Source of the DNA: Deinococcales bacterium
GTDB taxonomy: Bacteria; Deinococcota; Deinococci; Deinococcales; JAAFIG01
Direction: 5' to 3'
Assembly (NCBI GenBank): GCA_013298595.1
Contig: JAAFIG010000022.1
Location: 7,192 to 71,191, forward strand
DNA: 64,000 nt
In this document: positions 1 to 64,000 of the stretch, one piece after another
Layout of the letters: every line of letters starts with the position of its first letter
Numbering within the stretch: the stretch's first letter is position 1
Notes under the pieces: model-generated
Told to the model about the DNA's origin: nothing
Seen by the model: the letters and a program-made list of their open reading frames with translations, nothing else
Database searches by the model: none
Position numbers and translations under genes: made by a program

Positions 1-370
1 ACGCCACAGCTTGTTCACGGATGGTCTCGAGATTGGTTTCGGTTTTGGCTGCAATCCGTAAACACTCTGCTAGCAATTCAGGATGGATTTCCCATTGTTC
101 AAATACTTCCTCGAGTTCATCATCCTCTGGGTTGCTTTCAGGGGTAGCAGAAGTGCCATTTAATGCCAGCAAAGCATTTCTTGAGGCATCATGTTCAGCT
201 TCTTTTTTGCTAATACCGTACCCTTTGCCAAGTTCTGTGCCATTCCAATTAATTTGGCAAATAAAACCTTGATTAGGACGGTTTGCATCGAGAAGTTCGG
301 TGGCAAAAATTAATGCCATATTTTTGGCTTGTGCCAATTCATTTAGTTCAGCTTTAGGAGTGCGGCTCAT
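1..370 (-). CDS. dsRNA-binding-motif (dsRBD) protein, partial (runs off the window start)
   Basis: My own translation from ATG at 370 gives MSRTPKAELNELAQAKNMALIFATELLDANRPNQGFICQINWNGTELGKGYGISKKEAEHDASRNALLALNGTS... The GxG-SKKEAE-x4-A-x3-AL stretch is the canonical dsRBD signature. The frame stays open to base 1, so it is missing from the ORF track. Confidence 0.6.
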   Translation of the reverse strand, partial: MSRTPKAELNELAQAKNMALIFATELLDANRPNQGFICQINWNGTELGKGYGISKKEAEHDASRNALLALNGTSATPESNPEDDELEEVFEQWEIHPELLAECLRIAAKTETNLETIREQAVA

Positions 371-423
371 CAATTCCTATTCTACGCGTTCAAACGGACT
401 CAGATTCAAGGTACAATAGACAA

Positions 424-1086
424 ATGGAAGAACGCTCAATTCAGATACTTTTGGTGGACGACCACCCAATCGTGCGTAAAGGCACCAAAGAAATGCTCGA
501 GCCTTACGCAGATTTAACTGTTATCGGCGAAGCCGCTGATGGTCGAGAAGCCCTAGCCTTTGTCAATGCTACCCGTCCAGATGTGATCCTGATGGATGTA
601 TCCATGCCTGGTATGAACGGCATCGATGCCACCAAGCAAATTAAACAGCACCACCCAAGCGTAGCAGTTCTGGTCTTAACCAGTTTTGACGATGATGCCT
701 ACGTTTTTGCGTTGCTCGAAGCTGGCGCAGCTGGGTATATTCTCAAAAATGCTCGAGAAGAAGAACTCATTAATGCCATCCGAGCTGTTTACCAAGGCGA
801 AAGCGCCTTGCACCCAAGCATTGCCAAAAAAGTATTAAATCGCTTCTCAGCGCAACCCACCGAAAGTTTTGATGGTGAAGGTTTATCGCCCCGAGAACTC
901 GAGGTTTTGCGTGCCGCTGCCAGTGGCAGTACCAACAAGGAAATTGCCAAGGTTCTGGATATTTCACCACGCACTGTACAAGTGCACCTTGCCAATGTGT
1001 TTTCTAAACTTGGTGTAGGCTCGAGAACCGAAGCGGTATTGTTTGGTATTAAACGCGGTTGGATAGACCCTAGCACTGTTGGGTAA
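424..1086 (+). CDS. NarL/LuxR-family response regulator (REC + LuxR HTH)
   Basis: REC motifs are ILLVDDHPIVR, DVILMDVSMPGMNG and VLVLTS. The C-terminal LuxR HTH reads LSPRELEVLRAAASGSTNKEIAKVLDISPRTVQVHLANVFSKLGV. Confidence 0.9.
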   Translation: MEERSIQILLVDDHPIVRKGTKEMLEPYADLTVIGEAADGREALAFVNATRPDVILMDVSMPGMNGIDATKQIKQHHPSVAVLVLTSFDDDAYVFALLEAGAAGYILKNAREEELINAIRAVYQGESALHPSIAKKVLNRFSAQPTESFDGEGLSPRELEVLRAAASGSTNKEIAKVLDISPRTVQVHLANVFSKLGVGSRTEAVLFGIKRGWIDPSTVG

Positions 1087-1126
1087 ATTCTATAAGCAGA
1101 TTTTTCCTCGCATAAAGAGGTTATTC

Positions 1127-1972
1127 ATGGATGGCATCACTTTTCAAGCAGCCATTGATTTTGATTTTTCAAAGTTAGCCAGTATTTTTACGGCTGGTTT
1201 TCAGGGGTATTTTGTCAAAATTGAATTAACAGCTTTGATGCTCGAGCTGATTTGTCGAACCGAATCCAGCGACCTCAGTAGTGGGTTGGTGGCTATTCAT
1301 CACAATCAACCAGTAGGTATTTTAATGTTAGCCAGACGCGGGTGGACGAGTCGAATTCATGCAATGGGTGTGATTCCCGAGTATCGTGGACAAGGTGTTG
1401 GACGTTTGTTGCTTGAACAGTGTATTGCCAGTGCTCGAGAACGTGGTGATAAATTCTTGAAACTCGAAGTGATCGCAGCCAATACACAAGCGCAGCACTT
1501 GTACGCAGCTCGTGGTTTTCAGGTACAGCAAAAACTGGTTGGTTTTCAACGTACTTCTCAGCCAGATTCGTTTCACTCAGCCCATATTTTACAAACCATT
1601 GATACCCTTGAATTCGCTCATATTTTGCGGCTCGAGTGCGATGTGTTGTTGCCGTGGCAATTGCAACCAGAAACCCTTGGTTCCTATGTCGCTCCGACCC
1701 ATGCACTTGGTCTTGATAACAAAGCATTTGTTTTACTCAGCCATTCAAATAATCACACCACCAGTACAATTCGGGGTTTGATTGTCCGCAAGGATTTTCG
1801 AGGTTTGGGTTGGGGTACTAAGTTGCTACAAACACTCTTTACCCAGTATCCCAATCGCGCTTGGAATTTCTCGCCTATTTTCCCAGATGGTTTAATGAAT
1901 GGTTTTTTGCAACGACACGATTTTACCTTAAATCCGATTGAACAATTTGAAATGTGGCTCGAGTGCACCTAG
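1127..1972 (+). CDS. GNAT-family N-acetyltransferase
   Basis: Acetyl-CoA motif A is present (RGQGVGRLLLEQCIASARERG, LKLEVIAANTQAQHLYAARGF). A second degenerate GNAT half follows (RGLGWGTKLL). I moved the start to the ATG at 1127, which is preceded by AAAGAGG. Confidence 0.75.
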   Translation: MDGITFQAAIDFDFSKLASIFTAGFQGYFVKIELTALMLELICRTESSDLSSGLVAIHHNQPVGILMLARRGWTSRIHAMGVIPEYRGQGVGRLLLEQCIASARERGDKFLKLEVIAANTQAQHLYAARGFQVQQKLVGFQRTSQPDSFHSAHILQTIDTLEFAHILRLECDVLLPWQLQPETLGSYVAPTHALGLDNKAFVLLSHSNNHTTSTIRGLIVRKDFRGLGWGTKLLQTLFTQYPNRAWNFSPIFPDGLMNGFLQRHDFTLNPIEQFEMWLECT

Positions 1973-2006
1973 TCATCAAAATAAGATGGTGCTGCAAAAA
2001 GCTTGA

Positions 2007-2288
2007 TCACAACTCGAGTTGCACAGTCACTTCGTCGCCTTCCTCGAGTTTTTCTGCCTTGCGGATATTTGCCCGAATCGGCACGATATAACTGTCATTT
2101 TGCGGAAACAAAGAAGTTTTCCACTCGGTATTGCCAATTCGTGCAGTTACTGGAATCATTCCCCAGCCGTATGTGACAAATTTTGAGGCTGCTTTTAATT
2201 CGTGGCATTGCTCGGCTGCAACTGTCACAAAATACCACGGCGCAGGACCACGCCAGTACCAAATTTTATTAGTGAACTCGAGTTTCAT
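2007..2288 (-). CDS. DUF1905 domain protein
   Basis: The 93-aa sequence WYWRGPAPWYFVTV...GWGMIPVTARIGNTEWKTSLFP...YIVPIRANIRK matches my recollection of the DUF1905 family pattern. Confidence 0.7.
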   Translation of the reverse strand: MKLEFTNKIWYWRGPAPWYFVTVAAEQCHELKAASKFVTYGWGMIPVTARIGNTEWKTSLFPQNDSYIVPIRANIRKAEKLEEGDEVTVQLEL

Positions 2289-2498
2289 ATGTGCAGTATA
2301 TCTACCAAATTGACTTATTCAGTATGGTGAAGCTCGAGAACCATGAAACACTGTTAAAATTTCGATTACCAAGCTTCTTGGCAAAATATTCACGAAGTTC
2401 TTCGGCTGTTTTACCTTTATTGGCTTCGCTGTCTGCTATACCTCGAGCAATAGATTGCCTGAAAAACTATTTTTATCACAGCTCGAGCTTAACTGATT

Positions 2499-2744
2499 TT
2501 AGAATTTTTGGTTTTTAGACTTATGCCGAGTCACCGCTTGGTCACGCAACTTCCCCAGTTTAGTGATTCGACCTTCGACCCGTTCACGCCAACGAATATA
2601 CGTTTTTTTATTCTGCACTTGACGCATCAGGGTTTTGACTTCCGCTTCGGACAAACCAAATTGGGCTTGAATCGCTTCAAAAGGCGTGCGATCCTCCCAC
2701 GCCATCATAATAATTCTGTCGGTATCCTCGAGCGAAAATTTCAT
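2499..2744 (-). CDS. DUF2805 / TIGR03643-like small protein
   Basis: The sequence MKFSLEDTDRIIMMAWEDRTPFEAIQAQFGLSEAEVKTLMRQ is typical of this family. I took the start at the internal ATG rather than at the ORF-track start. Confidence 0.65.
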   Translation of the reverse strand: MKFSLEDTDRIIMMAWEDRTPFEAIQAQFGLSEAEVKTLMRQVQNKKTYIRWRERVEGRITKLGKLRDQAVTRHKSKNQKF

Positions 2745-2819
2745 TGCACTCGAGGATACCCGAAAATTCGGGTGATAAATTGACCCATTGGTCTTGTAAC
2801 GCAACTCACTCGAACCAAT

Positions 2820-2841
2820 AAAACTCACTCGAGTGGGTTTT
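2820..2841. promoter_or_regulatory. Palindrome AAAACTCACTCGAGTGGGTTTT in a divergent promoter region (candidate operator)
   Basis: A perfect 10-bp palindrome CACTCGAGTG, flanked by A and T runs, lies between the divergent genes starting at 2744 (-) and 2900 (+). Confidence 0.3.
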
Positions 2842-2899
2842 ACTCAGAAAAAGTGGGTTAAGTTCACGTTTTTTTCAAAGTTTTCCGTTAGGCTAATGT

Positions 2900-4408
2900 A
2901 TGAAAAGAATCTTCACCCTTGCAGTTGTCGGTATTATCCTAGCAAGTAGTGCTGTTTGGGGTGCAACAAAATTCTCGAGTGTGGCTTCAGAAACCCGTAG
3001 CAGTGCCCATCCGCACCGTTTTACAGGTGTGGTGCAACAAAAATTACCACCATTACTTTCGTATATTCCAAATTATTATGAGCATGTCAAACCAATTCTC
3101 GAGCGTAGTTGTGTTGGTTGTCATAGCGCTGGTAATATTGCGCCTTTTGCGCTCGAGACTGCTGAGCAAGTGCTGCCTTTGGCACGAACAATGCAAAAAG
3201 CGGTGCAGGATAAGTACATGCCTCCTGTAACAGCTGGTGGGACAACACCTGCTTTGTTGCATGATAAACGCTTAACAGCCAATGAAATTGCGATTATTGC
3301 TAATTGGGCTTGGGCTGGTGCACCGCTGGGTAAAGTTGTTGCAGCAACAAATACCGTCTCGAGCCAAGTGCAACGGCAACCTGATTTGGTTTTAACACCG
3401 AAAAGCGAATTTTTGCCCGATGCGAGTTTAACCGATGAGTATCGTTGCTTTATTTTTGATCCTAAACTCAGTAAGGCTCGGTTTATGGATGCTTATAATA
3501 TTGTGCCAACCAATAAAAAAGTGGTGCATCATGTGGTGATTTTTCAAATTGGTAAAGACAAAGCCGAAAATGCAGCAAAACTCGAGACCAAAGACAATGA
3601 TGGACGTTTGGGTTATCCATGTTTTGGTGGACCTGGCGAAAATCTTGGCAGACCAAACATTATTGGTGCTTGGGCACCAGGTCAGGGTGCCGTTAATTAT
3701 CCTTCAGGCACTGGTACATTAATCGAACCTGGTGATGTACTGGTTTTGCAACTGCATTACAATTTATTGGGTGGTAAAGGCAAAGATCAAAGCAAAGCTG
3801 AACTATTTTTTGCTCCTGAAAACGCCCCTGTCAAACGGATGAACTCGAGTATCGTGATTGCTCCTGTGGAAATTCCTTGTGCTGGTGCGTACCCAAGTGA
3901 TCCCACCGATCCTTGTCATCGTGATGCGGCTTATAGTCGCGCTGCACAACTTGGCAATGGCGAAAATGCCTTATTCAAAAACCCTGTTTTTGTGAATTTT
4001 TGTGGCTCGAGTTTAAATAATTTCACCAGTGGTTCAGATGGCATTGTGGTTAATAAATGCGCTTTCCCATTACGCATGGCACCCGAAGCAAAATTATCCA
4101 TTTATGGCATGTTAGGACATATGCACTTACTTGGGCAAAGTGTCAAACTCGAGTTAATCCGAGGTAATCAAAATCAGACTATTCTGGAAATTCCCAAATG
4201 GGATTTTCACTGGCAGAGCAGTTACTGGCTTGAAAAACCAATCAACCTCGAGAATGGTGATCAGGTTCGTATTACTTGCCAATTTAATAACACACCAGAA
4301 GTACAGCCCGAAATTGCTGGGGCTAAAGTCAAACCGCGTTACACTGTTTGGGGCGAAGGCACTGTGGACGAGATGTGCTTAGGGATTTTGCAAATCGGGC
4401 AACGCTAA
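2900..4408 (+). CDS. Secreted PHM/DBH-like copper type II monooxygenase with an N-terminal CxxCH (heme c) motif
   Basis: A signal peptide (MKRIFTLAVVGIILASSAVWG) is followed by CVGCHSAG. Copper-site-like motifs are VVHHVVIF, LQLHYNL, GHMHLLG and VDEMCLG, in the same order as the PHM CuH (HH..H) and CuM (HxH..M) ligands. Confidence 0.7.
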   Translation: MKRIFTLAVVGIILASSAVWGATKFSSVASETRSSAHPHRFTGVVQQKLPPLLSYIPNYYEHVKPILERSCVGCHSAGNIAPFALETAEQVLPLARTMQKAVQDKYMPPVTAGGTTPALLHDKRLTANEIAIIANWAWAGAPLGKVVAATNTVSSQVQRQPDLVLTPKSEFLPDASLTDEYRCFIFDPKLSKARFMDAYNIVPTNKKVVHHVVIFQIGKDKAENAAKLETKDNDGRLGYPCFGGPGENLGRPNIIGAWAPGQGAVNYPSGTGTLIEPGDVLVLQLHYNLLGGKGKDQSKAELFFAPENAPVKRMNSSIVIAPVEIPCAGAYPSDPTDPCHRDAAYSRAAQLGNGENALFKNPVFVNFCGSSLNNFTSGSDGIVVNKCAFPLRMAPEAKLSIYGMLGHMHLLGQSVKLELIRGNQNQTILEIPKWDFHWQSSYWLEKPINLENGDQVRITCQFNNTPEVQPEIAGAKVKPRYTVWGEGTVDEMCLGILQIGQR

Positions 4409-4447
4409 TCAGACTTCTTACATAAGTACAAAATCATCGAAAATAGT

Positions 4448-4515
4448 GCGAACACAAGGTTCGTACCCTACAAAAATCCACGCATTGAACGTAGGGGTGA
4501 TGCTTGTCATCACCC
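4448..4515. repeat. Convergent pair of REP-like hairpins (GTAGGGnnGAnnCTTGTnnTCnCCC family)
   Basis: Position 4448..4471 is gcgaacacaaggttcgtaccctac (minus orientation). Position 4491..4515 is gtaggggtgatgcttgtcatcaccc (plus orientation). Related copies lie at 31504, 38868, 54713, 54817, 61713 and 61769. Confidence 0.75.
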
Positions 4516-4567
4516 TGTTTTAGGCACCGAAAATTATTTATACATGAGATCTATTTTTTCAGACACA

Positions 4568-4617
4568 CCAATTATGTTTTCAGGTGAGGCTTACATCTCA
4601 CCTGAAAACATAATTGG
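4568..4617. repeat. Perfect 21-bp inverted repeat with an 8-nt loop
   Basis: The sequence is ccaattatgttttcaggtgag / gcttacat / ctcacctgaaaacataattgg. It lies 27 nt upstream of the GTG start of the BTAD regulator and 160 nt after the monooxygenase stop. Confidence 0.85.
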
Positions 4618-4644
4618 GATAAGACGCGTATACTGGTTGGTACT

Positions 4645-6939
4645 GTGTTAGCACTGCAATTACTGGGTCAAACAAAAATCCATGTTGATTCCGCAGAAAT
4701 TGCGCTGCGTGGCAAAATGCTGGCATTTATTGGTTGCTTAGCCCTCGAGGAAAACGGGGTGGCTCGGCATATCATCGCGCAGCGTTTATGGTCTGATAAT
4801 GCTGGGCAGAGTTTGCGTCAAGCGATGTATCGTTGTAAGCATATCCCCGAGTTATCTGATTTTCTCGAGGATCAAGAATTGGTGGTGTTGCGCTGTAGCA
4901 CCGATGTTCAAACATTAACCAGCCTCGAGCCTATTGCAGCCTTGGCATTGTTGCGTTTGCCTTTGTTGCCTGATTTAGATTCGCATTTTAGTGAAATTGG
5001 TTTGGAGTGGTTGACAATTCAACGTGAAAAATTAGCTCAGCAACGCATGGATTTGTTGTTGCAAGTCGCTGCTGAACTCGAGGGGTCTGATGCTGGTGCT
5101 GCCCTCAAATACTTGCAGGAATTACAAAGTATTGACCCAAGTAACGAAACCACAACACGGCATTTGATTCGGGTAGCAAGCAATCAGGGCAATCAAACGG
5201 CTGCACTGAATGCCTTTGAGACTTTGCGAAAAACCCTGCACCAGCAATTTGGTACGGCACCAAGTGCAGCTATGCTCGAGGTGATCGAGCAAATTCGTGG
5301 TATCTCAAAACCCCAAATTTCTGTGGAGAATCTGCGGTTGCTACGTGCTTTAGCGATTTATGGTCAAGCTTTTCATGCCAAAATTTTTGCAGCCATTCTC
5401 GAGACTCCTGTTTTGGCACTAACCGAGCGTGTGGGTTTGCTGGAGGAGCAAGGGATTTTGGTGGCTGGATGGTTTGCGGATGCAATTTTGCAGCAACGTA
5501 TTCAAACCGAAACACCTATCAGTGTGGCACGGTTACTGCATCAGCGTTTTGCCGAATACCTCGAGCCTCAAGAACCAGTTATGGCTGCTAAGCACTGGTT
5601 AAAAACCGAGCAATTTTACCGCGCTGCTCAATTATTTTTACAAAACCCCGATAGTCTCGAGGCTGGTTTTCAAGCCTTATGGGTGGTTGATGATGATGAA
5701 ACTCGTGGTTTGGCATTAGCACAGATTGGACGGATCAGTGAGGCGCGTTCGGATTTGGTTTTATTGGCTGCGGTTTGCGACCAGTTAGAGTCATTGGCGC
5801 GGCATAGTCAATCGGATAAAATTATTTACAATTACTTGATTCGTCGTGCTTCGTTATACATGCGTTCTGGGAAACCCATAGAAGCCATTCCTTTACTCGA
5901 GGATGCCTTACTGGCAAGTGTACGTCTACAAGACCCTGTACTGCGTACTCAGAGTGAAGTCAGCCTTGGTGCAGTGAATTTATCACTTAGGCAATTTGTT
6001 ACTGCTCGAGAATACTTTGAAAAAGCCGCTCAAAGCACCGACCTATCAGTACAATTGCGTGCCATAGGTAACTTGGGCACACTCGAAGCAATGCAGGGTC
6101 ATCTCGAAGCAGCTTTATTGTATTCCGAAAAAGCCCTTGGAGTGGCTCGAGCCATAGGGCAATTACCTGTCATTGGGTCATTGCTGACAAATATTGCAGC
6201 CACTGCAACACAACTGGGTAAACTCGAACGTGCCGAACAAGGTTTTCGTGAATCACTCGAGGTAAGTCAGCGCATCCAAAATATTGACGGGCAGCGGGCA
6301 GCGTATCGTAATCTGGGATTTATTGCTTTGCAACGCGGATATTTAGGGGCAGCTTGGAATACCACCCAAGAAAGCCTCGAGTTAGCCCAAGATGATCTGA
6401 CGCAGCAGCAAACCCTGACTTTACTAGCAGATATTGCTTTGCATTGCAAAAATTATGTGGTTGCCGAACAGTATTTAAGTCAAGCCACTGCGCTGACCAG
6501 CACACCCATACAACAAAAAGCCCTCGAGTTTTCCAAAGCTATTCTGACCCTAGCCAGCGGTCAGGATAGTGCCGAAACCACAGCATTAACTTGCCTCGAG
6601 CAACTTTCGGGTATACAGCAAATCGCAGCTCGGCTTGAATTGGCACGGTACGCTAAACAGATCAGCACCCTCGAGCAATGCCGTATCGAAGCAGGACAAA
6701 ACCGTTCGTATCAATTGCAAATGCAGTTACTTGAGTTGCGTTTAGCCAAATTGCAAAAACGCCGTTTTGATACCAGCCAATTACTGGTTTTACTCGAGGA
6801 TGAACCACGCTTAGATAGCCTTCGGGCTTGGCAATTACTATCAAAAACCAAATCTGATACTTTTGCAGCTCGAGCCAGTACTGCTCTTACCTTACAAGCC
6901 GAAGGTTTACCAAAGATCCTACGGCAGACACTCCTTTGA
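4645..6939 (+). CDS. SARP/BTAD-family transcriptional regulator with a C-terminal TPR region
   Basis: The N-terminus is OmpR/SARP-like (LQLLGQTKIHVD...). A BTAD block follows (ALKYLQELQSIDPSNETTTRHLIRVASNQGNQTAALNAFETLRKTLHQQFGTAPS), then many TPR-like repeats. The start codon is GTG. Confidence 0.75.
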   Translation: MLALQLLGQTKIHVDSAEIALRGKMLAFIGCLALEENGVARHIIAQRLWSDNAGQSLRQAMYRCKHIPELSDFLEDQELVVLRCSTDVQTLTSLEPIAALALLRLPLLPDLDSHFSEIGLEWLTIQREKLAQQRMDLLLQVAAELEGSDAGAALKYLQELQSIDPSNETTTRHLIRVASNQGNQTAALNAFETLRKTLHQQFGTAPSAAMLEVIEQIRGISKPQISVENLRLLRALAIYGQAFHAKIFAAILETPVLALTERVGLLEEQGILVAGWFADAILQQRIQTETPISVARLLHQRFAEYLEPQEPVMAAKHWLKTEQFYRAAQLFLQNPDSLEAGFQALWVVDDDETRGLALAQIGRISEARSDLVLLAAVCDQLESLARHSQSDKIIYNYLIRRASLYMRSGKPIEAIPLLEDALLASVRLQDPVLRTQSEVSLGAVNLSLRQFVTAREYFEKAAQSTDLSVQLRAIGNLGTLEAMQGHLEAALLYSEKALGVARAIGQLPVIGSLLTNIAATATQLGKLERAEQGFRESLEVSQRIQNIDGQRAAYRNLGFIALQRGYLGAAWNTTQESLELAQDDLTQQQTLTLLADIALHCKNYVVAEQYLSQATALTSTPIQQKALEFSKAILTLASGQDSAETTALTCLEQLSGIQQIAARLELARYAKQISTLEQCRIEAGQNRSYQLQMQLLELRLAKLQKRRFDTSQLLVLLEDEPRLDSLRAWQLLSKTKSDTFAARASTALTLQAEGLPKILRQTLL

Positions 6940-6973
6940 CGCTGTTTTGACGCACCCTAGTGCACAATAAACC

Positions 6974-7159
6974 ATGGCAGCCGAACCACGCAGCAAACCC
7001 ACAGATGAAAGCATCTATGTCCTCCGTGTTTGGTCGGATGGCACTGCTTACCGAGCCTCACTTGAAAATGTACTTTTACAACAAACCAAAGAATTTCAGA
7101 ACGTTCAAGAACTCGAGGTTTTTCTCGAGGAGCGTATGGTCAGTAAAAGCGGCTCATAG
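6974..7159 (+). CDS. Small hypothetical protein (61 aa) downstream of the BTAD regulator
   Basis: The motif YVLRVWSDGTAYRASLENV...FQNVQELEVFLEE resembles small conserved proteins that I recall following SARP/TPR regulators. There is no signal peptide. Confidence 0.45.
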   Translation: MAAEPRSKPTDESIYVLRVWSDGTAYRASLENVLLQQTKEFQNVQELEVFLEERMVSKSGS

Positions 7160-7201
7160 CTCCGTCAAGATTTTGTCAGAATTAAAGTGCACAATAGAGC
7201 T

Positions 7202-8419
7202 ATGAAAATGATTGTTGTTTTATTACTGGTTTTTTGCTCGAGTGCCTTTGCCAGCCCAGCCCAAGATTTACTCAATCAGGCAGCTTATTTTGTGGCAGTT
7301 CGTTATAATGGTTTCTCCAGTGCCGATACCAGTAATTTGGCACAAAAATACCAACCCGATTTGGATATCGCTTGTAAAGATCAACTCGAGACCTGTCCGT
7401 TTAGTGTGGCTGTGCCAATTGTACAAAAAATGCTGACCGAGCTTGGCGATGGTCATTCGTATTACTTAACACCAAGCCAATACGCCGATCAATTACAACA
7501 AGCTCGGGGCTTGGGTAGCTCGAGTCCGCGTTTGGGTGTGATTACTGCCGATGTCAAAGATGGTTTTGATCGGTTAATTGCCGATGTCTGGGCTGGTTCA
7601 GCAGCCGATAAAGTTGGTTTAAAACGTGGTGATCGCATTACGGGCATCAATAATCAAAGCTCGAGTATTTTTGCCGAGAATTTCCGTACTGCCATTGGTA
7701 AAGAAGTGGCAACGGGTAAAGATGTGCTCTTGAATATTCGCCGCGCTGGTTTGCCACTCGAGATTCGGGTGCGTGGCAGCAGTGTGCGTTCGCCTTTACC
7801 AACCTATAAAAGTTTGAATGCAAAAACAGGGTATTTGCGTTTACCCATTTTTGATACCAATGGGCAAGTTGCCAGCACAGTCCATACTTTGTTACGACAA
7901 CAAAAACCATTACCTGAACGCCTGATTATTGATGTTCGAGACAACCCAGGTGGGCTTGCCACCGAAATGATTGGCGCAGTTGGTGCTTTTGTTGAAAAAA
8001 GCGGTTTTATCCTCGAGACCAGAGATGGCAGCAGCCAAACCAGTGTTGAAAAAGGTACTGTTTCTATTTCATCCGTTAAACTCAATATTGTGCCACAACC
8101 AATACTCTATAAAGGCAAAGTGATTGTACTGATTAACCAGAATTCGTATAGCGGCGCAGAGTACTTTGCACAACTGCTGCAAGACGCAGCTCGAGCCACC
8201 ATTATTGGCGAAACCAGTGGAGGACTGGGCAACACCGCCACTATTCCCTTTGAATTACTCGATGGTAGCGCCATTTTTATTACTATCTCGAAAAGTTTGC
8301 GTTTAACTGGCGGTTATTTACCTGCGGCTGTCACCCCAGATATTCTGGTAACCGATAATCTCGAGTTGCAAAGTCAAACAGGTAAAGATACTGTGCTCGA
8401 GCAAGCCTTAAACAGGTAA
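7202..8419 (+). CDS. Secreted S41-family (C-terminal processing) peptidase with a PDZ domain
   Basis: It has a signal peptide and a PDZ segment (GLKRGDRITGINN). S41 blocks are IIDVRDNPGGL and NQNSYSGAEYFAQLLQD. It is a paralog of 23364..24596. Confidence 0.8.
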   Translation: MKMIVVLLLVFCSSAFASPAQDLLNQAAYFVAVRYNGFSSADTSNLAQKYQPDLDIACKDQLETCPFSVAVPIVQKMLTELGDGHSYYLTPSQYADQLQQARGLGSSSPRLGVITADVKDGFDRLIADVWAGSAADKVGLKRGDRITGINNQSSSIFAENFRTAIGKEVATGKDVLLNIRRAGLPLEIRVRGSSVRSPLPTYKSLNAKTGYLRLPIFDTNGQVASTVHTLLRQQKPLPERLIIDVRDNPGGLATEMIGAVGAFVEKSGFILETRDGSSQTSVEKGTVSISSVKLNIVPQPILYKGKVIVLINQNSYSGAEYFAQLLQDAARATIIGETSGGLGNTATIPFELLDGSAIFITISKSLRLTGGYLPAAVTPDILVTDNLELQSQTGKDTVLEQALNR

Positions 8420-8743
8420 TTGCGGTTGCAATAAATCATCCTCAAGTGCCGCCAGCACTTGTTGCTTGAGGGTCTCGAGCATAAAACCATCTAAGCTCGA
8501 GAAATCGTTGCCTTCGAGTTTACCCAGAGCTTTTTGGTAATTGCGTTGACCACCGTTTAGGTTGTTGTAATGACGACGTTTATGAATAGCTGCCGCCAGT
8601 AAAATCAGCCCTTGGATATATCTGGCACTGGCTGTGTCCCCTTGGGCTTTAGCTGCATTCCACGGAATTTCCCAGACTTCATGGGCTTCCCAATATTCGC
8701 CTGCATTAAAAAGTTTAGCTCCCTCGAGTAATTCTGGACGCAT
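8408..8743 (-). CDS. DUF309 domain protein
   Basis: The motif LFNAGEYWEAHEVWEIPW...GLILLAAAIHKRR is the DUF309 hallmark. Its start overlaps the upstream stop (TAATG). Confidence 0.75.
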   Translation of the reverse strand: MRPELLEGAKLFNAGEYWEAHEVWEIPWNAAKAQGDTASARYIQGLILLAAAIHKRRHYNNLNGGQRNYQKALGKLEGNDFSSLDGFMLETLKQQVLAALEDDLLQPQLPV

Positions 8744-9198
8744 TAGGCTTTCTTTTTAGCTACTAAAAAAAAGACTTTATCGGTACGGCGTACCACCAGT
8801 AACATCAAAAATTTATTGGTATCAAAATTTTGGTATTCCGAACGTGTCCGAATTTCACCTGTTGGTGCTGGTAGATTGATTCTGCCATTCTCGAAGTAAC
8901 CCGCAGCAGCAAAACCATTGGCAAGGTTAGCAATATACGCATCGGCAAGTTTTGTCGCAATACCTTGTGCCAAATAAAGCGTAAACCCTTCGTATTTATT
9001 TTTGTCGGCACCAAGAATATCAGCAAATTGATTGGTTAATTGCGGATTAATCACTTGAAAAGAACCTGTTGGTAAGCGCACCGAACTATCTAAACTGGCA
9101 CTGATACTGGCAACTGTTAATAATTCAGCGGCTGTTTGGGCTACCACTGCTGCACTCGAGAACACCAATATGGCTGCAATCATTCGTAAGATTTTCAT
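8743..9198 (-). CDS. Secreted hypothetical protein
   Basis: It has a signal peptide (MKILRMIAAILVFSSAAVVAQ). I recognised no family. Confidence 0.5.
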   Translation of the reverse strand: MKILRMIAAILVFSSAAVVAQTAAELLTVASISASLDSSVRLPTGSFQVINPQLTNQFADILGADKNKYEGFTLYLAQGIATKLADAYIANLANGFAAAGYFENGRINLPAPTGEIRTRSEYQNFDTNKFLMLLVVRRTDKVFFLVAKKKA

Positions 9199-9226
9199 GC
9201 CTCGAGTGTACGCCTCAAAACGGGTT

Positions 9227-9787
9227 TTAGCTGGTTATTTCTGACACTAATTTTTCAGGAGTCGCGTAACCTTGCACCCTCGAGTCGGCTGCAACTTCTA
9301 GGGCTGGCACAATCATTTGTGAATGCACCAAAGTCAGTGTTGGCACATCCACAGGTGCACCTTTGGCGGAAAAACCAAAACCTTTAGAAAGCCTTGCCCC
9401 AGATACATCCAGTACAACACTGGCAATCACTGCCACTTCGACAGCCTCGAGTGACGTATTGATACCAAAAACCTGAAAATTTTCGATACGGGCAGCGGCT
9501 TTATCCACACCCTCGAGTTTCCAGTACGTATTTTTTTTAGTGCGATGCGGCACAATGAGTACATACCCAGCCTCGAGTAACATGCCCCGCAATGGCAGTA
9601 ACACAGCTTCCATACCCACTAAAATAGTGGTGTGCCCAAGCAATAAGGGATGCTTGATTAAGTGCTTAGCAGCAGCTCGAGCACCCTTAAAATTAGGATT
9701 ATGCCCATGTGGTGGCAATGGATAAGCCGCCGCATTTTGTCGGACAAGTTCAGACCAAATCTGTTCGCGTAATTCACCAGCGGTCAT
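9227..9787 (-). CDS. 5-formyltetrahydrofolate cyclo-ligase family protein (COG0212-like)
   Basis: The N-terminus (ELREQIWSELVRQNAAAYPLPPHGHNPNFKGARAAAKHL) resembles the archaeal/Thermus-type MTHFS-like family. This rests on my recollection only. Confidence 0.5.
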   Translation of the reverse strand: MTAGELREQIWSELVRQNAAAYPLPPHGHNPNFKGARAAAKHLIKHPLLLGHTTILVGMEAVLLPLRGMLLEAGYVLIVPHRTKKNTYWKLEGVDKAAARIENFQVFGINTSLEAVEVAVIASVVLDVSGARLSKGFGFSAKGAPVDVPTLTLVHSQMIVPALEVAADSRVQGYATPEKLVSEITS

Positions 9788-9831
9788 GGGTATAGCCTAG
9801 CATTTGTATCTTTGCAACAAAGCCGTATACT

Positions 9832-10785
9832 TTGCCTGTGACACTGGCTTTGGTTGGCAATGCTTTTTTGATTCACGAGGTAGCCAGAAGCTATCTGGTG
9901 CAACAACAATTAAATCCTCGAGATGTGCCTTGGCTGGATGATGAAGTTTCGGTTCAAAGTATCGAACCGCATTTACAAGGTGGTTTGTTTGGCGCGGCAT
10001 CTTTAGTAGTAGACATTTCTAGCACCAAGGAAGCCAAAGCCATTGCCGAGGCATTGGGGTCTGCACCTGAAGCCATTGCTGTTTTACTGGATGCAGAAAA
10101 TTGGAACAGTACCGAAGCGAGTAGCGAAGTGATGCGAAAGAAAAAAGCCCAAGAATCTCGAGTGAAACAATACGAGAAACTAGGGTTTACAGTGCAAAAC
10201 CATGCCACACCAACCAAAGGGGCTTTGATTGCTTGGGTGGCTGAACGTGCTAAGCGCTTAAAACTAGCCGTAGAACGCGATGTACCCAAATTATTAGCCG
10301 ATACTTTTCCAGATGATCTTGCCAGTATTGCCAGCGAACTCGAGAAACTGTCTTTACTTGATACCAAACTTGATGCTGCAACAGTGGCAAAAGTGGTTAA
10401 TGCAGTTCAACCCACCACCATGTTTGCAGTGACAGATGCACTGGTCGCCAAAAAGCCACGTGAAGCTTGGGATCACCTCGAGCGATTACTCAACAGCAAC
10501 GAAGACCCTTTTAAGTTACTTGGTGCATTGCAAGGGCATTATCAATTGCTGGCTCGAGCCTTTGCTCTTTCGCAACGCGATGGAATAGTGAACAGCAAAG
10601 AAGCCGCTAAGATATTATCAGTACACGAATTTCGTGCTCAAAAAGCCCTCGAAGCCACCAGACGATACAAAGAAAGCACCATTCGCCGCGAAATGCGTTT
10701 GTTACTCGAGGCAGATGCTGGTATGAAAAGCGGACTTGAAGCCAATTTAACCTTGGAGCGTTTGATTCTCGAGTTATGTATTTAA
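9832..10785 (+). CDS. holA: DNA polymerase III delta subunit
   Basis: The sequence LFGAASLVVD...MFAVTDALVAKKPREAWDHLERLLNSNEDPFKLLGALQGHYQLLARAF is typical of the HolA C-terminal domain. The start is TTG (9832) or GTG (9838). Confidence 0.75.
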   Translation: MPVTLALVGNAFLIHEVARSYLVQQQLNPRDVPWLDDEVSVQSIEPHLQGGLFGAASLVVDISSTKEAKAIAEALGSAPEAIAVLLDAENWNSTEASSEVMRKKKAQESRVKQYEKLGFTVQNHATPTKGALIAWVAERAKRLKLAVERDVPKLLADTFPDDLASIASELEKLSLLDTKLDAATVAKVVNAVQPTTMFAVTDALVAKKPREAWDHLERLLNSNEDPFKLLGALQGHYQLLARAFALSQRDGIVNSKEAAKILSVHEFRAQKALEATRRYKESTIRREMRLLLEADAGMKSGLEANLTLERLILELCI

Positions 10786-11816
10786 ACTGTTTTTTCTTGA
10801 ATAGGCATTGGACCTTCGCGCATACCTCGTAACCATAATTCGGTATTTTGCGTAGAGTTTTCCCAGATCAGTAAAACCGCCATTGTGCCATAAATAGGTA
10901 GGTGCCCAATCAACTCTGTCCAATCAAAAATGGTCAATGTTAAATTGAGTGGAAACCAAGCAATAACGATAATTTCTCGAGTAAAAACATTGGCAACCAA
11001 AGCTAAACCAACCAGTAATTCGACACTACCTGCCAGACGAATAAAAATTTCATCTGGAATGGGGAAACCAAGACCAGCCGTAAAATTTAATGGTTGCTGC
11101 CCAAGGAAAGCTGTGGCAAGGCTTGGATTCCCAAGTTTTTCGCTAAAAGCCGCTGCCATTAAACCCAATCCAACCCCAATCCGTAAAGCACTGACGGCAT
11201 AGCGCATCAGGGTAACGCTTGGCTCGAGTTTAGGAAAAATCAGGCGGTCTATGGCAATTGGTCCACGTCCTGCTAGGTAGAAAAACCCAGCAAAGCCAAG
11301 CACATGGGCATTATCGAGCGCAGCTTCAAGACCAATAAAAGCAATGCTGACAACCCAAAGCCAAGCCAGTACAACTGCGGCGGCTCGAGCAAATCCACCA
11401 TAAAAAAGTGCAAGTGCAATACCGGCTTGTAATAATCCAATCAGGTATGCCCATACTCCTGGTAGTTTAAGTTCGGGGGCGAACATATTGCCTTGTACAC
11501 TGGCAACAAAAAGCGGCACAGCAAAATGCACAGCTAAGATAATTGGCACCACACCATACAATGCCATACGGCGTTGTGGTTGTGCACCAAACCATTCCAG
11601 TGTTGGTAAAAAACCACGCTTGTTGCGTTGTTTTTGCCAGAAGCCAAGCACTAAAACCAGCAATACCACGGCACCCGCAAAACCCAGTGTGAGTGGTGAA
11701 AATACAGCCTTCCAATCGAAAGGCGGGCGTTCACCTGTGTAAAACCATTTGACATGAGCCTCGGCGGGACTCGAGAGGAGGAGTAATGCGGGTAAGCAGT
11801 AAAGCAACCTAAGCAT
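10782..11816 (-). CDS. Polytopic integral membrane protein, unknown function
   Basis: It has a signal-like N-terminus (MLRLLYCLPALLLLSSPAEA) and about 9 hydrophobic spans. I took the start at the second ATG. Confidence 0.55.
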   Translation of the reverse strand: MLRLLYCLPALLLLSSPAEAHVKWFYTGERPPFDWKAVFSPLTLGFAGAVVLLVLVLGFWQKQRNKRGFLPTLEWFGAQPQRRMALYGVVPIILAVHFAVPLFVASVQGNMFAPELKLPGVWAYLIGLLQAGIALALFYGGFARAAAVVLAWLWVVSIAFIGLEAALDNAHVLGFAGFFYLAGRGPIAIDRLIFPKLEPSVTLMRYAVSALRIGVGLGLMAAAFSEKLGNPSLATAFLGQQPLNFTAGLGFPIPDEIFIRLAGSVELLVGLALVANVFTREIIVIAWFPLNLTLTIFDWTELIGHLPIYGTMAVLLIWENSTQNTELWLRGMREGPMPIQEKTV

Positions 11817-11874
11817 GTGAAAATAATAGCAAGCGACTCGAGGCAAGATGTCCCAGAGCCAAAAAATCTCAACT

Positions 11875-12585
11875 TTACTTATGAATCTCGAGTTCTAATT
11901 TGATATTGCCGCGTCTGGTTTCGCCTTCAATCCGCTTAAACTCAATCCGACCCAAACCCTCAGCCGACAAAGTATCACCAGCCCGCACACCCGTACTCGA
12001 GGTAGCAATATTGCCATTAACCCGCACTTTTTTACCTTCAATACCCGCTTGGAAGTACGCCCGCGAAACACCAAAACCTTTAGCCCCCACCACATCCAAA
12101 CGCAAACTTGGCACAACCACACTACGGGTTTTTATACCACGCTCGAGCAACTTGCCTTCGGCTGCCACAAAACGCACAGGCAACGTTCGACCTTGCAAAA
12201 CCAATTCGGTCATCGCCTCGAGTTGCTTAGCCATTTTTTGCGTCGTCGCCAGCAAAAAATCGTTACGATCAGCTCGGATATCACCCAACACTTCTGCAGG
12301 TAATGCCAATGCCACCCGCACATCCTCGGCATCCACATCCAAAGAAACATCCGCCTCGAGCCGCAAAACCCGCACAGGATCATCCACATTGGGAATATGC
12401 TCTGGATACAAGGTATAAATCACACGATTTGCATCCGAAAAACCACCATGCGCCGCAAAACGCACACCATCGGCTGCTAACGCCCGACGATCCAAATCTG
12501 TACCTTCAAGAAAACCTGTGCGAATCACTCGACCACCACGTGCTTGTTGCACCAAGGCACGGGTATCAATCGGGGTGGCACTCAT
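11875..12585 (-). CDS. YlmH-like RNA-binding protein with a C-terminal S4 domain
   Basis: The C-terminus reads RLDVVGAKGFGVSRAYFQAGIEGKKVRVNGNIATSSTGVRAGDTLSAEGLGRIEF, which is an S4 fold. Confidence 0.7.
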   Translation of the reverse strand: MSATPIDTRALVQQARGGRVIRTGFLEGTDLDRRALAADGVRFAAHGGFSDANRVIYTLYPEHIPNVDDPVRVLRLEADVSLDVDAEDVRVALALPAEVLGDIRADRNDFLLATTQKMAKQLEAMTELVLQGRTLPVRFVAAEGKLLERGIKTRSVVVPSLRLDVVGAKGFGVSRAYFQAGIEGKKVRVNGNIATSSTGVRAGDTLSAEGLGRIEFKRIEGETRRGNIKLELEIHK

Positions 12586-12622
12586 ACACGGAGTTTAACT
12601 CGAGATGAGCAGGACAAGCAAG

Positions 12623-12660
12623 AATAAAAAAGTATCAAGCTAAAACCACTCACTTGATAC
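12623..12660 (-). terminator. Rho-independent terminator after the PEBP gene
   Basis: On the minus strand the stem is GTATCAAG..CTTGATAC, followed by TTTTTTATTC. Confidence 0.6.
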
Positions 12661-12675
12661 GCAAAAGATTGTTGA

Positions 12676-13233
12676 TTAACGACCAAAAAACGCAGTGAAA
12701 CTGGTTTTTGCAATTGCATTACCATTGATATTAAAACCCACAAAAGCTTGCGAAGCATTGCTTGGCAACTCGAGTTTTTCCGTACCCAAAGCGTACAATG
12801 TAAATGTATACCGATGTGGTTTTTCGCCGCTTGGTGGACAAGGTCCACCATAACTGGCAGAGCCAAAACTGGTTGTAGCTTGAACCGCACCAGCAGGTAA
12901 GGTTTTACTGTTCTCCAGTCCCGCATTTTTCTCGAGTTGCGTGGTGCTGGCTGGAATGTTGTAAACAATCCAGTGGGTAAAGCCACCAACGCCGGTTTGA
13001 GCATCCGAGTCATGCAGTATCAGTGCAAAGCTTTTTGTACCAGCAGGTGTGCCGCGCCAAGTTAAAGCAGGTGAAATATTTTTGCCAGTGCAACCAAAAC
13101 TGTTAAAAACGTGCTCGAGTTTGATGGTTGAACCAGCCGCAATATCAGGACTTTGCAATGTAAATACAGTACTTTGAGCAAAAGCGGCAACCGTTAAAGC
13201 AAGCATGACCATCAGAGCAACAATTTTTTTCAT
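12676..13233 (-). CDS. YbhB/YbcL (PEBP/Raf-kinase-inhibitor-like) family protein, secreted
   Basis: Motifs are GGFTHWIVYNIP and GPCPPSGEKPHRYTFTLYAL. It has a signal peptide (MKKIVALMVMLALTVAAFA), and the ATG is preceded by GGAGG. Confidence 0.85.
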   Translation of the reverse strand: MKKIVALMVMLALTVAAFAQSTVFTLQSPDIAAGSTIKLEHVFNSFGCTGKNISPALTWRGTPAGTKSFALILHDSDAQTGVGGFTHWIVYNIPASTTQLEKNAGLENSKTLPAGAVQATTSFGSASYGGPCPPSGEKPHRYTFTLYALGTEKLELPSNASQAFVGFNINGNAIAKTSFTAFFGR

Positions 13234-13269
13234 AAAACCTCCAAAGAATTCTTCTAACAACCCCAAGTA

Positions 13270-13932
13270 TTAAGCCTCGAGCATGGCAACAACCGCCTCA
13301 GCGACACCTCGAGCCGAAGCTGGGTTTTGTCCAGTAATTAAGCGCTCAGAAATTTGCACATTGGCTTGGAAATTATCTGTAGCCACATGTTTAGCACCAC
13401 GCTCCAACAAGGCTGACTCGAGTAAAAATGGCACAGTATTGGTTAAACCCACCGAGGCTTCTTCGGCATTGGTAAAAGCTGCCACTTGCTTGTTTGCCAC
13501 CAAGTACTCGCCATTCTCGAGCCGAATGTTGATCAGCGCGGCTGGTCCATGACAGACAGCAGCCACCACACCACCAGCATCGTAAATCTTGGCTGCTACA
13601 CTCGAAAGGGCTGTGTTATTAGGAAAATCCCACATGGTGCCGTGTCCACCAACATAAAAAATGGCAGCGTAATCCTTAGGATTAATCTGCTCGGCAGGTA
13701 GACTATTTTCGAGTTTAATTTTGTTTTGCTCGAGAAATGCGACATGCTCTGGGTTATCGGCTTTGAAACCATCCACGGGTGGTACGCCACCTTTAGGGCT
13801 GGCAAAATCAATTTTGTACCCTTGAGCAGCAAATACTTGAAATGGATGTATCGCTTCGGGCAGGTAATACCCTGTTTTTCGTAAGCCACCAAGGTCATCA
13901 TGACTGGTCAGCACCATCAAAATCTTTTTCAT
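13270..13932 (-). CDS. DJ-1/PfpI (class I glutamine amidotransferase-like, Hsp31-type) protein
   Basis: It has the nucleophile elbow AAVCHGPAAL and the block FYVGGHG. The ATG is preceded by AAGGAG. Confidence 0.85.
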   Translation of the reverse strand: MKKILMVLTSHDDLGGLRKTGYYLPEAIHPFQVFAAQGYKIDFASPKGGVPPVDGFKADNPEHVAFLEQNKIKLENSLPAEQINPKDYAAIFYVGGHGTMWDFPNNTALSSVAAKIYDAGGVVAAVCHGPAALINIRLENGEYLVANKQVAAFTNAEEASVGLTNTVPFLLESALLERGAKHVATDNFQANVQISERLITGQNPASARGVAEAVVAMLEA

Positions 13933-14027
13933 AGAACTCCTTGCACTCATCTCGAGGCACAATCAGATTAGGTGGTTTTTTGCCATAAAACAAATAGTTT
14001 AATTGCATATCAGCTATAATTTTTATT

Positions 14028-14915
14028 ATGGATAATCTCAATCAACTTCGTACATTTCTAGCTGTGTACCAAAACAATTCGATTTCCAAAGCTGCCGAAC
14101 AATTACACATCACGCAACCTGCGGCTACTAAGCAATTACAACAACTCGAGGCGCGTTTAGCTCGGCAATTATTTGCCAGAGTCGCTCGAGGCGTGCTGCC
14201 AACCCCAGCCGCCCATGAATTAGCCAGACAAGTTGGTGTGCATCTCGAGGCACTAGATAACGTGACCAATGCCATGAAATTAGGCACGAAAAACCTCACT
14301 GGAACTGTTTTTCTTGGTGGACCCGCCGAGTTCATTGGTGAGAAAATCCTGCCGAGTCTCAAAGCCTTACCCGAGCAACAAATTCAAATTCGGGTACAAC
14401 TCGAGCAACCCGAAAATCTGAAAAGCGCGTTACTGGCTGGTACCTTAGACTTAGCCGTTTTTACCGTGCGGCGCAGTGATAGTAAACTTGAGAGTGCAGC
14501 CCTGTACCAAGAAGAACTTGTTTTGGTCGGCAGCCGATTCTGGGCAGAACGCTTACCCAAACAACAGATCAATGCTGCCATGCTCGAGCAAGTGCCATTG
14601 CTGGCATACGCCGAGGATTTACCAATGCTACGGCGTTACTGGCGCAAAGTTTTTAATACTACACCGAAAGTCAGTGCCGCCCTTGTGATACCTGATTTAC
14701 ACGCCCTCGAGCATGCCGTAGTTGCAGGGTATGGAATAACCGTTTTACCACGTTACTTGGTTGAAAAAAACCTTTCTACCAGTGCATTAGTCGAGTTAGT
14801 GATACCAAATCAAGCCCCGACTAATCAATTGTATTTAGGTTGGCGTTCCAACAAATTGCAAGCTCGAGTAATTTTTGTCAGAGATACCCTGCTTCGAGCC
14901 TCGAGTATCTGGTGA
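14028..14915 (+). CDS. LysR-family transcriptional regulator
   Basis: The N-terminal HTH reads LRTFLAVYQNNSISKAAEQLHITQPAATKQLQQLEARL, followed by a LysR substrate-binding domain. The gene is divergent from the DJ-1 gene. Confidence 0.9.
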   Translation: MDNLNQLRTFLAVYQNNSISKAAEQLHITQPAATKQLQQLEARLARQLFARVARGVLPTPAAHELARQVGVHLEALDNVTNAMKLGTKNLTGTVFLGGPAEFIGEKILPSLKALPEQQIQIRVQLEQPENLKSALLAGTLDLAVFTVRRSDSKLESAALYQEELVLVGSRFWAERLPKQQINAAMLEQVPLLAYAEDLPMLRRYWRKVFNTTPKVSAALVIPDLHALEHAVVAGYGITVLPRYLVEKNLSTSALVELVIPNQAPTNQLYLGWRSNKLQARVIFVRDTLLRASSIW

Positions 14916-14916
14916 T

Positions 14917-15849
14917 TTAATACCCTCGAGTTCGATCTACCACATGCTCGAGTGGTTGCCCTGAGCGTAAACGCAAAACATTTGTTGCCACCACTTTGGC
15001 TGCTGTGATTGGATTGGTGGCGGCTGCCACATGCGGCAAGACTGTGATTTGAGGATGATGCCAGAACAGATGATCTGTTGGTAATGGTTCGGTGGTAAAG
15101 ACATCGAGAATCGCATGTTGCAAATGCCCAGAATCAAGAGCTGCAAGCAAATCCGCTTCGATGATATGTGCTCCTCGAGCCAGATTGATGATACTCGAGC
15201 CAACAGGTAAGTAACTCAGTGTTTGTGCATTGAGAATCCCTCGAGTTTCGTCGGTAAGTGGTAATAAATTGACCAGAATTTCGCTTTGCTCGAGCATGGT
15301 TTGTAAGCCATCCTGACCAGAAAAAGTCTGTATACCCTCGAGATTTGTTGGGCGTGAACTCCACCCGAGTACAACAAAACCCAATTGCTTGAGTTGCACA
15401 GCAGCAACCCGTCCGAGATGCCCTAAACCCAGCACAGCAACTTTTCGTTCAGCAGCGCTGGGTTGCGGTAATTGCTGCCAAACCTTGGCTTGTTGCTGCG
15501 CCTGATAAGCTGGAATTTGCCGATGCAAACTTAGCACATGGGTTAAAACCGTCTCGAGCATGGCTTGGGTGAGAGCAGGGTCTACCAATCGTGCTAAAGG
15601 AATGTCTCGAGGGAGCGTCGCATCGCGCAGTAACGCATCCACTCCTGCCCATAAGGACTGAATCAATTTTAGATTTGGCAGTGTTGCCAGCACACCCGCA
15701 GGCGGGTTTGCCACCAATGCCACATCAATATCAGCTAAATTTGGCAAATCAGGATACACACAAAACTGCTCGGCGGGTAAAGCTTGCTCGAGTAATGGCA
15801 ACCACATTTGTACTTCGTTACTGGTAAAATTCGTTAAGAGCAAAATCAC
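14917..15849 (-). CDS. D-2-hydroxyacid dehydrogenase (GhrA-like glyoxylate/hydroxypyruvate reductase)
   Basis: The NAD motif is VAVLGLGHLGRVAA, and the catalytic region is NLARGAHI...DVF..EPLP..H. I moved the start to GTG 15849 (GAGG upstream) because the track ORF would overlap recR. Confidence 0.8.
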   Translation of the reverse strand: MILLLTNFTSNEVQMWLPLLEQALPAEQFCVYPDLPNLADIDVALVANPPAGVLATLPNLKLIQSLWAGVDALLRDATLPRDIPLARLVDPALTQAMLETVLTHVLSLHRQIPAYQAQQQAKVWQQLPQPSAAERKVAVLGLGHLGRVAAVQLKQLGFVVLGWSSRPTNLEGIQTFSGQDGLQTMLEQSEILVNLLPLTDETRGILNAQTLSYLPVGSSIINLARGAHIIEADLLAALDSGHLQHAILDVFTTEPLPTDHLFWHHPQITVLPHVAAATNPITAAKVVATNVLRLRSGQPLEHVVDRTRGY

Positions 15850-15862
15850 GTAAACCTCGAGA

Positions 15863-16471
15863 TTAACGAACTTTTTGTCGTCCAGCAATGGCTCGCCCAA
15901 GTGTGATCTCATCGGCATACTCGAGCGAACCGCCCACAGGTAAACCATAGGCAATACGCGTCACATTCGCCCCTAACGGCTCGAGATTGCGCTGCACATG
16001 CAAACTGGTGGCATCACCTTCGACAGTGGTACTGGTGGCTAAAATAATCTCGAGCGCACCTGCTTCAAGTAATTTCTTGGTGCGTTCGACCAAGGATTTA
16101 ATTTTTAATTGATCAGGTCCAACCCCATTCATTGGGCTGAGCACACCATGTAACACATGGTACAAACCATCGAATTCGCCACTGCGCTCAATCGCAATCA
16201 CATCGCCAGGTTCTTCAACCACACAAATCGTGGTTTGGTCACGCTTGCTATCCTCGCAAACCGCACACAAATCCTTATCGGTAATGTTAAAACACACAGG
16301 ACACAATTTTAACTGCGCCTTCGCCTCGAGTAGCGCTTGTGCCAGCACTTCGACATCTTCCTTCGGGCTGGCAAACAAATGAAAAGCCAATCGCTGAGCA
16401 CTTTTCGGACCAACACCGGGTAATCTCGAGAGTTCACGAATCAATTGAATAAGAGCGTTCGGATATTTCAT
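15863..16471 (-). CDS. recR: Recombination protein RecR
   Basis: It has LIRELSRLPGVGPKSAQRLAFHL, the zinc finger CPVCFNITDKDLCAVC, and a Toprim domain (ICVVEEPGDVIAIE). Confidence 0.95.
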   Translation of the reverse strand: MKYPNALIQLIRELSRLPGVGPKSAQRLAFHLFASPKEDVEVLAQALLEAKAQLKLCPVCFNITDKDLCAVCEDSKRDQTTICVVEEPGDVIAIERSGEFDGLYHVLHGVLSPMNGVGPDQLKIKSLVERTKKLLEAGALEIILATSTTVEGDATSLHVQRNLEPLGANVTRIAYGLPVGGSLEYADEITLGRAIAGRQKVR

Positions 16472-16525
16472 GCGGTCTCCTTCGTTGGGTGCATACCGCT
16501 ATTATATCGTAGACTCGAGCTGAAA

Positions 16526-16798
16526 ATGCGGCGAATCACTTCCCAAGAAATCCCAGCCAATGCCATACTTGTGGACATCCGCGATGACCTCGAACGCAGC
16601 GCAGTGCCAATAAACTCGAGCTTTCAATCAATCGCCATTGCCTTAATCGAACTCGAGGATGGCAACCCAGTCCTGCCCGATAACACATTGGTCGTGGTGT
16701 GCAGCACAGGACGGCAATCCGAGTACGCTGGAGCCTTACTTGTCGCATTAGGCGCAAATGAAGTGCTGATACTCGAGGGTGGTATCAGGGGCTTATAA
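16526..16798 (+). CDS. Single-domain rhodanese-like sulfurtransferase
   Basis: The sequence ILVDIRDDLE...VVVCSTGRQSEYAGALL contains the active-site Cys loop. I took the start at the internal ATG. Confidence 0.7.
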   Translation: MRRITSQEIPANAILVDIRDDLERSAVPINSSFQSIAIALIELEDGNPVLPDNTLVVVCSTGRQSEYAGALLVALGANEVLILEGGIRGL

Positions 16799-17614
16799 GT
16801 TCTTGGTGGCATGGTATTGCTGTCCGGGCGTGAAACCATAGACCGCTTTGTACTGACGAATCAGGTGACTTTGGTCATAAAAACCTGTTTCGGTGGCAAC
16901 CTGAGCAGGGTGCTGACCACGAATAATTTTGGCTCGAGCCAATTGCACACGGCGCAGGGTTTGGTATTGATGCAAGGATAATCCTATGGCTTGCTTAAAA
17001 ATTCTGGTTAAGTAAAAATGAGTCAGTCCGACTTCTTGGGCTATTTCTTGTAAGGTAATGTTTTTGGCTAGGTTTGATTCAATTATTTCTTGGCTGCGTT
17101 TGACTGCTTGGTGTTCTAAGCGCTTGGTGATTTGAACTGGTTTGGTGTTGGTGTGTTGCACAAAAAAAGCAACCAGTGTTTCAAGTAAAAGACTTTGTTG
17201 GGTCAGCAATGAATTGGGTTGCTCAAAGGCTTTGTGCATTTGCAAAAATTGTTGTGCCAAAACCTTATTTTCGGCGGTAGCAGCATTAAAACGGGGTAAT
17301 TCACGAAATCCCGCGCTGGCTAAGATGCGTTGTACAAAATCACTGGTTGGATAAATGGCACGGTAGACCAATGGGATTGTTGAAGCAGAATATCCAGTGT
17401 GAATATCTTCTGGGTTGACCATCATTAAGTTGCCTGTTGGTGAAATCACTTTCTTGCCCAGATACGTCAGACCTTCAGTACCAGCCTCTACTAAACCTAG
17501 CATGTATTCTTCATGGCTGTGTGGTGCAAAAGCATGATTGGTAAATGAAGCCCGTAGAATATCAAAATCCCCTAGCTGTTGGATTCGCCAAACTTTGGTT
17601 TTATCGGCTTGCAT
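16793..17614 (-). CDS. AraC-family transcriptional regulator (cupin-like N-domain + HTH)
   Basis: The C-terminus reads ITLQEIAQEVGLTHFYLTRIFKQAIGLSLHQYQTLRRVQLARAKI...GFYDQSHLIRQYKAVYGFTPG. Confidence 0.9.
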   Translation of the reverse strand: MQADKTKVWRIQQLGDFDILRASFTNHAFAPHSHEEYMLGLVEAGTEGLTYLGKKVISPTGNLMMVNPEDIHTGYSASTIPLVYRAIYPTSDFVQRILASAGFRELPRFNAATAENKVLAQQFLQMHKAFEQPNSLLTQQSLLLETLVAFFVQHTNTKPVQITKRLEHQAVKRSQEIIESNLAKNITLQEIAQEVGLTHFYLTRIFKQAIGLSLHQYQTLRRVQLARAKIIRGQHPAQVATETGFYDQSHLIRQYKAVYGFTPGQQYHATKNL

Positions 17615-17678
17615 CGATGGTCAGTTTAGCGCAAGTTTATCCAATACCAAAGTATTCCAAGCTTGTTAGACTAAGGGC

Positions 17679-18371
17679 GTGTTCCGAATTCTTGTTGACC
17701 CCAGTATTTTGCAGCGTTTTCCACAGTATTCTTTAATTGTGATTTATGCTCGAGGTTTGCAGAACTTGGCAAGTCAACCGTGGAGTACAAGTATTTTGCG
17801 GCAAGCCGAGGAACAACAACGAGTCCTTGTCGAAAAACCTGCTGAGCATCCGCACATTGCAGCGTGGCGCTTAGCATATGCCGATTTTGGTTTGAAACCC
17901 AGTAAATTTCCTTGTTCAGTCGAAGCACTGCTGTCTCGAGTGGTTAAAGATCAGGAATTACCAATCATTAACACCTTAGTTGATTTGTATAACGCTGTCA
18001 GTATCAAACATGTGATTCCGATTGGTGGTGAGGATTGGGATCAACTCGAGCATGATTTGATGTTGCGTTTTTCTAATGGTACCGAAAGTTTTGATATCAT
18101 GAAAAACGGTGAACCGACGATTGAGCAGCCAAATCTTGGTGAAGTGATTTGGGCGCAGGCGAATAGTGTGACATGCCGAGCTTGGAATTGGCGACAAGGT
18201 ATCCGCACGCGCTTAACCGATACTTCGCAAAATGCGTATTTTATTTTGGATCGCTTAGCACCTTATCCACTCGAGCAAATGCAAATTGCCAGTCAGGAAT
18301 TGATCAGTTATTTGCAACGCGTATCGCCAGATTGTCAAATCGAAACCGAGTTTTTTGGAGCCACCACTTGA
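17679..18371 (+). CDS. B3/B4 tRNA-binding domain protein (PheT B3/4-like)
   Basis: The sequence HPHIAAWRLAYADFGLKPSKFPCSVEALLSRVVKDQELPIINTLVDLYNAVSIKHVIPIGGEDWD matches the B3_4 pattern. Confidence 0.7.
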   Translation: MFRILVDPSILQRFPQYSLIVIYARGLQNLASQPWSTSILRQAEEQQRVLVEKPAEHPHIAAWRLAYADFGLKPSKFPCSVEALLSRVVKDQELPIINTLVDLYNAVSIKHVIPIGGEDWDQLEHDLMLRFSNGTESFDIMKNGEPTIEQPNLGEVIWAQANSVTCRAWNWRQGIRTRLTDTSQNAYFILDRLAPYPLEQMQIASQELISYLQRVSPDCQIETEFFGATT

Positions 18372-18393
18372 ACACCAATACTCGAGGTGAGCC

Positions 18394-19236
18394 ATGAGTG
18401 CTGATGTTCTAGCAGCTTTGTGGGGTTTAGCGGCAGCTTTTGCGTGGGGTTCGGGCGATTTTGCGGGTGGGCTTGCCACACGGCGTTCAGGTGAATTAAC
18501 AGTCATGCGGGTCTCGAGTGTGATTGGACTGGTTTTCTTGGTGGCTTTGGCATTGATACGCGGTTCGCCTTTACCAAGCGTGCGTGATGCCTTGCTTGGG
18601 GTTGCAGGTGGAGCGTTTGGGGTGATTGGTTTAATTACTTTGTACCGTGCTTTAGCCACTGGGCAAATGAGTCTGGTTGCGCCGATCACAGCCGTGGTGG
18701 CAAATACTGTGGCTGTCACCGTCAGTGCATTGACCGAAGGCGTACCGGGAATGCTGAAATGGGTTGGGTTTATTTTGGCTGCTTTTGGTGTTTGGTTACT
18801 CAGTCGCCCCGAAGGTACAGTTCGACTCTCGAGTTCAGCACTGGTTTTATCGCTCATAGCTGGTGTAACTTTTGGTGGGATTTTTTCGGTAACAGCCCAA
18901 TTTTCAAAAGCTGATGTGAGTTGGAGTATTGTGGCACTGCGGTTCACCACAGTCATATTGATTTTTGCCATTATCGCTTTTCGGCGCGGTGTTCCAGCCT
19001 TACCAAAAGCTTTGCTACCGTATGTCGCTGTGGCAGGTATTTGCGATAGCCTAGGCAATGTTTTCTTTGCATTGGCAGGGCAAGCAGGAAGGCTTGATGT
19101 CAGTGCAGTCTCGAGTTCGTTATACCCTGCTTTTACACTTTTTCTAGCAGTGATTGTTTTGCGTGAACGCTTGCAAGGGTGGCAATTGTTTGGCGCAGCT
19201 TTGTGTTTAATCAGTATTGGTTTGATTGTTGTTTAG
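18394..19236 (+). CDS. EamA/DMT-family transporter
   Basis: It has about 10 TM helices with two EamA-like halves, including WGSGDFAGGLATRR. Confidence 0.8.
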   Translation: MSADVLAALWGLAAAFAWGSGDFAGGLATRRSGELTVMRVSSVIGLVFLVALALIRGSPLPSVRDALLGVAGGAFGVIGLITLYRALATGQMSLVAPITAVVANTVAVTVSALTEGVPGMLKWVGFILAAFGVWLLSRPEGTVRLSSSALVLSLIAGVTFGGIFSVTAQFSKADVSWSIVALRFTTVILIFAIIAFRRGVPALPKALLPYVAVAGICDSLGNVFFALAGQAGRLDVSAVSSSLYPAFTLFLAVIVLRERLQGWQLFGAALCLISIGLIVV

Positions 19237-19266
19237 TTTTTAAAAATAGGCTCGAGTTTTCTGACA

Positions 19267-19530
19267 TCAATGTTTTGCTACTGGGTAATTGATCCAATCG
19301 TGTTGGCAGTTTGGTAATGGGTCTGGAATGGTTGTCCAGTCGGTTGGTAAAACGGCGTATTCTGTCAGACAGATGTCTTGTAAGTCTTCGAGGTTTTCGT
19401 ACCAATGATCTGCATAACAAGCACTATCCTCGAGACGATCATAGAAAAATAAGTAGCAACCACCATCTGATTTGTAGACCATCAATCGTTTGATTTTCGC
19501 ATTGTTTTTGACTGTGGCAATTTGTCGCAT
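19267..19530 (-). CDS. Hypothetical small protein (87 aa)
   Basis: It is a clean ORF between two genes. I recognised no family. Confidence 0.45.
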   Translation of the reverse strand: MRQIATVKNNAKIKRLMVYKSDGGCYLFFYDRLEDSACYADHWYENLEDLQDICLTEYAVLPTDWTTIPDPLPNCQHDWINYPVAKH

Positions 19531-19617
19531 TTATCTACTTTAGCAGCTCTATTACTCAAGAAAACCGACTGGTGTTGAGTTTTTCTGTTCGCAACCAATG
19601 TCACAAGTATTGACAAA

Positions 19618-19637
19618 TTGTTGTATATATGCAACAA
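19618..19637. promoter_or_regulatory. Near-perfect 20-bp palindrome TTGTTGTATATATGCAACAA upstream of the XRE gene (candidate auto-operator)
   Basis: It lies between a TTGACA hexamer (19610..19615) and the ATG at 19646. Confidence 0.4.
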
Positions 19638-19645
19638 TAAATTTT

Positions 19646-19912
19646 ATGAAGGCAACAAAAGATAGTCCCTCTGCAATAGCCATTCATAATCGCTTACCTG
19701 TCCTACGAGCCGAACGCAACCTGTCACGCCAAGAACTCGCCGATGCTGTCGGCATCAACTTTCAAACCATTGGCTATCTCGAGCGCGGAGATTACAACCC
19801 AAGTTTAGAGTTGGCTTTTAAGTTATCAGAATTTTTTGGCTTACCCATCGAAGCGATTTTCTCGAGAACACCGTTTAAGCCCTTGTCAGAAACACTCTAT
19901 AACAAAGGATGA
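19646..19912 (+). CDS. XRE-family HTH transcriptional regulator (short, YozG-like)
   Basis: The sequence is LPVLRAERNLSRQELADAVGINFQTIGYLERGDYNPSLELAFKLSEFFGLPIEAIF. Confidence 0.85.
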   Translation: MKATKDSPSAIAIHNRLPVLRAERNLSRQELADAVGINFQTIGYLERGDYNPSLELAFKLSEFFGLPIEAIFSRTPFKPLSETLYNKG

Positions 19913-20379
19913 CCATGACAACTATGAAACAAGAACCGCTCAATTTTAAGCTCACTCGAGTCACACCGAAATGGGCATTTAAGCAGCAAGCTCGACGAAT
20001 TTTAGTGCTGACACTGGCAGCTTCACCAATTGCACTAGGCATTCTCCCAATCATCGTACCACAAACATTTGTTTACTTTTTTGCACCATTGTTACTGATT
20101 CCAATCCTATGCTTTGTGTGGTTAATCGGAGCAACTTACGCTCGAGCCGACAGCCCAGACGAATACTTGGATGAACGAGAAATCGTTGTTCGTAACGAGG
20201 TTTATCTCGATTCTTTTCGGATTATCGGTGCAATTATCGCTTTGGGTTTTATTGTCTTTACGATCTTCCCAGATACCCGTATAGATGCTAAAACAGTTTT
20301 TTATTTGCTCTTTCCAATCAGTATGTTCTTACCAACCTGCGTACTGGCATGGAAGCAACCCGACCCACTCGAGGAATAA
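19909..20379 (+). CDS. Membrane protein (4 TM), coupled to the XRE regulator
   Basis: Its start overlaps the XRE stop in an ATGA junction. It has hydrophobic spans and ends ...WKQPDPLEE. Confidence 0.6.
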   Translation: MTMTTMKQEPLNFKLTRVTPKWAFKQQARRILVLTLAASPIALGILPIIVPQTFVYFFAPLLLIPILCFVWLIGATYARADSPDEYLDEREIVVRNEVYLDSFRIIGAIIALGFIVFTIFPDTRIDAKTVFYLLFPISMFLPTCVLAWKQPDPLEE

Positions 20380-20380
20380 C

Positions 20381-20863
20381 ATGACACAGCCTGTAAAAAA
20401 TCCGTTTCCAACGCCAATCCGTCCACTTCGTAGCCGTCAAAACCGACGTATTCTCGTCGTGCTGAGCAATTTCTTTCTGGTTGTTGCAATTGGCTTAGCA
20501 TTCTCGAGTTTAGGTCTATGGGCATTGGTTGCTTTTATCATCAGTGCTATTCTTGGCATCGTACTTCAATTTGCTACCCGTAACTTATCCAATTCCGTGA
20601 ACCTCATCACTGATGAACGCGAACGTTACCTACGCGATCATGCACACCGCATTGCTTATTGGGCTTTCTCGGGAATCGTTGGCGCTATCGTTGGATTTGC
20701 ATTTTCCTACATCACCAGACGCAACCCAGATGAAGCCATATTATTTGTCCGTGACATGATGCGCCTCGAGACACAAGTGATATTACTGGCATTCTTTGCG
20801 ATTTTTCTGGGCTTACCAACCACGATTATTGCTTGGCTCGAGCCAGATGCGTTAGAAGACTAA
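20381..20863 (+). CDS. Membrane protein (4 TM), distant paralog of 19909..20379
   Basis: The start is 2 nt after the previous stop. It has the same architecture and the same type of C-terminal tail (...WLEPDALED). Confidence 0.6.
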   Translation: MTQPVKNPFPTPIRPLRSRQNRRILVVLSNFFLVVAIGLAFSSLGLWALVAFIISAILGIVLQFATRNLSNSVNLITDERERYLRDHAHRIAYWAFSGIVGAIVGFAFSYITRRNPDEAILFVRDMMRLETQVILLAFFAIFLGLPTTIIAWLEPDALED

Positions 20864-20952
20864 AACTTCACATTGCGACCAATTGTTGATTTAAAACGTA
20901 CTAGAACCTCGAGGTGTACTCGAGATTGGTTAAGTGTTTTCAAAGGAGTTGT
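20861..20952 (+). promoter_or_regulatory. Conserved leader, copy 1 (duplicated at 22545..22637)
   Basis: The sequence is taaaacttcacattgcgaccaat...cgtactagaacctcgaggtgtactcgagattgg..aagtgttttcaaaggagttgtATG. The flanks are nearly identical to copy 2. Confidence 0.6.
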
Positions 20953-22365
20953 ATGAAAAAAGTTATTGGGTTGGTTATTGGAGCGGCTTTGATAATATGT
21001 ATGCCAAATGCTGCGGGGCAAATGAATTCGGCTTTTGAAAAAGTGGCTTGCCCAGCAGAAATAGTGGCTACCATGTGCGGCTTTGTCAGTGTGCCAGAAA
21101 ACCGAGCAAAACCCGAAAAGAAAATTAAGCTTTTTGTGACCGTCTCTAAAGCCAAATCTGAAAAGCAAGAACCCCTATTTTTCTTATCTGGTGGACCTGG
21201 TGAGTTTGGCGCTCAGTACGCTGCTCTTGCACCCATTTTCCCCTCTCGAGATCTGGTTGCGTTCGATCAACGCGGTATTGGTCAATCATTACCTGCACTG
21301 AATTGTGTTGATGAAACAAACAGCAGTGACCTTGATACTTCAGACGCTTTGAAGTTATACACTGCGTGTGGTGAACGTTGGAAAAGCCAAGGCATTGATT
21401 TAACTGCTTATAACGCGACTGAAAGCGCAGCCGATGTCAACGATATTCGTCTGGCACTGGGTTATGAGAAAATCAGTTTATACGGCATTTCTTATGGTAC
21501 TCGGTTAGCCCAAGAAGTGATGCGAACCTTTAGTCCAGTTTTAAAAAGCGTTGTTATTGATAGTGTTATTCCACCACAAATTGATCGCAGTGCCGACACA
21601 ATGTATAGCATTGATGAATCACTCAAAAAAGTATTTGCAACCTGCAAAGCCCAAACGAACTGCAACACCAAATACCCTAATCTCGAGGTGACGTACCAAG
21701 ATTTATACAACAGTTTGAATATTAAGCCTTTAGAAGTGGTGTTGGGTAAGCAAAAATTTCAATTAAATGGCGATGCCATGCAAGGCTTTATTTTTACAAG
21801 TTTATACAGCGCAGATGGCATTGCTGAATTACCACAAATTATCAGTAACCTCAAAGCAGGTAAAAGTACAGCTTTACAAGGTTCATTTATTGAACAATTT
21901 GTGGACAGCGTTAATTCAAGTATCTCGTTCGGTGCTTTTATAACGCACGAATGCCGAGGCGAAATTGCTTTCTCGAGCATCGAAAAACTCAGAATTACGT
22001 ATGCGGCTTTGCCACAATGGGCAAATTTCTTTAGAAACGCCGTTGGCATGGCAAGTGAAAATATTTTTGGTTTATGCCAGAACTTGGGTTTAACTGTTCC
22101 TAGTGGACTCGAGAATACAGCTGTAACCAGCAATGTACGAACTTTACTGATAGCTGGTGAATTTGATCCTGTCACACCTGTGCGTTACTTATCGGTTGCA
22201 CAAGCTGGCTTAAAAAATAGTGTTAGTATCGAAATGAAAGGTTCAGCGCATGCTGCTTCTTTAGCAAATTTGTGTGGTGTACAAATTATGTTAGCTTTCT
22301 TCACGAATCCTGATGCAACACCCGATTCGACTTGTGCTAGTCAGGGTCGTATTGCTTTCAAGTAA
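20953..22365 (+). CDS. Secreted alpha/beta hydrolase (proline iminopeptidase / tripeptidyl-peptidase-like)
   Basis: It has a signal peptide, an oxyanion region (FLSGGPGEFG) and the nucleophile elbow GISYGT. The C-terminal half is Cys-rich. Confidence 0.7.
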   Translation: MKKVIGLVIGAALIICMPNAAGQMNSAFEKVACPAEIVATMCGFVSVPENRAKPEKKIKLFVTVSKAKSEKQEPLFFLSGGPGEFGAQYAALAPIFPSRDLVAFDQRGIGQSLPALNCVDETNSSDLDTSDALKLYTACGERWKSQGIDLTAYNATESAADVNDIRLALGYEKISLYGISYGTRLAQEVMRTFSPVLKSVVIDSVIPPQIDRSADTMYSIDESLKKVFATCKAQTNCNTKYPNLEVTYQDLYNSLNIKPLEVVLGKQKFQLNGDAMQGFIFTSLYSADGIAELPQIISNLKAGKSTALQGSFIEQFVDSVNSSISFGAFITHECRGEIAFSSIEKLRITYAALPQWANFFRNAVGMASENIFGLCQNLGLTVPSGLENTAVTSNVRTLLIAGEFDPVTPVRYLSVAQAGLKNSVSIEMKGSAHAASLANLCGVQIMLAFFTNPDATPDSTCASQGRIAFK

Positions 22366-22544
22366 GATTATCCGTGACACATTCTTAGCTTTGATTTTCA
22401 CCTGCTACTCGAGCCAACCCGAATGAACCTGATTTATATTTCATAGGCATGGTGCGGCTCGAAATGCGAGTTTGATTACTTTCGGAGTTCACTATGGTTC
22501 TAGGTGAAACAAGCTCTATTATGACTTTGCTCGAGCTGGAAGAT

Positions 22545-22637
22545 TAAAACTTCACATTGCAACCAATGACTGGTTTGTATCGTACTAGAACCTCGGGGTG
22601 TACTCGAGATTGGCAAAGTGTTTTTCAAAGGAGTTGT
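22545..22637 (+). promoter_or_regulatory. Conserved leader, copy 2
   Basis: See copy 1. It also retains a relic of the upstream membrane-gene 3' end (ttgctcgagctggaagatTAA versus ttggctcgagccagatgcgttagaagacTAA). Confidence 0.6.
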
Positions 22638-23357
22638 ATGAAAAAAGTTTTATTAACAGGTTTTGCAGCAATCGCTCTCGGTTTGACTGGTTCAGTAGCT
22701 CAGGACGGCGCAATAGCCTTATTTGATAAAGTTAAAATATTGCATGGCGGCGCAGCACTCGAGGGTTTAACAACCTACCGTGACAATGGCACACTTTCGT
22801 TGTTTGATGAAAAAGGACAAGTTGTAGCGATTGTTGGCTATAAGCAATTACTGGATTTTAGTAATCAACGCATTCGTATCGAAATTTTGCAAGATAAAAA
22901 TTTGCTACAAGTTCAGCAAGCAACACCAACCGAAGCATGGTCTTGGTCGCAACAAAGTGGTGTAGTGCGTTTACCACCAGCCCAATCAAAAGTGTTACGC
23001 GATTCGTTGTTTCAAGAATTGTATGGATTTCGGGCAAAAGCTGCTGATATCAAAGACTTAAAAGTGGTGAAAACTGTCAAGATAGGAACTGTTGAAGGGA
23101 CACAACTCGGTTTTTCCTTGAATGGTGCGATCAATAATCCTGTTGTGGCAGCTGATGGTACTTTGTTAGCTTCAATCAGTGGATCAGGTGATGCAGAAAC
23201 AACCAATGTCTACGCGGATTTCCGTGATGTCAAAGGTGTGCGTTTTCCTTGGAAAATGGCTTTACAAGTGGCTGGTAAAGCCGCTGCCGAATCAAAAGCC
23301 GAAGTTGTAGAACCCAATGTGGTTTTTAGCGAAACCGATTTTGCACGTCCTAAGTGA
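22638..23357 (+). CDS. Secreted hypothetical protein
   Basis: It has a signal peptide (MKKVLLTGFAAIALGLTGSVAQ). I recognised no family. The ATG is preceded by AAGGAG. Confidence 0.55.
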   Translation: MKKVLLTGFAAIALGLTGSVAQDGAIALFDKVKILHGGAALEGLTTYRDNGTLSLFDEKGQVVAIVGYKQLLDFSNQRIRIEILQDKNLLQVQQATPTEAWSWSQQSGVVRLPPAQSKVLRDSLFQELYGFRAKAADIKDLKVVKTVKIGTVEGTQLGFSLNGAINNPVVAADGTLLASISGSGDAETTNVYADFRDVKGVRFPWKMALQVAGKAAAESKAEVVEPNVVFSETDFARPK

Positions 23358-23363
23358 GTATCT

Positions 23364-24596
23364 ATGAAAAAAATCTTGATTACCGCATTTACTTTGTTGT
23401 TTGGCTCGAGTGTTTTAGCCAGTCCTGCCCAAGATATTTTTGATGAAGTTTCCTATTACTTGGTGATCAATTACGGTGGGGCTTCCAGTGCTGATGTACG
23501 CGGCTTACCTGATAAGTACCAAGCACAACTCGAGGCTACTTGTGTTGGCATGGCAAATACTTGCCCAGCCGAAAAAGCCTACCCTGTTATTTATGCCATG
23601 CTGCAAGAATTAAATGATGAACACACAGGTTTTTATCCTAAATTAGCCACACAAATTCAGCAATTAATTTCTGGTAACTCGAGTCAAACCAGTGTTGGTA
23701 TTGGTTTAGCCATTCTCGAGAATCGGGTTTTTGTAAAAACCGTGGCAAATAATTCGGCTGCCGAGCAAGTAGGTATCAAACGAGGCGACCAGATAACACA
23801 TCTAAACTTTGCGGTTGTGCGCGAAAAAACGTTTAATCAGGCTTGGACTGCTATCAATAAGCAAGGTGGTTTTATTACGCTTACACGTCAAGGACAAGTT
23901 TATCGTGTTCAATTGCAACCCAGTAAACTCGAGGGCGAATTACCTTCTTTGCAAATCCGACCCGATGGCATTGCCATTATTCGTATCCCAGATTTCTTTG
24001 GTCGAGGTCAAGGCACCATTGCTAATCAAGTCCATGCTTTGCTGGCACAAGCCAAAAACCCTAAAGGTCTGATTCTCGAGTTGCGCGATAACCCAGGTGG
24101 TTTTGTCTCCGATTGCACAGGTATTGCTGGGGCGTTCCTCGAGAATGCCAGCAATCGTTTTGTGGCTCGCACCGCTTTTGGGAATGCCGAGTATTTGTAC
24201 CGCGATGCCAAGCTTTTTTTGCGTCGTGGCAATGTCGAAAGTACTGTTTTTAATGTGGCAACACCAAGCCAATACACTGGTAAAGTCGCGGTGTTACAAA
24301 ACGCAGGCAGCGCGTCGTGTTCCGAATTTCTTGCCAGCAACTTACAAGAAGCCAAACGTGCCAAAATCTTTGGCGAACTGAGCGCAGGTGTTTCTAATAC
24401 ATCCACAGGCTTTATTTTCTTATCTGAACAAAGTGTTTTACAAGTCAGTTTGAACACTCGAGTGGATAAAAATAATCAACGGTACGCCTCGAAAGTCACC
24501 CCAGACCAAATAGTTGCTGATAACCTCGAGCAAATCAACAGCACAGGTTTAGATGCTGTCTTGGAAAGCGCTGTGGCGTACTTAAACACACCATAA
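23364..24596 (+). CDS. Secreted S41-family peptidase with a PDZ domain (paralog of 7202..8419)
   Basis: It shares the mature N-terminus motif SPAQDIF, a PDZ segment (GIKRGDQITHLN), and the S41 blocks LELRDNPGGF and NAGSASCSEFLASNLQE. Confidence 0.8.
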   Translation: MKKILITAFTLLFGSSVLASPAQDIFDEVSYYLVINYGGASSADVRGLPDKYQAQLEATCVGMANTCPAEKAYPVIYAMLQELNDEHTGFYPKLATQIQQLISGNSSQTSVGIGLAILENRVFVKTVANNSAAEQVGIKRGDQITHLNFAVVREKTFNQAWTAINKQGGFITLTRQGQVYRVQLQPSKLEGELPSLQIRPDGIAIIRIPDFFGRGQGTIANQVHALLAQAKNPKGLILELRDNPGGFVSDCTGIAGAFLENASNRFVARTAFGNAEYLYRDAKLFLRRGNVESTVFNVATPSQYTGKVAVLQNAGSASCSEFLASNLQEAKRAKIFGELSAGVSNTSTGFIFLSEQSVLQVSLNTRVDKNNQRYASKVTPDQIVADNLEQINSTGLDAVLESAVAYLNTP

Positions 24597-24609
24597 AGTC
24601 GTACCGAGT

Positions 24610-24640
24610 AAAAGACGCAGCCTAGGCTGCGTCTTTTTTA
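24610..24640. terminator. Bidirectional rho-independent terminator
   Basis: The sequence aaaagacgcagcctaggctgcgtctttttta lies between convergent genes. Confidence 0.8.
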
Positions 24641-25075
24641 TCCAATACTCGAGATCGCCAGCGGTAAAACTGGCACAATTGCTTCAAGCGCAACTCGAGT
24701 GTCTTGGGCTGGCAAATTAATAACCAGCGTTTTGCCTTTCCAACCCACAATGCCTCGCCATAATGCAGCTCGTCGTGATTTTTGTACACCCGCTAAACGC
24801 ATTAACTCGGCAAGTCCGGGCAATTCGCGTTCAATAATTTCTCGAGTGATTTCTGGGACGCGTTCTTTGATGCCAATAAAACTACCACCAATCGTAATCA
24901 CCAATGGTAAATTCTTGGTTTCTACCAGCATTCGCAGCACCCGACGAATATTCGGATTATCGTCGGTTACATTCTCGAGAATGGCTTCTTTGTACGCATT
25001 GCTGGGGAGCAATTCATGAACTGCCGCTAAGCCTTCGGCTTGATTTTCGATGCACAACACTGCGTATTCGATCAT
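24638..25075 (-). CDS. MoaB/MogA-like molybdenum cofactor biosynthesis domain protein (divergent)
   Basis: The sequence LVITIGGSF...RVPEITREIIERELPGLAELMRLAGVQKSRRAALWRGIVGWKGKTLVINLPA parallels the MogA pattern TTGGTG..PG..E.MR......A.LSR..AG.....LI.NLPG. Confidence 0.6.
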   Translation of the reverse strand: MIEYAVLCIENQAEGLAAVHELLPSNAYKEAILENVTDDNPNIRRVLRMLVETKNLPLVITIGGSFIGIKERVPEITREIIERELPGLAELMRLAGVQKSRRAALWRGIVGWKGKTLVINLPAQDTRVALEAIVPVLPLAISSIG

Positions 25076-25206
25076 ACATACAGAATACTGCTTTTTGTAC
25101 TCGAGAGGCGAACCCCTGAATGTGGGAGGGAGTTACGGAGGAAGGATAAAGCTTTTGGTTTTTTGCTTTCTTCCTTCCTCTTTTTACGTTCCTCAATTTG
25201 TTCTCG

Positions 25207-26877
25207 TCAGTCTTCACTCGTTCCATCGTCTGCCATTTTGACAATTCTTGGGTCAAATCGTGCTACCACTTTGACCAAATCGGTTTGGGCGTTCATGACT
25301 GAATCAATGTTTTTATAAGCCAGTGGATTCTCGTCAATACCCGCCGATAAGAGGGTTACACCTGCTGCCTCGAGTTGCGGTTTAATCATTTTCCAATTGA
25401 ATTGCTCTTTGGCTTTGGTGCGGCTCATGGCTCGTCCCGCACCGTGGCTGGCACTATGTAAGCTGTTGGCGTTGCCCAGTCCTCGAACCACAAAACCTGG
25501 GGTTGCCATGCTGCCCGGAATCATGCCAAGGACTCCGTTGCCAGCTGGCGTTGCACCTTTGCGGTGCACGTAGACATCCTTGGGTGTGCCGTCTATGTTG
25601 TGTTGCTCGAGCCATGCAAAGTTATGATGGTTTTCTAAACCAAATAGCACACTGGCGCCAATGGCTTTGATCACTTTTTTGTGAATCAGTGCATGGTTAG
25701 CACTGGCATACTCGCCCATTAAGTTCATGGCTGCCCAGTACTCGAGTCCTGCTTCTGAGGTCATATCGAGCCAAGAAAGGTGCTTGAGTTCCTTAGGTAA
25801 TTCTGGGTGTAAACCCATGGCAAGGTTCGAGTAATGGTTTGCCACTTTCGCACCAGCGCCTCGTGAACCACTGTGCGATAACAAAGCTAGGTACTCGCCT
25901 GCTTCGAGTCCAAGGTCTGGTTTCTCGAGGGTGATAACGCCAAATTCAACAAAGTGATTACCACTGCCTGAGGTGCCAAGTTGCTCTCGAGCTTTACTGA
26001 ACACTTCTCGAGTGACTCGGGTGACATTCCAGTCCATATCGAGTACAGCATGCTCGAGTGGGCGTTGCCAAGTTGCTCCTGCACCGAATTTGGTTTCGGA
26101 TTCGATGGCTCGTTTTAATTCCTCGAGGTTACGGGTAAAGGCTTTAGAAACAGGGATATCCAGAATGGATAATTTCATTCGGCAAGCAATATCCACACCA
26201 ACAGCATACGGAATAATCGCACCTTCGGTGGCGAGTACCCCACCAATTGGTAAACCATAACCAAGGTGAGCATCGGGCATCAGTGCGCCACGAACAGCCA
26301 CAGGTAAACGCGCCGCATGACGCATTTGCTCGAGTGCCCCATTTTCGATTCCTTCGCCCCAAACTTGGTATGGCACTGGTTCATCTCGAGCCACAATCGG
26401 TTTTGGTTTGGTGAGTTCTGGAATTAAATCTGCAAAATGCCCGCTGTAATCGAGCGGATTAGCCATCAGCACTTTTAGATCGCGCAGCATTTCGCGCTTA
26501 TCAGGGTGCGATTTTAAGAGTTGCGCGGTTAAAGCAAGGGCGCTTTGTGGAATGCCAAGGGCTAATAATTCTTTTGCTTTCATGATTGGTTTTTCCTTGT
26601 GTTGTGTTCGGATTGGTTCAGCGGCAATTGCTCCTGGAGTTGCTCCTGCTTCGCCTGAATGGGTTAAGTCATCAAACTTTGTGCGTCTATCCCAACGTAT
26701 ACCGCGATCATCACGAATGTACTGTACTCGATGCCACGGAATTTCGCTTTGTCCAAAAGATTCAAGACTGGTTTCTTGTAAACCATCGAATCTTGAGTCG
26801 AAACCAACGCTGAAATCCGAGATTTCAAAACGTGGATCATGACTGATTTGTTTGTAAATGCTTTTTGCGGGGGTCAT
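25207..26877 (-). CDS. rtcB: RtcB RNA ligase fused to an N-terminal MJ1316/DUF504-like domain
   Basis: The RtcB core has ALMPDAHLGYGLPIGGV, GVDIACRM, GSGNHF and HSGSRG, plus the HHNFAW histidine region. The N-terminal ~100 aa reads IYKQISHDPRFEISDFSVGFDSRFDGLQETSLESFGQSEIPWHRVQYIRDDRGIRWDRR, which is the DUF504 pattern. The start is at ATG 26877, after AAGAGGA. An in-frame ATG at 26583 also has an AAGGA. Confidence 0.85.
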   Translation of the reverse strand: MTPAKSIYKQISHDPRFEISDFSVGFDSRFDGLQETSLESFGQSEIPWHRVQYIRDDRGIRWDRRTKFDDLTHSGEAGATPGAIAAEPIRTQHKEKPIMKAKELLALGIPQSALALTAQLLKSHPDKREMLRDLKVLMANPLDYSGHFADLIPELTKPKPIVARDEPVPYQVWGEGIENGALEQMRHAARLPVAVRGALMPDAHLGYGLPIGGVLATEGAIIPYAVGVDIACRMKLSILDIPVSKAFTRNLEELKRAIESETKFGAGATWQRPLEHAVLDMDWNVTRVTREVFSKAREQLGTSGSGNHFVEFGVITLEKPDLGLEAGEYLALLSHSGSRGAGAKVANHYSNLAMGLHPELPKELKHLSWLDMTSEAGLEYWAAMNLMGEYASANHALIHKKVIKAIGASVLFGLENHHNFAWLEQHNIDGTPKDVYVHRKGATPAGNGVLGMIPGSMATPGFVVRGLGNANSLHSASHGAGRAMSRTKAKEQFNWKMIKPQLEAAGVTLLSAGIDENPLAYKNIDSVMNAQTDLVKVVARFDPRIVKMADDGTSED

Positions 26878-26959
26878 AAAAAATCCTCTTGCCACTATTG
26901 TGCAATAAAGATTTTTTGAATGCGCCTTTGTAATAGCGTAAGCAAGATGAGCTACTGGC

Positions 26960-27598
26960 TTAGAACTTCTCGAGTAATTTATGTTTGTACGCTAGATGAA
27001 TAGCTTCGGCTCGGCTTTTGGCACCGAGTTTCGAGAAAATATTGTTGGCATGGAATTTCACGGTGGGCAACGCCACTTTAATTTCATCGGCGATGTCTTG
27101 GTTACTTTTACCAACGCTCATCAGGTGCAGCACTTCGCGTTCTCGAGCGGTTAAGTCCTCGCCAATATTGGCATTTTGCACAGCTTGGATCAGGGCTTCA
27201 GTAGCTTCTGGGGCAAGGGTACGGCGACGCATGGCAGCGTTGCGAATTGCCTCGAGAATTTCGTTTGCCCCCGAGGTTTTTAATAAGTAACCGATGGCTC
27301 CTGCTTGCATGGCATTTTGTACCAAATCAGGGTCGTAGAAACTGGTCAGCATAATAATTTGAACATGCCGATTATTGGCACGAATGGCAGCTGCGGCAGT
27401 GGCACCATCCATCGTTGGCATTTTCAAATCCATTAAAATCACATCAGGCTCGAGGGTTTCGGTTTGTTCGATTGCCTGTTGTCCGTTAATCGCTTCGCCA
27501 ACCCATTCGATACCATTAGCGGTGCGTAACATGGTGCTTAGCCCTGCCCGTACCATCGGGTGGTCATCGACAATTAAAACACGAATTGGGTTATTCAT
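26960..27598 (-). CDS. NarL/LuxR-family response regulator
   Basis: REC motifs are VLIVDDHPMVR and DVILMDLKMPTMDG. The LuxR HTH reads LTAREREVLHLMSVGKSNQDIADEIKVALPTVKFHANNIFSKLG. Confidence 0.9.
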   Translation of the reverse strand: MNNPIRVLIVDDHPMVRAGLSTMLRTANGIEWVGEAINGQQAIEQTETLEPDVILMDLKMPTMDGATAAAAIRANNRHVQIIMLTSFYDPDLVQNAMQAGAIGYLLKTSGANEILEAIRNAAMRRRTLAPEATEALIQAVQNANIGEDLTAREREVLHLMSVGKSNQDIADEIKVALPTVKFHANNIFSKLGAKSRAEAIHLAYKHKLLEKF

Positions 27599-27771
27599 CG
27601 CTGCCTCGAGACATAAATAAAGGGGGGTTCATCGCTCCCTCCCATGTCTCCCACACAGAGCAACGAACCTCCCAACTTTTGCGATTGCCAACAGCAATCG
27701 TGGGTATAGAATACGAATCAGGCGTTGTTCTAAAAACCATCATGCGAATAGCATACTCCCTAAACCTTCGG

Positions 27772-28425
27772 TTAGGCGTGTTTTAAAGCCTCTCGCTTGG
27801 TTAAGGCTGATAACTCAGGATGCTCGAGAATAAATTGTTTCACTGCTTCAGCGTTGGTGTATGCATATTCGCGTAATGCCCAGCCAATAGATTTACGAAT
27901 AAAAAATTCTGGCTCGAGTGCATTGGCTAGAATGAACCGAAATAAACGTGGCTGATTGGTTTTTTCTTTGTAGGCTAATTGATGCTGAATTGCCATGCGG
28001 CGCAACCAAAAATTAGGATGCACCGACCAAAGCTCGAGCCGAGCCTCCGCTGTTGGGTCACGTAAAGCAATACTGCCAGCCGCACCGTCAAGCGAATCTA
28101 TGGTATCCCACCAACTTTTTTGCAACACACATGCCTCGAGTAAATCCAGATGCGAAACATCCAAGGTTTTACTGCGCCACAAAATATAATCACACGCTGC
28201 GTACTGATACTCGCGTTCGGGTAATGCCCAGAGTTGCCTTACCAATTCAGTCTCAAGGGGGGTCTTCAGTAAACCTAATTCAAGCAAAGCTGCTTTAACA
28301 GCTTTGACTCGAGTTGGGCTTGGCACGCCCAGAAAAGGAAATTGGTTTCGCATATAAGCACGCATTGCAACAGCTTTTTCGGCGTTGCGTAAAGGCTCGA
28401 GGTGGTTGCGGATGGTTTCAATCAT
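27772..28425 (-). CDS. DNA alkylation repair protein (AlkD/AlkC-like HEAT repeat)
   Basis: Motifs are AVAMRAYMRNQFPFLGV, WWDTIDSL, NFWLRRMAI and SIGWALREY. Confidence 0.8.
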   Translation of the reverse strand: MIETIRNHLEPLRNAEKAVAMRAYMRNQFPFLGVPSPTRVKAVKAALLELGLLKTPLETELVRQLWALPEREYQYAACDYILWRSKTLDVSHLDLLEACVLQKSWWDTIDSLDGAAGSIALRDPTAEARLELWSVHPNFWLRRMAIQHQLAYKEKTNQPRLFRFILANALEPEFFIRKSIGWALREYAYTNAEAVKQFILEHPELSALTKREALKHA

Positions 28426-28432
28426 AAGGGTG

Positions 28433-29410
28433 CTACTCAAGCAACATATCTTGTGGAATGGCGTAACCAAGGTGGTCGTATGCCAGTGGGGTGAGCATTC
28501 TGCCCCTCGAGGTTCGTTTCATAAATCCGAGTTGGATTAAATACGGTTCGTATAAATCTTCGATGGTCAGGGCATCTTCGGAAATAGCCGTGGCGAGGGT
28601 GTCCAAGCCAACAGGTCCACCTGCAAATTTGGTAATCATGGTCTCGAGCAGGTTTTTGTCACGATCGGTTAAACCAACAGTGTCTAAACCAAGTTGGTCA
28701 AGGGCAGCGTGGGTTCTGGCAGAATCTATGCGGAATTCTCCTGCAACTTGGGCGTAATCTCGAATGCGGTTGAGTAGGTTCTTGGCAATTCGCATTGTGC
28801 CTCGAGAACGTGCTCCGATTTCCAGAGCAGCTTCAGGGGATATTTCTAAGCCTTGCAGTACAGCTTCTTTCTCGAGATTCTGGGCTAGTTCGGTTGGGCT
28901 GTAGTATTCCAAATGCTCGATGATGCCAAAACGGCTTCGCATTGGTTGGGTTATTAAGCCTGGGCGAGTGGTGGCACCAATTAAGGTAAACCGTGGAATC
29001 GGTAATTGAATGCTGCGGGCAGCGGGTCCTTGCCCAATGACAATATCTAACCGAAAATCTTCCATAGCTGGGTAGAGGTGTTCTTCGGCAACCCTGCCTA
29101 AACGATGAATTTCGTCTATGAAAAGCACATCGCCTTCCTCGAGTGAATTGGTTAAAATCGCTGCTAAGTCACCTGGTTTTTCGATGGCGGGTCCGGAAGT
29201 TGGACGAATACCTACGCCCATTTCATAAGCAATAATATGGGCTAAAGTGGTTTTACCAAGCCCAGGGGGTCCAAAAACCAGCACATGATCAAGTGCTTGG
29301 TTGCGTCCTTTAGCGGCTTGAATGTAAACCTCGAGTTTGCGTTTAAGTTTGTCCTGTCCGACATAATCGGCAAGGCGTTTCGGGCGATTTGCACCAGCTG
29401 GTTGAGTCAT
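28433..29410 (-). CDS. ruvB: Holliday junction branch migration helicase RuvB
   Basis: It has Walker A ([11 protein letters not shown]), LFIDEIHRL, the RuvB sensor ([16 protein letters not shown]) and a winged-helix C-terminus. Confidence 0.95.
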
Positions 29411-29501
29411 GGGGTTTCCTAAAGGGGTGAGTGATTGGTAACTTGTTGTGGGTAGTATACGACGTTAGCCTATTTTATTCGGTTTTTAACGTAATTACCA
29501 G

Positions 29502-29584
29502 TTCTCGAGTAACTAATCTTCATCTTCTCGAGTAATCAATCTTCATCCTCTCGAGTAACCAATCTTCATCTCTTCGCGTAAAAT
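29502..29584. repeat. 3.5 tandem copies of a 23-24 bp unit TTCTCGAGTAAynAATCTTCATC
   Basis: Copies are at 29502..29524, 29525..29547 and 29549..29570, with a partial copy after that. Each full unit carries one CTCGAG. The array lies between divergent ruvB and 29591 (+), and a TAAAAT hexamer sits at 29579..29584. Confidence 0.85.
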
Positions 29585-29590
29585 ACAAGT

Positions 29591-30619
29591 ATGAAACCAG
29601 ATGAGTCCCCACAAACTCGAGTATCAAATTGGTTAGATGAAATCAATCAACAAGCTTCGTGGTTGCCTTTAGGGGCTTTTTTGATTGTCTTATTATTCAC
29701 TCCGCTAGGGCGTTTATGGTGGTTGTGGTTACTGGTTGTTGCTTTAGTATTTTTACTGCGACGCATGACATTACCAATAGCGGCAGTATGGGCAGCTGTG
29801 GCAATTGCTGGTGGTTTATTTACTGCTGGTGGTTGGAATGGACGCACCCTTAGCCCAACCCTGCGCGACGACCCCGAAGATCAACAAAGTATTGATTGGA
29901 CAGGTATTCAGCGGCTCGAGATTAAGAATTTTAATGGTGATATCAAAATTTTGGCACAACAAGGCAATGGTGGTTTGCGATTAGACCGTAAAGGTGATGC
30001 CAGTGTCAGTTTAGAACGTGCCGATACAACCCTACGGATTACCGCTCGTAAACCATTTTTTAGTTTCTCGAGTGGCGTGAATATGGTTTTAACAATTCCC
30101 GAGAGTTTATTGGTGAGCATTCAAAATAGTAATGGCATGGTGCACAGTTCGGGGTTGATTCGGGATTTAACAATCAATAACAGCAATGGACGCATCGAAA
30201 TTCAAGATTCTGGCAAAAGCCAAGTGAAACTCGAGAGTAGCAATGGCGAAATTCAATTACAACGCGTTTCAGGCGAAATCAAAGCCAAAACTAGCAATGC
30301 TAAAATTCGTTTGTTACAAGCCAGCAATCTGCAATTCAACCTCGAGACCAGTAATGGCAGCATTCAACTTGAACAACTGAATCTGGAAAACAATACAACC
30401 TCTAAAGTCCAAACCAGCAATGGCAGCATCCAACTCGAGAATATCCAAGCACCCAGTGGTTTACTGATTCGTGGCAATACCAACAATGCGCGAGTCGATG
30501 TGAACTTACCCGGTTTTGAATTGCGGCTCGAGGATCAGAGTTTTGAAGCCAAAAAAGAGGGATTTGGACAAGCTATCCTTGAATTACAAACCAGCAACGA
30601 CCGAATTATTGTGCGTTGA
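29591..30619 (+). CDS. Membrane-anchored DUF4097-like beta-strand repeat protein
   Basis: Two N-terminal TM helices are followed by repeated units of the form xSNGxIxLxx (SNGRIEIQD, SNGEIQLQR, SNAKIRLLQ, SNGSIQLEQ, SNGSIQLEN). Confidence 0.65.
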   Translation: MKPDESPQTRVSNWLDEINQQASWLPLGAFLIVLLFTPLGRLWWLWLLVVALVFLLRRMTLPIAAVWAAVAIAGGLFTAGGWNGRTLSPTLRDDPEDQQSIDWTGIQRLEIKNFNGDIKILAQQGNGGLRLDRKGDASVSLERADTTLRITARKPFFSFSSGVNMVLTIPESLLVSIQNSNGMVHSSGLIRDLTINNSNGRIEIQDSGKSQVKLESSNGEIQLQRVSGEIKAKTSNAKIRLLQASNLQFNLETSNGSIQLEQLNLENNTTSKVQTSNGSIQLENIQAPSGLLIRGNTNNARVDVNLPGFELRLEDQSFEAKKEGFGQAILELQTSNDRIIVR

Positions 30620-30632
30620 TTGCTTTTCAACC

Positions 30633-31466
30633 TTGGCTATCTGGTATTCTACAGCTGTGCCAATCCCAGGAACGATTCTGCTCGAGAAGTATCGTATTGT
30701 GCGACCAATTGCACGCGGTACTTCGAGTGTGGTCTATTTGGCTTTTGATATGTTTGGCGCACCTTTTGCTGTGAAATTATTCCCTCCCGAAATGGCTTCT
30801 CGAGCCGACCGCGAGTATTTAGTGGGTAGTCGGTTGCAACACAAAAATGCGAATCCTGTACTCGAACGAATTGTGGTCGAAGGGCAGCCTGGGGTGCTGA
30901 TGCCATTTGCGCCTGGTTTGCGTTTCTCGGAATATGTTGGACAGCACGGCTTAAAACAATTTATGGATGTCTTTGTGCAAGCCCTCGAGGGTTTAGCCCA
31001 TATGCACCAACGTGGCATGGTGCATCGGGATTTTAAACCAGAGAATCTGGTGGTTTCCCCCGGCGATGCCCCTGGTGGTCTCGAGGTAAAACTGATTGAT
31101 TATGATTTATCGGGTCCGACTCAGGAATTATTTAAGGATCGAGTCACTGCTGGAACAATTGCTTATATCTCGCCTGAGGCAATTCTGGGTGTGCCATTAA
31201 CCCAAAGTGCCGATTTATATAGCGCTGGTATTATGTTGTACTGGGGTATTACTGGACAGCATCCATTTGATGGCGAACCCCAAGAAGTGCTGCAAGCACA
31301 TTTGCACACTGTGCCACCTGAACCCTCGAGTGTGCGCGAGGGACATGTTTCGCATGTGCTTGACCGCGTAGCATTGCGGTTATTGCGGAAAAATCCTGCT
31401 GAGCGTTACCCCGATGCTCTCTCGGTTTTAACCGAATTATTAAAGCTGACCACCATTGCTGAATAA
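30633..31466 (+). CDS. Ser/Thr protein kinase (catalytic domain only)
   Basis: Motifs are IARGTSSVVYLA, AVKLF, the catalytic loop HRDFKPENLV, the DFG position reading DYD, and the APE-like region YISPEA. The start is uncertain (TTG 30633 or GTG 30657). The ORF-track ATG would overlap the upstream gene by 100 nt. Confidence 0.75.
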   Translation: MAIWYSTAVPIPGTILLEKYRIVRPIARGTSSVVYLAFDMFGAPFAVKLFPPEMASRADREYLVGSRLQHKNANPVLERIVVEGQPGVLMPFAPGLRFSEYVGQHGLKQFMDVFVQALEGLAHMHQRGMVHRDFKPENLVVSPGDAPGGLEVKLIDYDLSGPTQELFKDRVTAGTIAYISPEAILGVPLTQSADLYSAGIMLYWGITGQHPFDGEPQEVLQAHLHTVPPEPSSVREGHVSHVLDRVALRLLRKNPAERYPDALSVLTELLKLTTIAE

Positions 31467-31503
31467 CCTTGGAAGCACTTCAGATGGTAAGCCAGTACGA
31501 AGT

Positions 31504-31526
31504 GTAGGCAATGACTTGTCGCCTAC
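31504..31526. repeat. Degenerate REP-like hairpin (gtaggcaatgacttgtcgcctac)
   Basis: It shares the GTAGG..CTTGT..CCTAC layout with the other REP copies and lies in the kinase/crtB spacer. Confidence 0.5.
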
Positions 31527-31550
31527 GATAAGAACAAGCGAGGAAAGAGC

Positions 31551-32447
31551 ATGTTTTTTCAAAAACCCGCACAACTCAGCGGCGCACTCAGCGGTGCTAT
31601 TAGCTATTGTCGCAATGTCACTTCACATCATAGTAAAACCTTTTATTTTGGCAGTTGTTTCTTTCCGATGCAGCAACGCCAAGCTGTTTGGGCTGTGTAC
31701 GCAGCTTGCCGCCTCGGTGATGACACCGTAGACGAATTACAAGGGCAGGCTGCCAGAAATGCCCTCGAGTTGTGGCGTGAACGGGTACAAAATGCCATTG
31801 CTGGCTCGCCAGACACCGACCCCATGGCGCAAGCCTTAGCTTGGGCTGCCAAACAGTACCCAATTCAATTTGACCCGTTTGCCGAACTCTACCTTGGTCT
31901 TGAAATGGATTTGGTTCAGCATCGTTATCAGACGCTCGAGGAATTGTTGTTGTACTGCCGCCGAGTGGCTGGTGTGGTTGGTTGGATGATTACACCAATT
32001 GCTGGGTTTGATGGTGGCGAAGCAACCCTCGAGCGTGCCTTAAAACTGGGTATGGCAATGCAGATCACCAATATTCTGCGCGATGTTGGCGAAGATTTAG
32101 ATCGTGGCAGAATTTATTTACCTGCCGATTTAATGCAGAAATATGGTGTTACAGAACGTGATTTACTCGAGCGCCGCGTCACCCCAGCCTACATTGCATT
32201 GATGCGCGAATTAGATCGTATTGCCCGAGATTTATACCGCGAAGGCTGGAAAGGTTTACCACATTTACACGGCACAGCGCGTATTGCTGTGGCTGTGGCA
32301 GCTCGGGCTTACGAAGCCATTTTGGGTGCATTAGAACTCAATGGTTTTGATAATTTTAATAAACGCGCCAGTATTTCGGGGCAGAAAAAACTTGCCATGA
32401 TTCCAGGGGTTTTCCTCGAGTTACGACGCACGACACATTTGCATTGA
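31551..32447 (+). CDS. crtB: Phytoene (or squalene/phytoene-type) synthase
   Basis: Motifs are YAACRLGDDTVDE, YCRRVAGVVG and QITNILRDVGEDLDRGRIYLP. Confidence 0.85.
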   Translation: MFFQKPAQLSGALSGAISYCRNVTSHHSKTFYFGSCFFPMQQRQAVWAVYAACRLGDDTVDELQGQAARNALELWRERVQNAIAGSPDTDPMAQALAWAAKQYPIQFDPFAELYLGLEMDLVQHRYQTLEELLLYCRRVAGVVGWMITPIAGFDGGEATLERALKLGMAMQITNILRDVGEDLDRGRIYLPADLMQKYGVTERDLLERRVTPAYIALMRELDRIARDLYREGWKGLPHLHGTARIAVAVAARAYEAILGALELNGFDNFNKRASISGQKKLAMIPGVFLELRRTTHLH

Positions 32448-32637
32448 ATTTGTTTTGCCAAATACCGCAAGGCAGACACAAATTTCACTGAATTGTCATG
32501 ATTGTCCCGTAAACACTTGCTAAGCTGTACTGGAAAGTCTGCATAACCTGACCATACTTGGGTTGGGTGTTTTGCAGAACATTATTTTGTATGCTGGTGT
32601 GACAAAGTTGTACTCGAGTCCTATCGGGAGAAAAAAC

Positions 32638-34488
32638 GTGAATCAGACCATTCAACCAAAGCCTGTAATCAAAACCACCAATAAGAATACTCGTGTCTGG
32701 ATGCCATTGGTTGGCATTGCTGCTCTTGGTACCGCTTGGGGTGGTTTTGAGTTGTATCACGCTGATCGTATTTTGCCAGGAGTCAGTGCCGCTGGTATTA
32801 ACATTGGTGGGCAAACCAGCAGTGAAGCCAAAGCAACCCTGCAAGCCGCTAAACTAGCAGCCCCTGTGATTGCTGTTCAAGCAGGCGACCAGACCTTACG
32901 TGTTCAGGGTCCAGAACTTGGTTGGCGTGTTGATTATGACGGTATGGTTGCCGGTGCAATGCAAATTGGACGCAGCAGCGATGCCTTGGGCAACATTGCT
33001 AAACGCTTTAGTGGCGATAAAAACGTTGTCTTAGCCGCTAAAGTGGATCCAAAAACCTTTCGTAACCGCCTCTCGAGTTTAGCTGAACCATTTGCCATTG
33101 CCCCAAAAGATGCGGCTTTGGTGTTTACCGACAATAAATATGTGATTCGTCAGGACAAAGATGGACAAGGTGTGGATTTTGAAAATGCCGTCAAAGCTTT
33201 TAGTGCCAATCCATTACTGACCAACCTCGAGTTGAACATTTCTGATATTCCAGCCCAAATTCAAGCTGAATCCTTGCAAACATTGGCAAATCAAGCCAAC
33301 AGTATTTTGCGTCCATTAAAATTGACTTACCCAACACCTAGCGCTGCTCAGGCACTAGCAAAAACACTCAGTAGTGCCCAAGTCGCCAATTTATTCTTTG
33401 TTGAACGCCAAGGTTTACGCATAGACGAAAAAGCCATTGCTGATACCTTGCGAGGTGTCTCGAGTGCCTTTGATCAAGAAGCTGCTGATGCGCGTTATTA
33501 CCGTCAGGGTGGTCAGTTGTTACGCCGTCCTTCCAAAGACGGCTATGCTTTAAATTTAGGCGAAGCTAAGAAATTATTAGCCACAGCCATTCTCGAGCCA
33601 AACACCCCAGAAGTACAATTACCTGTGGTTGTGACCACACCAGCAGTCACTACAAAATCCTTACCTGATCCAAAAACCTTAGCTTTGCTTTCCTCGAGCA
33701 CCACACGGTATTACGGCTCAAGCCGTGAACGAGTACTGAATGCTGCGATTGCTGCTAACAAATTAGATGGCTACGTTGTACCTGCTGGTGATACTTTTAG
33801 TTTTAACGAAGCCGTTGGCGAAATTTCTCGAGCCACAGGTTTCGTTGAAGGTCTGATTATTTCTGGTGGTCGAACAGCCAAAGGTGTCGGCGGTGGTGTT
33901 TGCCAAGCCAGTACCACAGCTTTTTCGGCACTGTACCGCGCTGGTTTACCAATTGTAGAACGCAACCAACACAGTTATAAAGTGCGTTGGTATGACGATG
34001 TCATGGGATTAGATGCCGCTGTATACTACCCAAGCCTCGATTTAAAAATGCAGAACAACACCCCAGGACCACTCGTTGTGCGTGCCAGTACCAGTGGCGC
34101 AAGTATGACAATCCAACTGTACGGCGTTTCTGATGGACGCAAAGTGGGTGTTTCTCGAGCCAGAATCTTGCGCCGCACCCCACACCCACCGACCAGAACT
34201 ATTTTTAACTCGAGCTTACCACCAGGTGTCAGTAAACAAGTGGATTATGCTGTAGATGGTTACAATGTCAATGTGGTACGTAGCATCAACGGACAAGCCG
34301 AAAGCCTTTATACAGCTTATCGTCCGTGGCAAGCCGTCTACGAAGTCGGACCAAGTTTCCGCCCAAGAGTTCGCCCAGCCGCCTCGAGACTCCGTACCAA
34401 CAGCAACCGAAGCACAGTCAGACCCGCAATAACAGCTCCTGCTGCGAAACCAACCGCCGCGCCTGCTCCAAAACCACTGAACCGCTAA
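32638..34488 (+). CDS. VanW-family protein with an N-terminal TM anchor and a Pro/Ala-rich tail
   Basis: The VanW core reads GYVVPAGDTFSFNEAVGEISRATGFVEGLIISGGRTAKGVGGGVCQASTTAFSALYRAGLPIVERNQHS. I took the start at GTG 32638, after GGGAG. Confidence 0.8.
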   Translation: MNQTIQPKPVIKTTNKNTRVWMPLVGIAALGTAWGGFELYHADRILPGVSAAGINIGGQTSSEAKATLQAAKLAAPVIAVQAGDQTLRVQGPELGWRVDYDGMVAGAMQIGRSSDALGNIAKRFSGDKNVVLAAKVDPKTFRNRLSSLAEPFAIAPKDAALVFTDNKYVIRQDKDGQGVDFENAVKAFSANPLLTNLELNISDIPAQIQAESLQTLANQANSILRPLKLTYPTPSAAQALAKTLSSAQVANLFFVERQGLRIDEKAIADTLRGVSSAFDQEAADARYYRQGGQLLRRPSKDGYALNLGEAKKLLATAILEPNTPEVQLPVVVTTPAVTTKSLPDPKTLALLSSSTTRYYGSSRERVLNAAIAANKLDGYVVPAGDTFSFNEAVGEISRATGFVEGLIISGGRTAKGVGGGVCQASTTAFSALYRAGLPIVERNQHSYKVRWYDDVMGLDAAVYYPSLDLKMQNNTPGPLVVRASTSGASMTIQLYGVSDGRKVGVSRARILRRTPHPPTRTIFNSSLPPGVSKQVDYAVDGYNVNVVRSINGQAESLYTAYRPWQAVYEVGPSFRPRVRPAASRLRTNSNRSTVRPAITAPAAKPTAAPAPKPLNR

Positions 34489-34497
34489 AATATTTAC

Positions 34498-34531
34498 AAA
34501 AAAAACGAACCCCGCTGGGGTTCGTTTTTTA
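34498..34531. terminator. Bidirectional rho-independent terminator
   Basis: The sequence aaaaaaaacgaaccccgctggggttcgtttttta lies between convergent genes. Confidence 0.85.
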
Positions 34532-34540
34532 CTGAAAAGA

Positions 34541-35638
34541 TTATTTGTACATACTGGCTTTTTTCTTGGTTGCCAATTCCCAAACGCTATAATCCACAGC
34601 ACCTTTATCTGGAGCTTTCTTCAACACACCAAGGTCTACCAGCATATCAGTGTTGGCTTTATACACAGCTGGATCTAGGAAACCAGCAAAGCCTTTCAGG
34701 GTTGGACCGCTGTAATACAACTTAGCAATTTCTTTCATTTGCCATGTTTGGTGATCTCGAGCATCTATTGAGCCGCTGCCATTGCAGGTCTTACCGCATT
34801 TTGGCAAGACAATATCAACTGCACCACCTTGGTTTTGCACCGACCAATTCCAGCCTTTGATGCTGGCTCTGAGCAAACGCGCAGCCACATCTTTGCCGCT
34901 CATGCCAGAACCTTTGAAGTTCTTATCGGCAAGCACTTTTTCGGGAGCAAACATCAAATCCTCGAGTAAGTTCACACCCATATCTGGCAGTGGCATGACA
35001 TTGAGTTTATTGAGTGGGAAACCAAGCCCAACAATTTGATTGACTTCGTTGTAGGTCATGGCAGAAACAGCGTCCACTTTGTCCGGGAAAACCAGTGCGG
35101 GATCGAAATTAAACGAAATTGCAGTGATATCAGGGCTGGCAACACTCGAGTCTAAGCTGGTGGTCATACCCGCTTTTTTAGCAAGGGCAATAATTGGTAA
35201 TTCGTTACCAAAAGGCCATACGCCAACTTTTTTACCTTTTAAGTCGGCAACGGTTTTAATGCCGCTACTGGCAAGCGTTACTAGGGTAAAACCAGATTTT
35301 TGGAACATCTGACCAATGTGCACCACTTTCTGCCCTTTTTCACGATTGATTAAAAAATCGGTAATCCAAGTGGTACCAAAATCGGCTGCACCAGACAACA
35401 CAGCATTGACAGGTGGGGCATCACCAGCAGGAATCAAGGTGACTTCCAGACCTTCGTCTTTATAGTACCCTCGAGCTTGGGCAGCGAAATACCCAGCGAA
35501 TTGTGCTTGTGGAAACCATTTTAATTGCAGTTTCACTTGCACAGGTTTTTTCATCTGCGCTTGGGCATTGCCAATCATGGCAGCGCCTGCCAGACCAGCG
35601 GTGAGAAGAGCGGCACTTGCTAACACGGCTTTCTTCAT
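34541..35638 (-). CDS. ABC transporter substrate-binding protein (NMT1/THI5-like, NitT/TauT family)
   Basis: It has a signal peptide and the block VKLQLKWFPQAQFAGYFAAQARGYYKDEGLEVTLIP. Confidence 0.8.
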   Translation of the reverse strand: MKKAVLASAALLTAGLAGAAMIGNAQAQMKKPVQVKLQLKWFPQAQFAGYFAAQARGYYKDEGLEVTLIPAGDAPPVNAVLSGAADFGTTWITDFLINREKGQKVVHIGQMFQKSGFTLVTLASSGIKTVADLKGKKVGVWPFGNELPIIALAKKAGMTTSLDSSVASPDITAISFNFDPALVFPDKVDAVSAMTYNEVNQIVGLGFPLNKLNVMPLPDMGVNLLEDLMFAPEKVLADKNFKGSGMSGKDVAARLLRASIKGWNWSVQNQGGAVDIVLPKCGKTCNGSGSIDARDHQTWQMKEIAKLYYSGPTLKGFAGFLDPAVYKANTDMLVDLGVLKKAPDKGAVDYSVWELATKKKASMYK

Positions 35639-35656
35639 ACATCCTCCTATTAAGCG

Positions 35657-36682
35657 TTAATCCTCGGCGCGGAACGAACTGTGCCAACCGGTGACTCGAC
35701 GCTCAAGTAATGCCAGTAGATTATAAACGGTAATTCCTAAAAAACTAGCAACCACAATCGCAGCCCAAACAGCATCCAAGCTAACCGTGCCAATTTCGAC
35801 CACAATCCGAAAACCTAAACCCGAACCATTGGCACCAAAAAACTCGGCAACAATTGCCGAAATTAACCCCAGCACCGCTCCTGTTTTTAAGCCCGTAAAA
35901 ATAAACGGCATGGCATTTGGTAAACGTAAACTCTGAAAAGTCCGACGCGAATCGGCTGCGTAAGAACGCATTAAATCCACTTGCAGCGGATTGACCTCGG
36001 TTAACCCTCGAGCCGTATTTAGCAGCATTGGGAAAAACACGGTAATCGCTACAATCACCGCTTTGGATTGCCAATCCACCCCCATCGCCCGAATCACCAC
36101 AGGTGCCAGCGCCACAATCGGCACACTCGAGAACAAAGTCGCATACGGCATTAAGCCTCGCTCGAGAAACGGGTATCGCTGCGTGGCAATTGCCATCAGC
36201 ACACCAAGTGAACCGCCAGCCACAAACCCAACAATCGTCTCGAGTAACGTTGTGCTGGTGTCACGCCAAAGCACATCTCGAGCTTCCCAGAGGCGTTGCA
36301 CCACCAGACTTGGTGGCGGAATTTGCGCCAGTGGCACTGCGTAGCCACGCACCAACCCTTCAACAGCAATCAGCACCACCACGGCTAACAAACCTGCAGG
36401 CAGCAACGCCACCAATTGCCGTTGTAACCAATCGGCATTATCCTTGGCTTTCGGACGAGCTAAAAACCGCACCACAGCACTTGAAGCCAAAGCCACACCC
36501 AGTAAACCCAGCAACAACCACGCATACAACCAAATTAAATCCGATGACTGCCACGCCTCGGTCAAAGCGAACCGATCAGCAATTAATTTCAACGAAAAAA
36601 ACGCAGAGCCAAGCACACAAACCACTGCTAAAACAATTAAATTCGTCTCGAGGAAACTGGGTTTTAACGCACGCGTCGCCAC
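35657..36682 (-). CDS. ABC transporter permease (NitT/TauT family) with an N-terminal extension
   Basis: It has BPD-type permease TM helices and an EAA-like loop (ARGLTEVNPLQVDLMRSYAA). Confidence 0.8.
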   Translation of the reverse strand: MATRALKPSFLETNLIVLAVVCVLGSAFFSLKLIADRFALTEAWQSSDLIWLYAWLLLGLLGVALASSAVVRFLARPKAKDNADWLQRQLVALLPAGLLAVVVLIAVEGLVRGYAVPLAQIPPPSLVVQRLWEARDVLWRDTSTTLLETIVGFVAGGSLGVLMAIATQRYPFLERGLMPYATLFSSVPIVALAPVVIRAMGVDWQSKAVIVAITVFFPMLLNTARGLTEVNPLQVDLMRSYAADSRRTFQSLRLPNAMPFIFTGLKTGAVLGLISAIVAEFFGANGSGLGFRIVVEIGTVSLDAVWAAIVVASFLGITVYNLLALLERRVTGWHSSFRAED

Positions 36683-37518
36683 GGAGTCACCAACCTTTCC
36701 ACCACACCAACCAACGCCACCAACGCAATCCCCAACGCCGCACTACCAAACATCACCAACCATAAACTCCGCGAATCCGAAGCCCTCGAGTTCTCCGACA
36801 ATAACCGCCCCAAACCAGCATCGGTAATCGTACTCGACTCCGAAACAATCGCCCCAATCAGCGCCGCTGTCATCGCAATTTTAAACGCCGTAAACAAAAA
36901 CGGCACACTGGCAGGAAACCGCAACTTGGCAAACATCTGCACCGAACTGGCGTTATACGTCCGCATCAAATCCACCTGCAACAAATCCGGACTTTTCAAA
37001 CCCTTCGCCACCCCAACCGCAATCGGAAAAAACGCAATATAGGCACTAATCAACACCTTCGGCAACAACCCCTGCACACCATTAGAACCAAGCACCACCG
37101 CCAACATCGGCGCAATCGCAATCACAGGCACCGTCTGTGAAGCCACCAACCAAGGCAACACCGCCCGCTCAAACGCCCTCGAGACAGTCAACAACACCGC
37201 CAAACCAAGCCCAACCACACCCGCTAACAACAAACCCAACACCGTTGCTAACGCCGTAAAAAAACCATGAAACGGAATCGAATTCGGATCAGTTAACGGA
37301 AAAAAAGCCTTAGGAAAATCCTCGAGCAACTGATTCGGCGCAGGAATCACAGGAGAACGCAAATTAAAGGCACAAGACAACGCCGAACCACACGGCAACT
37401 CCGCCCCGCGATCCAACAAACGCTGCGCCGACTGCGCATTCAAAAACACCATCAGCGGAAACGAAAGAACAACAACAACAAGAGCCACTGTTAACATAGG
37501 AATAAACGATTTATTCAT
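36664..37518 (-). CDS. ABC transporter permease (NitT/TauT family)
   Basis: The EAA-like loop reads AKGLKSPDLLQVDLMRTYNAS. I took the start at ATG 37518 (MNKSFIPML). Confidence 0.8.
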   Translation of the reverse strand: MNKSFIPMLTVALVVVVLSFPLMVFLNAQSAQRLLDRGAELPCGSALSCAFNLRSPVIPAPNQLLEDFPKAFFPLTDPNSIPFHGFFTALATVLGLLLAGVVGLGLAVLLTVSRAFERAVLPWLVASQTVPVIAIAPMLAVVLGSNGVQGLLPKVLISAYIAFFPIAVGVAKGLKSPDLLQVDLMRTYNASSVQMFAKLRFPASVPFLFTAFKIAMTAALIGAIVSESSTITDAGLGRLLSENSRASDSRSLWLVMFGSAALGIALVALVGVVERLVTPWRRVR

Positions 37519-37520
37519 GC

Positions 37521-38015
37521 GTGTACCTTCGAGGGAAATGTGGAAAAGATGTCGCTGCAAACCCTCTCCCCCAACCCCTCCCCCGCGCAGCGCGGGGGAG
37601 GGGCGTTCAAGCGAAGCGCGAACCGGGGAGAGGGTTGCCCGTCACGTATACTGAATTCGTGCCTAAGGCGTATCTGACAAGATTGGCTCGAGAGAATCGG
37701 CGAGCACAAACGCCTGCTGAGGCGATTTTGTGGGAAGCTTTGCGGCGCAAAAATTTTGCTGCTATCAAGTTCAAACGTCAGAAACCCATTGGGCGTTACA
37801 TCGCAGATTTTTGTGCGCCTAGTGCAAAATTGATTATTGAATTGGATGGCAGTGTGCACGATTCCACGGATGCTCGAGCTTATGATGCTGTGCGAACCAG
37901 TTTTCTCGAGGCGGCTGGGTATCGTGTGCTGCGTTTTGGTAATCAGGTTGTACTCGAGGATTTGGCTTCTGTGCTCGGGGTGATTGCTGGGGTTGTTCAT
38001 ACTTCTTCCTCGTAG
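37521..38015 (+). CDS. DUF559 (Vsr-fold, restriction-endonuclease-like) domain protein
   Basis: The sequence AQTPAEAILWEALRRKNFAAIKFKRQKPIGRYIADFCAPSAKLIIELDGSVHD...GYRVLRFGNQVV is the DUF559 pattern. The true start may be GTG 37659. The gene is antisense to, and wedged between, the ABC ATPase and permease genes, and overlaps the ATPase 3' end by 19 nt. Confidence 0.8.
   Translation: MYLRGKCGKDVAANPLPQPLPRAARGRGVQAKREPGRGLPVTYTEFVPKAYLTRLARENRRAQTPAEAILWEALRRKNFAAIKFKRQKPIGRYIADFCAPSAKLIIELDGSVHDSTDARAYDAVRTSFLEAAGYRVLRFGNQVVLEDLASVLGVIAGVVHTSSS
37562..37634. repeat. GC-rich nested palindrome at the 5' end of the DUF559 ORF
   Basis: The inner 14-bp arms are cccctcccccgcgc / gcgcgggggagggg (37575..37603). 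The outer arms are ccctctcccc (37562..37571) and ggggagaggg (37625..37634). Confidence 0.85.
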
Positions 38016-38812
38016 CCATGTCCGTGGCGGAGGCTTTCGCGGACTTCGGTAGCGATTTCAAAGAATCTTGGGGTTTCTCTGGTGTCGAAGTTGCGTGGTT
38101 GTGGTAAGTCTACGTTGATGATTTTTTCGATTTTTCCAGGGCGTGGTGTCATCACTACAATGCGAGTGGATAAAAACACAGCTTCGGGGATGCTGTGCGT
38201 AACAAAGATAATGGTTTTGCCTGTTTCGCGCCATAAGCGTAATAACTCGAGGTTGAGGTTTTCTCGAGTGATTTCGTCGAGAGCACCAAATGGTTCGTCC
38301 ATGAAAATCAGTTGTGGGTCAAACGCCAAGGCTCGAGCAATACTGGCGCGTTGTTGCATACCACCTGATAATTGCCACGGGTAATTACGAGCAAATTTTT
38401 CGAGTCCAACGAGTTTTAACATTTTTTCGGCTCGAGTGATGCGTTCTTCTTTGCTAAATCCCATGATCTCGAGGGGCAGCATGACGTTTTGTTGTACGGT
38501 ACGCCAGTCGAATAGCGCTGGGGCTTGGAAAACATAGCCGTAAGCTCGAGATTCTCTGGCTTGTTGCGGGGTTTTCCCACCAATCAGCAAAGACCCTTTG
38601 CTTGGTTGGATTAAATCGGCAAGTAAGCGTAACAGCGTGGTTTTGCCACAACCCGAAGGTCCGATCAGACTGATAAATTCGCCTGTGCCAATTTCGAGAT
38701 TAGCGTCTTTTAAAGCGATGGTCTCGAGGGCTTGTCCGCGTGAATCCTTGGTTTTGTAGATCATGCTGACATCTTGAACAGATACCAACAGAGATGATGT
38801 TTGAAGTGCCAT
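37997..38812 (-). CDS. ABC transporter ATP-binding protein (NitT/TauT family)
   Basis: It has Walker A (GPSGCGKTT), the signature LSGGMQQR, and Walker B (LIFMDEPFGALD). Confidence 0.9.
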   Translation of the reverse strand: MALQTSSLLVSVQDVSMIYKTKDSRGQALETIALKDANLEIGTGEFISLIGPSGCGKTTLLRLLADLIQPSKGSLLIGGKTPQQARESRAYGYVFQAPALFDWRTVQQNVMLPLEIMGFSKEERITRAEKMLKLVGLEKFARNYPWQLSGGMQQRASIARALAFDPQLIFMDEPFGALDEITRENLNLELLRLWRETGKTIIFVTHSIPEAVFLSTRIVVMTPRPGKIEKIINVDLPQPRNFDTRETPRFFEIATEVRESLRHGHGYEEEV

Positions 38813-38867
38813 GCAAGAACATACCAAGTTTTGACGCACTACGGCAAAGGGGTGGCAGAAAGCAATC

Positions 38868-38892
38868 GTAAGGGCGAACCTTGTGTTCGCCC
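38868..38892 (+). repeat. REP-like hairpin gtaagggcgaaccttgtgttcgccc, followed by TCTTGAC
   Basis: It has an 8-bp stem (GGGCGAAC/GTTCGCCC) with loop CTTGT. It belongs to the same family as the copies at 4448, 4491, 61713 and 61769. Confidence 0.75.
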
Positions 38893-38932
38893 TCTTGACA
38901 AAAAACGTTTTAGGATTTTCTCGAGAAAGTAA

Positions 38933-40243
38933 TTATCTAAACTTTAACGCATTAATTTTCGCTGCGATACAACGTCCCTGCTCGAGTCCTCGAGTGACTG
39001 CAGTTCGGTAATGAATACCGCCGTAAAGTCTCGAGATACCGGCTTCTTCAGCAGCCGCGTTGAACGATACAAATTTGCGAGCTGCCAGTCCGTTATTGCT
39101 GCCTGTGGTGTCGGTAAAGGCATAATTTTCGCCTAGCATGGCGGTAAGAACACCTGCTGCAGCTCCGCTTTGGGTGCTGTGTCCACTTGGGTATTCTGGG
39201 AATGGTGGCACGGGCAAAATGGCTTCCCATGCTGGGTCTATGTGCCGCCTGATATAAGTGATTGGGCGTAACAAATTGTATTGGTATTTGGTTTGCCAGC
39301 AACCAATAAACGCATCGTTGACGGCTAAGCCAACTCGGGTTTGGCTTTCGACAAATTGCTCGAGTTGCCAATTTTTTTCTAAAGCTAAATTGAGCACAAT
39401 GTTAATCCAATGTCCGGGTGGGGTGACTGTCAGCATTGGGTCGTCCGACCAGAAACGAGCAATTTGTTTTTGTTCTGGACTGATATTTTTAACGGTTTCG
39501 TAAACCTCGAGTGCTTCTTTGTAAAAAGCGGATGCTTTGTCGCTCGAGTAGACCAATGGAGCAGGTAAAGCGCATCCGTTACTGGTTTTCATGACCAACG
39601 GACGATTCTGCCCCCAATTTGGCAGCAATGGTGTTTGTTGCATGCCTAGGGCAGCAGTAGGAATCCAATCTTGTGGGTTGCTGGCTTTAGGGTAGGTGAG
39701 TGGAAAGCCCAAATTCGAGATGCTGGCTCCGCCATCAGTTGCGGCAAACGCCAGTATTTCGGTTGCCACTTTGCGCCCATACATAAGACTTCGTTCGAGT
39801 ATATCGGCTTTAATCTGACTCGAGAGTTCAGTACTTAATTTGTTGTTGAGACTAATAAAAACCCGTTGACCTGTTGGTCCTGTGTTGCCATACAGCTTTT
39901 CGATAGCACTCGAGAAAGCGCCATGTAACACAGCAGCAGTGCTATATTGCAGTTTTGCATCTACTTGGCTGACAGCTTGAAAACCATTGAGTTGCCCTGC
40001 CATTGAACGCAGTGTTTTACGTTGTGAAGCAACCGTTTCTTGGGCAATCAAACCAATATAAGCAAAGGTTCGAGCTGCCACTGGCGGCGAGTACGTGGCT
40101 GTGTGCCGCGTTAAATTCAGCATTAAGTTGTACCACTGAGTTGCAACTTGCATCTCGAGTGATCTTGTGGTTTGTGCGCCACCCACACTGAATAGCGCAG
40201 CACTCGAGACGAAAATAATCAGTAACACGCCATAACGTTTCAT
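38933..40243 (-). CDS. Secreted vanadium-haloperoxidase-like / PAP2-superfamily protein
   Basis: The PAP2 motifs appear in order: KYQYNLLRP, PEYPSGHS and SRLYGGIHYRTAV. It has a signal peptide. Confidence 0.7.
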   Translation of the reverse strand: MKRYGVLLIIFVSSAALFSVGGAQTTRSLEMQVATQWYNLMLNLTRHTATYSPPVAARTFAYIGLIAQETVASQRKTLRSMAGQLNGFQAVSQVDAKLQYSTAAVLHGAFSSAIEKLYGNTGPTGQRVFISLNNKLSTELSSQIKADILERSLMYGRKVATEILAFAATDGGASISNLGFPLTYPKASNPQDWIPTAALGMQQTPLLPNWGQNRPLVMKTSNGCALPAPLVYSSDKASAFYKEALEVYETVKNISPEQKQIARFWSDDPMLTVTPPGHWINIVLNLALEKNWQLEQFVESQTRVGLAVNDAFIGCWQTKYQYNLLRPITYIRRHIDPAWEAILPVPPFPEYPSGHSTQSGAAAGVLTAMLGENYAFTDTTGSNNGLAARKFVSFNAAAEEAGISRLYGGIHYRTAVTRGLEQGRCIAAKINALKFR

Positions 40244-40252
40244 TTGGTTTCC

Positions 40253-41305
40253 TTATTGGCAAATTGGAACAATTTTACGATCCACACCTTCGCATAAAAC
40301 TTCTTTAGAAATCCATTTGGCATCTATTACCACTTTTAAATTGCTACGTGTGATCGGTACTGGTTTAATAAAAATAGAATTCATTCGCACTTTTTTGGGT
40401 CCTTTACTAAAAATAGCACGACCTGCAATTTTATCCATTGTCACACCTTTAGCCAATTGCAATGCCACCTGAGCTGCTTTTGTACCAAGGGTACGCGCAT
40501 CTTTCCAAACTGAAACAGTTTGCGTCCCTCGAGCCACTCGGTTCAGCGCAGCTAAGTCACCATCTTGTCCTGAAACTGCAACTCTACCAGCTAATTTCAC
40601 AGCAGCTAATGCAGCAACAGCACCACCTGCCATACCATCGTTGCTGGCAACGACAGCATCTACTTTGTTTGCATTACGAGTCAGAAATTGCTCCATGATG
40701 CGTTGAGCATTTTCGGGTTTCCAACTTTCAGTAAATTGCTCACCTACAACTTTGATATCACCACGTTTAATAGCAGGATTTAACACCTCGAGTTGACCAT
40801 TATGTAAAAACACACTATTGGGATCGCCTGGATCACCTTTAATGAACACATAATTGCCCTTAGGTTTTACCTTGAAAACTTCTCGAGCTTGCATCCTACC
40901 AACTTCGACATTATCAAAAGTCATATAAAAAACACTGGGTTCTTCGATTAAACGATCATACGCAATCACAGGTATTTTGGCTTTTTTAGCTTTAGCAATA
41001 GCTGGTAAAATGGCATCTTTATCCATTGCTAAAATAATTATGGCTTTTACCCCTCGAGAAATTAAATTATCAATATCATTTAATTGTTTTTCACTCGAGG
41101 CTTGTGCATCAGTGCTTGTCATGTCAGCATTACCAAAAGCAAACACTTGTCCCATTGCAGATTCATCGGTACGCCAACGTTCTTCTTGGAAATTACTCCA
41201 ACTGACCCCAATAATTATTTTACTTTGTTGTGCTTGCCCAATGACTAAGCTCGAGCAGGTCGCAAGTACTGTGATGCCAAGAATCGTTTTCCAGTACTTC
41301 ATCAT
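40253..41305 (-). CDS. Sugar ABC transporter substrate-binding protein (XylF-like), second copy
   Basis: The sequence [22 protein letters not shown]... shows high similarity to 43546..44604. I took the start at ATG 41305, after AAGGAGTGAA. Confidence 0.8.
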
Positions 41306-41408
41306 TTCACTCCTTTTGACATCTGCCAATACATCAGAACTTTGTGTGCTGATACATATCGCCATAAAAAACTTGCGATAATTTCGATAACCCAAGTATG
41401 GCAAAAAA

Positions 41409-41456
41409 ATTGTCAATGCAGTGTAAAAATCAGACATTTACCATTGCACTGACAAT
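41409..41456. promoter_or_regulatory. Imperfect 15-bp inverted repeat inside the sugar ABC operon
   Basis: The arms are attgtcaatgcagtg and cattgcactgacaat, with 2 mismatches. It lies between the ATPase stop (41467) and the second binding-protein gene. Confidence 0.3.
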
Positions 41457-41466
41457 AGTTATACTT

Positions 41467-42219
41467 TTATGTTGCATTGGGGACATTAGGCATGACACCA
41501 CCGATAATCATGCCAAGCACTTGGTCATGGTTGACATCTTTGGTGTTGACTGTACCAACCACTTTGCCGTTCTTCATGACGGTACAACGGTCAGCTAAGT
41601 CAAAAACATCGTGTAAATCGTGACTAATTAAAAAAATGCCTACACCTTCAGCTTTGAGGGCAGCTATTAATTCAGATACTTTAGCAGTTTCTTCTGGTCC
41701 TAAGGCGGCTGTAGGTTCATCCATAATCAGCACTTTGGCTTTGAAATACACTGCCCTTGCAATTGCCACGGTTTGTCGTTGACCACCGCTCATATTTTGC
41801 ACAGGTACGCGTAAACTCGGGATTTTGACTCGTAATCTGTCTAGTACTTTACGAGCTTCGATTTCCATTTCGTCTTCGGATAAAACAATGCCATTGACTT
41901 TTTCGCGCCCAAGAAAAACATTTGCCACAGCATCCAAATTATCTGCTAAAGCCAGTGTTTGATAAATGGTTTCGACACCGTGGCGCTGAGAATCCTGAGG
42001 GCTACGAATTTCGACTTCTTGTCCAGCAATTTTAATGCTGCCAGAATCGGCTTGGTACGCTCCAGAAAGCACTTTGATCAGTGTGCTTTTGCCAGCACCA
42101 TTATGCCCAAGTAAACCCACCACTTCGCCTGGTCGTAGATTCACCGAAACATCATCCAGTGCTTGGTTACCACCGAAACGCAAGGAAATATTGTTCATTT
42201 CGATAATTGGAGTAGTCAT
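41467..42219 (-). CDS. Sugar ABC transporter ATP-binding protein (single NBD, 250 aa)
   Basis: It has Walker A (GHNGAGKST), the signature MSGGQRQ, and Walker B ([11 protein letters not shown]). Confidence 0.9.
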
Positions 42220-43457
42220 TAACGACCTCCTTTACGACGATTACTAATCGAATTCCACAGCACAGCCAGCAGCAACACAATGCCTAAATAAATTTTTTGT
42301 TGCTCGGTTCGTACACCCACCAAACCAAGTCCGTTCTCGAGGCTACTCATCAGTAGTGCTCCAAGGGCAGCGCCAAGAATTGTGCCACTACCGCCCGATA
42401 GAACTGTCCCACCAATTACTGCTCCTGCAATAACTGTCAGCTCGAGATCACGTCCTAAGGTTGGTGTGGCGCTGTTTAAACGTGCGGCTTGCACTGCGCC
42501 TGCAATAGCAGTTAAAAACCCCATCAGCATGAAAATGTAAACCATCATGCGTTTAACGTTAATACCAGCGAGGTTTGCCGCTTCTGGGTTACCACCAATA
42601 GCAAAAATGTAACGCCCAAAGCGTGTGGCTCGAGTCATCCAATTTAAGTAACCAAGTACAGCCAGTGCAATTAAGGTTGGTACGGGCATACCACTGGCAA
42701 CAGCTGGAATGTTGTCCACACCTGTTCCAGGGACGTTGTAACTGTTCATGACGATCACAAATGCCAGAATCAGCACTGTGGTCACACCAAGTACTAAAGC
42801 TTCTGCCCAAACGGGTCGAACTGAAAATTCGTTTCGTTGCCGTCTGACCCGTCCAGTGAGGGTTTGCCAAACAACAAAAGCAATAATTGCCAGCCCAATA
42901 ATCCATGTCCAAGTGGCACCAATTGAACCGTTAATACCACCACCCAGAATTTGAAAGGTTTCGTCGAGTGGTCCAATGGTAAAACTCGAGACACTAAATG
43001 TGCCGTTGCGAAATACCAGCATTCCTGCCAATGTGACCACAAAGGCGGGTACGCCCCAAAACGCAGATAAGTACCCGTTAAAAGCACCAATCAGTACGCC
43101 AACAGCAATACCAATCAGCACTGCTAGAATCCAGTTTAAGCCTGCACCTATTGGTGGTGGGGCTTGTAACAACGCCATAATCATGGCAGTAAAACCCAGC
43201 ACACTACCAACACCAAGGTCTATTTGTCTGGCAACAATCACCAGCACCATACCACCAACCATGATGCCAACCACTGCGGTTTGTGCGGTTAAAGTCCAAA
43301 GGTTACGTGGTGATAAAAAAATGCCACCACTCCAAATTTGAAAACCAATCCAAACGACCACCAAAGCCAACAGCAACGTTAAGAGTTGATTATCTACTCC
43401 TAAGGCTGCCAGTAACGAGCGTCGCTCGGGTGGGCGATTTTTTTCTGCGTTCTGCAT
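42219..43457 (-). CDS. Sugar ABC transporter permease (XylH-like)
   Basis: It has about 10-12 TM helices and is of the BPD_transp_2 type ([27 protein letters not shown]). Confidence 0.85.
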
Positions 43458-43489
43458 AAAAACCTCGAGGGAAACTTGCTATGAGTTGT

Positions 43490-43533
43490 TTCAATTAAAA
43501 CAGGCGGATACGCTACTCTCAGCGTATCCGCCC
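43490..43533 (-). terminator. Intra-operon hairpin / partial terminator after the first binding-protein gene
   Basis: On the minus strand, the 12-bp stem GGCGGATACGCT..AGCGTATCCGCC is followed by TGTTTTAATT. Confidence 0.55.
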
Positions 43534-43545
43534 GCAGCTTTTAGC

Positions 43546-44604
43546 TTACTTGCAAACTGGTACGAGGACTTTATTAACGCCTTTGCACAAAACGTCTTTT
43601 TTGATCCAACCAGCGTCAAGAACCAAATTGAGGTTCTTACGGGTAATGCCGACTGGTGCAAGAAGTGTCGAGTTCATAGCGACTTTCTTTGGACCATCTT
43701 TAAAGATTTTGGTGCCTTTGATGGCGCTGAGGGCTGTACCTTTAGCCAGTTGCAATGCAATATCGCCTGCGGCTTTACCTAAAGCGCGTGAATCTTTCCA
43801 GACCGAAACGGTTTGGGTTCCAAGGGCAACACGGTTAAGTGCGCCAAGGTCGCCATCTTGACCTGAAACAGCAACTTTACCAGCCAATTTAACAGCAGCT
43901 AATGCAGCAATCGCGCCACCTGCCATACCATCGTTGCTGCTCATGACTGCATCAACTTTGTTGTTGATACGGGTCAGAATTTGTTCCATGTTGCGTTGTG
44001 CATTTTCTGGCTTCCAGCCTTCGGTAGCTTGTTCGCCAACAACTTTGATTTTGCCACTCTTGATGCTTGGCTCGAGGATTTCGCGTTGACCACCGTAAAC
44101 AAAGCCTGCATTGGCATCGCCTGGGTCACCACGAATGAATACGAAATCGCCTTTTGGTTTGACCTTGAGTACTTCTCGAGCCATAATACGTCCAACTTCG
44201 ACGTTATCGAATGTCAAGTAGTAAGCGTAGTTATCTTCAACCAAACGGTCGTAAGCAAGGACTGGGATTTTTGCGGCTTTGGCAGCAGCGATAGCTGGTC
44301 CGATTGCGTCTTTGTCTTGGGCAAGCAAAATAATGGCTTTTGCACCTTTGGAAATCAGAGTGTTGACATCGTTAATTTGCTTTTCAGCGCTGGATTGAGC
44401 GTCGGTGCTGGCATATTCTGCGCCAGCAGCTTCGAGAGCGCCTTTAATGGCAGCTTCGTCTGTCTTCCAGCGTTCTTCTTGAAAGTTTGACCAGCTTACG
44501 CCAACCACAACTTTATCCATTGTTTGAGCTGTTGCGCCGAGGTACACACCACCAAGTAAACCGAGTGACAGTGCGCCGATTGCTCCTAGTTGCCATTTTT
44601 TCAT
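43546..44604 (-). CDS. Sugar ABC transporter substrate-binding protein (XylF-like)
   Basis: It has a signal peptide and the XylF-like block [29 protein letters not shown]. Confidence 0.85.
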
Positions 44605-45095
44605 ACAACCTCCTCAGGTTGAAAAACACTTCCTTCGATAACGATAAAGCCGTGACCTCGAAACTCGAGGAAAACACAGAAGCTGTTGCAGGAAGCCCTG
44701 AGAGTATACCCGATTTAGGGTAGCCTTTGGATTAGTTCCGTTGCAGCTTGGTGTTTTGAATTCATTCGTTTGTCGAACAAAACAAAGGTAACTCAAGGAT
44801 TAAAGCCTTGTCAAGTCAGTTAAAAAATAAAAGCGGTTACAGCATATAACTCGAGTCTAAAAAGCTAAACTTTTATTGGGATATTAGATTTCAAGTTGCA
44901 ATAAATTATTTTCTGTACGAATTTTTCATTTTTTTATAGTATTGGTGGCGTACCCACCCCGCAGTGTACTACCAGAAAATCTGTGACCGCTCTTTAGGGC
45001 TTGCTCAAAACTTCATCATCAGGTATATTTAATTCAATCAACGAATCAAATAATCACCGATTCCTCAGTAGCTCGAGGGTGAAAACAGGAGCATC

Positions 45096-46289
45096 ATGCG
45101 TGGTATCGCTGGCGAAAAAACATTACTGAAACGTCTCAACCGCGCAGCCACACTGCGTTTAGTCTGGCAAGAACCAGGAATTTCCCGCAGCGCCCTCGCT
45201 GAACGCATAGGTATTACAAAAAGTACTGTTTCGCAAAGCGTTGCTGAACTCGAAGCCGAAGGTTGGCTCGAGAGTGGTAACAACGACCTCAGCACCGCCC
45301 CCGGCAGACCTTCCATTCCTTTAAAACTCAACCATCAAAACTTTGCTTTAATAGGTGCAGAAATCCGCGTGAAAGATATCAACGTTGTTGCAGTAGACGC
45401 ATATGGCACAGTCTTAGCCCAAGTGCAACAGCATGGCGATTACCGCAATGTCTCACAGGCTTTGGATCATCTCGAGCAAAGTATTCGCAGTATTCTTGTA
45501 CACCCTCATCTCGAGCAACGCCGAGTGCTTGGCGTTGGTATTGGCGCTCCAGGACCTGTGGATACTGCTCAAGGCTTAGTGCTACACGCTCCAAATTTAG
45601 GTTGGAAACGAATTGCGCTGCACACCATGATTCTCGAGCGATTACCTGATTTACCAAATTTACATGTGGATAACGATGCTAATTTTGCTGTGTTTGCCGA
45701 ATACATGTTTGGACAGTACAAACAAAGCGCCGATTTAATGTACTTGTATATCGAAACAGGTATTGGTGGTGGTTTGATCCTTGGGCATCAATTACACCGA
45801 GGCAGACGTGGTTTTGCAGGTGAAATCGGACATATGACGATTTTACCCAATGGTTCACGTTGCTCTTGTGGCAACCAAGGTTGCGCCGAGACACTGTTCA
45901 GCACTTGGGCATTACTCGAGAGTTACCAAAAAGAAACCAATCAAACCATCAATATCGAAACATTCCTCGAGAAACTACGTGCCCAAGACCCAGTTGTGAA
46001 ACGCATTGTGCATAAAGCAGGTATGTACCTTGGTATTTTTCTTGGCAGCTTAGCCAACGTCTTTGATCCAAAACTGATGATTATTGGTGGTTCTTTCGCG
46101 CAATTAGGTAACAACATCCTCGAGCCAGCCGAAAAAGAAATTCATAAACGCCTCTTTGGTGATGAATTCCGTAGTATTGCCCTCGAGACCTGTGTTTTTG
46201 GCACCAATGCCAGTGCTATAGGGGCAGCCGGTTTTGTCTGGCACGACATTTTACAAAATACCGAAGAGTTACCAGCGTTGAAACACTAA
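45096..46289 (+). CDS. ROK-family transcriptional regulator (XylR-like)
   Basis: The N-terminal wHTH reads ISRSALAERIGITKSTVSQSVAELEAEGWL. ROK motifs are GIGAPGPVD and the zinc motif CSCGNQGCAE. The gene is divergent from the sugar ABC operon. Confidence 0.9.
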   Translation: MRGIAGEKTLLKRLNRAATLRLVWQEPGISRSALAERIGITKSTVSQSVAELEAEGWLESGNNDLSTAPGRPSIPLKLNHQNFALIGAEIRVKDINVVAVDAYGTVLAQVQQHGDYRNVSQALDHLEQSIRSILVHPHLEQRRVLGVGIGAPGPVDTAQGLVLHAPNLGWKRIALHTMILERLPDLPNLHVDNDANFAVFAEYMFGQYKQSADLMYLYIETGIGGGLILGHQLHRGRRGFAGEIGHMTILPNGSRCSCGNQGCAETLFSTWALLESYQKETNQTINIETFLEKLRAQDPVVKRIVHKAGMYLGIFLGSLANVFDPKLMIIGGSFAQLGNNILEPAEKEIHKRLFGDEFRSIALETCVFGTNASAIGAAGFVWHDILQNTEELPALKH

Positions 46290-46437
46290 ACAGCAAGGTC
46301 AAAGCTTAGAAACATTTGATATTTTTGTTGTCCAACCGCTTTGCGTCCCTAGGTTATGCCTCTATATCTTGTATGAAAACCTTGATAAACCCTATTTCTG
46401 GTGGATTTGCTGAATCTGGAGTAGACTAAGCGCAATT

Positions 46438-47289
46438 GTGCGACGTGCCTTAGTGTTCACCGAATTAAACCGCAGTGCATTTTTAGTGCTGAGCAGGCAC
46501 GGTAATTCATTACCCCTCGAGACCTTAACCAATCATATTGGTTTGGAATCTCCATTAGCTGCCGCTTGGCTCGAGCCTCGACTAGATGGTCGTTTTGCTG
46601 TGACTGATGGCATGGTTGGCTTGCGAGCTTGGCAGCGGAGCTTTCCACCTCAGGGGGAAATTATTGTGGCTTTAGACTTAGAAGCCACCAACGGCGACCC
46701 TATACGCGAAGATATTATCGAAATTGGCGCAGTGCGTTTAGATGCCAACGGCATTCAAGAATTTCAATCCTTTGTGCCTTCAAACCGTCCAATCAATCCA
46801 TTTGTGCAACGTATGACAGGTATTAACGCTGCTATGATCGAAGGCGCACCCCCTATTGCTGAGACCTTAACCAAACTCGAGGCTTTTCTTGAAGGAGCAA
46901 CTTTGGTGGTGCACAATGCTGGGTTTGATGCTGCATTGTTGTCTCGAGAATTTGGTAAGCTAGGGCGCACGTTGGTCAATCCGATTGTTGATACGGTGAA
47001 TCTCGCCCAAGCGGTACTTCCGGGAAGGCGTAAGCGCGGACTCGAGACCTTATCGAGGTTATACGACGAACCACAACAATCTCACCATCGCGCATTGGAT
47101 GATGCTCGGGTTACACTAGCAGTCGCAAAACATTTATACTTTTCACTTGCGGGTTCCCGCGAGTTAACTTTGAAAGAACTCCACGATGACCTTACCCAAA
47201 TTACTCTCTCCCAAAGTCACCCCAAACCCCCTTCCTCAGCCCAACATGGGCGGCAGCAGCGCCGTCGGAGGTCTCGTCGTGAGCGCTAA
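46438..47289 (+). CDS. DEDDh 3'-5' exonuclease (DnaQ/epsilon-like) with an N-terminal extra domain and an Arg-rich tail
   Basis: The motifs are ExoI (VALDLEATNG), ExoII (VVHNAGFDAALL) and ExoIII (HHRALDDARV). The start is GTG and the tail reads QQRRRRSRRER. Confidence 0.8.
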   Translation: MRRALVFTELNRSAFLVLSRHGNSLPLETLTNHIGLESPLAAAWLEPRLDGRFAVTDGMVGLRAWQRSFPPQGEIIVALDLEATNGDPIREDIIEIGAVRLDANGIQEFQSFVPSNRPINPFVQRMTGINAAMIEGAPPIAETLTKLEAFLEGATLVVHNAGFDAALLSREFGKLGRTLVNPIVDTVNLAQAVLPGRRKRGLETLSRLYDEPQQSHHRALDDARVTLAVAKHLYFSLAGSRELTLKELHDDLTQITLSQSHPKPPSSAQHGRQQRRRRSRRER

Positions 47290-47293
47290 ACAA

Positions 47294-48511
47294 ATGCGGT
47301 ACACCTTAACTCGTCTTTGCTTAGATACTGGCAGCATTGCAATTCTCAAATACCTCGAGCCATTTATCCCCACAGAAAGCACGTTAAGTGCTGCTCTTGA
47401 TGGCGGACGTGAACTCAATTTAGATATTCGCAATGGGCGTGTCTATGGTTTTACAGATTTCTTTGCTCAACAAAAAGTTTCCGTTAACGATGCCCTGATG
47501 ATTACACCACTCGAGTCAAATCGTTGGCAACTCGAAATTGCCCAAAAAGCTCGGGCTATCCCAGCGGCAACTCTACCTGTTGTAGCGGCGGCAGCAATGG
47601 AAAGTATCATCGAAGATGAAAGCACCCATATCCGCGTGGTTCGCAAGCAGCCCGCTACAGTATCGCCATACCCCAATGGTATTTTGTACCCTGGAAGCGA
47701 AAAAACCGAAAATAAAATCGAAGCGCCCACGCAAATCAGCAAACCTGAACCAGCTCCACAGCCAACAGCATTAAGTAAAATCAGCAGTCCAAAAACCATT
47801 TCACCACTCGAGCCTTTGCTGCGTTCATTTAGTAACCTTGGCTATTTGGTTTCGCCACTCGAAACGGGTTTGCAACTCGAGGTGCGTTTACCGCGTGGCA
47901 CTCATAAAATAGCTGTGGCACTAGAAGGTTTTAGCGATATCAGCGCAGTGCTTAAAGCAGGGCGTTTACAGGGTGCCAAGTACTTAGCTGTAGCAGCCAG
48001 CGCCGACCGAATGAATTTTGTGGACACCGCCACTGCCTTTGGTAACATTGCCCGTGTCGAACTTGAAGCTTTATCCACCCTCGAGAAACTACAAGAACAC
48101 TTTGCATTAACGCCACTGGAATTAGAAGGCTACTGGAACGCTGGTGGGATTCGTCAAGAATCGCTCGAGAGTATTCAACACAGCATCAATCAACGCCTCG
48201 AGACCCGTGGTGAATTTAGTTTTGTGATGTTGGCATTGCGTCACTTTAGTGCCCCTTGTCTAATTACCCCAGAAGATATTGTGGCAAAACTCCCAGGCAG
48301 TGGCATTGGTACCAGCAATGTTTTACAAGTACTCGAGACATTATCCAAAGCCCCTTTTATGATGGTTACCCCACTTGGCATGGGTGAGTACCACTTAAAA
48401 ATGAATTTGGAACGCGGACTCGAGGAACTGAGTTCTTATGTTTCAAGTGTCAAAATGCGAATTGGTGCAACTGCACCTGTTAAAGCTGACAATACCCTGA
48501 TACGTGCATAG
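47294..48511 (+). CDS. Hypothetical protein (405 aa), tightly coupled to the exonuclease gene
   Basis: The ATG is 4 nt after the exonuclease stop. An N-terminal ~85-aa domain and a Pro/Ala/Ser linker are followed by a C-terminal ~220 aa region. I recognised no family. Confidence 0.55.
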   Translation: MRYTLTRLCLDTGSIAILKYLEPFIPTESTLSAALDGGRELNLDIRNGRVYGFTDFFAQQKVSVNDALMITPLESNRWQLEIAQKARAIPAATLPVVAAAAMESIIEDESTHIRVVRKQPATVSPYPNGILYPGSEKTENKIEAPTQISKPEPAPQPTALSKISSPKTISPLEPLLRSFSNLGYLVSPLETGLQLEVRLPRGTHKIAVALEGFSDISAVLKAGRLQGAKYLAVAASADRMNFVDTATAFGNIARVELEALSTLEKLQEHFALTPLELEGYWNAGGIRQESLESIQHSINQRLETRGEFSFVMLALRHFSAPCLITPEDIVAKLPGSGIGTSNVLQVLETLSKAPFMMVTPLGMGEYHLKMNLERGLEELSSYVSSVKMRIGATAPVKADNTLIRA

Positions 48512-48538
48512 TAAGAGATTCCAAGTTTAGCGGGTTTT

Positions 48539-51500
48539 TTATGACCGATCCGAAGAACGGCGCTTAGGTGGTGGCGGTAACTCGAGTTCTTCGCCAAGTA
48601 AATAGGGTTTACCCGCTGCTTTAGCGTTATACATACGATTATCGGCAAGAGATTGCAACTGATCTAAGTTGCTGGCTTCGTTTGGGTATGAAGCCAAACC
48701 AATATTTAACAAAATTTTGATATCACCATCAAATTCCATTTGTTCAATAGCACCCACAATGTACATCAGCAACTCAAGGGCTGCTTGTTCGGGCGGGATA
48801 ATCAAAGCAAATTCATCACCACCTGTTCGGTAAGCTTTATGACTGGCACGACCAAGTTGATTGGGTCCACTGGCAAGCACTTTTGCCACTCGAGCCAGAA
48901 CAACATCGCCAGCCGCATGTCCGAATTGATCGTTGACTAACTTAAAACCTGTTAAATCTATGGCTGCTAAACCAAAGTTTTGATATTGCTCAAGGCTGCG
49001 TTGCAAATCTTCATCAAAAGCTCGACGGTTACGTAAATTGGTTAGTGGGTCAAACCGCGCAGCTCGTTCGGCTTGGAATCGTAAGAATTCCATCTCGCTG
49101 GCTTTACGCTCGAGTTGTTCGTGTAGTAAAACATTTTCTAAAGCTGTGCTGATTGGATTACTCAGGCTGACAATCATGGCTAAATCTGATTTGGTTAATG
49201 GTTGCTCGAGTGTAGATTCAATATTTAATGTACCTAAAACCCCAACTGAACCTTTTAACGGCACAGCAATCAACGAAACCAAGTCGGGCGAAGCCACAAT
49301 AAAATCGGGATCTTTTCTGCCATCAGTAATCAGTTCGGGTGTACCTGAACGGGCAACTCGACCAATCACACCATTGGCTAATGGCACTTCAAAATACGGT
49401 GTGGGAATACCAAGTTGCCCTTGTAAACGCAAGGTTTGCCCCTCAAGTAAATACAAACTACTATGCTGAAAACCAAGGGCATCTTCTAAAACATGAAGCA
49501 CTGCTCGCACTAAGTCTGGTAAGCTCCGCAAACGCGCAACTTCTTGACTGATACGCGTTCGCACCCGTTCATCACGCAAACTAGCCCGTTCTCGGACATA
49601 TAATCGTGCATTCTCGAGGGCGATACTGGCAAGGGCAGCAAAGCGTTCTAAAGTTTCTAAATCGTAAGAATCAAACCGTGCAACAATAGCGGTGTCGGCG
49701 AGGGTTAAAGCACCAATCACATTTTTACCTTGGCGTAAAGGCACACTGGCGACACTGCGCCACGGCGAAACAATATCGGCTGCTCGCAATTCCCAAATCT
49801 GATAATCTTCGATCAGAAGCAGTTCACCAAGTTCTGCCACCTGTCCAGACACACCTGTACCCAAAGCAAAACGCGTTTCAGGAAAGTCTCCGATACCCGC
49901 AGCTAAAACAATTTCTTGATGCTCGATTAAAAACACACCACCAGCATTAGCACCCAGCAACGCCGAGGCGCGTTCCAAAATACTCGAGAGTAAAGCTTCG
50001 GGTTCTAAATTCTTACTAACCTCTAAAGACACTTGGTATAACGCCTCGAGTTGCCTGGCTCGAGCTAACGCTTTACCTTCTGCGTGACGAGCATCGTCGA
50101 GCAACTGAGCGCGTTCCAAAGCAATACTGGCACTGGCAGCAAATCGCTCGAGGGTATCTAAATCGCTATCCGCAAAACGGTATGTATTTTGGGTATCGGC
50201 AATCACTAAAGCCCCTGTGATTTCTTTGCCACGCTTTAACGGTACCGATAACACAGATTGCCAAACACTTGCACCACGACGACCCGCTTGAGTCCAATTT
50301 TGATAATCATCAATTCGTAATGCCTGACCTGTCAAAGCTGTGACACCACTGGCACCATATCCTAAAGGCATAATAGGACTGGCACTAGCCCCAATTGTGG
50401 CAGCTAAATGCAATTCCTCGAGTTCAGATTGCAACAAATACAACCGCCCAGCATGTGCTCCAAAAAGCATCACTGCTCGCTCGAGAATACTCTCTAAAAG
50501 CATATCTAATTCGATGTAATGCCCAAGTTCTAAATTAATTTCATGTAAAGCTTCCATCAGTGCAGTGCGTTCCTGAGCACTCTGCTCGGCAACTCGCAAG
50601 GAATCAAACAACCGCGTGGTCTCGAGAGCAGCACTGGTTGCTGCGGCAAAACGTTCTAAAGCTTCAAGATCATTAGCATCAAACCGATTGGTGGCTCGAG
50701 TATCAGCAATGGTTAAAGCACCAATCACTTGATCTCCACGCCATAACGGTGCGCTCATAGCAGCTTGCCATGAGACAATTTCGTTATCACGAATATCTTG
50801 CCCATCCCAGTTTTTGTAATCCTGCACCACTCGAGCTTGTTGTTGCACAATCACTTTGCCCGATAAACCTTCACCTAAAGTACCAGAAACACTCGGACTT
50901 TCCCCATGCACTGCAACCCGTTCAAACAAATTGCCACTGACCAGATAGACCGCGCCAGCATCGGCAGAAAACAAGGCTGTGACTCGATCAACCACTTGTT
51001 GCAACATTGCACTTGGTTCAAACTGCCCAGCCAATGCCAAACTGGTCTGGTACAACGCCTCGAGCAAACGTGTCTGACGCTGATTATGCAAACTGGTCTG
51101 CTCGGCTTTTTCCAGTAAGGCAGCATTCTCGAGGGTCACATTGGCAACTGCTGCAAAACGCTCGAGACCCACTAAATCTTCGGGTTGAAAACACATTGGA
51201 TTTGTGGTGTGTGCCAATGTTAAAGCACCAATCACTTTGCCGTCCAAATGCAATGGCACAGATAAGGCAGCTTGCCAAAGTGGTGAAATTTCGTTAGCGG
51301 GTTTTCCATCCCACGCTTGATACTGATTCATTAATAACGGTAAACCCGCAGCAATAACCCGCCCCGATAAACCATGATCTAAAGTAATGATTTGTTGAAC
51401 ATTGGGGTCAGTCAAATCGGTCGAAGCTCGAATTGTTCCATCAGCTTGCAACATATACACCGAACCAGCATTGGCTCCAAGTAAATTCGCTGCTCGTTCC

Positions 51501-53149
51501 AACAAAGAACGCAACAACTGCTGACTAGGAACATGCCGAGTCACAGCTAAACTTGCCTGATGTAGTGCCTGCAATTGATTGGCTTGCACTCGAGCACGTT
51601 GTTCAGCTTGGCGTGCCGCATCGAGTAACAAAACATTTTCTAAAGATAAACTAGCAATAGCCGCAAACCGCTCGAGCACAGCGACATCTGCAACTGTAAA
51701 ACGCTCTGGGAAACGCGTATCAACAATGGTTAAAGCACCTAGTACATGCTGTTGCCAACGAAGTGGCACACTTATTACTGCTCGCCAATCCACACCTGGG
51801 TCGTTGCCATTATAAAAATCAGAGAATTCATGGTTGCCAAGTAAAATTGGCTCGCCATTTTGCGCCACCCGACCCGAAACCCCGTACCCCAATGGTGCTC
51901 GAGGTACAAGTTCATCGCCATAATCGGCAAGTAAGCGAATTTCATCAGCTTCACGCAAGTAAATACCACCAACGTTCGCGCTAAACAAAGCCACCACCCG
52001 TTGCAATAAATCGTGCGCTACAGCCTGCACATCTTGTGTATTACCCACTTCGACTTGGGTTTTATACAAAGCCTCGAGCAAACCAGCCCGATGCTCGGCT
52101 TCAGAACGTGCCGCTCGAGCTTCAACATACAACCGAGCATTCTCGAGTAAACCCGCAACAATCGGAGCTATTTGTAAAACAAAATCAACATCTTCGTTAT
52201 CAAACTCTAAGCCATGATGACGCTCAAAAAACACCACACCAATTCGGATATCGCCATGTAACAAAGGCACAGCAATCAAACCCTGCAAACCAGCATCCAC
52301 ATATCCAGAGATAGCCAAAGGATGTTCAGGATAGTAATTGAGTAACAATGGGGTGCTATGCAAAGTTGCTTGCAATAACACCTCATGACCAGAATGCAGC
52401 AAACCCACAGTTACATCATCAGCATCCACAACCAACTCGAGTCGCTTAGAACCGTCACGCAACAAAACCAAACCACCAACAGCTTCAAGCATCACCCCAG
52501 AACGCCGAATTAACTCATGCAAAGCTGCAAACGGCTCGAGCGAAGCAATAATCTCAGAAAAATGCTTTTGCAATTGCTCACGGCGCACTAAACGAGATTC
52601 TGATATACGCTGTTGTTGCTCCTGAGCTGCGCGTAAACTCGCATTTTCTAGGGCTACACTTGAAAACGCTGCAAACCGCTCGAGCAACAACAACTGCTCT
52701 GATTGGTACGCCGCAACTTGTTCATCCCAAATCGCCATCAAAACCCCAAAAACACGTCCGCCACGACGCAAGGGGGTCGCAATCATCGAACGTTGCAAAC
52801 CAGCATACCGAGCACTCCGCAACGCCGACGCTTGATAATCATCAATCAATACCGACTCGCCATGCCCAAAAACCCAACCGCAGACCCCTTCATCAGGCGC
52901 AAATCGCTGTCCCACTCGAGTAATTAACTGCCCAACGCCATGACGCATCTCGAGGCTACCGTCGGGCAAACCAACATACACGGCCGCCGAAGTGCCACCA
53001 CAAAAACGCAGCACCCCCTCAAGCAACCGCACAAATAGCTCTGCATCATTTTCCTGAGCACCAAGTGTCAATGTCAATTGATGCAGCAACTCAAGCGCCT
53101 CGAGGCTCGAGTTATTTTGCCACCGCACCACCGAAGACGACACAGACAT
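48539..53149 (-). CDS. Multi-GAF (about 8 tandem GAF domains) diguanylate cyclase (GGDEF)
   Basis: GAF modules repeat, each ending in a ...LERFAAxxSxALENAxL linker. The C-terminus has DPLTNLRNRRAF...RTGGDEFALI. Confidence 0.9.
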   Translation of the reverse strand: MSVSSSVVRWQNNSSLEALELLHQLTLTLGAQENDAELFVRLLEGVLRFCGGTSAAVYVGLPDGSLEMRHGVGQLITRVGQRFAPDEGVCGWVFGHGESVLIDDYQASALRSARYAGLQRSMIATPLRRGGRVFGVLMAIWDEQVAAYQSEQLLLLERFAAFSSVALENASLRAAQEQQQRISESRLVRREQLQKHFSEIIASLEPFAALHELIRRSGVMLEAVGGLVLLRDGSKRLELVVDADDVTVGLLHSGHEVLLQATLHSTPLLLNYYPEHPLAISGYVDAGLQGLIAVPLLHGDIRIGVVFFERHHGLEFDNEDVDFVLQIAPIVAGLLENARLYVEARAARSEAEHRAGLLEALYKTQVEVGNTQDVQAVAHDLLQRVVALFSANVGGIYLREADEIRLLADYGDELVPRAPLGYGVSGRVAQNGEPILLGNHEFSDFYNGNDPGVDWRAVISVPLRWQQHVLGALTIVDTRFPERFTVADVAVLERFAAIASLSLENVLLLDAARQAEQRARVQANQLQALHQASLAVTRHVPSQQLLRSLLERAANLLGANAGSVYMLQADGTIRASTDLTDPNVQQIITLDHGLSGRVIAAGLPLLMNQYQAWDGKPANEISPLWQAALSVPLHLDGKVIGALTLAHTTNPMCFQPEDLVGLERFAAVANVTLENAALLEKAEQTSLHNQRQTRLLEALYQTSLALAGQFEPSAMLQQVVDRVTALFSADAGAVYLVSGNLFERVAVHGESPSVSGTLGEGLSGKVIVQQQARVVQDYKNWDGQDIRDNEIVSWQAAMSAPLWRGDQVIGALTIADTRATNRFDANDLEALERFAAATSAALETTRLFDSLRVAEQSAQERTALMEALHEINLELGHYIELDMLLESILERAVMLFGAHAGRLYLLQSELEELHLAATIGASASPIMPLGYGASGVTALTGQALRIDDYQNWTQAGRRGASVWQSVLSVPLKRGKEITGALVIADTQNTYRFADSDLDTLERFAASASIALERAQLLDDARHAEGKALARARQLEALYQVSLEVSKNLEPEALLSSILERASALLGANAGGVFLIEHQEIVLAAGIGDFPETRFALGTGVSGQVAELGELLLIEDYQIWELRAADIVSPWRSVASVPLRQGKNVIGALTLADTAIVARFDSYDLETLERFAALASIALENARLYVRERASLRDERVRTRISQEVARLRSLPDLVRAVLHVLEDALGFQHSSLYLLEGQTLRLQGQLGIPTPYFEVPLANGVIGRVARSGTPELITDGRKDPDFIVASPDLVSLIAVPLKGSVGVLGTLNIESTLEQPLTKSDLAMIVSLSNPISTALENVLLHEQLERKASEMEFLRFQAERAARFDPLTNLRNRRAFDEDLQRSLEQYQNFGLAAIDLTGFKLVNDQFGHAAGDVVLARVAKVLASGPNQLGRASHKAYRTGGDEFALIIPPEQAALELLMYIVGAIEQMEFDGDIKILLNIGLASYPNEASNLDQLQSLADNRMYNAKAAGKPYLLGEELELPPPPKRRSSDRS

Positions 53150-53216
53150 GAACAGTTATCATGTTATCAAACTCTGACCTGTTCTAAGCAAAAAAACGCA
53201 CACATCCAAAAAACCA

Positions 53217-53597
53217 TCAATAACGCTTCAAATAAGCAGGACTAGCCACTTGTAATTTTGCAACAGCCACCTCAGACAAGACAGTGAGTGTACCCACTGG
53301 TACAATTCCCAAACGAATCTGACTGGCTAATTGCGAATTCAAATCCAACACCACAGCATCCAAACTGGCTCGAGAATCCCAATTTGGCACAGCCACCCCA
53401 AGCAAAACCGCTAAATGTTCAGCCTCGAGTTGTAACAAACCCTCCTCGAGTGGTGCTCGCCCCAGCATCGAAAGAGCATTCATTGCCACCAACAAACGAA
53501 ATTTCAACCGAGCATCTGCCACCACAGGCATGATTTCAGACTCGAGAAATTCTCGCACCGCAACAGCGAGTTCGGCATTATCAGGACGAGGCTGCAT
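53217..53597 (-). CDS. DUF6285-like protein (usual partner of phosphotransferase genes)
   Basis: The sequence is RPDNAELAVAVREFLESEIMPVVADARLKFRLLVAMNALSMLGR. This is a family call from memory. Confidence 0.5.
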   Translation of the reverse strand: MQPRPDNAELAVAVREFLESEIMPVVADARLKFRLLVAMNALSMLGRAPLEEGLLQLEAEHLAVLLGVAVPNWDSRASLDAVVLDLNSQLASQIRLGIVPVGTLTVLSEVAVAKLQVASPAYLKRY

Positions 53598-53651
53598 GGA
53601 AGTAGTTTAACGTAAAGGCAGAGGAAAAAGGAAAAACAAAGTAGCTCGAGA

Positions 53652-54641
53652 TTAGAATTCTTTTTGCAATAAATGCAGTAACTCGAATTCCATCTCGGCA
53701 CTTAAACGCCCCAGCACAGCCAATTCCACACTACGCTCGAGCTTATCGAGGTGGCGTTTAGCTTGGGTTAACGCCGCCACAGCCCATTTAACATTGCCTA
53801 GTACCTCCCAAAAATGCAGGGTCTCGAGGGTGATATTTTGTTTTGTTAACAAATTGTAATGCGCTAAGTACGGCTCGAGGTTAGCAACACCACCAAGATG
53901 CAAATGATCGTTACCAAAACGCCACGCCCGAATTAACGTCCAGGCTAAATCCTCGGCAGGATCGCCAATATGGGCGAACTCCCAATCCAGCACCGCCACC
54001 AAATCGGTTTCAGAAATCATCAGATTGCCAATGCGAAAATCCCCATGCACCAAGACCTTGCCATGCGACGGTGGCAAATGCGTTTTCAACCAATGCAACG
54101 CCAATTCAATGGTTGGATGCGGCTCAACAACAGAATCTAATTCCGCGTACAAACGCAAAATACTATGCTCCGCTCCAGACAAATCACTGCGCGGCAAAAA
54201 ACCAAGTATTCCCAAATCCACCGCATGAATCCGTGCCAATTGCTCTGCCATTCGCAACGGCAAGACTTCTCGAGCCACCGCAAACTCAGGCTTAGATACC
54301 ACCCGCCGCCCCACCGCCTCACCACGAACTCGAGCCGACACAAACGCCTCACGCCCCAACGAATCCGCCACATACAACACAGGCTCAGGCACCAACACCC
54401 CCGCTGCAAACACCGACTCGAGAACCCGAAATTCCTGCTCAAGACTGAGTTGCTCGAGATTCATCGCCCCACCACCCGCCCGACGCACAATCAACTCACG
54501 CAGCACCCCAGCTTGCTCGAGATTCAAAAACCAAGCTTCTTTACTGGCACCACCCGCCAACAAATGCAAATCCAAGACTTTGCTATTTGGGAACAAAGAC
54601 TCGAGCAACGCCGACAAAGCGGAATGGGTATCGGAAGGCAT
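53652..54641 (-). CDS. Phosphotransferase-family (APH-like) kinase
   Basis: It has the Brenner motif VLVHGDFRIGNLM, then AVLDWEFAHIGDPAEDL. I took the start at ATG 54641. The 139 codons upstream in the track ORF run through REP hairpins. Confidence 0.8.
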   Translation of the reverse strand: MPSDTHSALSALLESLFPNSKVLDLHLLAGGASKEAWFLNLEQAGVLRELIVRRAGGGAMNLEQLSLEQEFRVLESVFAAGVLVPEPVLYVADSLGREAFVSARVRGEAVGRRVVSKPEFAVAREVLPLRMAEQLARIHAVDLGILGFLPRSDLSGAEHSILRLYAELDSVVEPHPTIELALHWLKTHLPPSHGKVLVHGDFRIGNLMISETDLVAVLDWEFAHIGDPAEDLAWTLIRAWRFGNDHLHLGGVANLEPYLAHYNLLTKQNITLETLHFWEVLGNVKWAVAALTQAKRHLDKLERSVELAVLGRLSAEMEFELLHLLQKEF

Positions 54642-54712
54642 ACAACAGTTTAGGGGAAAAGCAAAGGAAGGATGAAGAGGATGTGAAAGAGCTTGCATGT
54701 TTTGAGTCAAGA

Positions 54713-54839
54713 GGCGACACCGTGTCGCACCAAAAACAGTATTGGCAAAACCGTACATCTCCCTTGTTACAAAAATGCTGTGACAGTTCTTCGAGAAACC
54801 ATGATTAGCACAGCAAAGCGAGGCATGCCTCGCCGCTAC
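54713..54839 (-). repeat. Two REP-like hairpins in the metF / kinase spacer
   Basis: Position 54713..54731 reads ggcgacaccgtgtcgcacc (minus-strand reading ggtgcgacacggtgtcgcc + TCTTGAC). Position 54817..54839 reads agcgaggcatgcctcgccgctac (minus-strand reading GTAGCGGCGAGGCATGCCTCGCT). Confidence 0.6.
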
Positions 54840-54859
54840 GGTTAGCAACAAGCTTCTAG

Positions 54860-55726
54860 CTATTTCAATCTCGAGATGGGGTCGGTTAATGCTCCGAGGA
54901 CATCCATGACAACTTTTGGTCTGCCTAATGGGTAAAGGTGCACACCAGATACGCTGGCTTGGCGTAAATCTTGGACGATTTGTTTTGCCCACTCGAGACC
55001 AGCTTTTTTGCCGTTCTGCTCGAGGTCTTGTAGTAGTGCGGATGGTACGGTTGTCCATTTGGCAACACGCACTGCCATCTCGAGATTACGAATCGGTAGA
55101 ACTCCGAATAATACAGGAATACTGGGTTGCACAATGTCGAGGAATCGGTGCACTGTGTCGATGTCAAAGACTGGTTGGGTTTGGGCAAAATGCGCTCCAG
55201 CAGCAACTTTTGCTGCGAATCTTTCGCGCTCGAGTATCAAATCGGCTGCGCCTGGATTGGCAGCCACGGCAATACTAAAATTGGTTGGCTCGAGGTCACG
55301 CCCTGCTTTGGATTGACCATTATTTAAGCTGCGAACAATGCTGGCAAGTCCAACCGCATCCACTTCAAAAACGCCTTTGGTATCAGGGTGGTCGCCTCGT
55401 TCGGGTGGGTCGCCACGCAAACACAAAATGTTTTGCACCCCAAGCGCGGCAGCGCCTAATAATTCGGATTGCAAACCCAGAATGTTACGGTCACGGCAAG
55501 TAAAATGGGCAATCACCTCGAGTCCTGTGCGTTCTTGCACAAGTTTGGCTGCGACCAACGGACTCATTCGCAAATTGGCTTGTGGACTATCGGAAATATT
55601 GACTGCATCCACATACCCACGCACCGCTAAGGCTTCCTCGAGGGTTTTGGTGGGGTCGCTGCCTCGAGGTGGGTCGAGTTCGGCTGTGACCACAAACACC
55701 TTACCAAGTTTATCGATTAGTTTCAT
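54860..55726 (-). CDS. metF: Methylenetetrahydrofolate reductase
   Basis: The sequence VVTAELDPPRGSDP...VDAVNISDSPQANLRMS...HFTCRDRN is the MTHFR pattern. The gene overlaps the upstream gene by 4 nt. Confidence 0.85.
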   Translation of the reverse strand: MKLIDKLGKVFVVTAELDPPRGSDPTKTLEEALAVRGYVDAVNISDSPQANLRMSPLVAAKLVQERTGLEVIAHFTCRDRNILGLQSELLGAAALGVQNILCLRGDPPERGDHPDTKGVFEVDAVGLASIVRSLNNGQSKAGRDLEPTNFSIAVAANPGAADLILERERFAAKVAAGAHFAQTQPVFDIDTVHRFLDIVQPSIPVLFGVLPIRNLEMAVRVAKWTTVPSALLQDLEQNGKKAGLEWAKQIVQDLRQASVSGVHLYPLGRPKVVMDVLGALTDPISRLK

Positions 55727-56991
55727 TGGCTCACCAACGCACTTTGCAGTGCAGCCTCGAGGGCTTGACCAAAATCGGTTTGTAAATCTTGTACATCCTC
55801 GAGTCCTACCGAAACCCGAATGGTTTCAGGAGCAACCCCTGCGGCGCGTTTACCCGCTTCGGGCAAACGCCCATGTGTGGTCGTCCACGGATGCACCACC
55901 ATTGTACGCGTATCGCCGAGGTTAGCTGCATGACGCACCAATCGTAAACTGCTGATAAAAGCGCTAGCACCAGCTTGTCCACCTTTGACACCAAAGGTTA
56001 AAACGGCTGGATGATGGCGCAAATATTTTTTGGCTAAATCATGATGCTCGTGACTGGCTCGGCTCGAGTGATTGACCCAAACCACCCCAGGATGCGTCTC
56101 GAGCCACGCAGCTAAATCGGCAGCATTGCTGCATTCTTTTTGTAAACGCACCGCCACGGTTTCTAAACCAAGATTGATTTGCCAAGCACTGGCAGGTGCC
56201 AGTGTCATACCCATTTGGTGCAAACCAATGAACCGTGCTCGAGTGATAAATGCCATTTCGCCAAGCCGAGCATTCCAACTTGTACCACTGGCATCAGGTT
56301 CGGAAAGTGTTGCACTGCTCGAGATAAATCCTTTACGAGCCAATACCGCACCACCCAGCACCGAACCATGCCCAGCTGCCCATTTGGTCAGGCTATGCAC
56401 CACCACATCGGCACCAAGCTCGAGCGGACGACACAAATACCCAACTGCACCCCAAGTGTTATCGACTACCAACGCAATACCAGCGGTTTTACAAACCGCA
56501 CTGATGGCAGCAAAATCCGGAATATCCCCAGCTGGATTACCAATTGTCTCGAGTAAAACAAGACGGGTATTGGTTTGAATCGCGGTTTGAATTTGCGTGG
56601 CATCGTTCGGTACCACACTCGAGGTGATACCAAAATTGGGTAGCACATTTCGTAACAAACCAAGGCTACCACCAAACAAACTACTGGTTGCCACAATATG
56701 ATCGCCAGCTTTACACAAATTAATCAAAGCCAGCAAAGTCGCTGCTTGCCCAGTTGCCGTGACAACACAGCCCGCAGCGTTCTCGAGCGCTGTTAAACGC
56801 ACCTCGAGTGCCTCTGTGGTTGGATTCTGCACTCGGGAGTATTGCAAACCCTCTACGCGCCCCTGAAAAACATCGGCAGCATTCTCGAGTGAATCAAATT
56901 CAAAGGTAGCTGTTTGCTGAATTGCCAAACCCACACCTTGCCCCTCAACTCGAGACAAACCAACATGCACCGCATTGGTATCAAATTCCAT
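55723..56991 (-). CDS. metY: O-acetylhomoserine/O-acetylserine sulfhydrylase-family PLP enzyme (MetY-like)
   Basis: It is a Cys/Met-metabolism PLP fold with the PLP lysine region VVHSLTKWAAGHG and DNTWG. Confidence 0.8.
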   Translation of the reverse strand: MEFDTNAVHVGLSRVEGQGVGLAIQQTATFEFDSLENAADVFQGRVEGLQYSRVQNPTTEALEVRLTALENAAGCVVTATGQAATLLALINLCKAGDHIVATSSLFGGSLGLLRNVLPNFGITSSVVPNDATQIQTAIQTNTRLVLLETIGNPAGDIPDFAAISAVCKTAGIALVVDNTWGAVGYLCRPLELGADVVVHSLTKWAAGHGSVLGGAVLARKGFISSSATLSEPDASGTSWNARLGEMAFITRARFIGLHQMGMTLAPASAWQINLGLETVAVRLQKECSNAADLAAWLETHPGVVWVNHSSRASHEHHDLAKKYLRHHPAVLTFGVKGGQAGASAFISSLRLVRHAANLGDTRTMVVHPWTTTHGRLPEAGKRAAGVAPETIRVSVGLEDVQDLQTDFGQALEAALQSALVSQ

Positions 56992-57236
56992 AAGTTCGAC
57001 CCCTTAGAAAACTCGGCAAAAAACTCCGATATAATATTGACGCGTTCAACCACCAAAAATCTCGAGCCAGACGAAAACCCGCGTTCAAAACGCGGGGCAA
57101 AACATTCGCATGGTCAAAAAATAATTCATCTCGGGATTGGTTGCTGCAACGGTCAATGCACCAGAACGCTTGCATTGCTCTGAATGCGTTCCCCAAAATG
57201 GGTTGGTTTTAGTGTGCCACTTGGTATACCAAAAGT
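56992..57236 (-). promoter_or_regulatory. Structured 5' leader of metY-metF with an internal intrinsic terminator (candidate riboswitch or attenuator, class unassigned)
   Basis: The untranslated leader is about 245 nt on the minus strand. Nested helices lie at 57130..57195 (GAACGC/GCGTTC enclosing GCATT/AATGC). The terminator is at 57070..57097. Confidence 0.5.
57070..57097 (-). terminator. Leader terminator hairpin upstream of metY
   Basis: The minus strand reads CCCGCGUU-UUG-AACGCGGG followed by UUUUCGUCU, about 80 nt before the metY ATG. Confidence 0.7.
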
Positions 57237-57262
57237 CAAGGTGCTGTACGTGGCACCTTTTT
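57231..57262. terminator. Hairpin terminator downstream of the iron ABC operon
   Basis: The stem is aaggtgc..gcacctt, flanked by an A-run and a T-run. Confidence 0.5.
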
Positions 57263-57391
57263 GTTCAAAAGTATATTGCCCTTAAATTTTAGATTTTGGA
57301 TATCAATGATTTTCCGTTCAACATGTGACAAAATTCTTATTTTTATCCAGTTTTTGAAATCAGGGTTTTGAAGCGTATCACAAAAGCATAT

Positions 57392-58390
57392 TTAACGAAT
57401 CCGCCGTGCTAAATAGACAAAAAACGGTGCGCCAATCGCGGTAATTAAAATTCCCACAGGAGTCTCGAGTGGCATATCCACAACCCTCGCACCAACGTCC
57501 GCGAGTAACAAAATACTCGAGCCAATTAGCGCCGACATTGGTATCACCAAGCGGTTATCTACCCCGACCAAGCCCCGAGCCAAATGCGGCGACATCAAAC
57601 CCAAGAAACCAATCGGACCTGCCACACTGGTGGCGGCACTGGCAAGCAACACCGCAATTCCAGCCAAACCAAAGCGAGCCAGATTGACATTGACTCCGAG
57701 TCCTCTGGCAACATCCTCACCGAGCGAAACCAGATTGAGCAATTGGCTCGAGAGTAATGCCAGCAACACACCAATCATAAACCACGGCACGATGCTCAAA
57801 ACATGATCCCATGTGCGTCCAGCCAAACTGCCTGCTAAACTAAAAATGGCGGCTCGGGCGCGTTCTTCAAACAGAATTTGAATCCCATTGGTTAGGGCAG
57901 CCAACATTGCTCCCACAGCAATACCCGCCAATGCCAAACGCACAGGGGTGATCCCGACCGCCGCCGTCACCCCAAAGGTCAGGGCAGCAGCGCCCACCCC
58001 ACCGAGAAACGCCATCAGGATGGACAACTCAGATGGCAAACCAGGAAAAAAAACAATGCCAACCAGAATGCCCAGTGCCGCTCCAGCATTGACCCCAAGA
58101 ATCCCTGGTCCTGCCAGCGGATTACGCGTCACACCTTGCAGTAGTGCAGCACTGATTGCCAAGCTCGAGCCAACCATCAGCGCAATCACAGCCCTTGGTA
58201 AACGCAGGGTTTGCACAATTAAACTATTGGTGCTGTTATCAGGATTAAACACCAAATGCCAAACCTCGAGCAGAGGAATACTGGCTGCACCCACAGAAAT
58301 TGAAAGCAAAAAAGCAAAAAGCAAAACACCCAGTAGAAGCGGAAAAATCAACCATGTCCAGCGTGTTCTCGAGACTTGGGATTTGGTCAT
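57392..58390 (-). CDS. FecCD-family iron-siderophore ABC permease
   Basis: FecCD hallmarks are LRLPRAVIALMVGSSLAISAALLQGVTRNPLAGPGILGVNAGA and GAPFFVYLARR. Confidence 0.9.
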   Translation of the reverse strand: MTKSQVSRTRWTWLIFPLLLGVLLFAFLLSISVGAASIPLLEVWHLVFNPDNSTNSLIVQTLRLPRAVIALMVGSSLAISAALLQGVTRNPLAGPGILGVNAGAALGILVGIVFFPGLPSELSILMAFLGGVGAAALTFGVTAAVGITPVRLALAGIAVGAMLAALTNGIQILFEERARAAIFSLAGSLAGRTWDHVLSIVPWFMIGVLLALLSSQLLNLVSLGEDVARGLGVNVNLARFGLAGIAVLLASAATSVAGPIGFLGLMSPHLARGLVGVDNRLVIPMSALIGSSILLLADVGARVVDMPLETPVGILITAIGAPFFVYLARRIR

Positions 58391-59175
58391 TTTTTAACTG
58401 CCAATGCAAAAGGAATCACATGGGGTTTGCCATTGCTCGGGTCAAGAATCAAATGTGCTTCGATACCAAAAACATCTCGCATGACCTGATTGGTCAGCAC
58501 CAACTCGGGTGTGTTCTGTGCCATGATCTGACCGTTCTGCACTGCAATTAATTGATGGCTATACCGAGCAGCTTGGTTAAGGTCGTGCAGCACCATCACC
58601 ACAGTTTTACCGGTTTTGGTGTTCAGTTCTTCGAGCAGGTGCAACACCTCGAGTTGATGCTTCATATCCAAGTACGTGGTTGGTTCGTCTAGCAAAAGTA
58701 TTGGTGTGTCCTGAGCTAAACTCATGGCAATCCAAGCCCGTTGCCGTTGCCCACCCGATAGTGTCTCGAGCGAACGGGTTCTGAATTCGGTCATTTTGGT
58801 TTGCTCGAGGGCTTGTTCGATGGCGGTGTTGTCTTCGACATTGGGTTGTTGTAAAAATTTTTGGTGCGGATAACGTCCGAAACGCACCAAGGCTTCAACC
58901 GTAATGCCTTCGGGGGCAGTTGGCGTTTGTGGCAAAATCGCCAGTTGTTGTGCCACTATTTTGCTGGGCAGAGTGTGAATCGCTTTGCCATCTAGCAGCA
59001 CCGTGCCCATTTTGGGTTTTAAGAGCCGTGCAATTGAACGCAATATCGTGCTTTTACCACACCCATTTGAACCGATAATCGTGGTGATTTTTCCCATCTC
59101 GAGGGTTAGGTTTAAGTCCTCGACAATGATTTTGTCGTCATAACCTAGGCTTAAATGCTGCGTCTCGAGTTTCAT
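58387..59175 (-). CDS. Iron-siderophore ABC transporter ATP-binding protein (FepC/FecE-like)
   Basis: It has Walker A (GSNGCGKST), the signature LSGGQRQRAWIA, and Walker B (ILLLDEPTTYLD). Confidence 0.9.
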   Translation of the reverse strand: MKLETQHLSLGYDDKIIVEDLNLTLEMGKITTIIGSNGCGKSTILRSIARLLKPKMGTVLLDGKAIHTLPSKIVAQQLAILPQTPTAPEGITVEALVRFGRYPHQKFLQQPNVEDNTAIEQALEQTKMTEFRTRSLETLSGGQRQRAWIAMSLAQDTPILLLDEPTTYLDMKHQLEVLHLLEELNTKTGKTVVMVLHDLNQAARYSHQLIAVQNGQIMAQNTPELVLTNQVMRDVFGIEAHLILDPSNGKPHVIPFALAVKK

Positions 59176-59197
59176 CGGATACTCCAGTGACCGTATT

Positions 59198-60205
59198 TCA
59201 TGAAATTCTACCTTGTTGGCGCATTAAAAAAAGAAAATATGGCGCTCCGATTAAAGTGGTGAGGATACCAGCAGGCACTTCTATCGGCGGAATCAACCCG
59301 CGTCCAAGCGCATCGGCACAGACCACCAGAATTGCCCCAAGTAAACCACTGGTTGGAATTAAAAACACGTGACTCGAGCCGACCAAAAGCCGAGCCGCGT
59401 GTGGTGCGAGCAAACCCACAAATCCCAACACCCCAACCCCAGTTACAGCCGCCGCCGCCAGTGCCACTGCCACGCTCATACACACCACTCGAGCCAGCAT
59501 TAAACGCATTCCCAAGCCACTAGCGACATCATCGGAGAATGCCAAGACATCGAGTTTATAAGCTAAAAACCATGCCACAGGCAGCAACGCCAACCACGGC
59601 AACAAACGCTCAACTCGAGACCAATCCGCGCCGTAAACCGTGCCAGCCAAAAAAGTTAATGCCCGTCCAATGTCGTCCGGAGCGCGAACCAAAATCAGTT
59701 GTTGCACTGCACCCAAAGCTGCTCCAACAGCAATGCCAATCAAGGCAACGCGCACAGGTGCAATTTCATTGTTTTTTTGGGCAAGCAACAGCACCAGTGC
59801 AAAACCAAGCCACGCGCCAATAAATGCCCCAACGGGCAAGAACCAACTTGGAGCGCTTGGCAGTAAAATCAGGGTGATGACCGCAAAAACCCCTGCGCCC
59901 GCTCCGACCCCCACAAGGTCAGGGCTTGCCAGTGGATTACGCACCACACCTTGTAAAACTGCTCCTGATACTGCAAATAATGCACCACAAATCAGGGCAA
60001 CCAGAATTCGTGGCAATCGTAATTCTTGAATAATTCGGGCATTCAAGCTACCAGACGAATCAAACAACGCTGTGATGACCTCGAGTGGGGCAATCCGAAT
60101 TGCTCCAATACCAATCGAAACAATGCTACAAATCACTGTTATCAGCAGCAGCAACCCTATGATTGTGGCTCGAGCCAATGGTTTTTTTGGTCTGGCAATC
60201 AACAC
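59198..60205 (-). CDS. FecCD-family iron-siderophore ABC permease
   Basis: Hallmarks are LRLPRILVALICGALFAVSGAVLQGVVRNPLASPDLVGVGAGA and GAPYFLFLMRQ. Confidence 0.9.
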   Translation of the reverse strand: MLIARPKKPLARATIIGLLLLITVICSIVSIGIGAIRIAPLEVITALFDSSGSLNARIIQELRLPRILVALICGALFAVSGAVLQGVVRNPLASPDLVGVGAGAGVFAVITLILLPSAPSWFLPVGAFIGAWLGFALVLLLAQKNNEIAPVRVALIGIAVGAALGAVQQLILVRAPDDIGRALTFLAGTVYGADWSRVERLLPWLALLPVAWFLAYKLDVLAFSDDVASGLGMRLMLARVVCMSVAVALAAAAVTGVGVLGFVGLLAPHAARLLVGSSHVFLIPTSGLLGAILVVCADALGRGLIPPIEVPAGILTTLIGAPYFLFLMRQQGRIS

Positions 60206-60285
60206 AAATAATCCCTCGGTACATCATTGCATGGTTATTAAGGTTTGTTGACTACACAAAACCATAAACGCCATTAGCGAATTGA

Positions 60286-60651
60286 TTAAACTTCCTGCCA
60301 TACAACGATTTCCTCGAGTGCAATATGCGTGCGCGGTTGCGGATTGGCTTTTGGGTAGCCCATAAAGTAAAAACCAAGCAATTTATTCGGTGCTGCCCAA
60401 CCAAAATGCTTGGCGAGTTCTGGGTGTGTCCAAACTGCCCCACTTTTCCAGAGCGCTCCTAAACCTTGGGCTTGTGCCATCAGGTGAATGTTCTGGGCTG
60501 CCATGCTGACGGCTGCGAGTTCTTCCCACTCGGGCATGGGTTTTTCTTGGCGCGGGGTAAATCCAATGGCAATCCAAACGGGTGCATTGAGAATCAGGTT
60601 TCGGATGGCTTCAAGACTTTTTTCGGTTGGGTTTTGATGAATCAAAGGCAC
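60286..60651 (-). CDS. Nitroreductase-family protein, apparently N-terminally truncated (possible gene remnant)
   Basis: The 121 aa match only the C-terminal two-thirds of the fold (APVWIAIGF...AAQNIHLMAQAQGLGALW...FYFMGYP). The N-terminal FMN-binding RRS.R segment is absent, and only 64 nt separate this gene from the methyltransferase gene. Confidence 0.55.
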   Translation of the reverse strand: MPLIHQNPTEKSLEAIRNLILNAPVWIAIGFTPRQEKPMPEWEELAAVSMAAQNIHLMAQAQGLGALWKSGAVWTHPELAKHFGWAAPNKLLGFYFMGYPKANPQPRTHIALEEIVVWQEV

Positions 60652-60715
60652 AACGTTGGCAAAAACCTATTTGGCTTTCCAATGCTTTATGAAGTAATAA
60701 TGGTAACATTCTGTT

Positions 60716-61846
60716 ATGCCCGAAGTTGTATTGCCTTTATTCCCAGATTTTCAGCTTTCAAATGCCACGCATTTCCGATTTGCTGATATTTTCGCTGGCA
60801 TTGGCGGAATGCGCTTGGGTTTTGAAGCGACTGGTGGGCAATGCGTTTTTTCATCAGAATGGGATGTATATTCCCAAAAAACCTATTTTGCCAATCATAG
60901 TGATTACCCCAAAGGCGACATCACCCAAATTCCCTCGAGTGAAATCCCAGATTTTGATGTGTTACTGGCAGGTTTTCCATGCCAACCATTTAGCAGCATT
61001 GGTTTACGCCAAGGCTTTTTACACCAAACCCAAGGCACATTGTTTTACGAAATTGCCCGTATTCTCAAAGATAAAAAACCACTTGCATTCTTGCTCGAGA
61101 ATGTCAAAGGTTTACTCAGCCACAATAACGGCGAAACCATGCAAATTATTCTCGAGACACTCAGCGAATTGGGTTACACCGTGCAACACCAAGTGCTGGA
61201 TGCCTCGGAATTTGGCGTACCCCAAAAACGCGAACGCATTTACATTGTCGGCTATAGAACAACAGCTTTCCTCGAGAAACCACAATTTAGCTTTCCCAAA
61301 GCCACAAAAACCGATGTCTACATTGGGCAATTTATTGAATCCAATGTGACAGGTTACGAAATTTCCGAGCATTTACAAAAAACCTATATCTTCAAAAAAG
61401 ACGATGGCAAACCCGCCATTGTTTCACCAGACTCGAGCATCCAAATCAAAACCCAAGTGGCTTCGTATCATAAAATTCAACGCTTAACTGGCACTTTTGT
61501 ACGCGATAGCAAAACAGGTTTACGATTACTAACCGAAAACGAATGCAAAGCCATCATGGGATTCCCAAAGCATTTTGTATTCCCAGTCTCGAGAACCCAA
61601 ATGTACCGACAGATTGGGAATTCGGTAGCTGTACCCGTGATTATAGAAATTGCTCAAGCTACGCGAAAACAGATTATTGGAAAAAACGTGAACAAAAAAT
61701 TATTGATAGAAAGGGCAAACACGAGGTTTGCCCCTACGAAAACACAATCCAAAAAAGAATTTTTACATGTAGGGGCGATGCTTGTCATCGCCCTGCTTTT
61801 ACATCCAATGCAATGGTCTACCCTTGCCCACGCGGTACTCGCATGA
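60716..61846 (+). CDS. DNA (cytosine-5)-methyltransferase, with no adjacent restriction gene
   Basis: Motif I is FADIFAGIGGMRLGFE, motif IV GFPCQPFS, motif VI FLLENVKGL, motif VIII PQKRERIYIVG and motif X RQIGNSVAVPV. The last ~45 codons read through two REP hairpins. Confidence 0.9.
   Translation: MPEVVLPLFPDFQLSNATHFRFADIFAGIGGMRLGFEATGGQCVFSSEWDVYSQKTYFANHSDYPKGDITQIPSSEIPDFDVLLAGFPCQPFSSIGLRQGFLHQTQGTLFYEIARILKDKKPLAFLLENVKGLLSHNNGETMQIILETLSELGYTVQHQVLDASEFGVPQKRERIYIVGYRTTAFLEKPQFSFPKATKTDVYIGQFIESNVTGYEISEHLQKTYIFKKDDGKPAIVSPDSSIQIKTQVASYHKIQRLTGTFVRDSKTGLRLLTENECKAIMGFPKHFVFPVSRTQMYRQIGNSVAVPVIIEIAQATRKQIIGKNVNKKLLIERANTRFAPTKTQSKKEFLHVGAMLVIALLLHPMQWSTLAHAVLA
61713..61793. repeat. 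Convergent pair of REP-like hairpins inside the 3' end of the methyltransferase ORF
   Basis: Position 61713..61737 is gggcaaacacgaggtttgcccctac (minus orientation). Position 61769..61793 is gtaggggcgatgcttgtcatcgccc (plus orientation). The architecture matches 4448..4515. Confidence 0.8.
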
Positions 61847-63054
61847 ATCCGATTCTTTCTAAACCCCAAACCCTCGAGTTATTCGCTGCGCCGGGTTGTC
61901 TCGAGGAAGCTTCGCTCGAAGTTGAAGCCATTGTTGCCAATCCGTGGAAGCCTTTAAAATTTGCCCCGCGTGTTGAATTACAAAAAGGTTTTGTGCGGGT
62001 GAAAAATGCCTCATGGGATTTTGCTTGTGAGCTGGCGGCGAGGTGCAGCACGTTGCACGATGTGCGCTTGATGTTTCCTGCGGCTCGAGTACATGGTTGG
62101 AATGATTTACCTCGGGTTTTGCAGCGCTTACCGTGGGGGGTGTTGCTGCCCGAATTTGAACCGCTCGAGTTTCGTTGTGAGGCGTTTGCAGGTGTGATGC
62201 CACACGCGGCTCGAATGACTAAAATTGCCGAGGAATTATTTGTTGAAAATGGTTTTGTGCTGTCTGCCGATGAACCGCATACCAAAATTTATCTAACCTC
62301 GAGTGGCGATTACTTACGAGTCGCGGTGAGTCTTGGCAACGATGCTTTGCATAAACGCGGTTGGCGTGCCAGCACTGGCACGCTGGCAACGCTGCGTGAA
62401 GATATTGCTAGTGCGGCATTGCAACGCTTAGCCGCGTTTGAACCTCGAGTCCGTGAAACAACGCAAATTGCTGTGCCTTTCGCAGGCAGTGGCACTTTGG
62501 GTATCGAAGCGTGGCATAGTTTATTTGGATTACCACCAAGTATTTGGGCAGCTGAACGCCCGTGGCATCGTCTGAGCATGCCGAGCGCTGCAACCCTCGA
62601 GTGGTGGCAGAAACGCAGTCGTAAAGCTGCCGATGCTACTAACTTGCCCGAAATTGTTTTTCTGGAAAATAATGCCGAGCAAATTAAAGAACTCGAGCGC
62701 AACACAAAAAAAGTTCGGAGTATCCTCGAGTCGGCTCAGATTTCGGTGATTCATGCCGATGCGTTTAGTACCAATTTTCTGGCTCGAGATGGCATTGTTT
62801 TGCTGCCATTACACCCGCCGTATGGGTTGCGTTTAGATACCCAAGAAGAAAACCCCGAAACCTTATTTGCTCGGCTTGGAAAAAGTGTTCAAGCATGGCA
62901 ACTCGAGTCAAACATCATTGGTTTTTGTTTGTGCCCTAGCGAAGCAGCATGGCGAGCATTCAAGAATACTCTCGAGGGAATGCGGGTACAAACCACGCAT
63001 TTAACCCAAGGTGGATTGGATATTCGCTTGTGCTGTTTTACAAACTTAGTCTAA
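61843..63054 (+). CDS. THUMP-domain class I SAM-dependent RNA methyltransferase (UPF0020/RlmL-like)
   Basis: Motifs are LHKRGWRASTGTLATLREDIASAAL, motif I VPFAGSGTLGIEA, and motif IV LHPPYGLR. The ATG overlaps the upstream TGA (ATGA at 61843..61846). Confidence 0.75.
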   Translation: MNPILSKPQTLELFAAPGCLEEASLEVEAIVANPWKPLKFAPRVELQKGFVRVKNASWDFACELAARCSTLHDVRLMFPAARVHGWNDLPRVLQRLPWGVLLPEFEPLEFRCEAFAGVMPHAARMTKIAEELFVENGFVLSADEPHTKIYLTSSGDYLRVAVSLGNDALHKRGWRASTGTLATLREDIASAALQRLAAFEPRVRETTQIAVPFAGSGTLGIEAWHSLFGLPPSIWAAERPWHRLSMPSAATLEWWQKRSRKAADATNLPEIVFLENNAEQIKELERNTKKVRSILESAQISVIHADAFSTNFLARDGIVLLPLHPPYGLRLDTQEENPETLFARLGKSVQAWQLESNIIGFCLCPSEAAWRAFKNTLEGMRVQTTHLTQGGLDIRLCCFTNLV

Positions 63055-63121
63055 GAATCTACCTTCTTCTTGTATCAGAAATCACAATAAACTTGAGTCT
63101 ACTTGTGTTAGATTATGCAAC

Positions 63122-63367
63122 ATGGAACAGAACTTCTCGGAGATTATGAAACAACTCAAAGCCCAACATGCCGAAAACCTGCAACAAATGCCATTGCCAC
63201 CCGGAGTAGAAGACTTCCTCAAAGCCAAAATCCTCGAGCAGGATGTGGAAACAGTAACATTTATGCTTAAACTTGCATGGGTTTTTGGAGCACAAGCAGG
63301 GCAGCAAGCTGTGGCTCAAGCGCAAGTGCTCGAGACTCAACCTCGTAAAAAGCGTATTGAAGCGTAA
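63122..63367 (+). CDS. Hypothetical small protein (81 aa)
   Basis: It is a clean ORF followed by a strong hairpin. I recognised no family. Confidence 0.4.
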   Translation: MEQNFSEIMKQLKAQHAENLQQMPLPPGVEDFLKAKILEQDVETVTFMLKLAWVFGAQAGQQAVAQAQVLETQPRKKRIEA

Positions 63368-63395
63368 ACTCGAGTAGAACAACAGGATAAAAAAT

Positions 63396-63430
63396 AAGAA
63401 GTGCTCGAGGTATTCCCTCGAGCACTTCTT
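63396..63430. terminator. 15-bp-stem hairpin between convergent genes (contains two CTCGAG copies)
   Basis: The sequence is aagaagtgctcgagg-tattc-cctcgagcacttctt. Confidence 0.7.
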
Positions 63431-63443
63431 TGCTGGTAAAAGT

Positions 63444-64000
63444 TTATGGATTGATCGTTCCTGGAGTTAATGTTGTTACTAATGTCCAATCAGTATTTGC
63501 ATTATTGGTATCCAAACCGACAGATGAACGAGCTAATGCACTATTTCCTACTCCTGAATCTAAAGCTACTAGAGCTGTACCCTCAACCAAGTTTACAGTG
63601 CCCAAAAAACCTGTGATTACTGCGGCTGTCACACTACCTTCATAACTGAGCGCATCTAATACTGTAAGTGCAACTGTATCAATCAGGGCAATTCCATCTG
63701 GAGCACCGTTTTGAATTCGGTCGGTTTGCACGGCTCCTGCAAATCGGATAACCCCAGCCGAAACGGGAACAGTTACATTAGTAGAAGCTACGACGAGATA
63801 ACCACCTGCTGGAATGCTTGAAACACTTCCTAAGCTGACTCTCAAGTATTCCGCATTGCCGTTACCATTAATAAAAACAAGTGCCAAATTTGCAGTTGAA
63901 ATAGCAGAACTTGTAGGATTAAAAATCTCAACGTATTCAGTCGAATCTGGATTAACACTTTGGTCATAATCAACTTCGTTAATAACTAAGCCACTCGCTG
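63444..64000 (-). CDS. Lamin-tail-domain (LTD) containing protein, partial (5' end beyond the window)
   Basis: The minus frame stays open to base 64000 and reads ...ASGLVINEVDYDQSVNPDSTEYVEIFNPTSSAISTANLALVFINGNGNAEY...IQNGAPDGIALID. INE.DYD..EYVEI.N plus GAPDGIAL is the LTD pattern. Confidence 0.65.
   Translation of the reverse strand, partial: ASGLVINEVDYDQSVNPDSTEYVEIFNPTSSAISTANLALVFINGNGNAEYLRVSLGSVSSIPAGGYLVVASTNVTVPVSAGVIRFAGAVQTDRIQNGAPDGIALIDTVALTVLDALSYEGSVTAAVITGFLGTVNLVEGTALVALDSGVGNSALARSSVGLDTNNANTDWTLVTTLTPGTINP

Follow-up and report, generated by a model that had tools for sequence, protein, structure and literature searches.

For thirty years highly iterated palindromes (HIPs) have resisted explanation, and so far they have been known and studied in cyanobacteria alone. 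HIP1 (GCGATCGC) and the alternate cyanobacterial HIPs (GGGATCCC, TCGATCGA and CAGGCCTG) are short GC-rich palindromes, over-represented by tens of fold and dispersed by substitution through coding and non-coding DNA with no flanking element. Among other over-represented words, the uptake sequences of Pasteurellaceae (USS) and Neisseriaceae (DUS) belong to naturally competent bacteria, are fairly evenly spaced and are thought to accumulate by drive, and Vsr repair biases the Escherichia coli genome towards CCWGG. HIPs co-occur with cognate methyltransferases, and HIP1 reaches a density of ~1 per kb (PMC4390886); its sites are conserved between genomes and show a long-range periodicity of 10–90 kb (PMC5861425). 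CTCGAG, the word studied here, is the target of an orphan methyltransferase in Nocardia (Blow et al. 2016, PMC4752239) and is m5C-methylated in Halorubrum, there without hyper-abundance (PMC8112702).

We analyzed a 64-kb window, the whole stretch of DNA under study, from the genome of an uncultured member of the Deinococcales, together with relatives' loci of 1.3–21 kb. The window contains exactly 402 copies of CTCGAG (the original prediction estimated ~404), at a mean spacing of 158 bp and with every 1-kb bin occupied. Base composition predicts 13 copies, and 100 dinucleotide-preserving shuffles gave 6.0 ± 2.4, with a maximum of 12. Markov models yielded expectations of 27 at order 2, 126 at order 3 and 339 at order 4, the latter two being circular because the counts of CTCGA and TCGAG derive mostly from the motif. 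A motif-masked background predicted 4.6 (order 2) or 6.6 (order 3) copies in this k-mer comparison, which had been proposed with the original prediction and was run here on the window; the excess is ~60-fold (402 versus ~6). Against a conservative codon-aware null, the window is enriched 12.8-fold.

The 18 one-mismatch neighbors of CTCGAG occur 0–24 times each in the window, so that every neighbor, whether it differs by a transition or a transversion, trails the palindrome at least 9-fold, in keeping with the sharp peak described earlier (CTCGAA, 24; TTCGAG, 19). One-off variants total 79 at the outer position pair (1/6) versus 40 and 45 at the inner pairs. At positions −6 to −1 and +1 to +6 the share of any single base reaches at most 33%, and the most frequent motif-containing 10-mer has just 10 copies, which led us to reject copies of a longer repeat as the source. 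Site density is 6.28 per kb in coding and 6.29 per kb in non-coding DNA (~367–375 genic sites, ~35 intergenic), and genic sites fall on both strands, as had been claimed, with 198 in genes on the minus strand and 169 in genes on the plus strand. They occupy phases 0, 1 and 2 in the numbers 227, 77 and 71, so that phase 0 (Leu-Glu) accounts for 59–60% and the other phases for 40%. Shuffling synonymous codons while keeping proteins and codon usage left 30 ± 5 sites in coding sequences, where 375 are observed. The excess is therefore a DNA-level effect on the exact palindrome, independent of frame, strand and coding status, and no artifact of codons or dipeptides, as the original prediction had argued. 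None of the three outcomes it had named as fatal was found: a count near expectation, confinement to one phase or dipeptide, or descent from a longer repeat. The coordinates that it cited all agree with the sequence (Table 1).

Table 1. Sites, genes and elements of the window discussed in the text
Feature	Position	Strand	Remarks
Phase-0 example, CTC GAG (Leu-Glu)	496..501	+	response-regulator gene 424..1086
Phase-1 example, nCT CGA Gnn (x-Arg-x)	752..757	+	response-regulator gene 424..1086
Phase-2 example, nnC TCG AGn (x-Ser-Arg/Ser)	1020..1025	+	response-regulator gene 424..1086
CTCGAG site (candidate operator in the original prediction)	2828		
Two sites (20908, 20919), 11 bp apart	20908..20924	+	immediately 5' of hydrolase gene 20914..22365
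ruvB	28433..29410	-	6 CTCGAG sites
23-bp tandem repeat x3, one CTCGAG per unit	29502..29571	+	upstream of gene 29591..30619
Motif-poor stretch, sugar ABC-transporter operon	41250..44604	-	genes with 0, 4 and 2 sites
metX-metY	54860..56991	-	highest motif density (9 and 13 sites, ~10 per kb)
C5-cytosine methyltransferase, predicted M.MspI-type (CCGG)	60716..61846	+	Pfam PF00145, E = 6e-95
Perfect terminator-like hairpin AAGAAGTGCTCGAGG...CCTCGAGCACTTCTT	63391..63428	+	site in each arm

The motif leaves a clear footprint in proteins. CTCGAG encodes 69% of Leu-Glu pairs, whereas elsewhere CTC accounts for 7% of Leu codons and GAG for 20% of Glu codons. The dipeptide LE is over-represented 2.47-fold, versus 1.0 for EL, and VE, ME, FE and LK are depleted in the window's genes. 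Comparison with motif-free outgroups, for which metX-metY served for both ortholog comparison and outgroup polarization, placed VE, IE, ME, LK, MK, AK or LD opposite the LE sites of the clade, and PKG or VKA opposite its PRG, TRA or VRA. From these outgroup proteins it is evident that many CTCGAG sites originated through conservative amino-acid replacement; an ortholog comparison of this kind had been suggested with the original prediction. Sites spread by substitution rather than by insertion or a longer mobile repeat, with 238 of 260 site-by-partner comparisons falling in ungapped alignment columns and flanks unconserved. In ruvB, three of the six sites lie at residues that differ from Thermus RuvB (LR>LE, VM>LE and TPR>TSR), and the other three reflect synonymous codon choice where the residue is conserved.

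Existing sites also persist. Across four genes compared between genomes, a CTCGAG hexamer was identical at the orthologous position in 54% of cases versus 15.5% for other hexamers, and given the same amino acids it was kept in 74% versus 27%, an approximately 3-fold better retention that places its conservation above background. This positional sharing could mean that sites were created anew and independently where Leu-Glu is conserved, instead of being inherited. The sites are more evenly spaced than chance predicts: the coefficient of variation is 0.795, whereas random placement gives 0.99 ± 0.05 and none of 2,000 such placements reached so low a value, very short and very long gaps are both under-represented, and gaps below 25 bp number 16 where 47 are expected. 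We found no helical (10–11 bp) phasing of sites in the 64 kb, the sole period being the 3-bp codon period.

Within the Deinococcota, the excess is a lineage-limited, graded trait that is independent of GC content. Under the codon-aware null, loci from the uncultured Deinococcales clade (46–63% GC) are enriched 6.6–14-fold, the cultured Deinobacterium chartae 3.2-fold, and Oceanithermus, Allomeiothermus and Trueperaceae ~2-fold. The enrichment is absent from Deinococcus and Thermus and from at least one close relative, L127. CTC-GAG usage by itself explains the counts in high-GC Thermales.

Set beside the described systems, CTCGAG matches the unexplained HIPs, now in a second phylum, and HIP1 proved the right analog to have invoked. 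The class is defined by a short palindrome at least ~15-fold over-represented genome-wide, and the 402 copies here compare with 5–7 on masked and 6 on shuffled backgrounds; the genome-wide aspect was judged on 64 kb of this genome and seven independent clade loci, all of them enriched. Both HIPs and CTCGAG lie in coding and non-coding DNA, in three phases and on both strands in the case of CTCGAG, and spread by substitution without a flanking element. Both are conserved at orthologous positions above background, are spaced non-randomly, are limited to lineages in which some members lack the trait, and have one-off variants most commonly at outer positions. Unlike HIP1, CTCGAG is a hexamer rather than an octamer, lacks a GATC core, resides in Deinococcota, is ~6-fold denser (6.3 versus ~1 per kb) and measurably alters proteins. 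HIP1 proper is not what we observe, as CGATCG occurs once in the window and the host belongs to the Deinococcales, not the Cyanobacteria. The Nocardia system shares the 6-bp word and has a solitary enzyme with a non-restriction role, but there the dnaA-dnaN spacer at the replication origin harbors clusters of sites, whereas here they are spread evenly, and the origin region, here and in clade loci spanning dnaA-dnaN, shows a density that is ordinary or below, with 1 site in 312–343 bp.

On pMsp22, the methylase beside the MspI endonuclease is 58% identical to the window's sole DNA methyltransferase and ~70% identical within the target-recognition region, from which we predict the latter to be an M.MspI-type enzyme specific for CCGG. 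CCGG is depleted in the window (25 copies versus 112 expected), which we attribute to this enzyme. Relatives pair it with a small HNH endonuclease that has been lost here, and unrelated hosts of the module have normal CTCGAG counts. On the strength of its homology to M.MspI, we rejected it as the cognate CTCGAG enzyme. Neither the window nor ~190 kb of clade DNA yielded a methyltransferase, reader protein or nuclease specific for CTCGAG, or a counterpart of the HIP1 methyltransferases DmtA and DmtC; given also the predicted CCGG specificity of the resident enzyme, the methylation step proposed below is purely an analogy. The remark in the original prediction that unprotected CTCGAG sites would preclude an XhoI-type nuclease is sound in logic.

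On balance we lean towards CTCGAG being a HIP-like, lineage-wide element kept by a recognizer of the whole site, probably linked to methylation. Ordinary point substitutions have introduced the word at intervals averaging ~160 bp along the chromosome, chiefly where Leu-Glu could be spelled CTC-GAG and otherwise through changes of V, I or M to L, of K, R, D or Q to E, of K or Q to Arg-CGA, and of P or T to Ser-TCG, with intergenic DNA free to acquire it. Once present, sites would be retained much better than other hexamers and would build up until spaced fairly evenly, few of them less than 25 bp apart, under a force whose target is the complete palindrome, as opposed to codons, peptides, RNA or any mobile repeat. 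While the origin, persistence and spacing of sites and their whole-palindrome target are apparent from the comparisons above, the agent we infer to be a protein that reads the entire palindrome. By analogy, the likeliest candidate would be a solitary CTCGAG methyltransferase encoded outside the window, acting with a process that reads the methylation, which may be recombination or transformation of incoming DNA, strand-directed repair, or nucleoid organization; such reading would make sites advantageous or difficult to lose. Since Halorubrum methylates CTCGAG without hyper-abundance, methylation alone is insufficient. This explanation is also weakened by the even spacing, which a simple retention ratchet does not predict, and by a density 6-fold that of HIP1, for which no known function offers an easy justification.

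A more tentative reading is that the word serves Deinobacterium and its uncultured relatives as an independently evolved genome barcode: a solitary methyltransferase would mark ~30,000 sites per genome, and a competence, recombination or repair system would read the marks and favor DNA of its own kind. If so, CTCGAG would parallel cyanobacterial HIP1 by convergence, in a second phylum capable of natural transformation and under pressure strong enough to rewrite ~1% of all dipeptides.

Somewhat less probable is that CTCGAG signals DNA uptake or transformation and has spread by molecular drive, with the competence machinery or a post-uptake step favoring (methylated) CTCGAG-rich fragments and homologous recombination spreading site-bearing alleles, as proposed for USS and DUS and now for HIP1. 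Deinococcota are naturally competent, and genes for ComEC and ComEA are present in L127, a clade relative. Like USS and DUS, CTCGAG is a short over-represented word that lies in genes at amino-acid cost and is fairly evenly spaced, with short and long gaps both scarce. At 6 sites per kb, against ~0.1–0.3 per kb in foreign DNA, it could separate self from non-self, and methylation-dependent enhancement of transformation has been reported for HIP1 (preprint 10.64898/2026.06.24.733823). Against this, known uptake signals are asymmetric words of 9–12 nt at ~1 per kb with known receptors, whereas CTCGAG is a far shorter, 6-bp palindrome with uninformative flanks, and no receptor candidate was identified. 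The competent genera Deinococcus and Thermus are also without enrichment; they reportedly take up DNA without sequence preference.

We consider it improbable that CTCGAG is bound by an abundant dimeric DNA-binding protein, such as a nucleoid-associated, condensation or segregation factor, with each site kept by direct selection and without methylation. The whole-site palindrome, the even spacing and the equal coding and non-coding density suit such a protein, the deficit of gaps below 25 bp is compatible with its footprint, and HIP1 has itself been proposed to function in nucleoid structure (PMC5861425). The lack of 10–11 bp phasing argues against it, we found no candidate protein, and EMSA reportedly yielded no HIP1-binding complex in cyanobacteria.

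Far less credible is very-short-patch drive, in which an m5C methylase acting on CTCGAG and a Vsr-like nuclease restoring C at T:G mismatches in CTTGAG or TTCGAG would make site creation mutationally favored. As at Dcm sites in E. coli, a DNA-level process at a methylase target would shift oligonucleotide frequencies, and an m5C methyltransferase gene is present in the window and paired with the small HNH nuclease in relatives. But that enzyme is predicted to target CCGG, its module leaves CTCGAG counts normal in unrelated hosts, and we found no Vsr gene, the methylase partner in relatives being the HNH nuclease. Dcm/Vsr has a small effect and depletes T-variants; here the excess is ~60-fold and T-variants are enriched 1.6–2-fold over the motif-masked background (TTCGAG and CTCGAA together 43 versus 22–26 expected; CTTGAG and CTCAAG 29 versus 17–18). 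With all 18 neighbors so rare, transversions too, a single-base repair bias cannot be the cause. The original interpretation is thus supported in its DNA-level effect and HIP1 analogy and unsupported in its candidate Vsr/Dcm-type repair drive. A by-product of translation or composition (codon-pair or Leu-Glu preference, base or oligonucleotide bias), for which the majority of genic sites in phase 0 and the high-GC Thermales might speak, is refuted for this window by the equal non-coding density, the sites in phases 1 and 2, a synonymous-shuffle expectation 12-fold too low, the enrichment of LE but not EL, and an effect that holds from 46% to 66% GC.

CTCGAG provides a second independent case of a HIP, with a different word, a different phylum, a six-fold higher density and a clear protein footprint. 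Together with useful contrasts, namely an intensity graded across relatives, at least one close relative (L127) without the trait and the cultured carrier D. chartae, these features make the question approachable by comparison and experiment, through co-varying genes, methylation of the sites, and effects on transformation, repair or nucleoid structure. There is also a practical warning: in such genomes, codon usage, the dipeptide composition of proteins and the apparent conservation of amino acids all bear the imprint of a DNA-level pressure. The longest gap between sites, 1,086 bp, lies in the motif-poor stretch covering the sugar ABC-transporter operon, with GC content slightly lower across the gap, and this stretch may be a more recent acquisition.

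The window holds exactly 402 copies of CTCGAG in 64,000 bases at a GC content of 46.5%, where base composition predicts 13 and dinucleotide-preserving shuffles give 6.0 ± 2.4 (n = 100; maximum 12). A second-order Markov model predicts 27, and third- and fourth-order models predict 126 and 339, although these last two values are circular, since nearly all CTCGA and TCGAG copies come from the motif. A motif-masked background predicts 4.6–6.6 copies, and the excess is therefore approximately 60- to 80-fold. The original prediction had claimed such an excess and proposed an exact count against a Markov expectation; the claim holds against both the masked and the shuffled background, and every coordinate it gave is correct. 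CTCGAG is the top hexamer, threefold ahead, the next seven all overlap it, and its 18 one-mismatch neighbors occur 0–24 times each. Beyond motif-derived words, the top hexamers are AAACCA/TGGTTT, CACCAA, TTGCCA/TGGCAA, and AAAACC/GGTTTT (80–100 copies each).

No base among the six flanking CTCGAG on each side exceeds 33% at any position, and the top 10-mer containing it has only ten copies; the sites are therefore not copies of a longer repeat. On a gene map built from long open reading frames and then corrected with Pfam and ortholog evidence, which underlies our coding and phase counts, coding and non-coding DNA have practically the same site density (6.28 and 6.29 per kb), and sites lie in genes of either strand. 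Genic sites use all three phases (227, 77, and 71 in phases 0, 1, and 2), bearing out, with the equal densities, the frame independence described previously; the view that the motif is not part of one longer dispersed repeat likewise stands. Shuffling synonymous codons, with all proteins and overall codon usage preserved, yields 30 ± 5 genic sites (maximum 46) versus 375 observed. CTC-GAG spells 69% of Leu-Glu pairs, and outside these pairs CTC makes up 7% of Leu codons and GAG 20% of Glu codons. The finding is real and strong, and composition, codons, peptides, and repeats do not explain the excess.

The motif has altered protein sequences, at a measurable cost. Window proteins contain 330 Leu-Glu pairs versus 133.5 expected (2.47-fold), the Glu-Leu ratio is 1.00, and Val-Glu, Met-Glu, Phe-Glu, and Leu-Lys are depleted. 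We aligned MetX and MetY each with approximately 50 motif-free outgroup homologs, which at most CTCGAG positions carry VE, IE, ME, LK, MK, AK, LD, or GE rather than Leu-Glu. At sites in phases 1 and 2, outgroup PKG or PQG corresponds to PRG in the clade (the uncultured Deinococcales relatives carrying the trait), VKA to TRA or VRA, and YPG to HSS or HTS. The best PDB match of the window RuvB is Thermus thermophilus RuvB, which differs at three of six sites (LR>LE, VM>LE, and TPR>TSR); at the remaining three, the residues are conserved and the codon choice is synonymous. Alignment columns at CTCGAG are ungapped in 238 of 260 comparisons, and sites therefore arise via substitution.

Across four orthologous genes from clade members (nucleotide identity 58%–83%), a phase 0 CTCGAG of one genome is also CTCGAG at the orthologous position of its partner in 54% of cases, compared with 15.5% for other hexamers; where the encoded amino acids are identical, these values are 74% and 27%. 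CTCGAG is actively favored, whether by descent or by repeated re-creation, as the comparison fits both. Very close locus pairs, taken for a polymorphism test, were identical in sequence. The sites are also spaced more evenly than chance, with a coefficient of variation of 0.795 versus 0.99 ± 0.05 for random placement (0 of 2,000 trials as low). Gaps shorter than 25 bp number 16 versus 47 expected and those longer than 300 bp 42 versus 58 (chi-square 48, 8 degrees of freedom, for the gap-length distribution). The sole periodicity in the window is the codon period, and we found no helical phasing there. Two regions are motif poor (0–4 sites per gene): the operon for a sugar ABC transporter and the gene of an AraC-family regulator. 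They contain gaps lacking CTCGAG of 1,086 and 816 bp, across which the GC content is 42%–43% versus 46.5% for the window; they may be later acquisitions that have yet to be loaded with sites.

Coordinates of window features and of the methylase locus in two relatives
Feature	Position	Strand	Remark
AraC-family regulator	16793..17614		Motif poor
RuvB gene	28433..29410	-	Six CTCGAG sites compared
23-bp tandem repeat	29502..29571		Three copies, 89% match
DUF4097 gene	29591..30619		Directly downstream of the repeat
GGCC copies	35214; 52982		Only two in the window
Sugar ABC-transporter operon	41250..44604		Motif poor
GAF/GGDEF protein gene	48539..53149	-	1,536 aa
metX-metY	54860..56991	-
C5-cytosine methyltransferase gene	60716..61846	+
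Methylase locus, relative L051	10001-11546		Coordinates of L051
Methylase locus, relative L054	6510-7634		Coordinates of L054

OZ252252.1 ("Deinococcales bacterium") encodes a MetX 77% and a MetY 65% identical to those of the window, and metagenomic contigs share synteny with the window at the methylase-RlmL locus; one of these contigs encodes an enolase 92% identical to that of a "Deinococcales bacterium" metagenome-assembled genome (MAG) and 73% to that of Deinobacterium chartae. Judged by these relatives, the window belongs to an uncultured Deinococcales lineage. Comparison among lineages shows that the trait is lineage specific, graded, independent of GC content, and maximal in the lineage of the window; loci with MetX identity of 47% or less have CTCGAG at background.

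CTCGAG relative to the count expected from codon usage, and Leu-Glu observed/expected, by lineage
Source	GC	CTCGAG	Leu-Glu
Window	46.5%	12.8-fold	2.46
Other clade loci	47-61%	6.6-13.9-fold	1.8-2.8
Deinobacterium chartae (cultured)	66%	3.2-fold (z = 12)	2.2
Oceanithermus	68%	2.2-fold	1.37
Allomeiothermus	65%	1.8-fold	1.13
Trueperaceae MAG	75%	2.0-fold	1.96
Thermus	70%	0.5-0.7-fold	1.1-1.2
Deinococcus	63-66%	0.4-0.5-fold	0.9-1.2
L127 (GCA_965191025.1)	47%	0 in 21 kb	1.47

In the D. chartae locus (GCA_014202645.1, JACHHG010000008.1), CTCGAG is the top hexamer with 76 copies in 21 kb, 30 of which sit in CCTCGAGG, the top octamer, and none of which is in phase 1. The L127 locus (CBCZNU010000008.1; enolase 76% identical) has GGCC at a normal level and spells Leu-Glu TTAGAA or TTGGAA; its elevated Leu-Glu ratio (z = 3.1) may be a trace, left in the proteins, of a trait since lost or purged. 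A carrier is in culture and a non-carrier occurs naturally, so the mechanism is testable; D. chartae offers a ready experimental system. We rejected Thermus as a similar case: there (L251 and L254, T. thermophilus pTT27) 92%–93% of TCGA tetramers fall within CTCGAG, and 39 of 45 are CCTCGAGG, but CTCGAG lies below the codon-aware expectation and thus reflects TCGA avoidance combined with preferred CTC and GAG codons. The lytic Thermus phage P23-45 shuns TCGA in all contexts (29 versus 166 expected). The trait extends to some IMG/VR viral contigs (L155, L183, L211, L218, L229, L234, and approximately 40 other loci; GC 58%–73%), where CTCGAG reaches 3–7 per kb and is often the top hexamer; L155, a tail sheath, tape measure, and baseplate region, shows a 3.2-fold excess. 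A blastn comparison of CTCGAG-dense viral contigs with isolated phages returned no match.

Vsr-type repair acts on one C-to-T variant, which it would deplete. The original prediction had suggested a drive of this type, which we reject because it would deplete one variant and cannot lift the motif above all 18 neighbors: transition neighbors stand 1.6- to 3-fold over the masked background, transversion neighbors at or below it, and all are at least 9-fold rarer than CTCGAG despite similar background expectations. What is required is a force preferring the complete hexamer to every alternative. A short-range penalty against close CTCGAG pairs is needed as well; palindromes lead to hairpins and microhomology, and deletions flanked by HIP1, the cyanobacterial octamer, have been reported.

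Dimeric methyltransferases typically target palindromic 6-mers. Cognate methylases co-occur with highly iterated palindromes (HIPs) (PMC4390886), an orphan CTCGAG methylase in Nocardia has a non-restriction role (PMC4752239), and CTCGAG is m5C-methylated in Halorubrum (PMC8112702), making a solitary CTCGAG methyltransferase the leading candidate. We infer that the agent is most likely such an enzyme together with a process reading the methylation. The force could be selection on every site or a lower loss rate of existing sites, for example through Elhai's methyl-directed ratchet (PMC4390886), and the benefit might lie in uptake or recombination, in repair, or in the structure of the nucleoid. 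In Nocardia the sites cluster at the origin, whereas we found no such clusters in window or clade DNA. According to a preprint on hot-spring epigenomes, CTCGAG is methylated in one host-phage group, whose phylum its text does not name.

The C5-cytosine methyltransferase of the window was rejected as the CTCGAG enzyme. The methylase encoded next to the MspI endonuclease on pMsp22, a plasmid of the strain that produces MspI, shares 58% identity with it, rising to approximately 70% in the target-recognition region. By this homology the window enzyme is a CCGG methylase, which fits the depletion of CCGG (25 versus 112 expected). A PDB search matched M.HhaI in the catalytic domain only, and the target-recognition region alone retrieved scattered fragments. 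In close relatives L051–L053, a 199-aa HNH nuclease gene follows the methylase; it is missing from the window and L054/L055, where the methylase instead has an approximately 50-aa C-terminal extension that reaches into the adjacent gene. Mobile elements of unrelated phyla (Saccharibacteria, Cloacimonas prophages, and resolvase islands) carry the methylase-HNH module as well, in hosts with ordinary CTCGAG counts. The adjoining UPF0020 gene was rejected as a DNA methylase, being an RlmL-type RNA methyltransferase, and approximately 190 kb of clade DNA held no further DNA-methyltransferase signature. GGCC is nearly absent from the window (205 expected) and from L051/L054 (0–1 copies), an avoidance limited to the low-GC subclade (partial in L065) and, since L128 and D. 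chartae lack it, independent of the CTCGAG trait. CCWGG (39 versus 117 expected) and GATC (107 versus 206) are also depleted, and 17 GC-rich palindromes of 6 bp do not occur at all.

The CTCGAG of the window fits best within the HIP class as a new form, differing from known HIPs in phylum, word, length, density, and its cost in proteins. We found no prior description of CTCGAG hyper-abundance in the searchable literature, and Elhai 2015 does not mention CTCGAG. The window has no Rfam matches. Directly upstream of the DUF4097 gene, the tandem repeat TTCTCGAGTAACCAATCTTCATC may be a regulatory array. A further window gene encodes a 1,536-aa protein that combines approximately eight GAF domains with a GGDEF diguanylate cyclase domain at its C terminus.

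Follow-up and report, generated by a model that had tools for sequence, protein, structure and literature searches.

A probable solitary cytosine methyltransferase of the M.MspI group, with CCGG as its predicted target, in a CTCGAG-rich Deinococcales genome

The stretch of Deinococcales DNA that was analysed (64,000 nt, referred to here as the window) carries a gene for a C5 cytosine DNA methyltransferase. This methylase is probably (we estimate about 80% for the explanation as a whole) a functional, solitary type II enzyme of the M.MspI group that is unrelated to CTCGAG and has been inherited vertically; its sequence suggests an ordinary solitary CCGG methylase with a history of nuclease turnover. 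According to the explanation proposed, the methylase gene would have been gained in a single genus of an uncultured Deinococcales family, upstream of an RlmL-like gene that is family-wide, and would then have been handed down vertically; it is under strong purifying selection. Between the two genes, this genome (G000) and three sisters have an orthologous REP doublet without a stop codon ahead of it, so the methylase frame continues through it for about 50-60 codons, to a TGA that overlaps the ATG of the next gene. Two other sister species have in this slot either an HNH nuclease gene or a putative nuclease gene that is weakly BsaWI-like. Finally, in this genome only, a rearrangement would have brought the block of the two methylase genes up against the FecCD iron-uptake operon, removing the first ~70 nitroreductase codons. 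The features of the locus, in window positions, are as follows.

60286..60651, minus strand: truncated nitroreductase ORF, 121 aa, matching PF00881 positions 80-167 only
60652..60715, no strand: junction spacer, 64 nt, decayed nitroreductase on the left and methylase leader on the right
60716..61660, plus strand: conserved core of the methylase, C5 cytosine type, M.MspI-like, residues 1-315
61286-61540, plus strand: target-recognition domain of the methylase, residues 191-275
61661..61846, plus strand: C-terminal extension of the methylase, not conserved; its frame runs through the REP doublet and ends at the TGA of the ATGA overlap
61712..61737, minus strand: REP copy 1, GTAGGGGCAAACCTCGTGTTTGCCC on the minus strand (C15:68928 minus)
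61769..61794, plus strand: REP copy 2, GTAGGGGCGATGCTTGTCATCGCCC, then GCTTTTACAT
61843..63054, plus strand: RlmL/COG0116-like class I SAM-dependent RNA methyltransferase, 403 aa (PF01170, E 3.9e-9)

The ORF at 60716-61846 (+; 376 aa) encodes a methyltransferase of the Dcm type. It matches PF00145 with an E value of 5.7e-95 (residues 20-315, spanning 1-321 of the 324 model positions) and TIGR00675 dcm with an E value of 1.3e-96 (324 bits, against a cutoff of 100.65). The original prediction had credited this ORF with all of the canonical m5C motifs, and these can indeed be read in the translation in their canonical order, as I (FAGIGG), IV (GFPCQPFS), VI (LENVKG), VIII (QKRERIY) and X (GNSVAVPV), with the variable region of the C5 cytosine methyltransferase family between VIII and IX. 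The conserved core contains six CTCGAG sites, which is a normal density.

The methylase was compared with M.MspI (C*CGG), using the database sequence throughout (UniProt P11408, 'Type II methyltransferase M.MspI', which is member P0241 of the cluster). The two proteins are 58% identical over 299 residues (E 1e-132), and their recognition domains (residues 191-275 of the window enzyme) align without gaps over 85 positions, at 60% identity. A control methylase, L067, shows only 25% identity in the recognition domain, with an indel, despite having an equally similar catalytic domain (52-53%). M.MspI methylates the first cytosine of CCGG and has <1% activity at near-cognate sites (PMC11879396).

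The recognition domain is also 54-68% identical in 66 loci from many phyla. An adjacent nuclease was found at 44 of the 71 methylase-family loci outside the genus: MspI-like at 20 (PF09208, E 1e-55; PDB 1sa3, E 5e-22), an HNH nuclease of unassigned specificity at 17, and at 7 an ORF that is a weak BsaWI-like match, under the Pfam cutoff. A Vsr gene is present at 6 loci. Two observations argue for placing the methylase in the M.MspI specificity group, with CCGG as its target: its recognition domain is homologous to one whose CCGG specificity has been established by experiment, and relatives that share this domain are paired with CCGG-type nucleases. The enzyme would then most likely methylate CCGG at its outer cytosine, the genome having about 1,000 such sites. 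It is presumably active, and CCGG methylated, in vivo; its present-day role may be, for example, protection against CCGG nucleases or regulation.

Other routes to the specificity were less productive. The closest solved structure is that of M.HhaI, which aligns with the catalytic part only (residues 17-205 and 256-313); GCGC was ruled out as the target because the recognition domain fails to align. The source names of the 120 closest homologues yielded no specificity. Site avoidance, assessed in about 1 Mb of DNA from 34 nuclease-bearing genomes, gave an ambiguous picture: overall counts were low for GCATGC, GGATCC, GGTACC and others, and no single word showed consistent depletion in all three nuclease groups. 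TGCGCA appeared promising at first, but was dropped because its whole-genome counts in the MspI-like group reach from hundreds to 1,452 copies. For CCGG itself, aggregate observed/expected ratios in the host genomes were 0.82 (MspI-like group), 0.29 (HNH group) and 0.94 (BsaWI-like group), and depletion was inconsistent among the nuclease-partnered loci, several of which show none; per-locus counts include 24/27, 27/24 and 37/15. In G000 the ratio is 0.15. Presence of the methylase and depletion of CCGG do not go together within the family: the ratio is 0.29 in genus g1, which has the orthologue, and 0.14 in genus g4, which does not. With g4 just as depleted, CCGG depletion was rejected as a footprint of the methylase.

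The window contains 402 copies of CTCGAG, against 6 expected, and the genome contains 27,211. It had been proposed that the methylase modifies this word, as M.Ssp6803I does with HIP1, and the proposal can be framed more broadly as a cognate modifier of CTCGAG or its TCGA core, on the model of M.Ssp6803I and the CGATCG core of HIP1. It is apparent why the idea is attractive: this is the only Dcm-type match in G000 at E <= 1e-20, so the genome with all of these CTCGAG sites has a sole Dcm-type methyltransferase, and that enzyme is solitary and under purifying selection. Furthermore, CTCGAG is low in the MspI-like-nuclease loci (14 copies vs 40 expected), although that sample is small and many other palindromes are equally low in it. 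Comparison of the recognition domain with enzymes of known specificity nevertheless led to M.MspI and its CCGG target, with homology throughout the domain, and not to CTCGAG or the TCGA core. Moreover, the excess is found in 19 of 19 family genomes (4.3-6.8 sites per kb), but an orthologue of the methylase in only seven of them, all from one genus; four genomes (G054, G069, G074 and G079) show the full excess and yielded no m5C methylase match at E <= 1e-20. Nuclease-paired homologues also occur in many phyla without any CTCGAG excess. Because the methylase is a close relative of M.MspI and is absent from most of the excess-bearing relatives, it is not the enzyme behind the excess; that it modifies CTCGAG is highly improbable, and this part of the original prediction is abandoned.

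Two further candidates for a CTCGAG methylase were considered. Matches to PF02384 methylases are numerous but patchy across the family, and a gamma-class m6A enzyme of G000 (C11:23236-24732; Eco57I/N6_Mtase domains) is present in only two of the 19 genomes and so makes no family-wide candidate. No close Dcm-type enzyme is common to the genomes that show the excess. The search for its writer or reader in this Deinococcota family is relieved of one attractive but wrong candidate.

The methylase was predicted to be an orphan without an adjacent restriction gene, and both its neighbours and a tblastn search of the whole assembly agree. The surrounding genes encode an ABC ATPase, a FecCD permease, the nitroreductase fragment, the RNA methylase, an 81-aa ORF and an LTD-like ORF. 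In the assembly (a MAG of 4.58 Mb in 68 contigs, 94% complete, so that a partner nuclease in the missing 6% or of an unrecognised family is possible), tblastn with the three partner nuclease families found nothing save a generic HNH match (E 6e-4), and there was no Vsr homologue. The absence of a cognate nuclease from the 94% complete assembly, and retention of the gene by selection, are what characterize a solitary methyltransferase.

The methylase is under strong purifying selection. All pairs gave a dN/dS of 0.057-0.082, among them G000/G124, G000/G039 and G124/G039, in which both genomes are nuclease-free, and its dS is comparable to that of the neighbouring gene. Such constraint, the strong depletion of CCGG noted above and the fragmented, incomplete assembly would also suit a methylase that is still one half of a working restriction-modification system, its nuclease encoded elsewhere, lying in the unassembled 6% or belonging to an unrecognised family. 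The tblastn results speak against this, however, as does the fact that in the other loci examined the nuclease immediately adjoins the methylase. Three sister genomes share the nuclease-free arrangement with the REP doublet, and CCGG is depleted equally in a genus without the orthologue. A working system is accordingly considered unlikely.

The tail of the methylase has a different character from its core. Since relatives usually have 305-345 aa, and M.MspI stops 23 residues past motif X, the last 45-60 residues are taken to be an extension through the doublet; identity to relatives falls from 85-88% in the core to 0-46% in the tail. This agrees with the earlier suggestion that the last ~45 residues are encoded by repeats. 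Hairpins had also been noted at 61713..61793. They are present, with arms at 61713-61720/61726-61733 and 61773-61780/61786-61793 (8 bp each, 100% complementary), and the whole doublet has a folding energy of -41.3 kcal/mol (z = -2.8). Their description as convergent did not hold: the 5' GTAG ends face each other, 31 nt apart, which makes the pair an inverted doublet. REP copy 2 is terminator-like, having GCTTTTACAT after it. The family pattern is GTAG-GGGC-stem-loop-stem-GCCC, with 106 hairpin-bearing copies genome-wide; GTAGGGGC sites are followed by a hairpin with a stem of >= 6 bp in 106 of 139 cases. Only 19% of the copies lie deep inside long open frames, vs 64% of random positions (a 3.4-fold depletion in ORFs), and 20 of 24 close pairs are inverted. 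These are the properties of REP/REPIN elements, namely dispersed palindromes with a conserved head that are mostly extragenic and form inverted pairs. No RAYT partner was identified; the genome has one Y1 transposase (PF01797, C14:17224-17583, E 4.8e-41), and the hairpin flanking it, GCACTAAAGTGCAT, is not the REP one.

The downstream gene, too, has an open frame across the tail stretch (ORF 61543-63054). The open methylase frame through the doublet consequently carries little weight, and was rejected as evidence of selection for translational coupling. A tail of this kind might instead mark a methylase that is becoming a pseudogene, the lost stop and the REP-encoded residues making the protein unstable or inactive. 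A non-homologous tail of 50-60 residues derived from a strongly folding element could impair folding or stability, and no partner nuclease is present that would select for activity. On the other hand, all catalytic motifs are intact, extended forms of the methylase occur in four genomes, and dN/dS stays at 0.06-0.08 even between two REP-tailed genomes (0.063 for G124 vs G039, at a dS of 0.33). Decay of the gene is thus very unlikely, and a functional enzyme remains the preferred reading.

The RNA methylase follows directly. The predicted ATGA overlap is found at 61843-61846, where the ATG of the RNA methylase lies over the TGA of the DNA methylase. In addition to PF01170, the protein matches NCBIfam RlmKL (E 4.4e-18), Trm14 (E 8.4e-8) and PDB 3ldu and 3v8v. 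Of its designation as a THUMP/UPF0020 RNA methylase, the UPF0020 part (PF01170) was confirmed, but THUMP was not detected by Pfam. The two methylase genes are neighbours in seven of seven methylase-bearing genomes; to speak of them as coupled, though, is an overstatement, as the RNA methylase is family-wide (18 of 19 genomes), with the DNA methylase added upstream of it in one lineage only. A nuclease gene stands between the two in two sister species.

What occupies this slot differs among the sister species. It holds the REP doublet in G000, G124, G039 and G109, and a nuclease gene in G049 and G089, HNH in one and putative, weakly BsaWI-like in the other. The G000 doublet is orthologous to the other three, with the same flanks and a similar spacer, and that spacer is unique within G000. 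The tree of the neighbouring gene places G089 within the REP-bearing clade (100/100), with G049 as its sister (98/96) and G000 outside, an arrangement that by parsimony places the doublet at the internal nodes. The phylogeny therefore marks the nuclease genes of the two sister species as later gains. All three Deinococcales nuclease genes contain 0 CTCGAG sites in about 600 nt (P about 0.025 each) and have a G+C content of 0.34-0.40, and the methylase genes adjoining them have 5-6 sites. Near-identical donors of the two nuclease genes were sought in the sampled loci, where their closest relatives are only 50-60% identical and uninformative on timing.

The opposite history is a complete restriction-modification system in the ancestor, with the nuclease lost from each of the nuclease-free genomes and remaining in G049 and G089. 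Solitary methylases usually arise when the R gene is lost, and an adjacent nuclease is overwhelmingly typical outside the genus (44 of 71 loci). Such an ancestry is a possibility, but a doubtful one, given the orthology of the four doublets, their placement by parsimony at internal nodes, the unrelated folds of the two nucleases, and the AT-rich, CTCGAG-free sequence of the nuclease genes next to methylase genes that have the usual sites.

Later gain could be put more specifically. The solitary CCGG methyltransferase may have served as a landing pad, naked HNH and putative PD-(D/E)XK BsaWI-like nuclease genes having been captured independently into its 3' slot, each in place of the ancestral REP doublet; such genes would be capturable because the resident methyltransferase already protects the genome. 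We give this somewhat better than an even chance. If it is true, an orphan methylase has been re-armed twice, and the CTCGAG content of a gene is an internal clock for its residence time in these genomes. Recent arrivals stand out by their missing CTCGAG, a handy marker of horizontal acquisition. The locus also offers a natural series (one conserved methylase and one fixed downstream gene, with a REP doublet or either of two unrelated nuclease genes between them) in which the loss, and perhaps the gain, of restriction genes by resident methylases can be studied.

On its upstream side the methylase gene abuts a damaged neighbour. The nitroreductase ORF covers positions 80-167 of 167 in PF00881 and 69-166 of 183 in PRK10828, and is without about 70 N-terminal residues, including the RRS and NHGRTNP segments conserved in relatives; an intact fold would have about 185-200 aa with an N-terminal FMN-binding segment. 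Nitroreductase homology is traceable in the DNA for about 25-30 nt into the 64-nt spacer, to roughly 60680. The last ~17 nt of the spacer (60699-60715, AATGGTAACATTCTGTT) are a conserved methylase leader, present in six of six relatives compared, and it is at this leader that homology with the relatives' upstream regions ends. The gene upstream of the methylase varies by genome (a CBS-domain gene, a superoxide dismutase or another). Full-length nitroreductases of 192-199 aa stand beside the same FecCD/ABC operon in four sister genomes (G039, G049, G089 and G109), which upholds the original reading of a truncated gene at a rearrangement-type junction. The junction could in principle be an assembly chimera.

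The locus can be compared with several known systems. M.MspI (from Moraxella sp. / Acinetobacter sp. NEB149; type II, outer cytosine of C*CGG) matches the window enzyme in all catalytic motifs. It has a ~100-residue N-terminal HTH domain (PF12844) that the window enzyme lacks, and the window enzyme in turn differs from it in having no adjacent nuclease and in its REP-encoded C-terminal extension. The doublet resembles REP/REPIN elements in its short GC-rich hairpins, its conserved 5' tetranucleotide (here GTAG) and the frequent inverted pairing; unlike a typical element, it falls within an annotated ORF, as there is no stop codon upstream of it.

M.Ssp6803I of cyanobacteria is likewise a solitary m5C methyltransferase in a genome with a hyper-abundant palindrome, HIP1 (GCGATCGC), and its target, CGATCG, sits inside HIP1. 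Here, by contrast, the predicted target CCGG shares nothing with CTCGAG and is itself depleted (observed/expected 0.15), and across genomes the enzyme and the palindrome excess do not occur together. Unlike Dam, CcrM and the cyanobacterial Dmt enzymes, the window methylase is not conserved at family level or above, and no regulatory role is assigned to it. The nearest parallel is with solitary methyltransferases derived from type II restriction-modification systems, which likewise show no cognate nuclease, vertical inheritance and purifying selection, in this case within the genus; what sets the window methylase apart from the typical members of that class is that its sister species carry nucleases in the very same slot.

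The source assembly of the window is a 4.58-Mb MAG (G000) from an uncultured Deinococcales family. The features of the methylase locus are as follows:

60286-60651, minus strand: nitroreductase fragment, 121 aa
60716-61846, plus strand: Dcm-type C5 cytosine DNA methyltransferase, 376 aa (PF00145, E 5.7e-95; TIGR00675, E 1.3e-96)
61713-61733 and 61773-61793: perfect 8-bp hairpins, forming an inverted pair (the REP doublet)
61843-63054, plus strand: RlmL/COG0116-like RNA methylase, 403 aa, joined to the methylase gene by an ATGA overlap (PF01170; NCBIfam RlmKL and Trm14; PDB 3ldu, 3v8v)

Motifs I, IV, VI, VIII and X are all intact in the translated DNA methylase. A FecCD permease gene and an ABC ATPase gene accompany the nitroreductase fragment upstream, on the opposite strand. 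The original prediction had described the locus accurately, its methylase motifs, neighbours, hairpins, ATGA overlap and CTCGAG excess all being recovered; a THUMP domain as such was not detected by Pfam in the 403-aa RNA methylase. A possible methylase promoter can be read at 60671-60715 (TTGGCT, 18 nt, TAATAA, ending approximately 15 nt before the ATG), although it was not listed by the consensus scan. No Shine-Dalgarno sequence is apparent before that ATG, which would fit a leaderless mRNA or one whose leader is very short.

The match of the nitroreductase fragment to PF00881 is limited to the C-terminal half of the model. In four related genomes (G039, G049, G089 and G109), an orthologue of 192-199 aa, with approximately 70 additional N-terminal residues, immediately precedes the same FecCD/ABC genes. 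Homology to nitroreductase DNA in G000 fades at about 60680, and the final 17 nt ahead of the methylase ATG represent a conserved methylase leader. The gene ahead of the methylase in relatives encodes either a CBS-domain protein or superoxide dismutase; in G000, both of these genes lie on other contigs. The full-length orthologues and the homology break support the proposal that the putative boundary between nitroreductase and methylase is a truncation junction, one known from the MAG assembly alone.

The closest solved relative of the enzyme, M.HhaI, could be aligned only across the catalytic segments (residues 17-205 and 256-313), with the variable region unaligned. Relatives were scanned, using one genome per species, which yielded 71 loci. 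In 66 of these, the variable region (residues 191-275) was 54-68% identical to that of the window enzyme, ungapped, a level of conservation equal to that of the catalytic domain; two outlier homologues, used as controls, showed 23-28% identity. Four classes of partner were observed beside the homologues: an MspI-like nuclease (20 loci; PF09208, E 1e-55; PDB 1sa3, E 5e-22), a roughly 200-aa HNH nuclease (17 loci), a roughly 200-aa ORF whose BsaWI-like match is weak and below threshold (7 loci) and Vsr (6 loci). A protein-database probe for a relative of known specificity identified cluster member P0241 as UniProt P11408, 'Type II methyltransferase M.MspI'. Over 299 residues, the window enzyme and this protein share 58% identity (E 1e-132). 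Identity in the recognition domain is 60% over 85 ungapped positions, as compared with 25% for a control that is just as similar in its catalytic domain. M.MspI methylates CCGG at the first cytosine, with near-cognate activity under 1% (PMC11879396). It is concluded, by homology, that the predicted target of the window enzyme is CCGG.

M.MspI-type methylases were also observed in Crocosphaera and Cyanothece (L010, L013, L015, L018, L020, L021, L026, L062 and L071). Their catalytic domains are 56-59% and their recognition domains 62-67% identical to those of the window enzyme, and their context is conserved, with a desaturase-like gene on one side and an EF-G-like gene on the other. Neighbour clustering revealed no adjacent nuclease at these nine loci, and these cyanobacteria may share a conserved, solitary methylase for CCGG.

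The window contains 402 copies of CTCGAG, where 6 are expected, and G000 contains 27,211. The density of CTCGAG is 4.3-6.8 per kb in all 19 genomes of the family, representing five genera, while other families of the order lack the excess. Orthologues of the methylase (73-82% identity) were found in seven genomes, every one in genus g1, and the other four genera have none. No m5C methylase match at E ≤ 1e-20 was obtained in G054, G069, G074 or G079, four genomes that show the excess in full. Together, the predicted CCGG specificity and this mismatch in distribution, with only 7 of the 19 excess-bearing genomes holding an orthologue, contradict, by the standard that the original prediction itself had set, the proposal that the orphan enzyme is the CTCGAG modifier, and it was dropped as a candidate behind the excess. 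A gamma-class N6-adenine methyltransferase of G000 (C11:23236-24732, 499 aa, NPPY, Eco57I and N6_Mtase domains) was ruled out as a family-wide modifier, as it is present in only 2 of the 19 genomes, its lone orthologue being 43% identical. A limited search of the 19 genomes revealed no family-wide CTCGAG methylase.

CCGG is itself scarce in G000 (observed/expected, O/E, 0.15). This depletion cannot be credited to the methylase, because GGCC is far scarcer (165 copies in 4.58 Mb, the whole genome with the window included; O/E 0.012), roughly twelve palindromic hexamers have O/E values below 0.1 and genus g4 has no orthologue, yet is equally CCGG-poor; a methylase footprint was accordingly rejected. 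The rare palindromes include GGGCCC (0 copies), CCGCGG, GGCGCC, GAGCTC, GACGTC, TTCGAA, TCGCGA, TGCGCA, CTTAAG, CGCGCG and ATGCAT. This scarcity contrasts with the single Dcm-type methylase in the genome. In a separate sample of approximately 1 Mb from 34 genomes with methylase and nuclease (L072-L111 and others), GCATGC was the palindrome with the most consistent depletion (49 observed, 195 expected; low in 19 of 24 genomes), which may reflect general palindrome avoidance unrelated to the methylase system.

The orphan status of the methylase was borne out: tblastn of the G000 assembly with the three partner nuclease families and Vsr returned nothing except a generic HNH match (E 6e-4). The dN/dS of the methylase core was 0.057-0.082 in 15 of 15 pairs, nuclease-free pairs included, and its dS matches that of the adjoining RNA methylase gene. 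On these values, the gene has been vertically inherited and maintained in functional form.

The two methylase genes are adjacent in all seven methylase-bearing genomes. The RNA methylase gene is present in 18 of the 19 family genomes and has other upstream neighbours outside g1 and in G064, which makes the DNA methylase a lineage-specific addition. The content of the interval between the two genes varies, as listed below.

Content of the interval between the DNA and RNA methylase genes
G000, G124, G039, G109: orthologous REP doublet
G049 (L116:2528-3127): intact HNH nuclease gene
G089 (L117:2402-3019): intact BsaWI-like gene, of the weak, sub-threshold match class
G044 (L005:2780-3245): about 470-640 nt without a recognisable gene; a 115-aa ORF has no Pfam match

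The doublet belongs to a hairpin family (GTAG-GGGC-stem-loop-stem-GCCC, GTAGGGGC head) with 106 hairpin-bearing copies in G000. REP-like copies (examples at C1:6350/6377, C2:125749/125894 and C23:201729-202021) are 3.4-fold rarer inside long open frames, inverted pairs are frequent, and the subfamilies are GCGAGG, GCGGGG, GCGAAC, GCGACC and GCGATG. No RAYT matching the family was found in G000, where the sole Y1 transposase (C14:17224-17583) has another type of hairpin, GCACTAAAGTGCAT, at its flanks. The 31-nt spacer of the doublet is unique within G000, yet similar to those of G124 and G039, indicating that the doublets were inherited rather than inserted independently. The computed fold of the doublet is strong, at -41.3 kcal/mol (z -2.8), and the second hairpin is terminator-like. 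Since methylase homologues are 305-345 aa in length, the tail of the window enzyme represents read-through and not a domain; a second frame is also open across it, and the ATGA overlap is thus best seen as a by-product.

In the RNA methylase tree, the REP-bearing clade includes G089 as a nested member (100/100) and has G049 as its sister (98/96), with G000 outside. By parsimony on this tree, the doublet is ancestral and the two nucleases are later gains. CTCGAG is missing from the approximately 600 nt of each nuclease gene in G049, in G089 and at another Deinococcales locus (L011, 1599-2225; P ~0.025 each), and these three genes have a G+C content of 0.34-0.40. The adjoining methylase genes contain 5-6 sites, and in neighbours the site recurs about once per 160 nt, the usual density. 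This composition agrees with later gain. Independent nuclease loss, the conventional alternative, is considered less likely. Capture of nucleases by a resident methylase in G049 and G089 is, on these sequence comparisons, somewhat favoured (probability roughly 0.55). The residence time of a gene in these genomes may be reflected in its CTCGAG content, which could then be used as a marker.

The locus doubles as a tidy case of nuclease turnover beside a solitary methylase. The window enzyme differs from M.MspI in lacking the N-terminal HTH domain of the latter, and is a solitary methylase of the M.MspI type, a kind already known.
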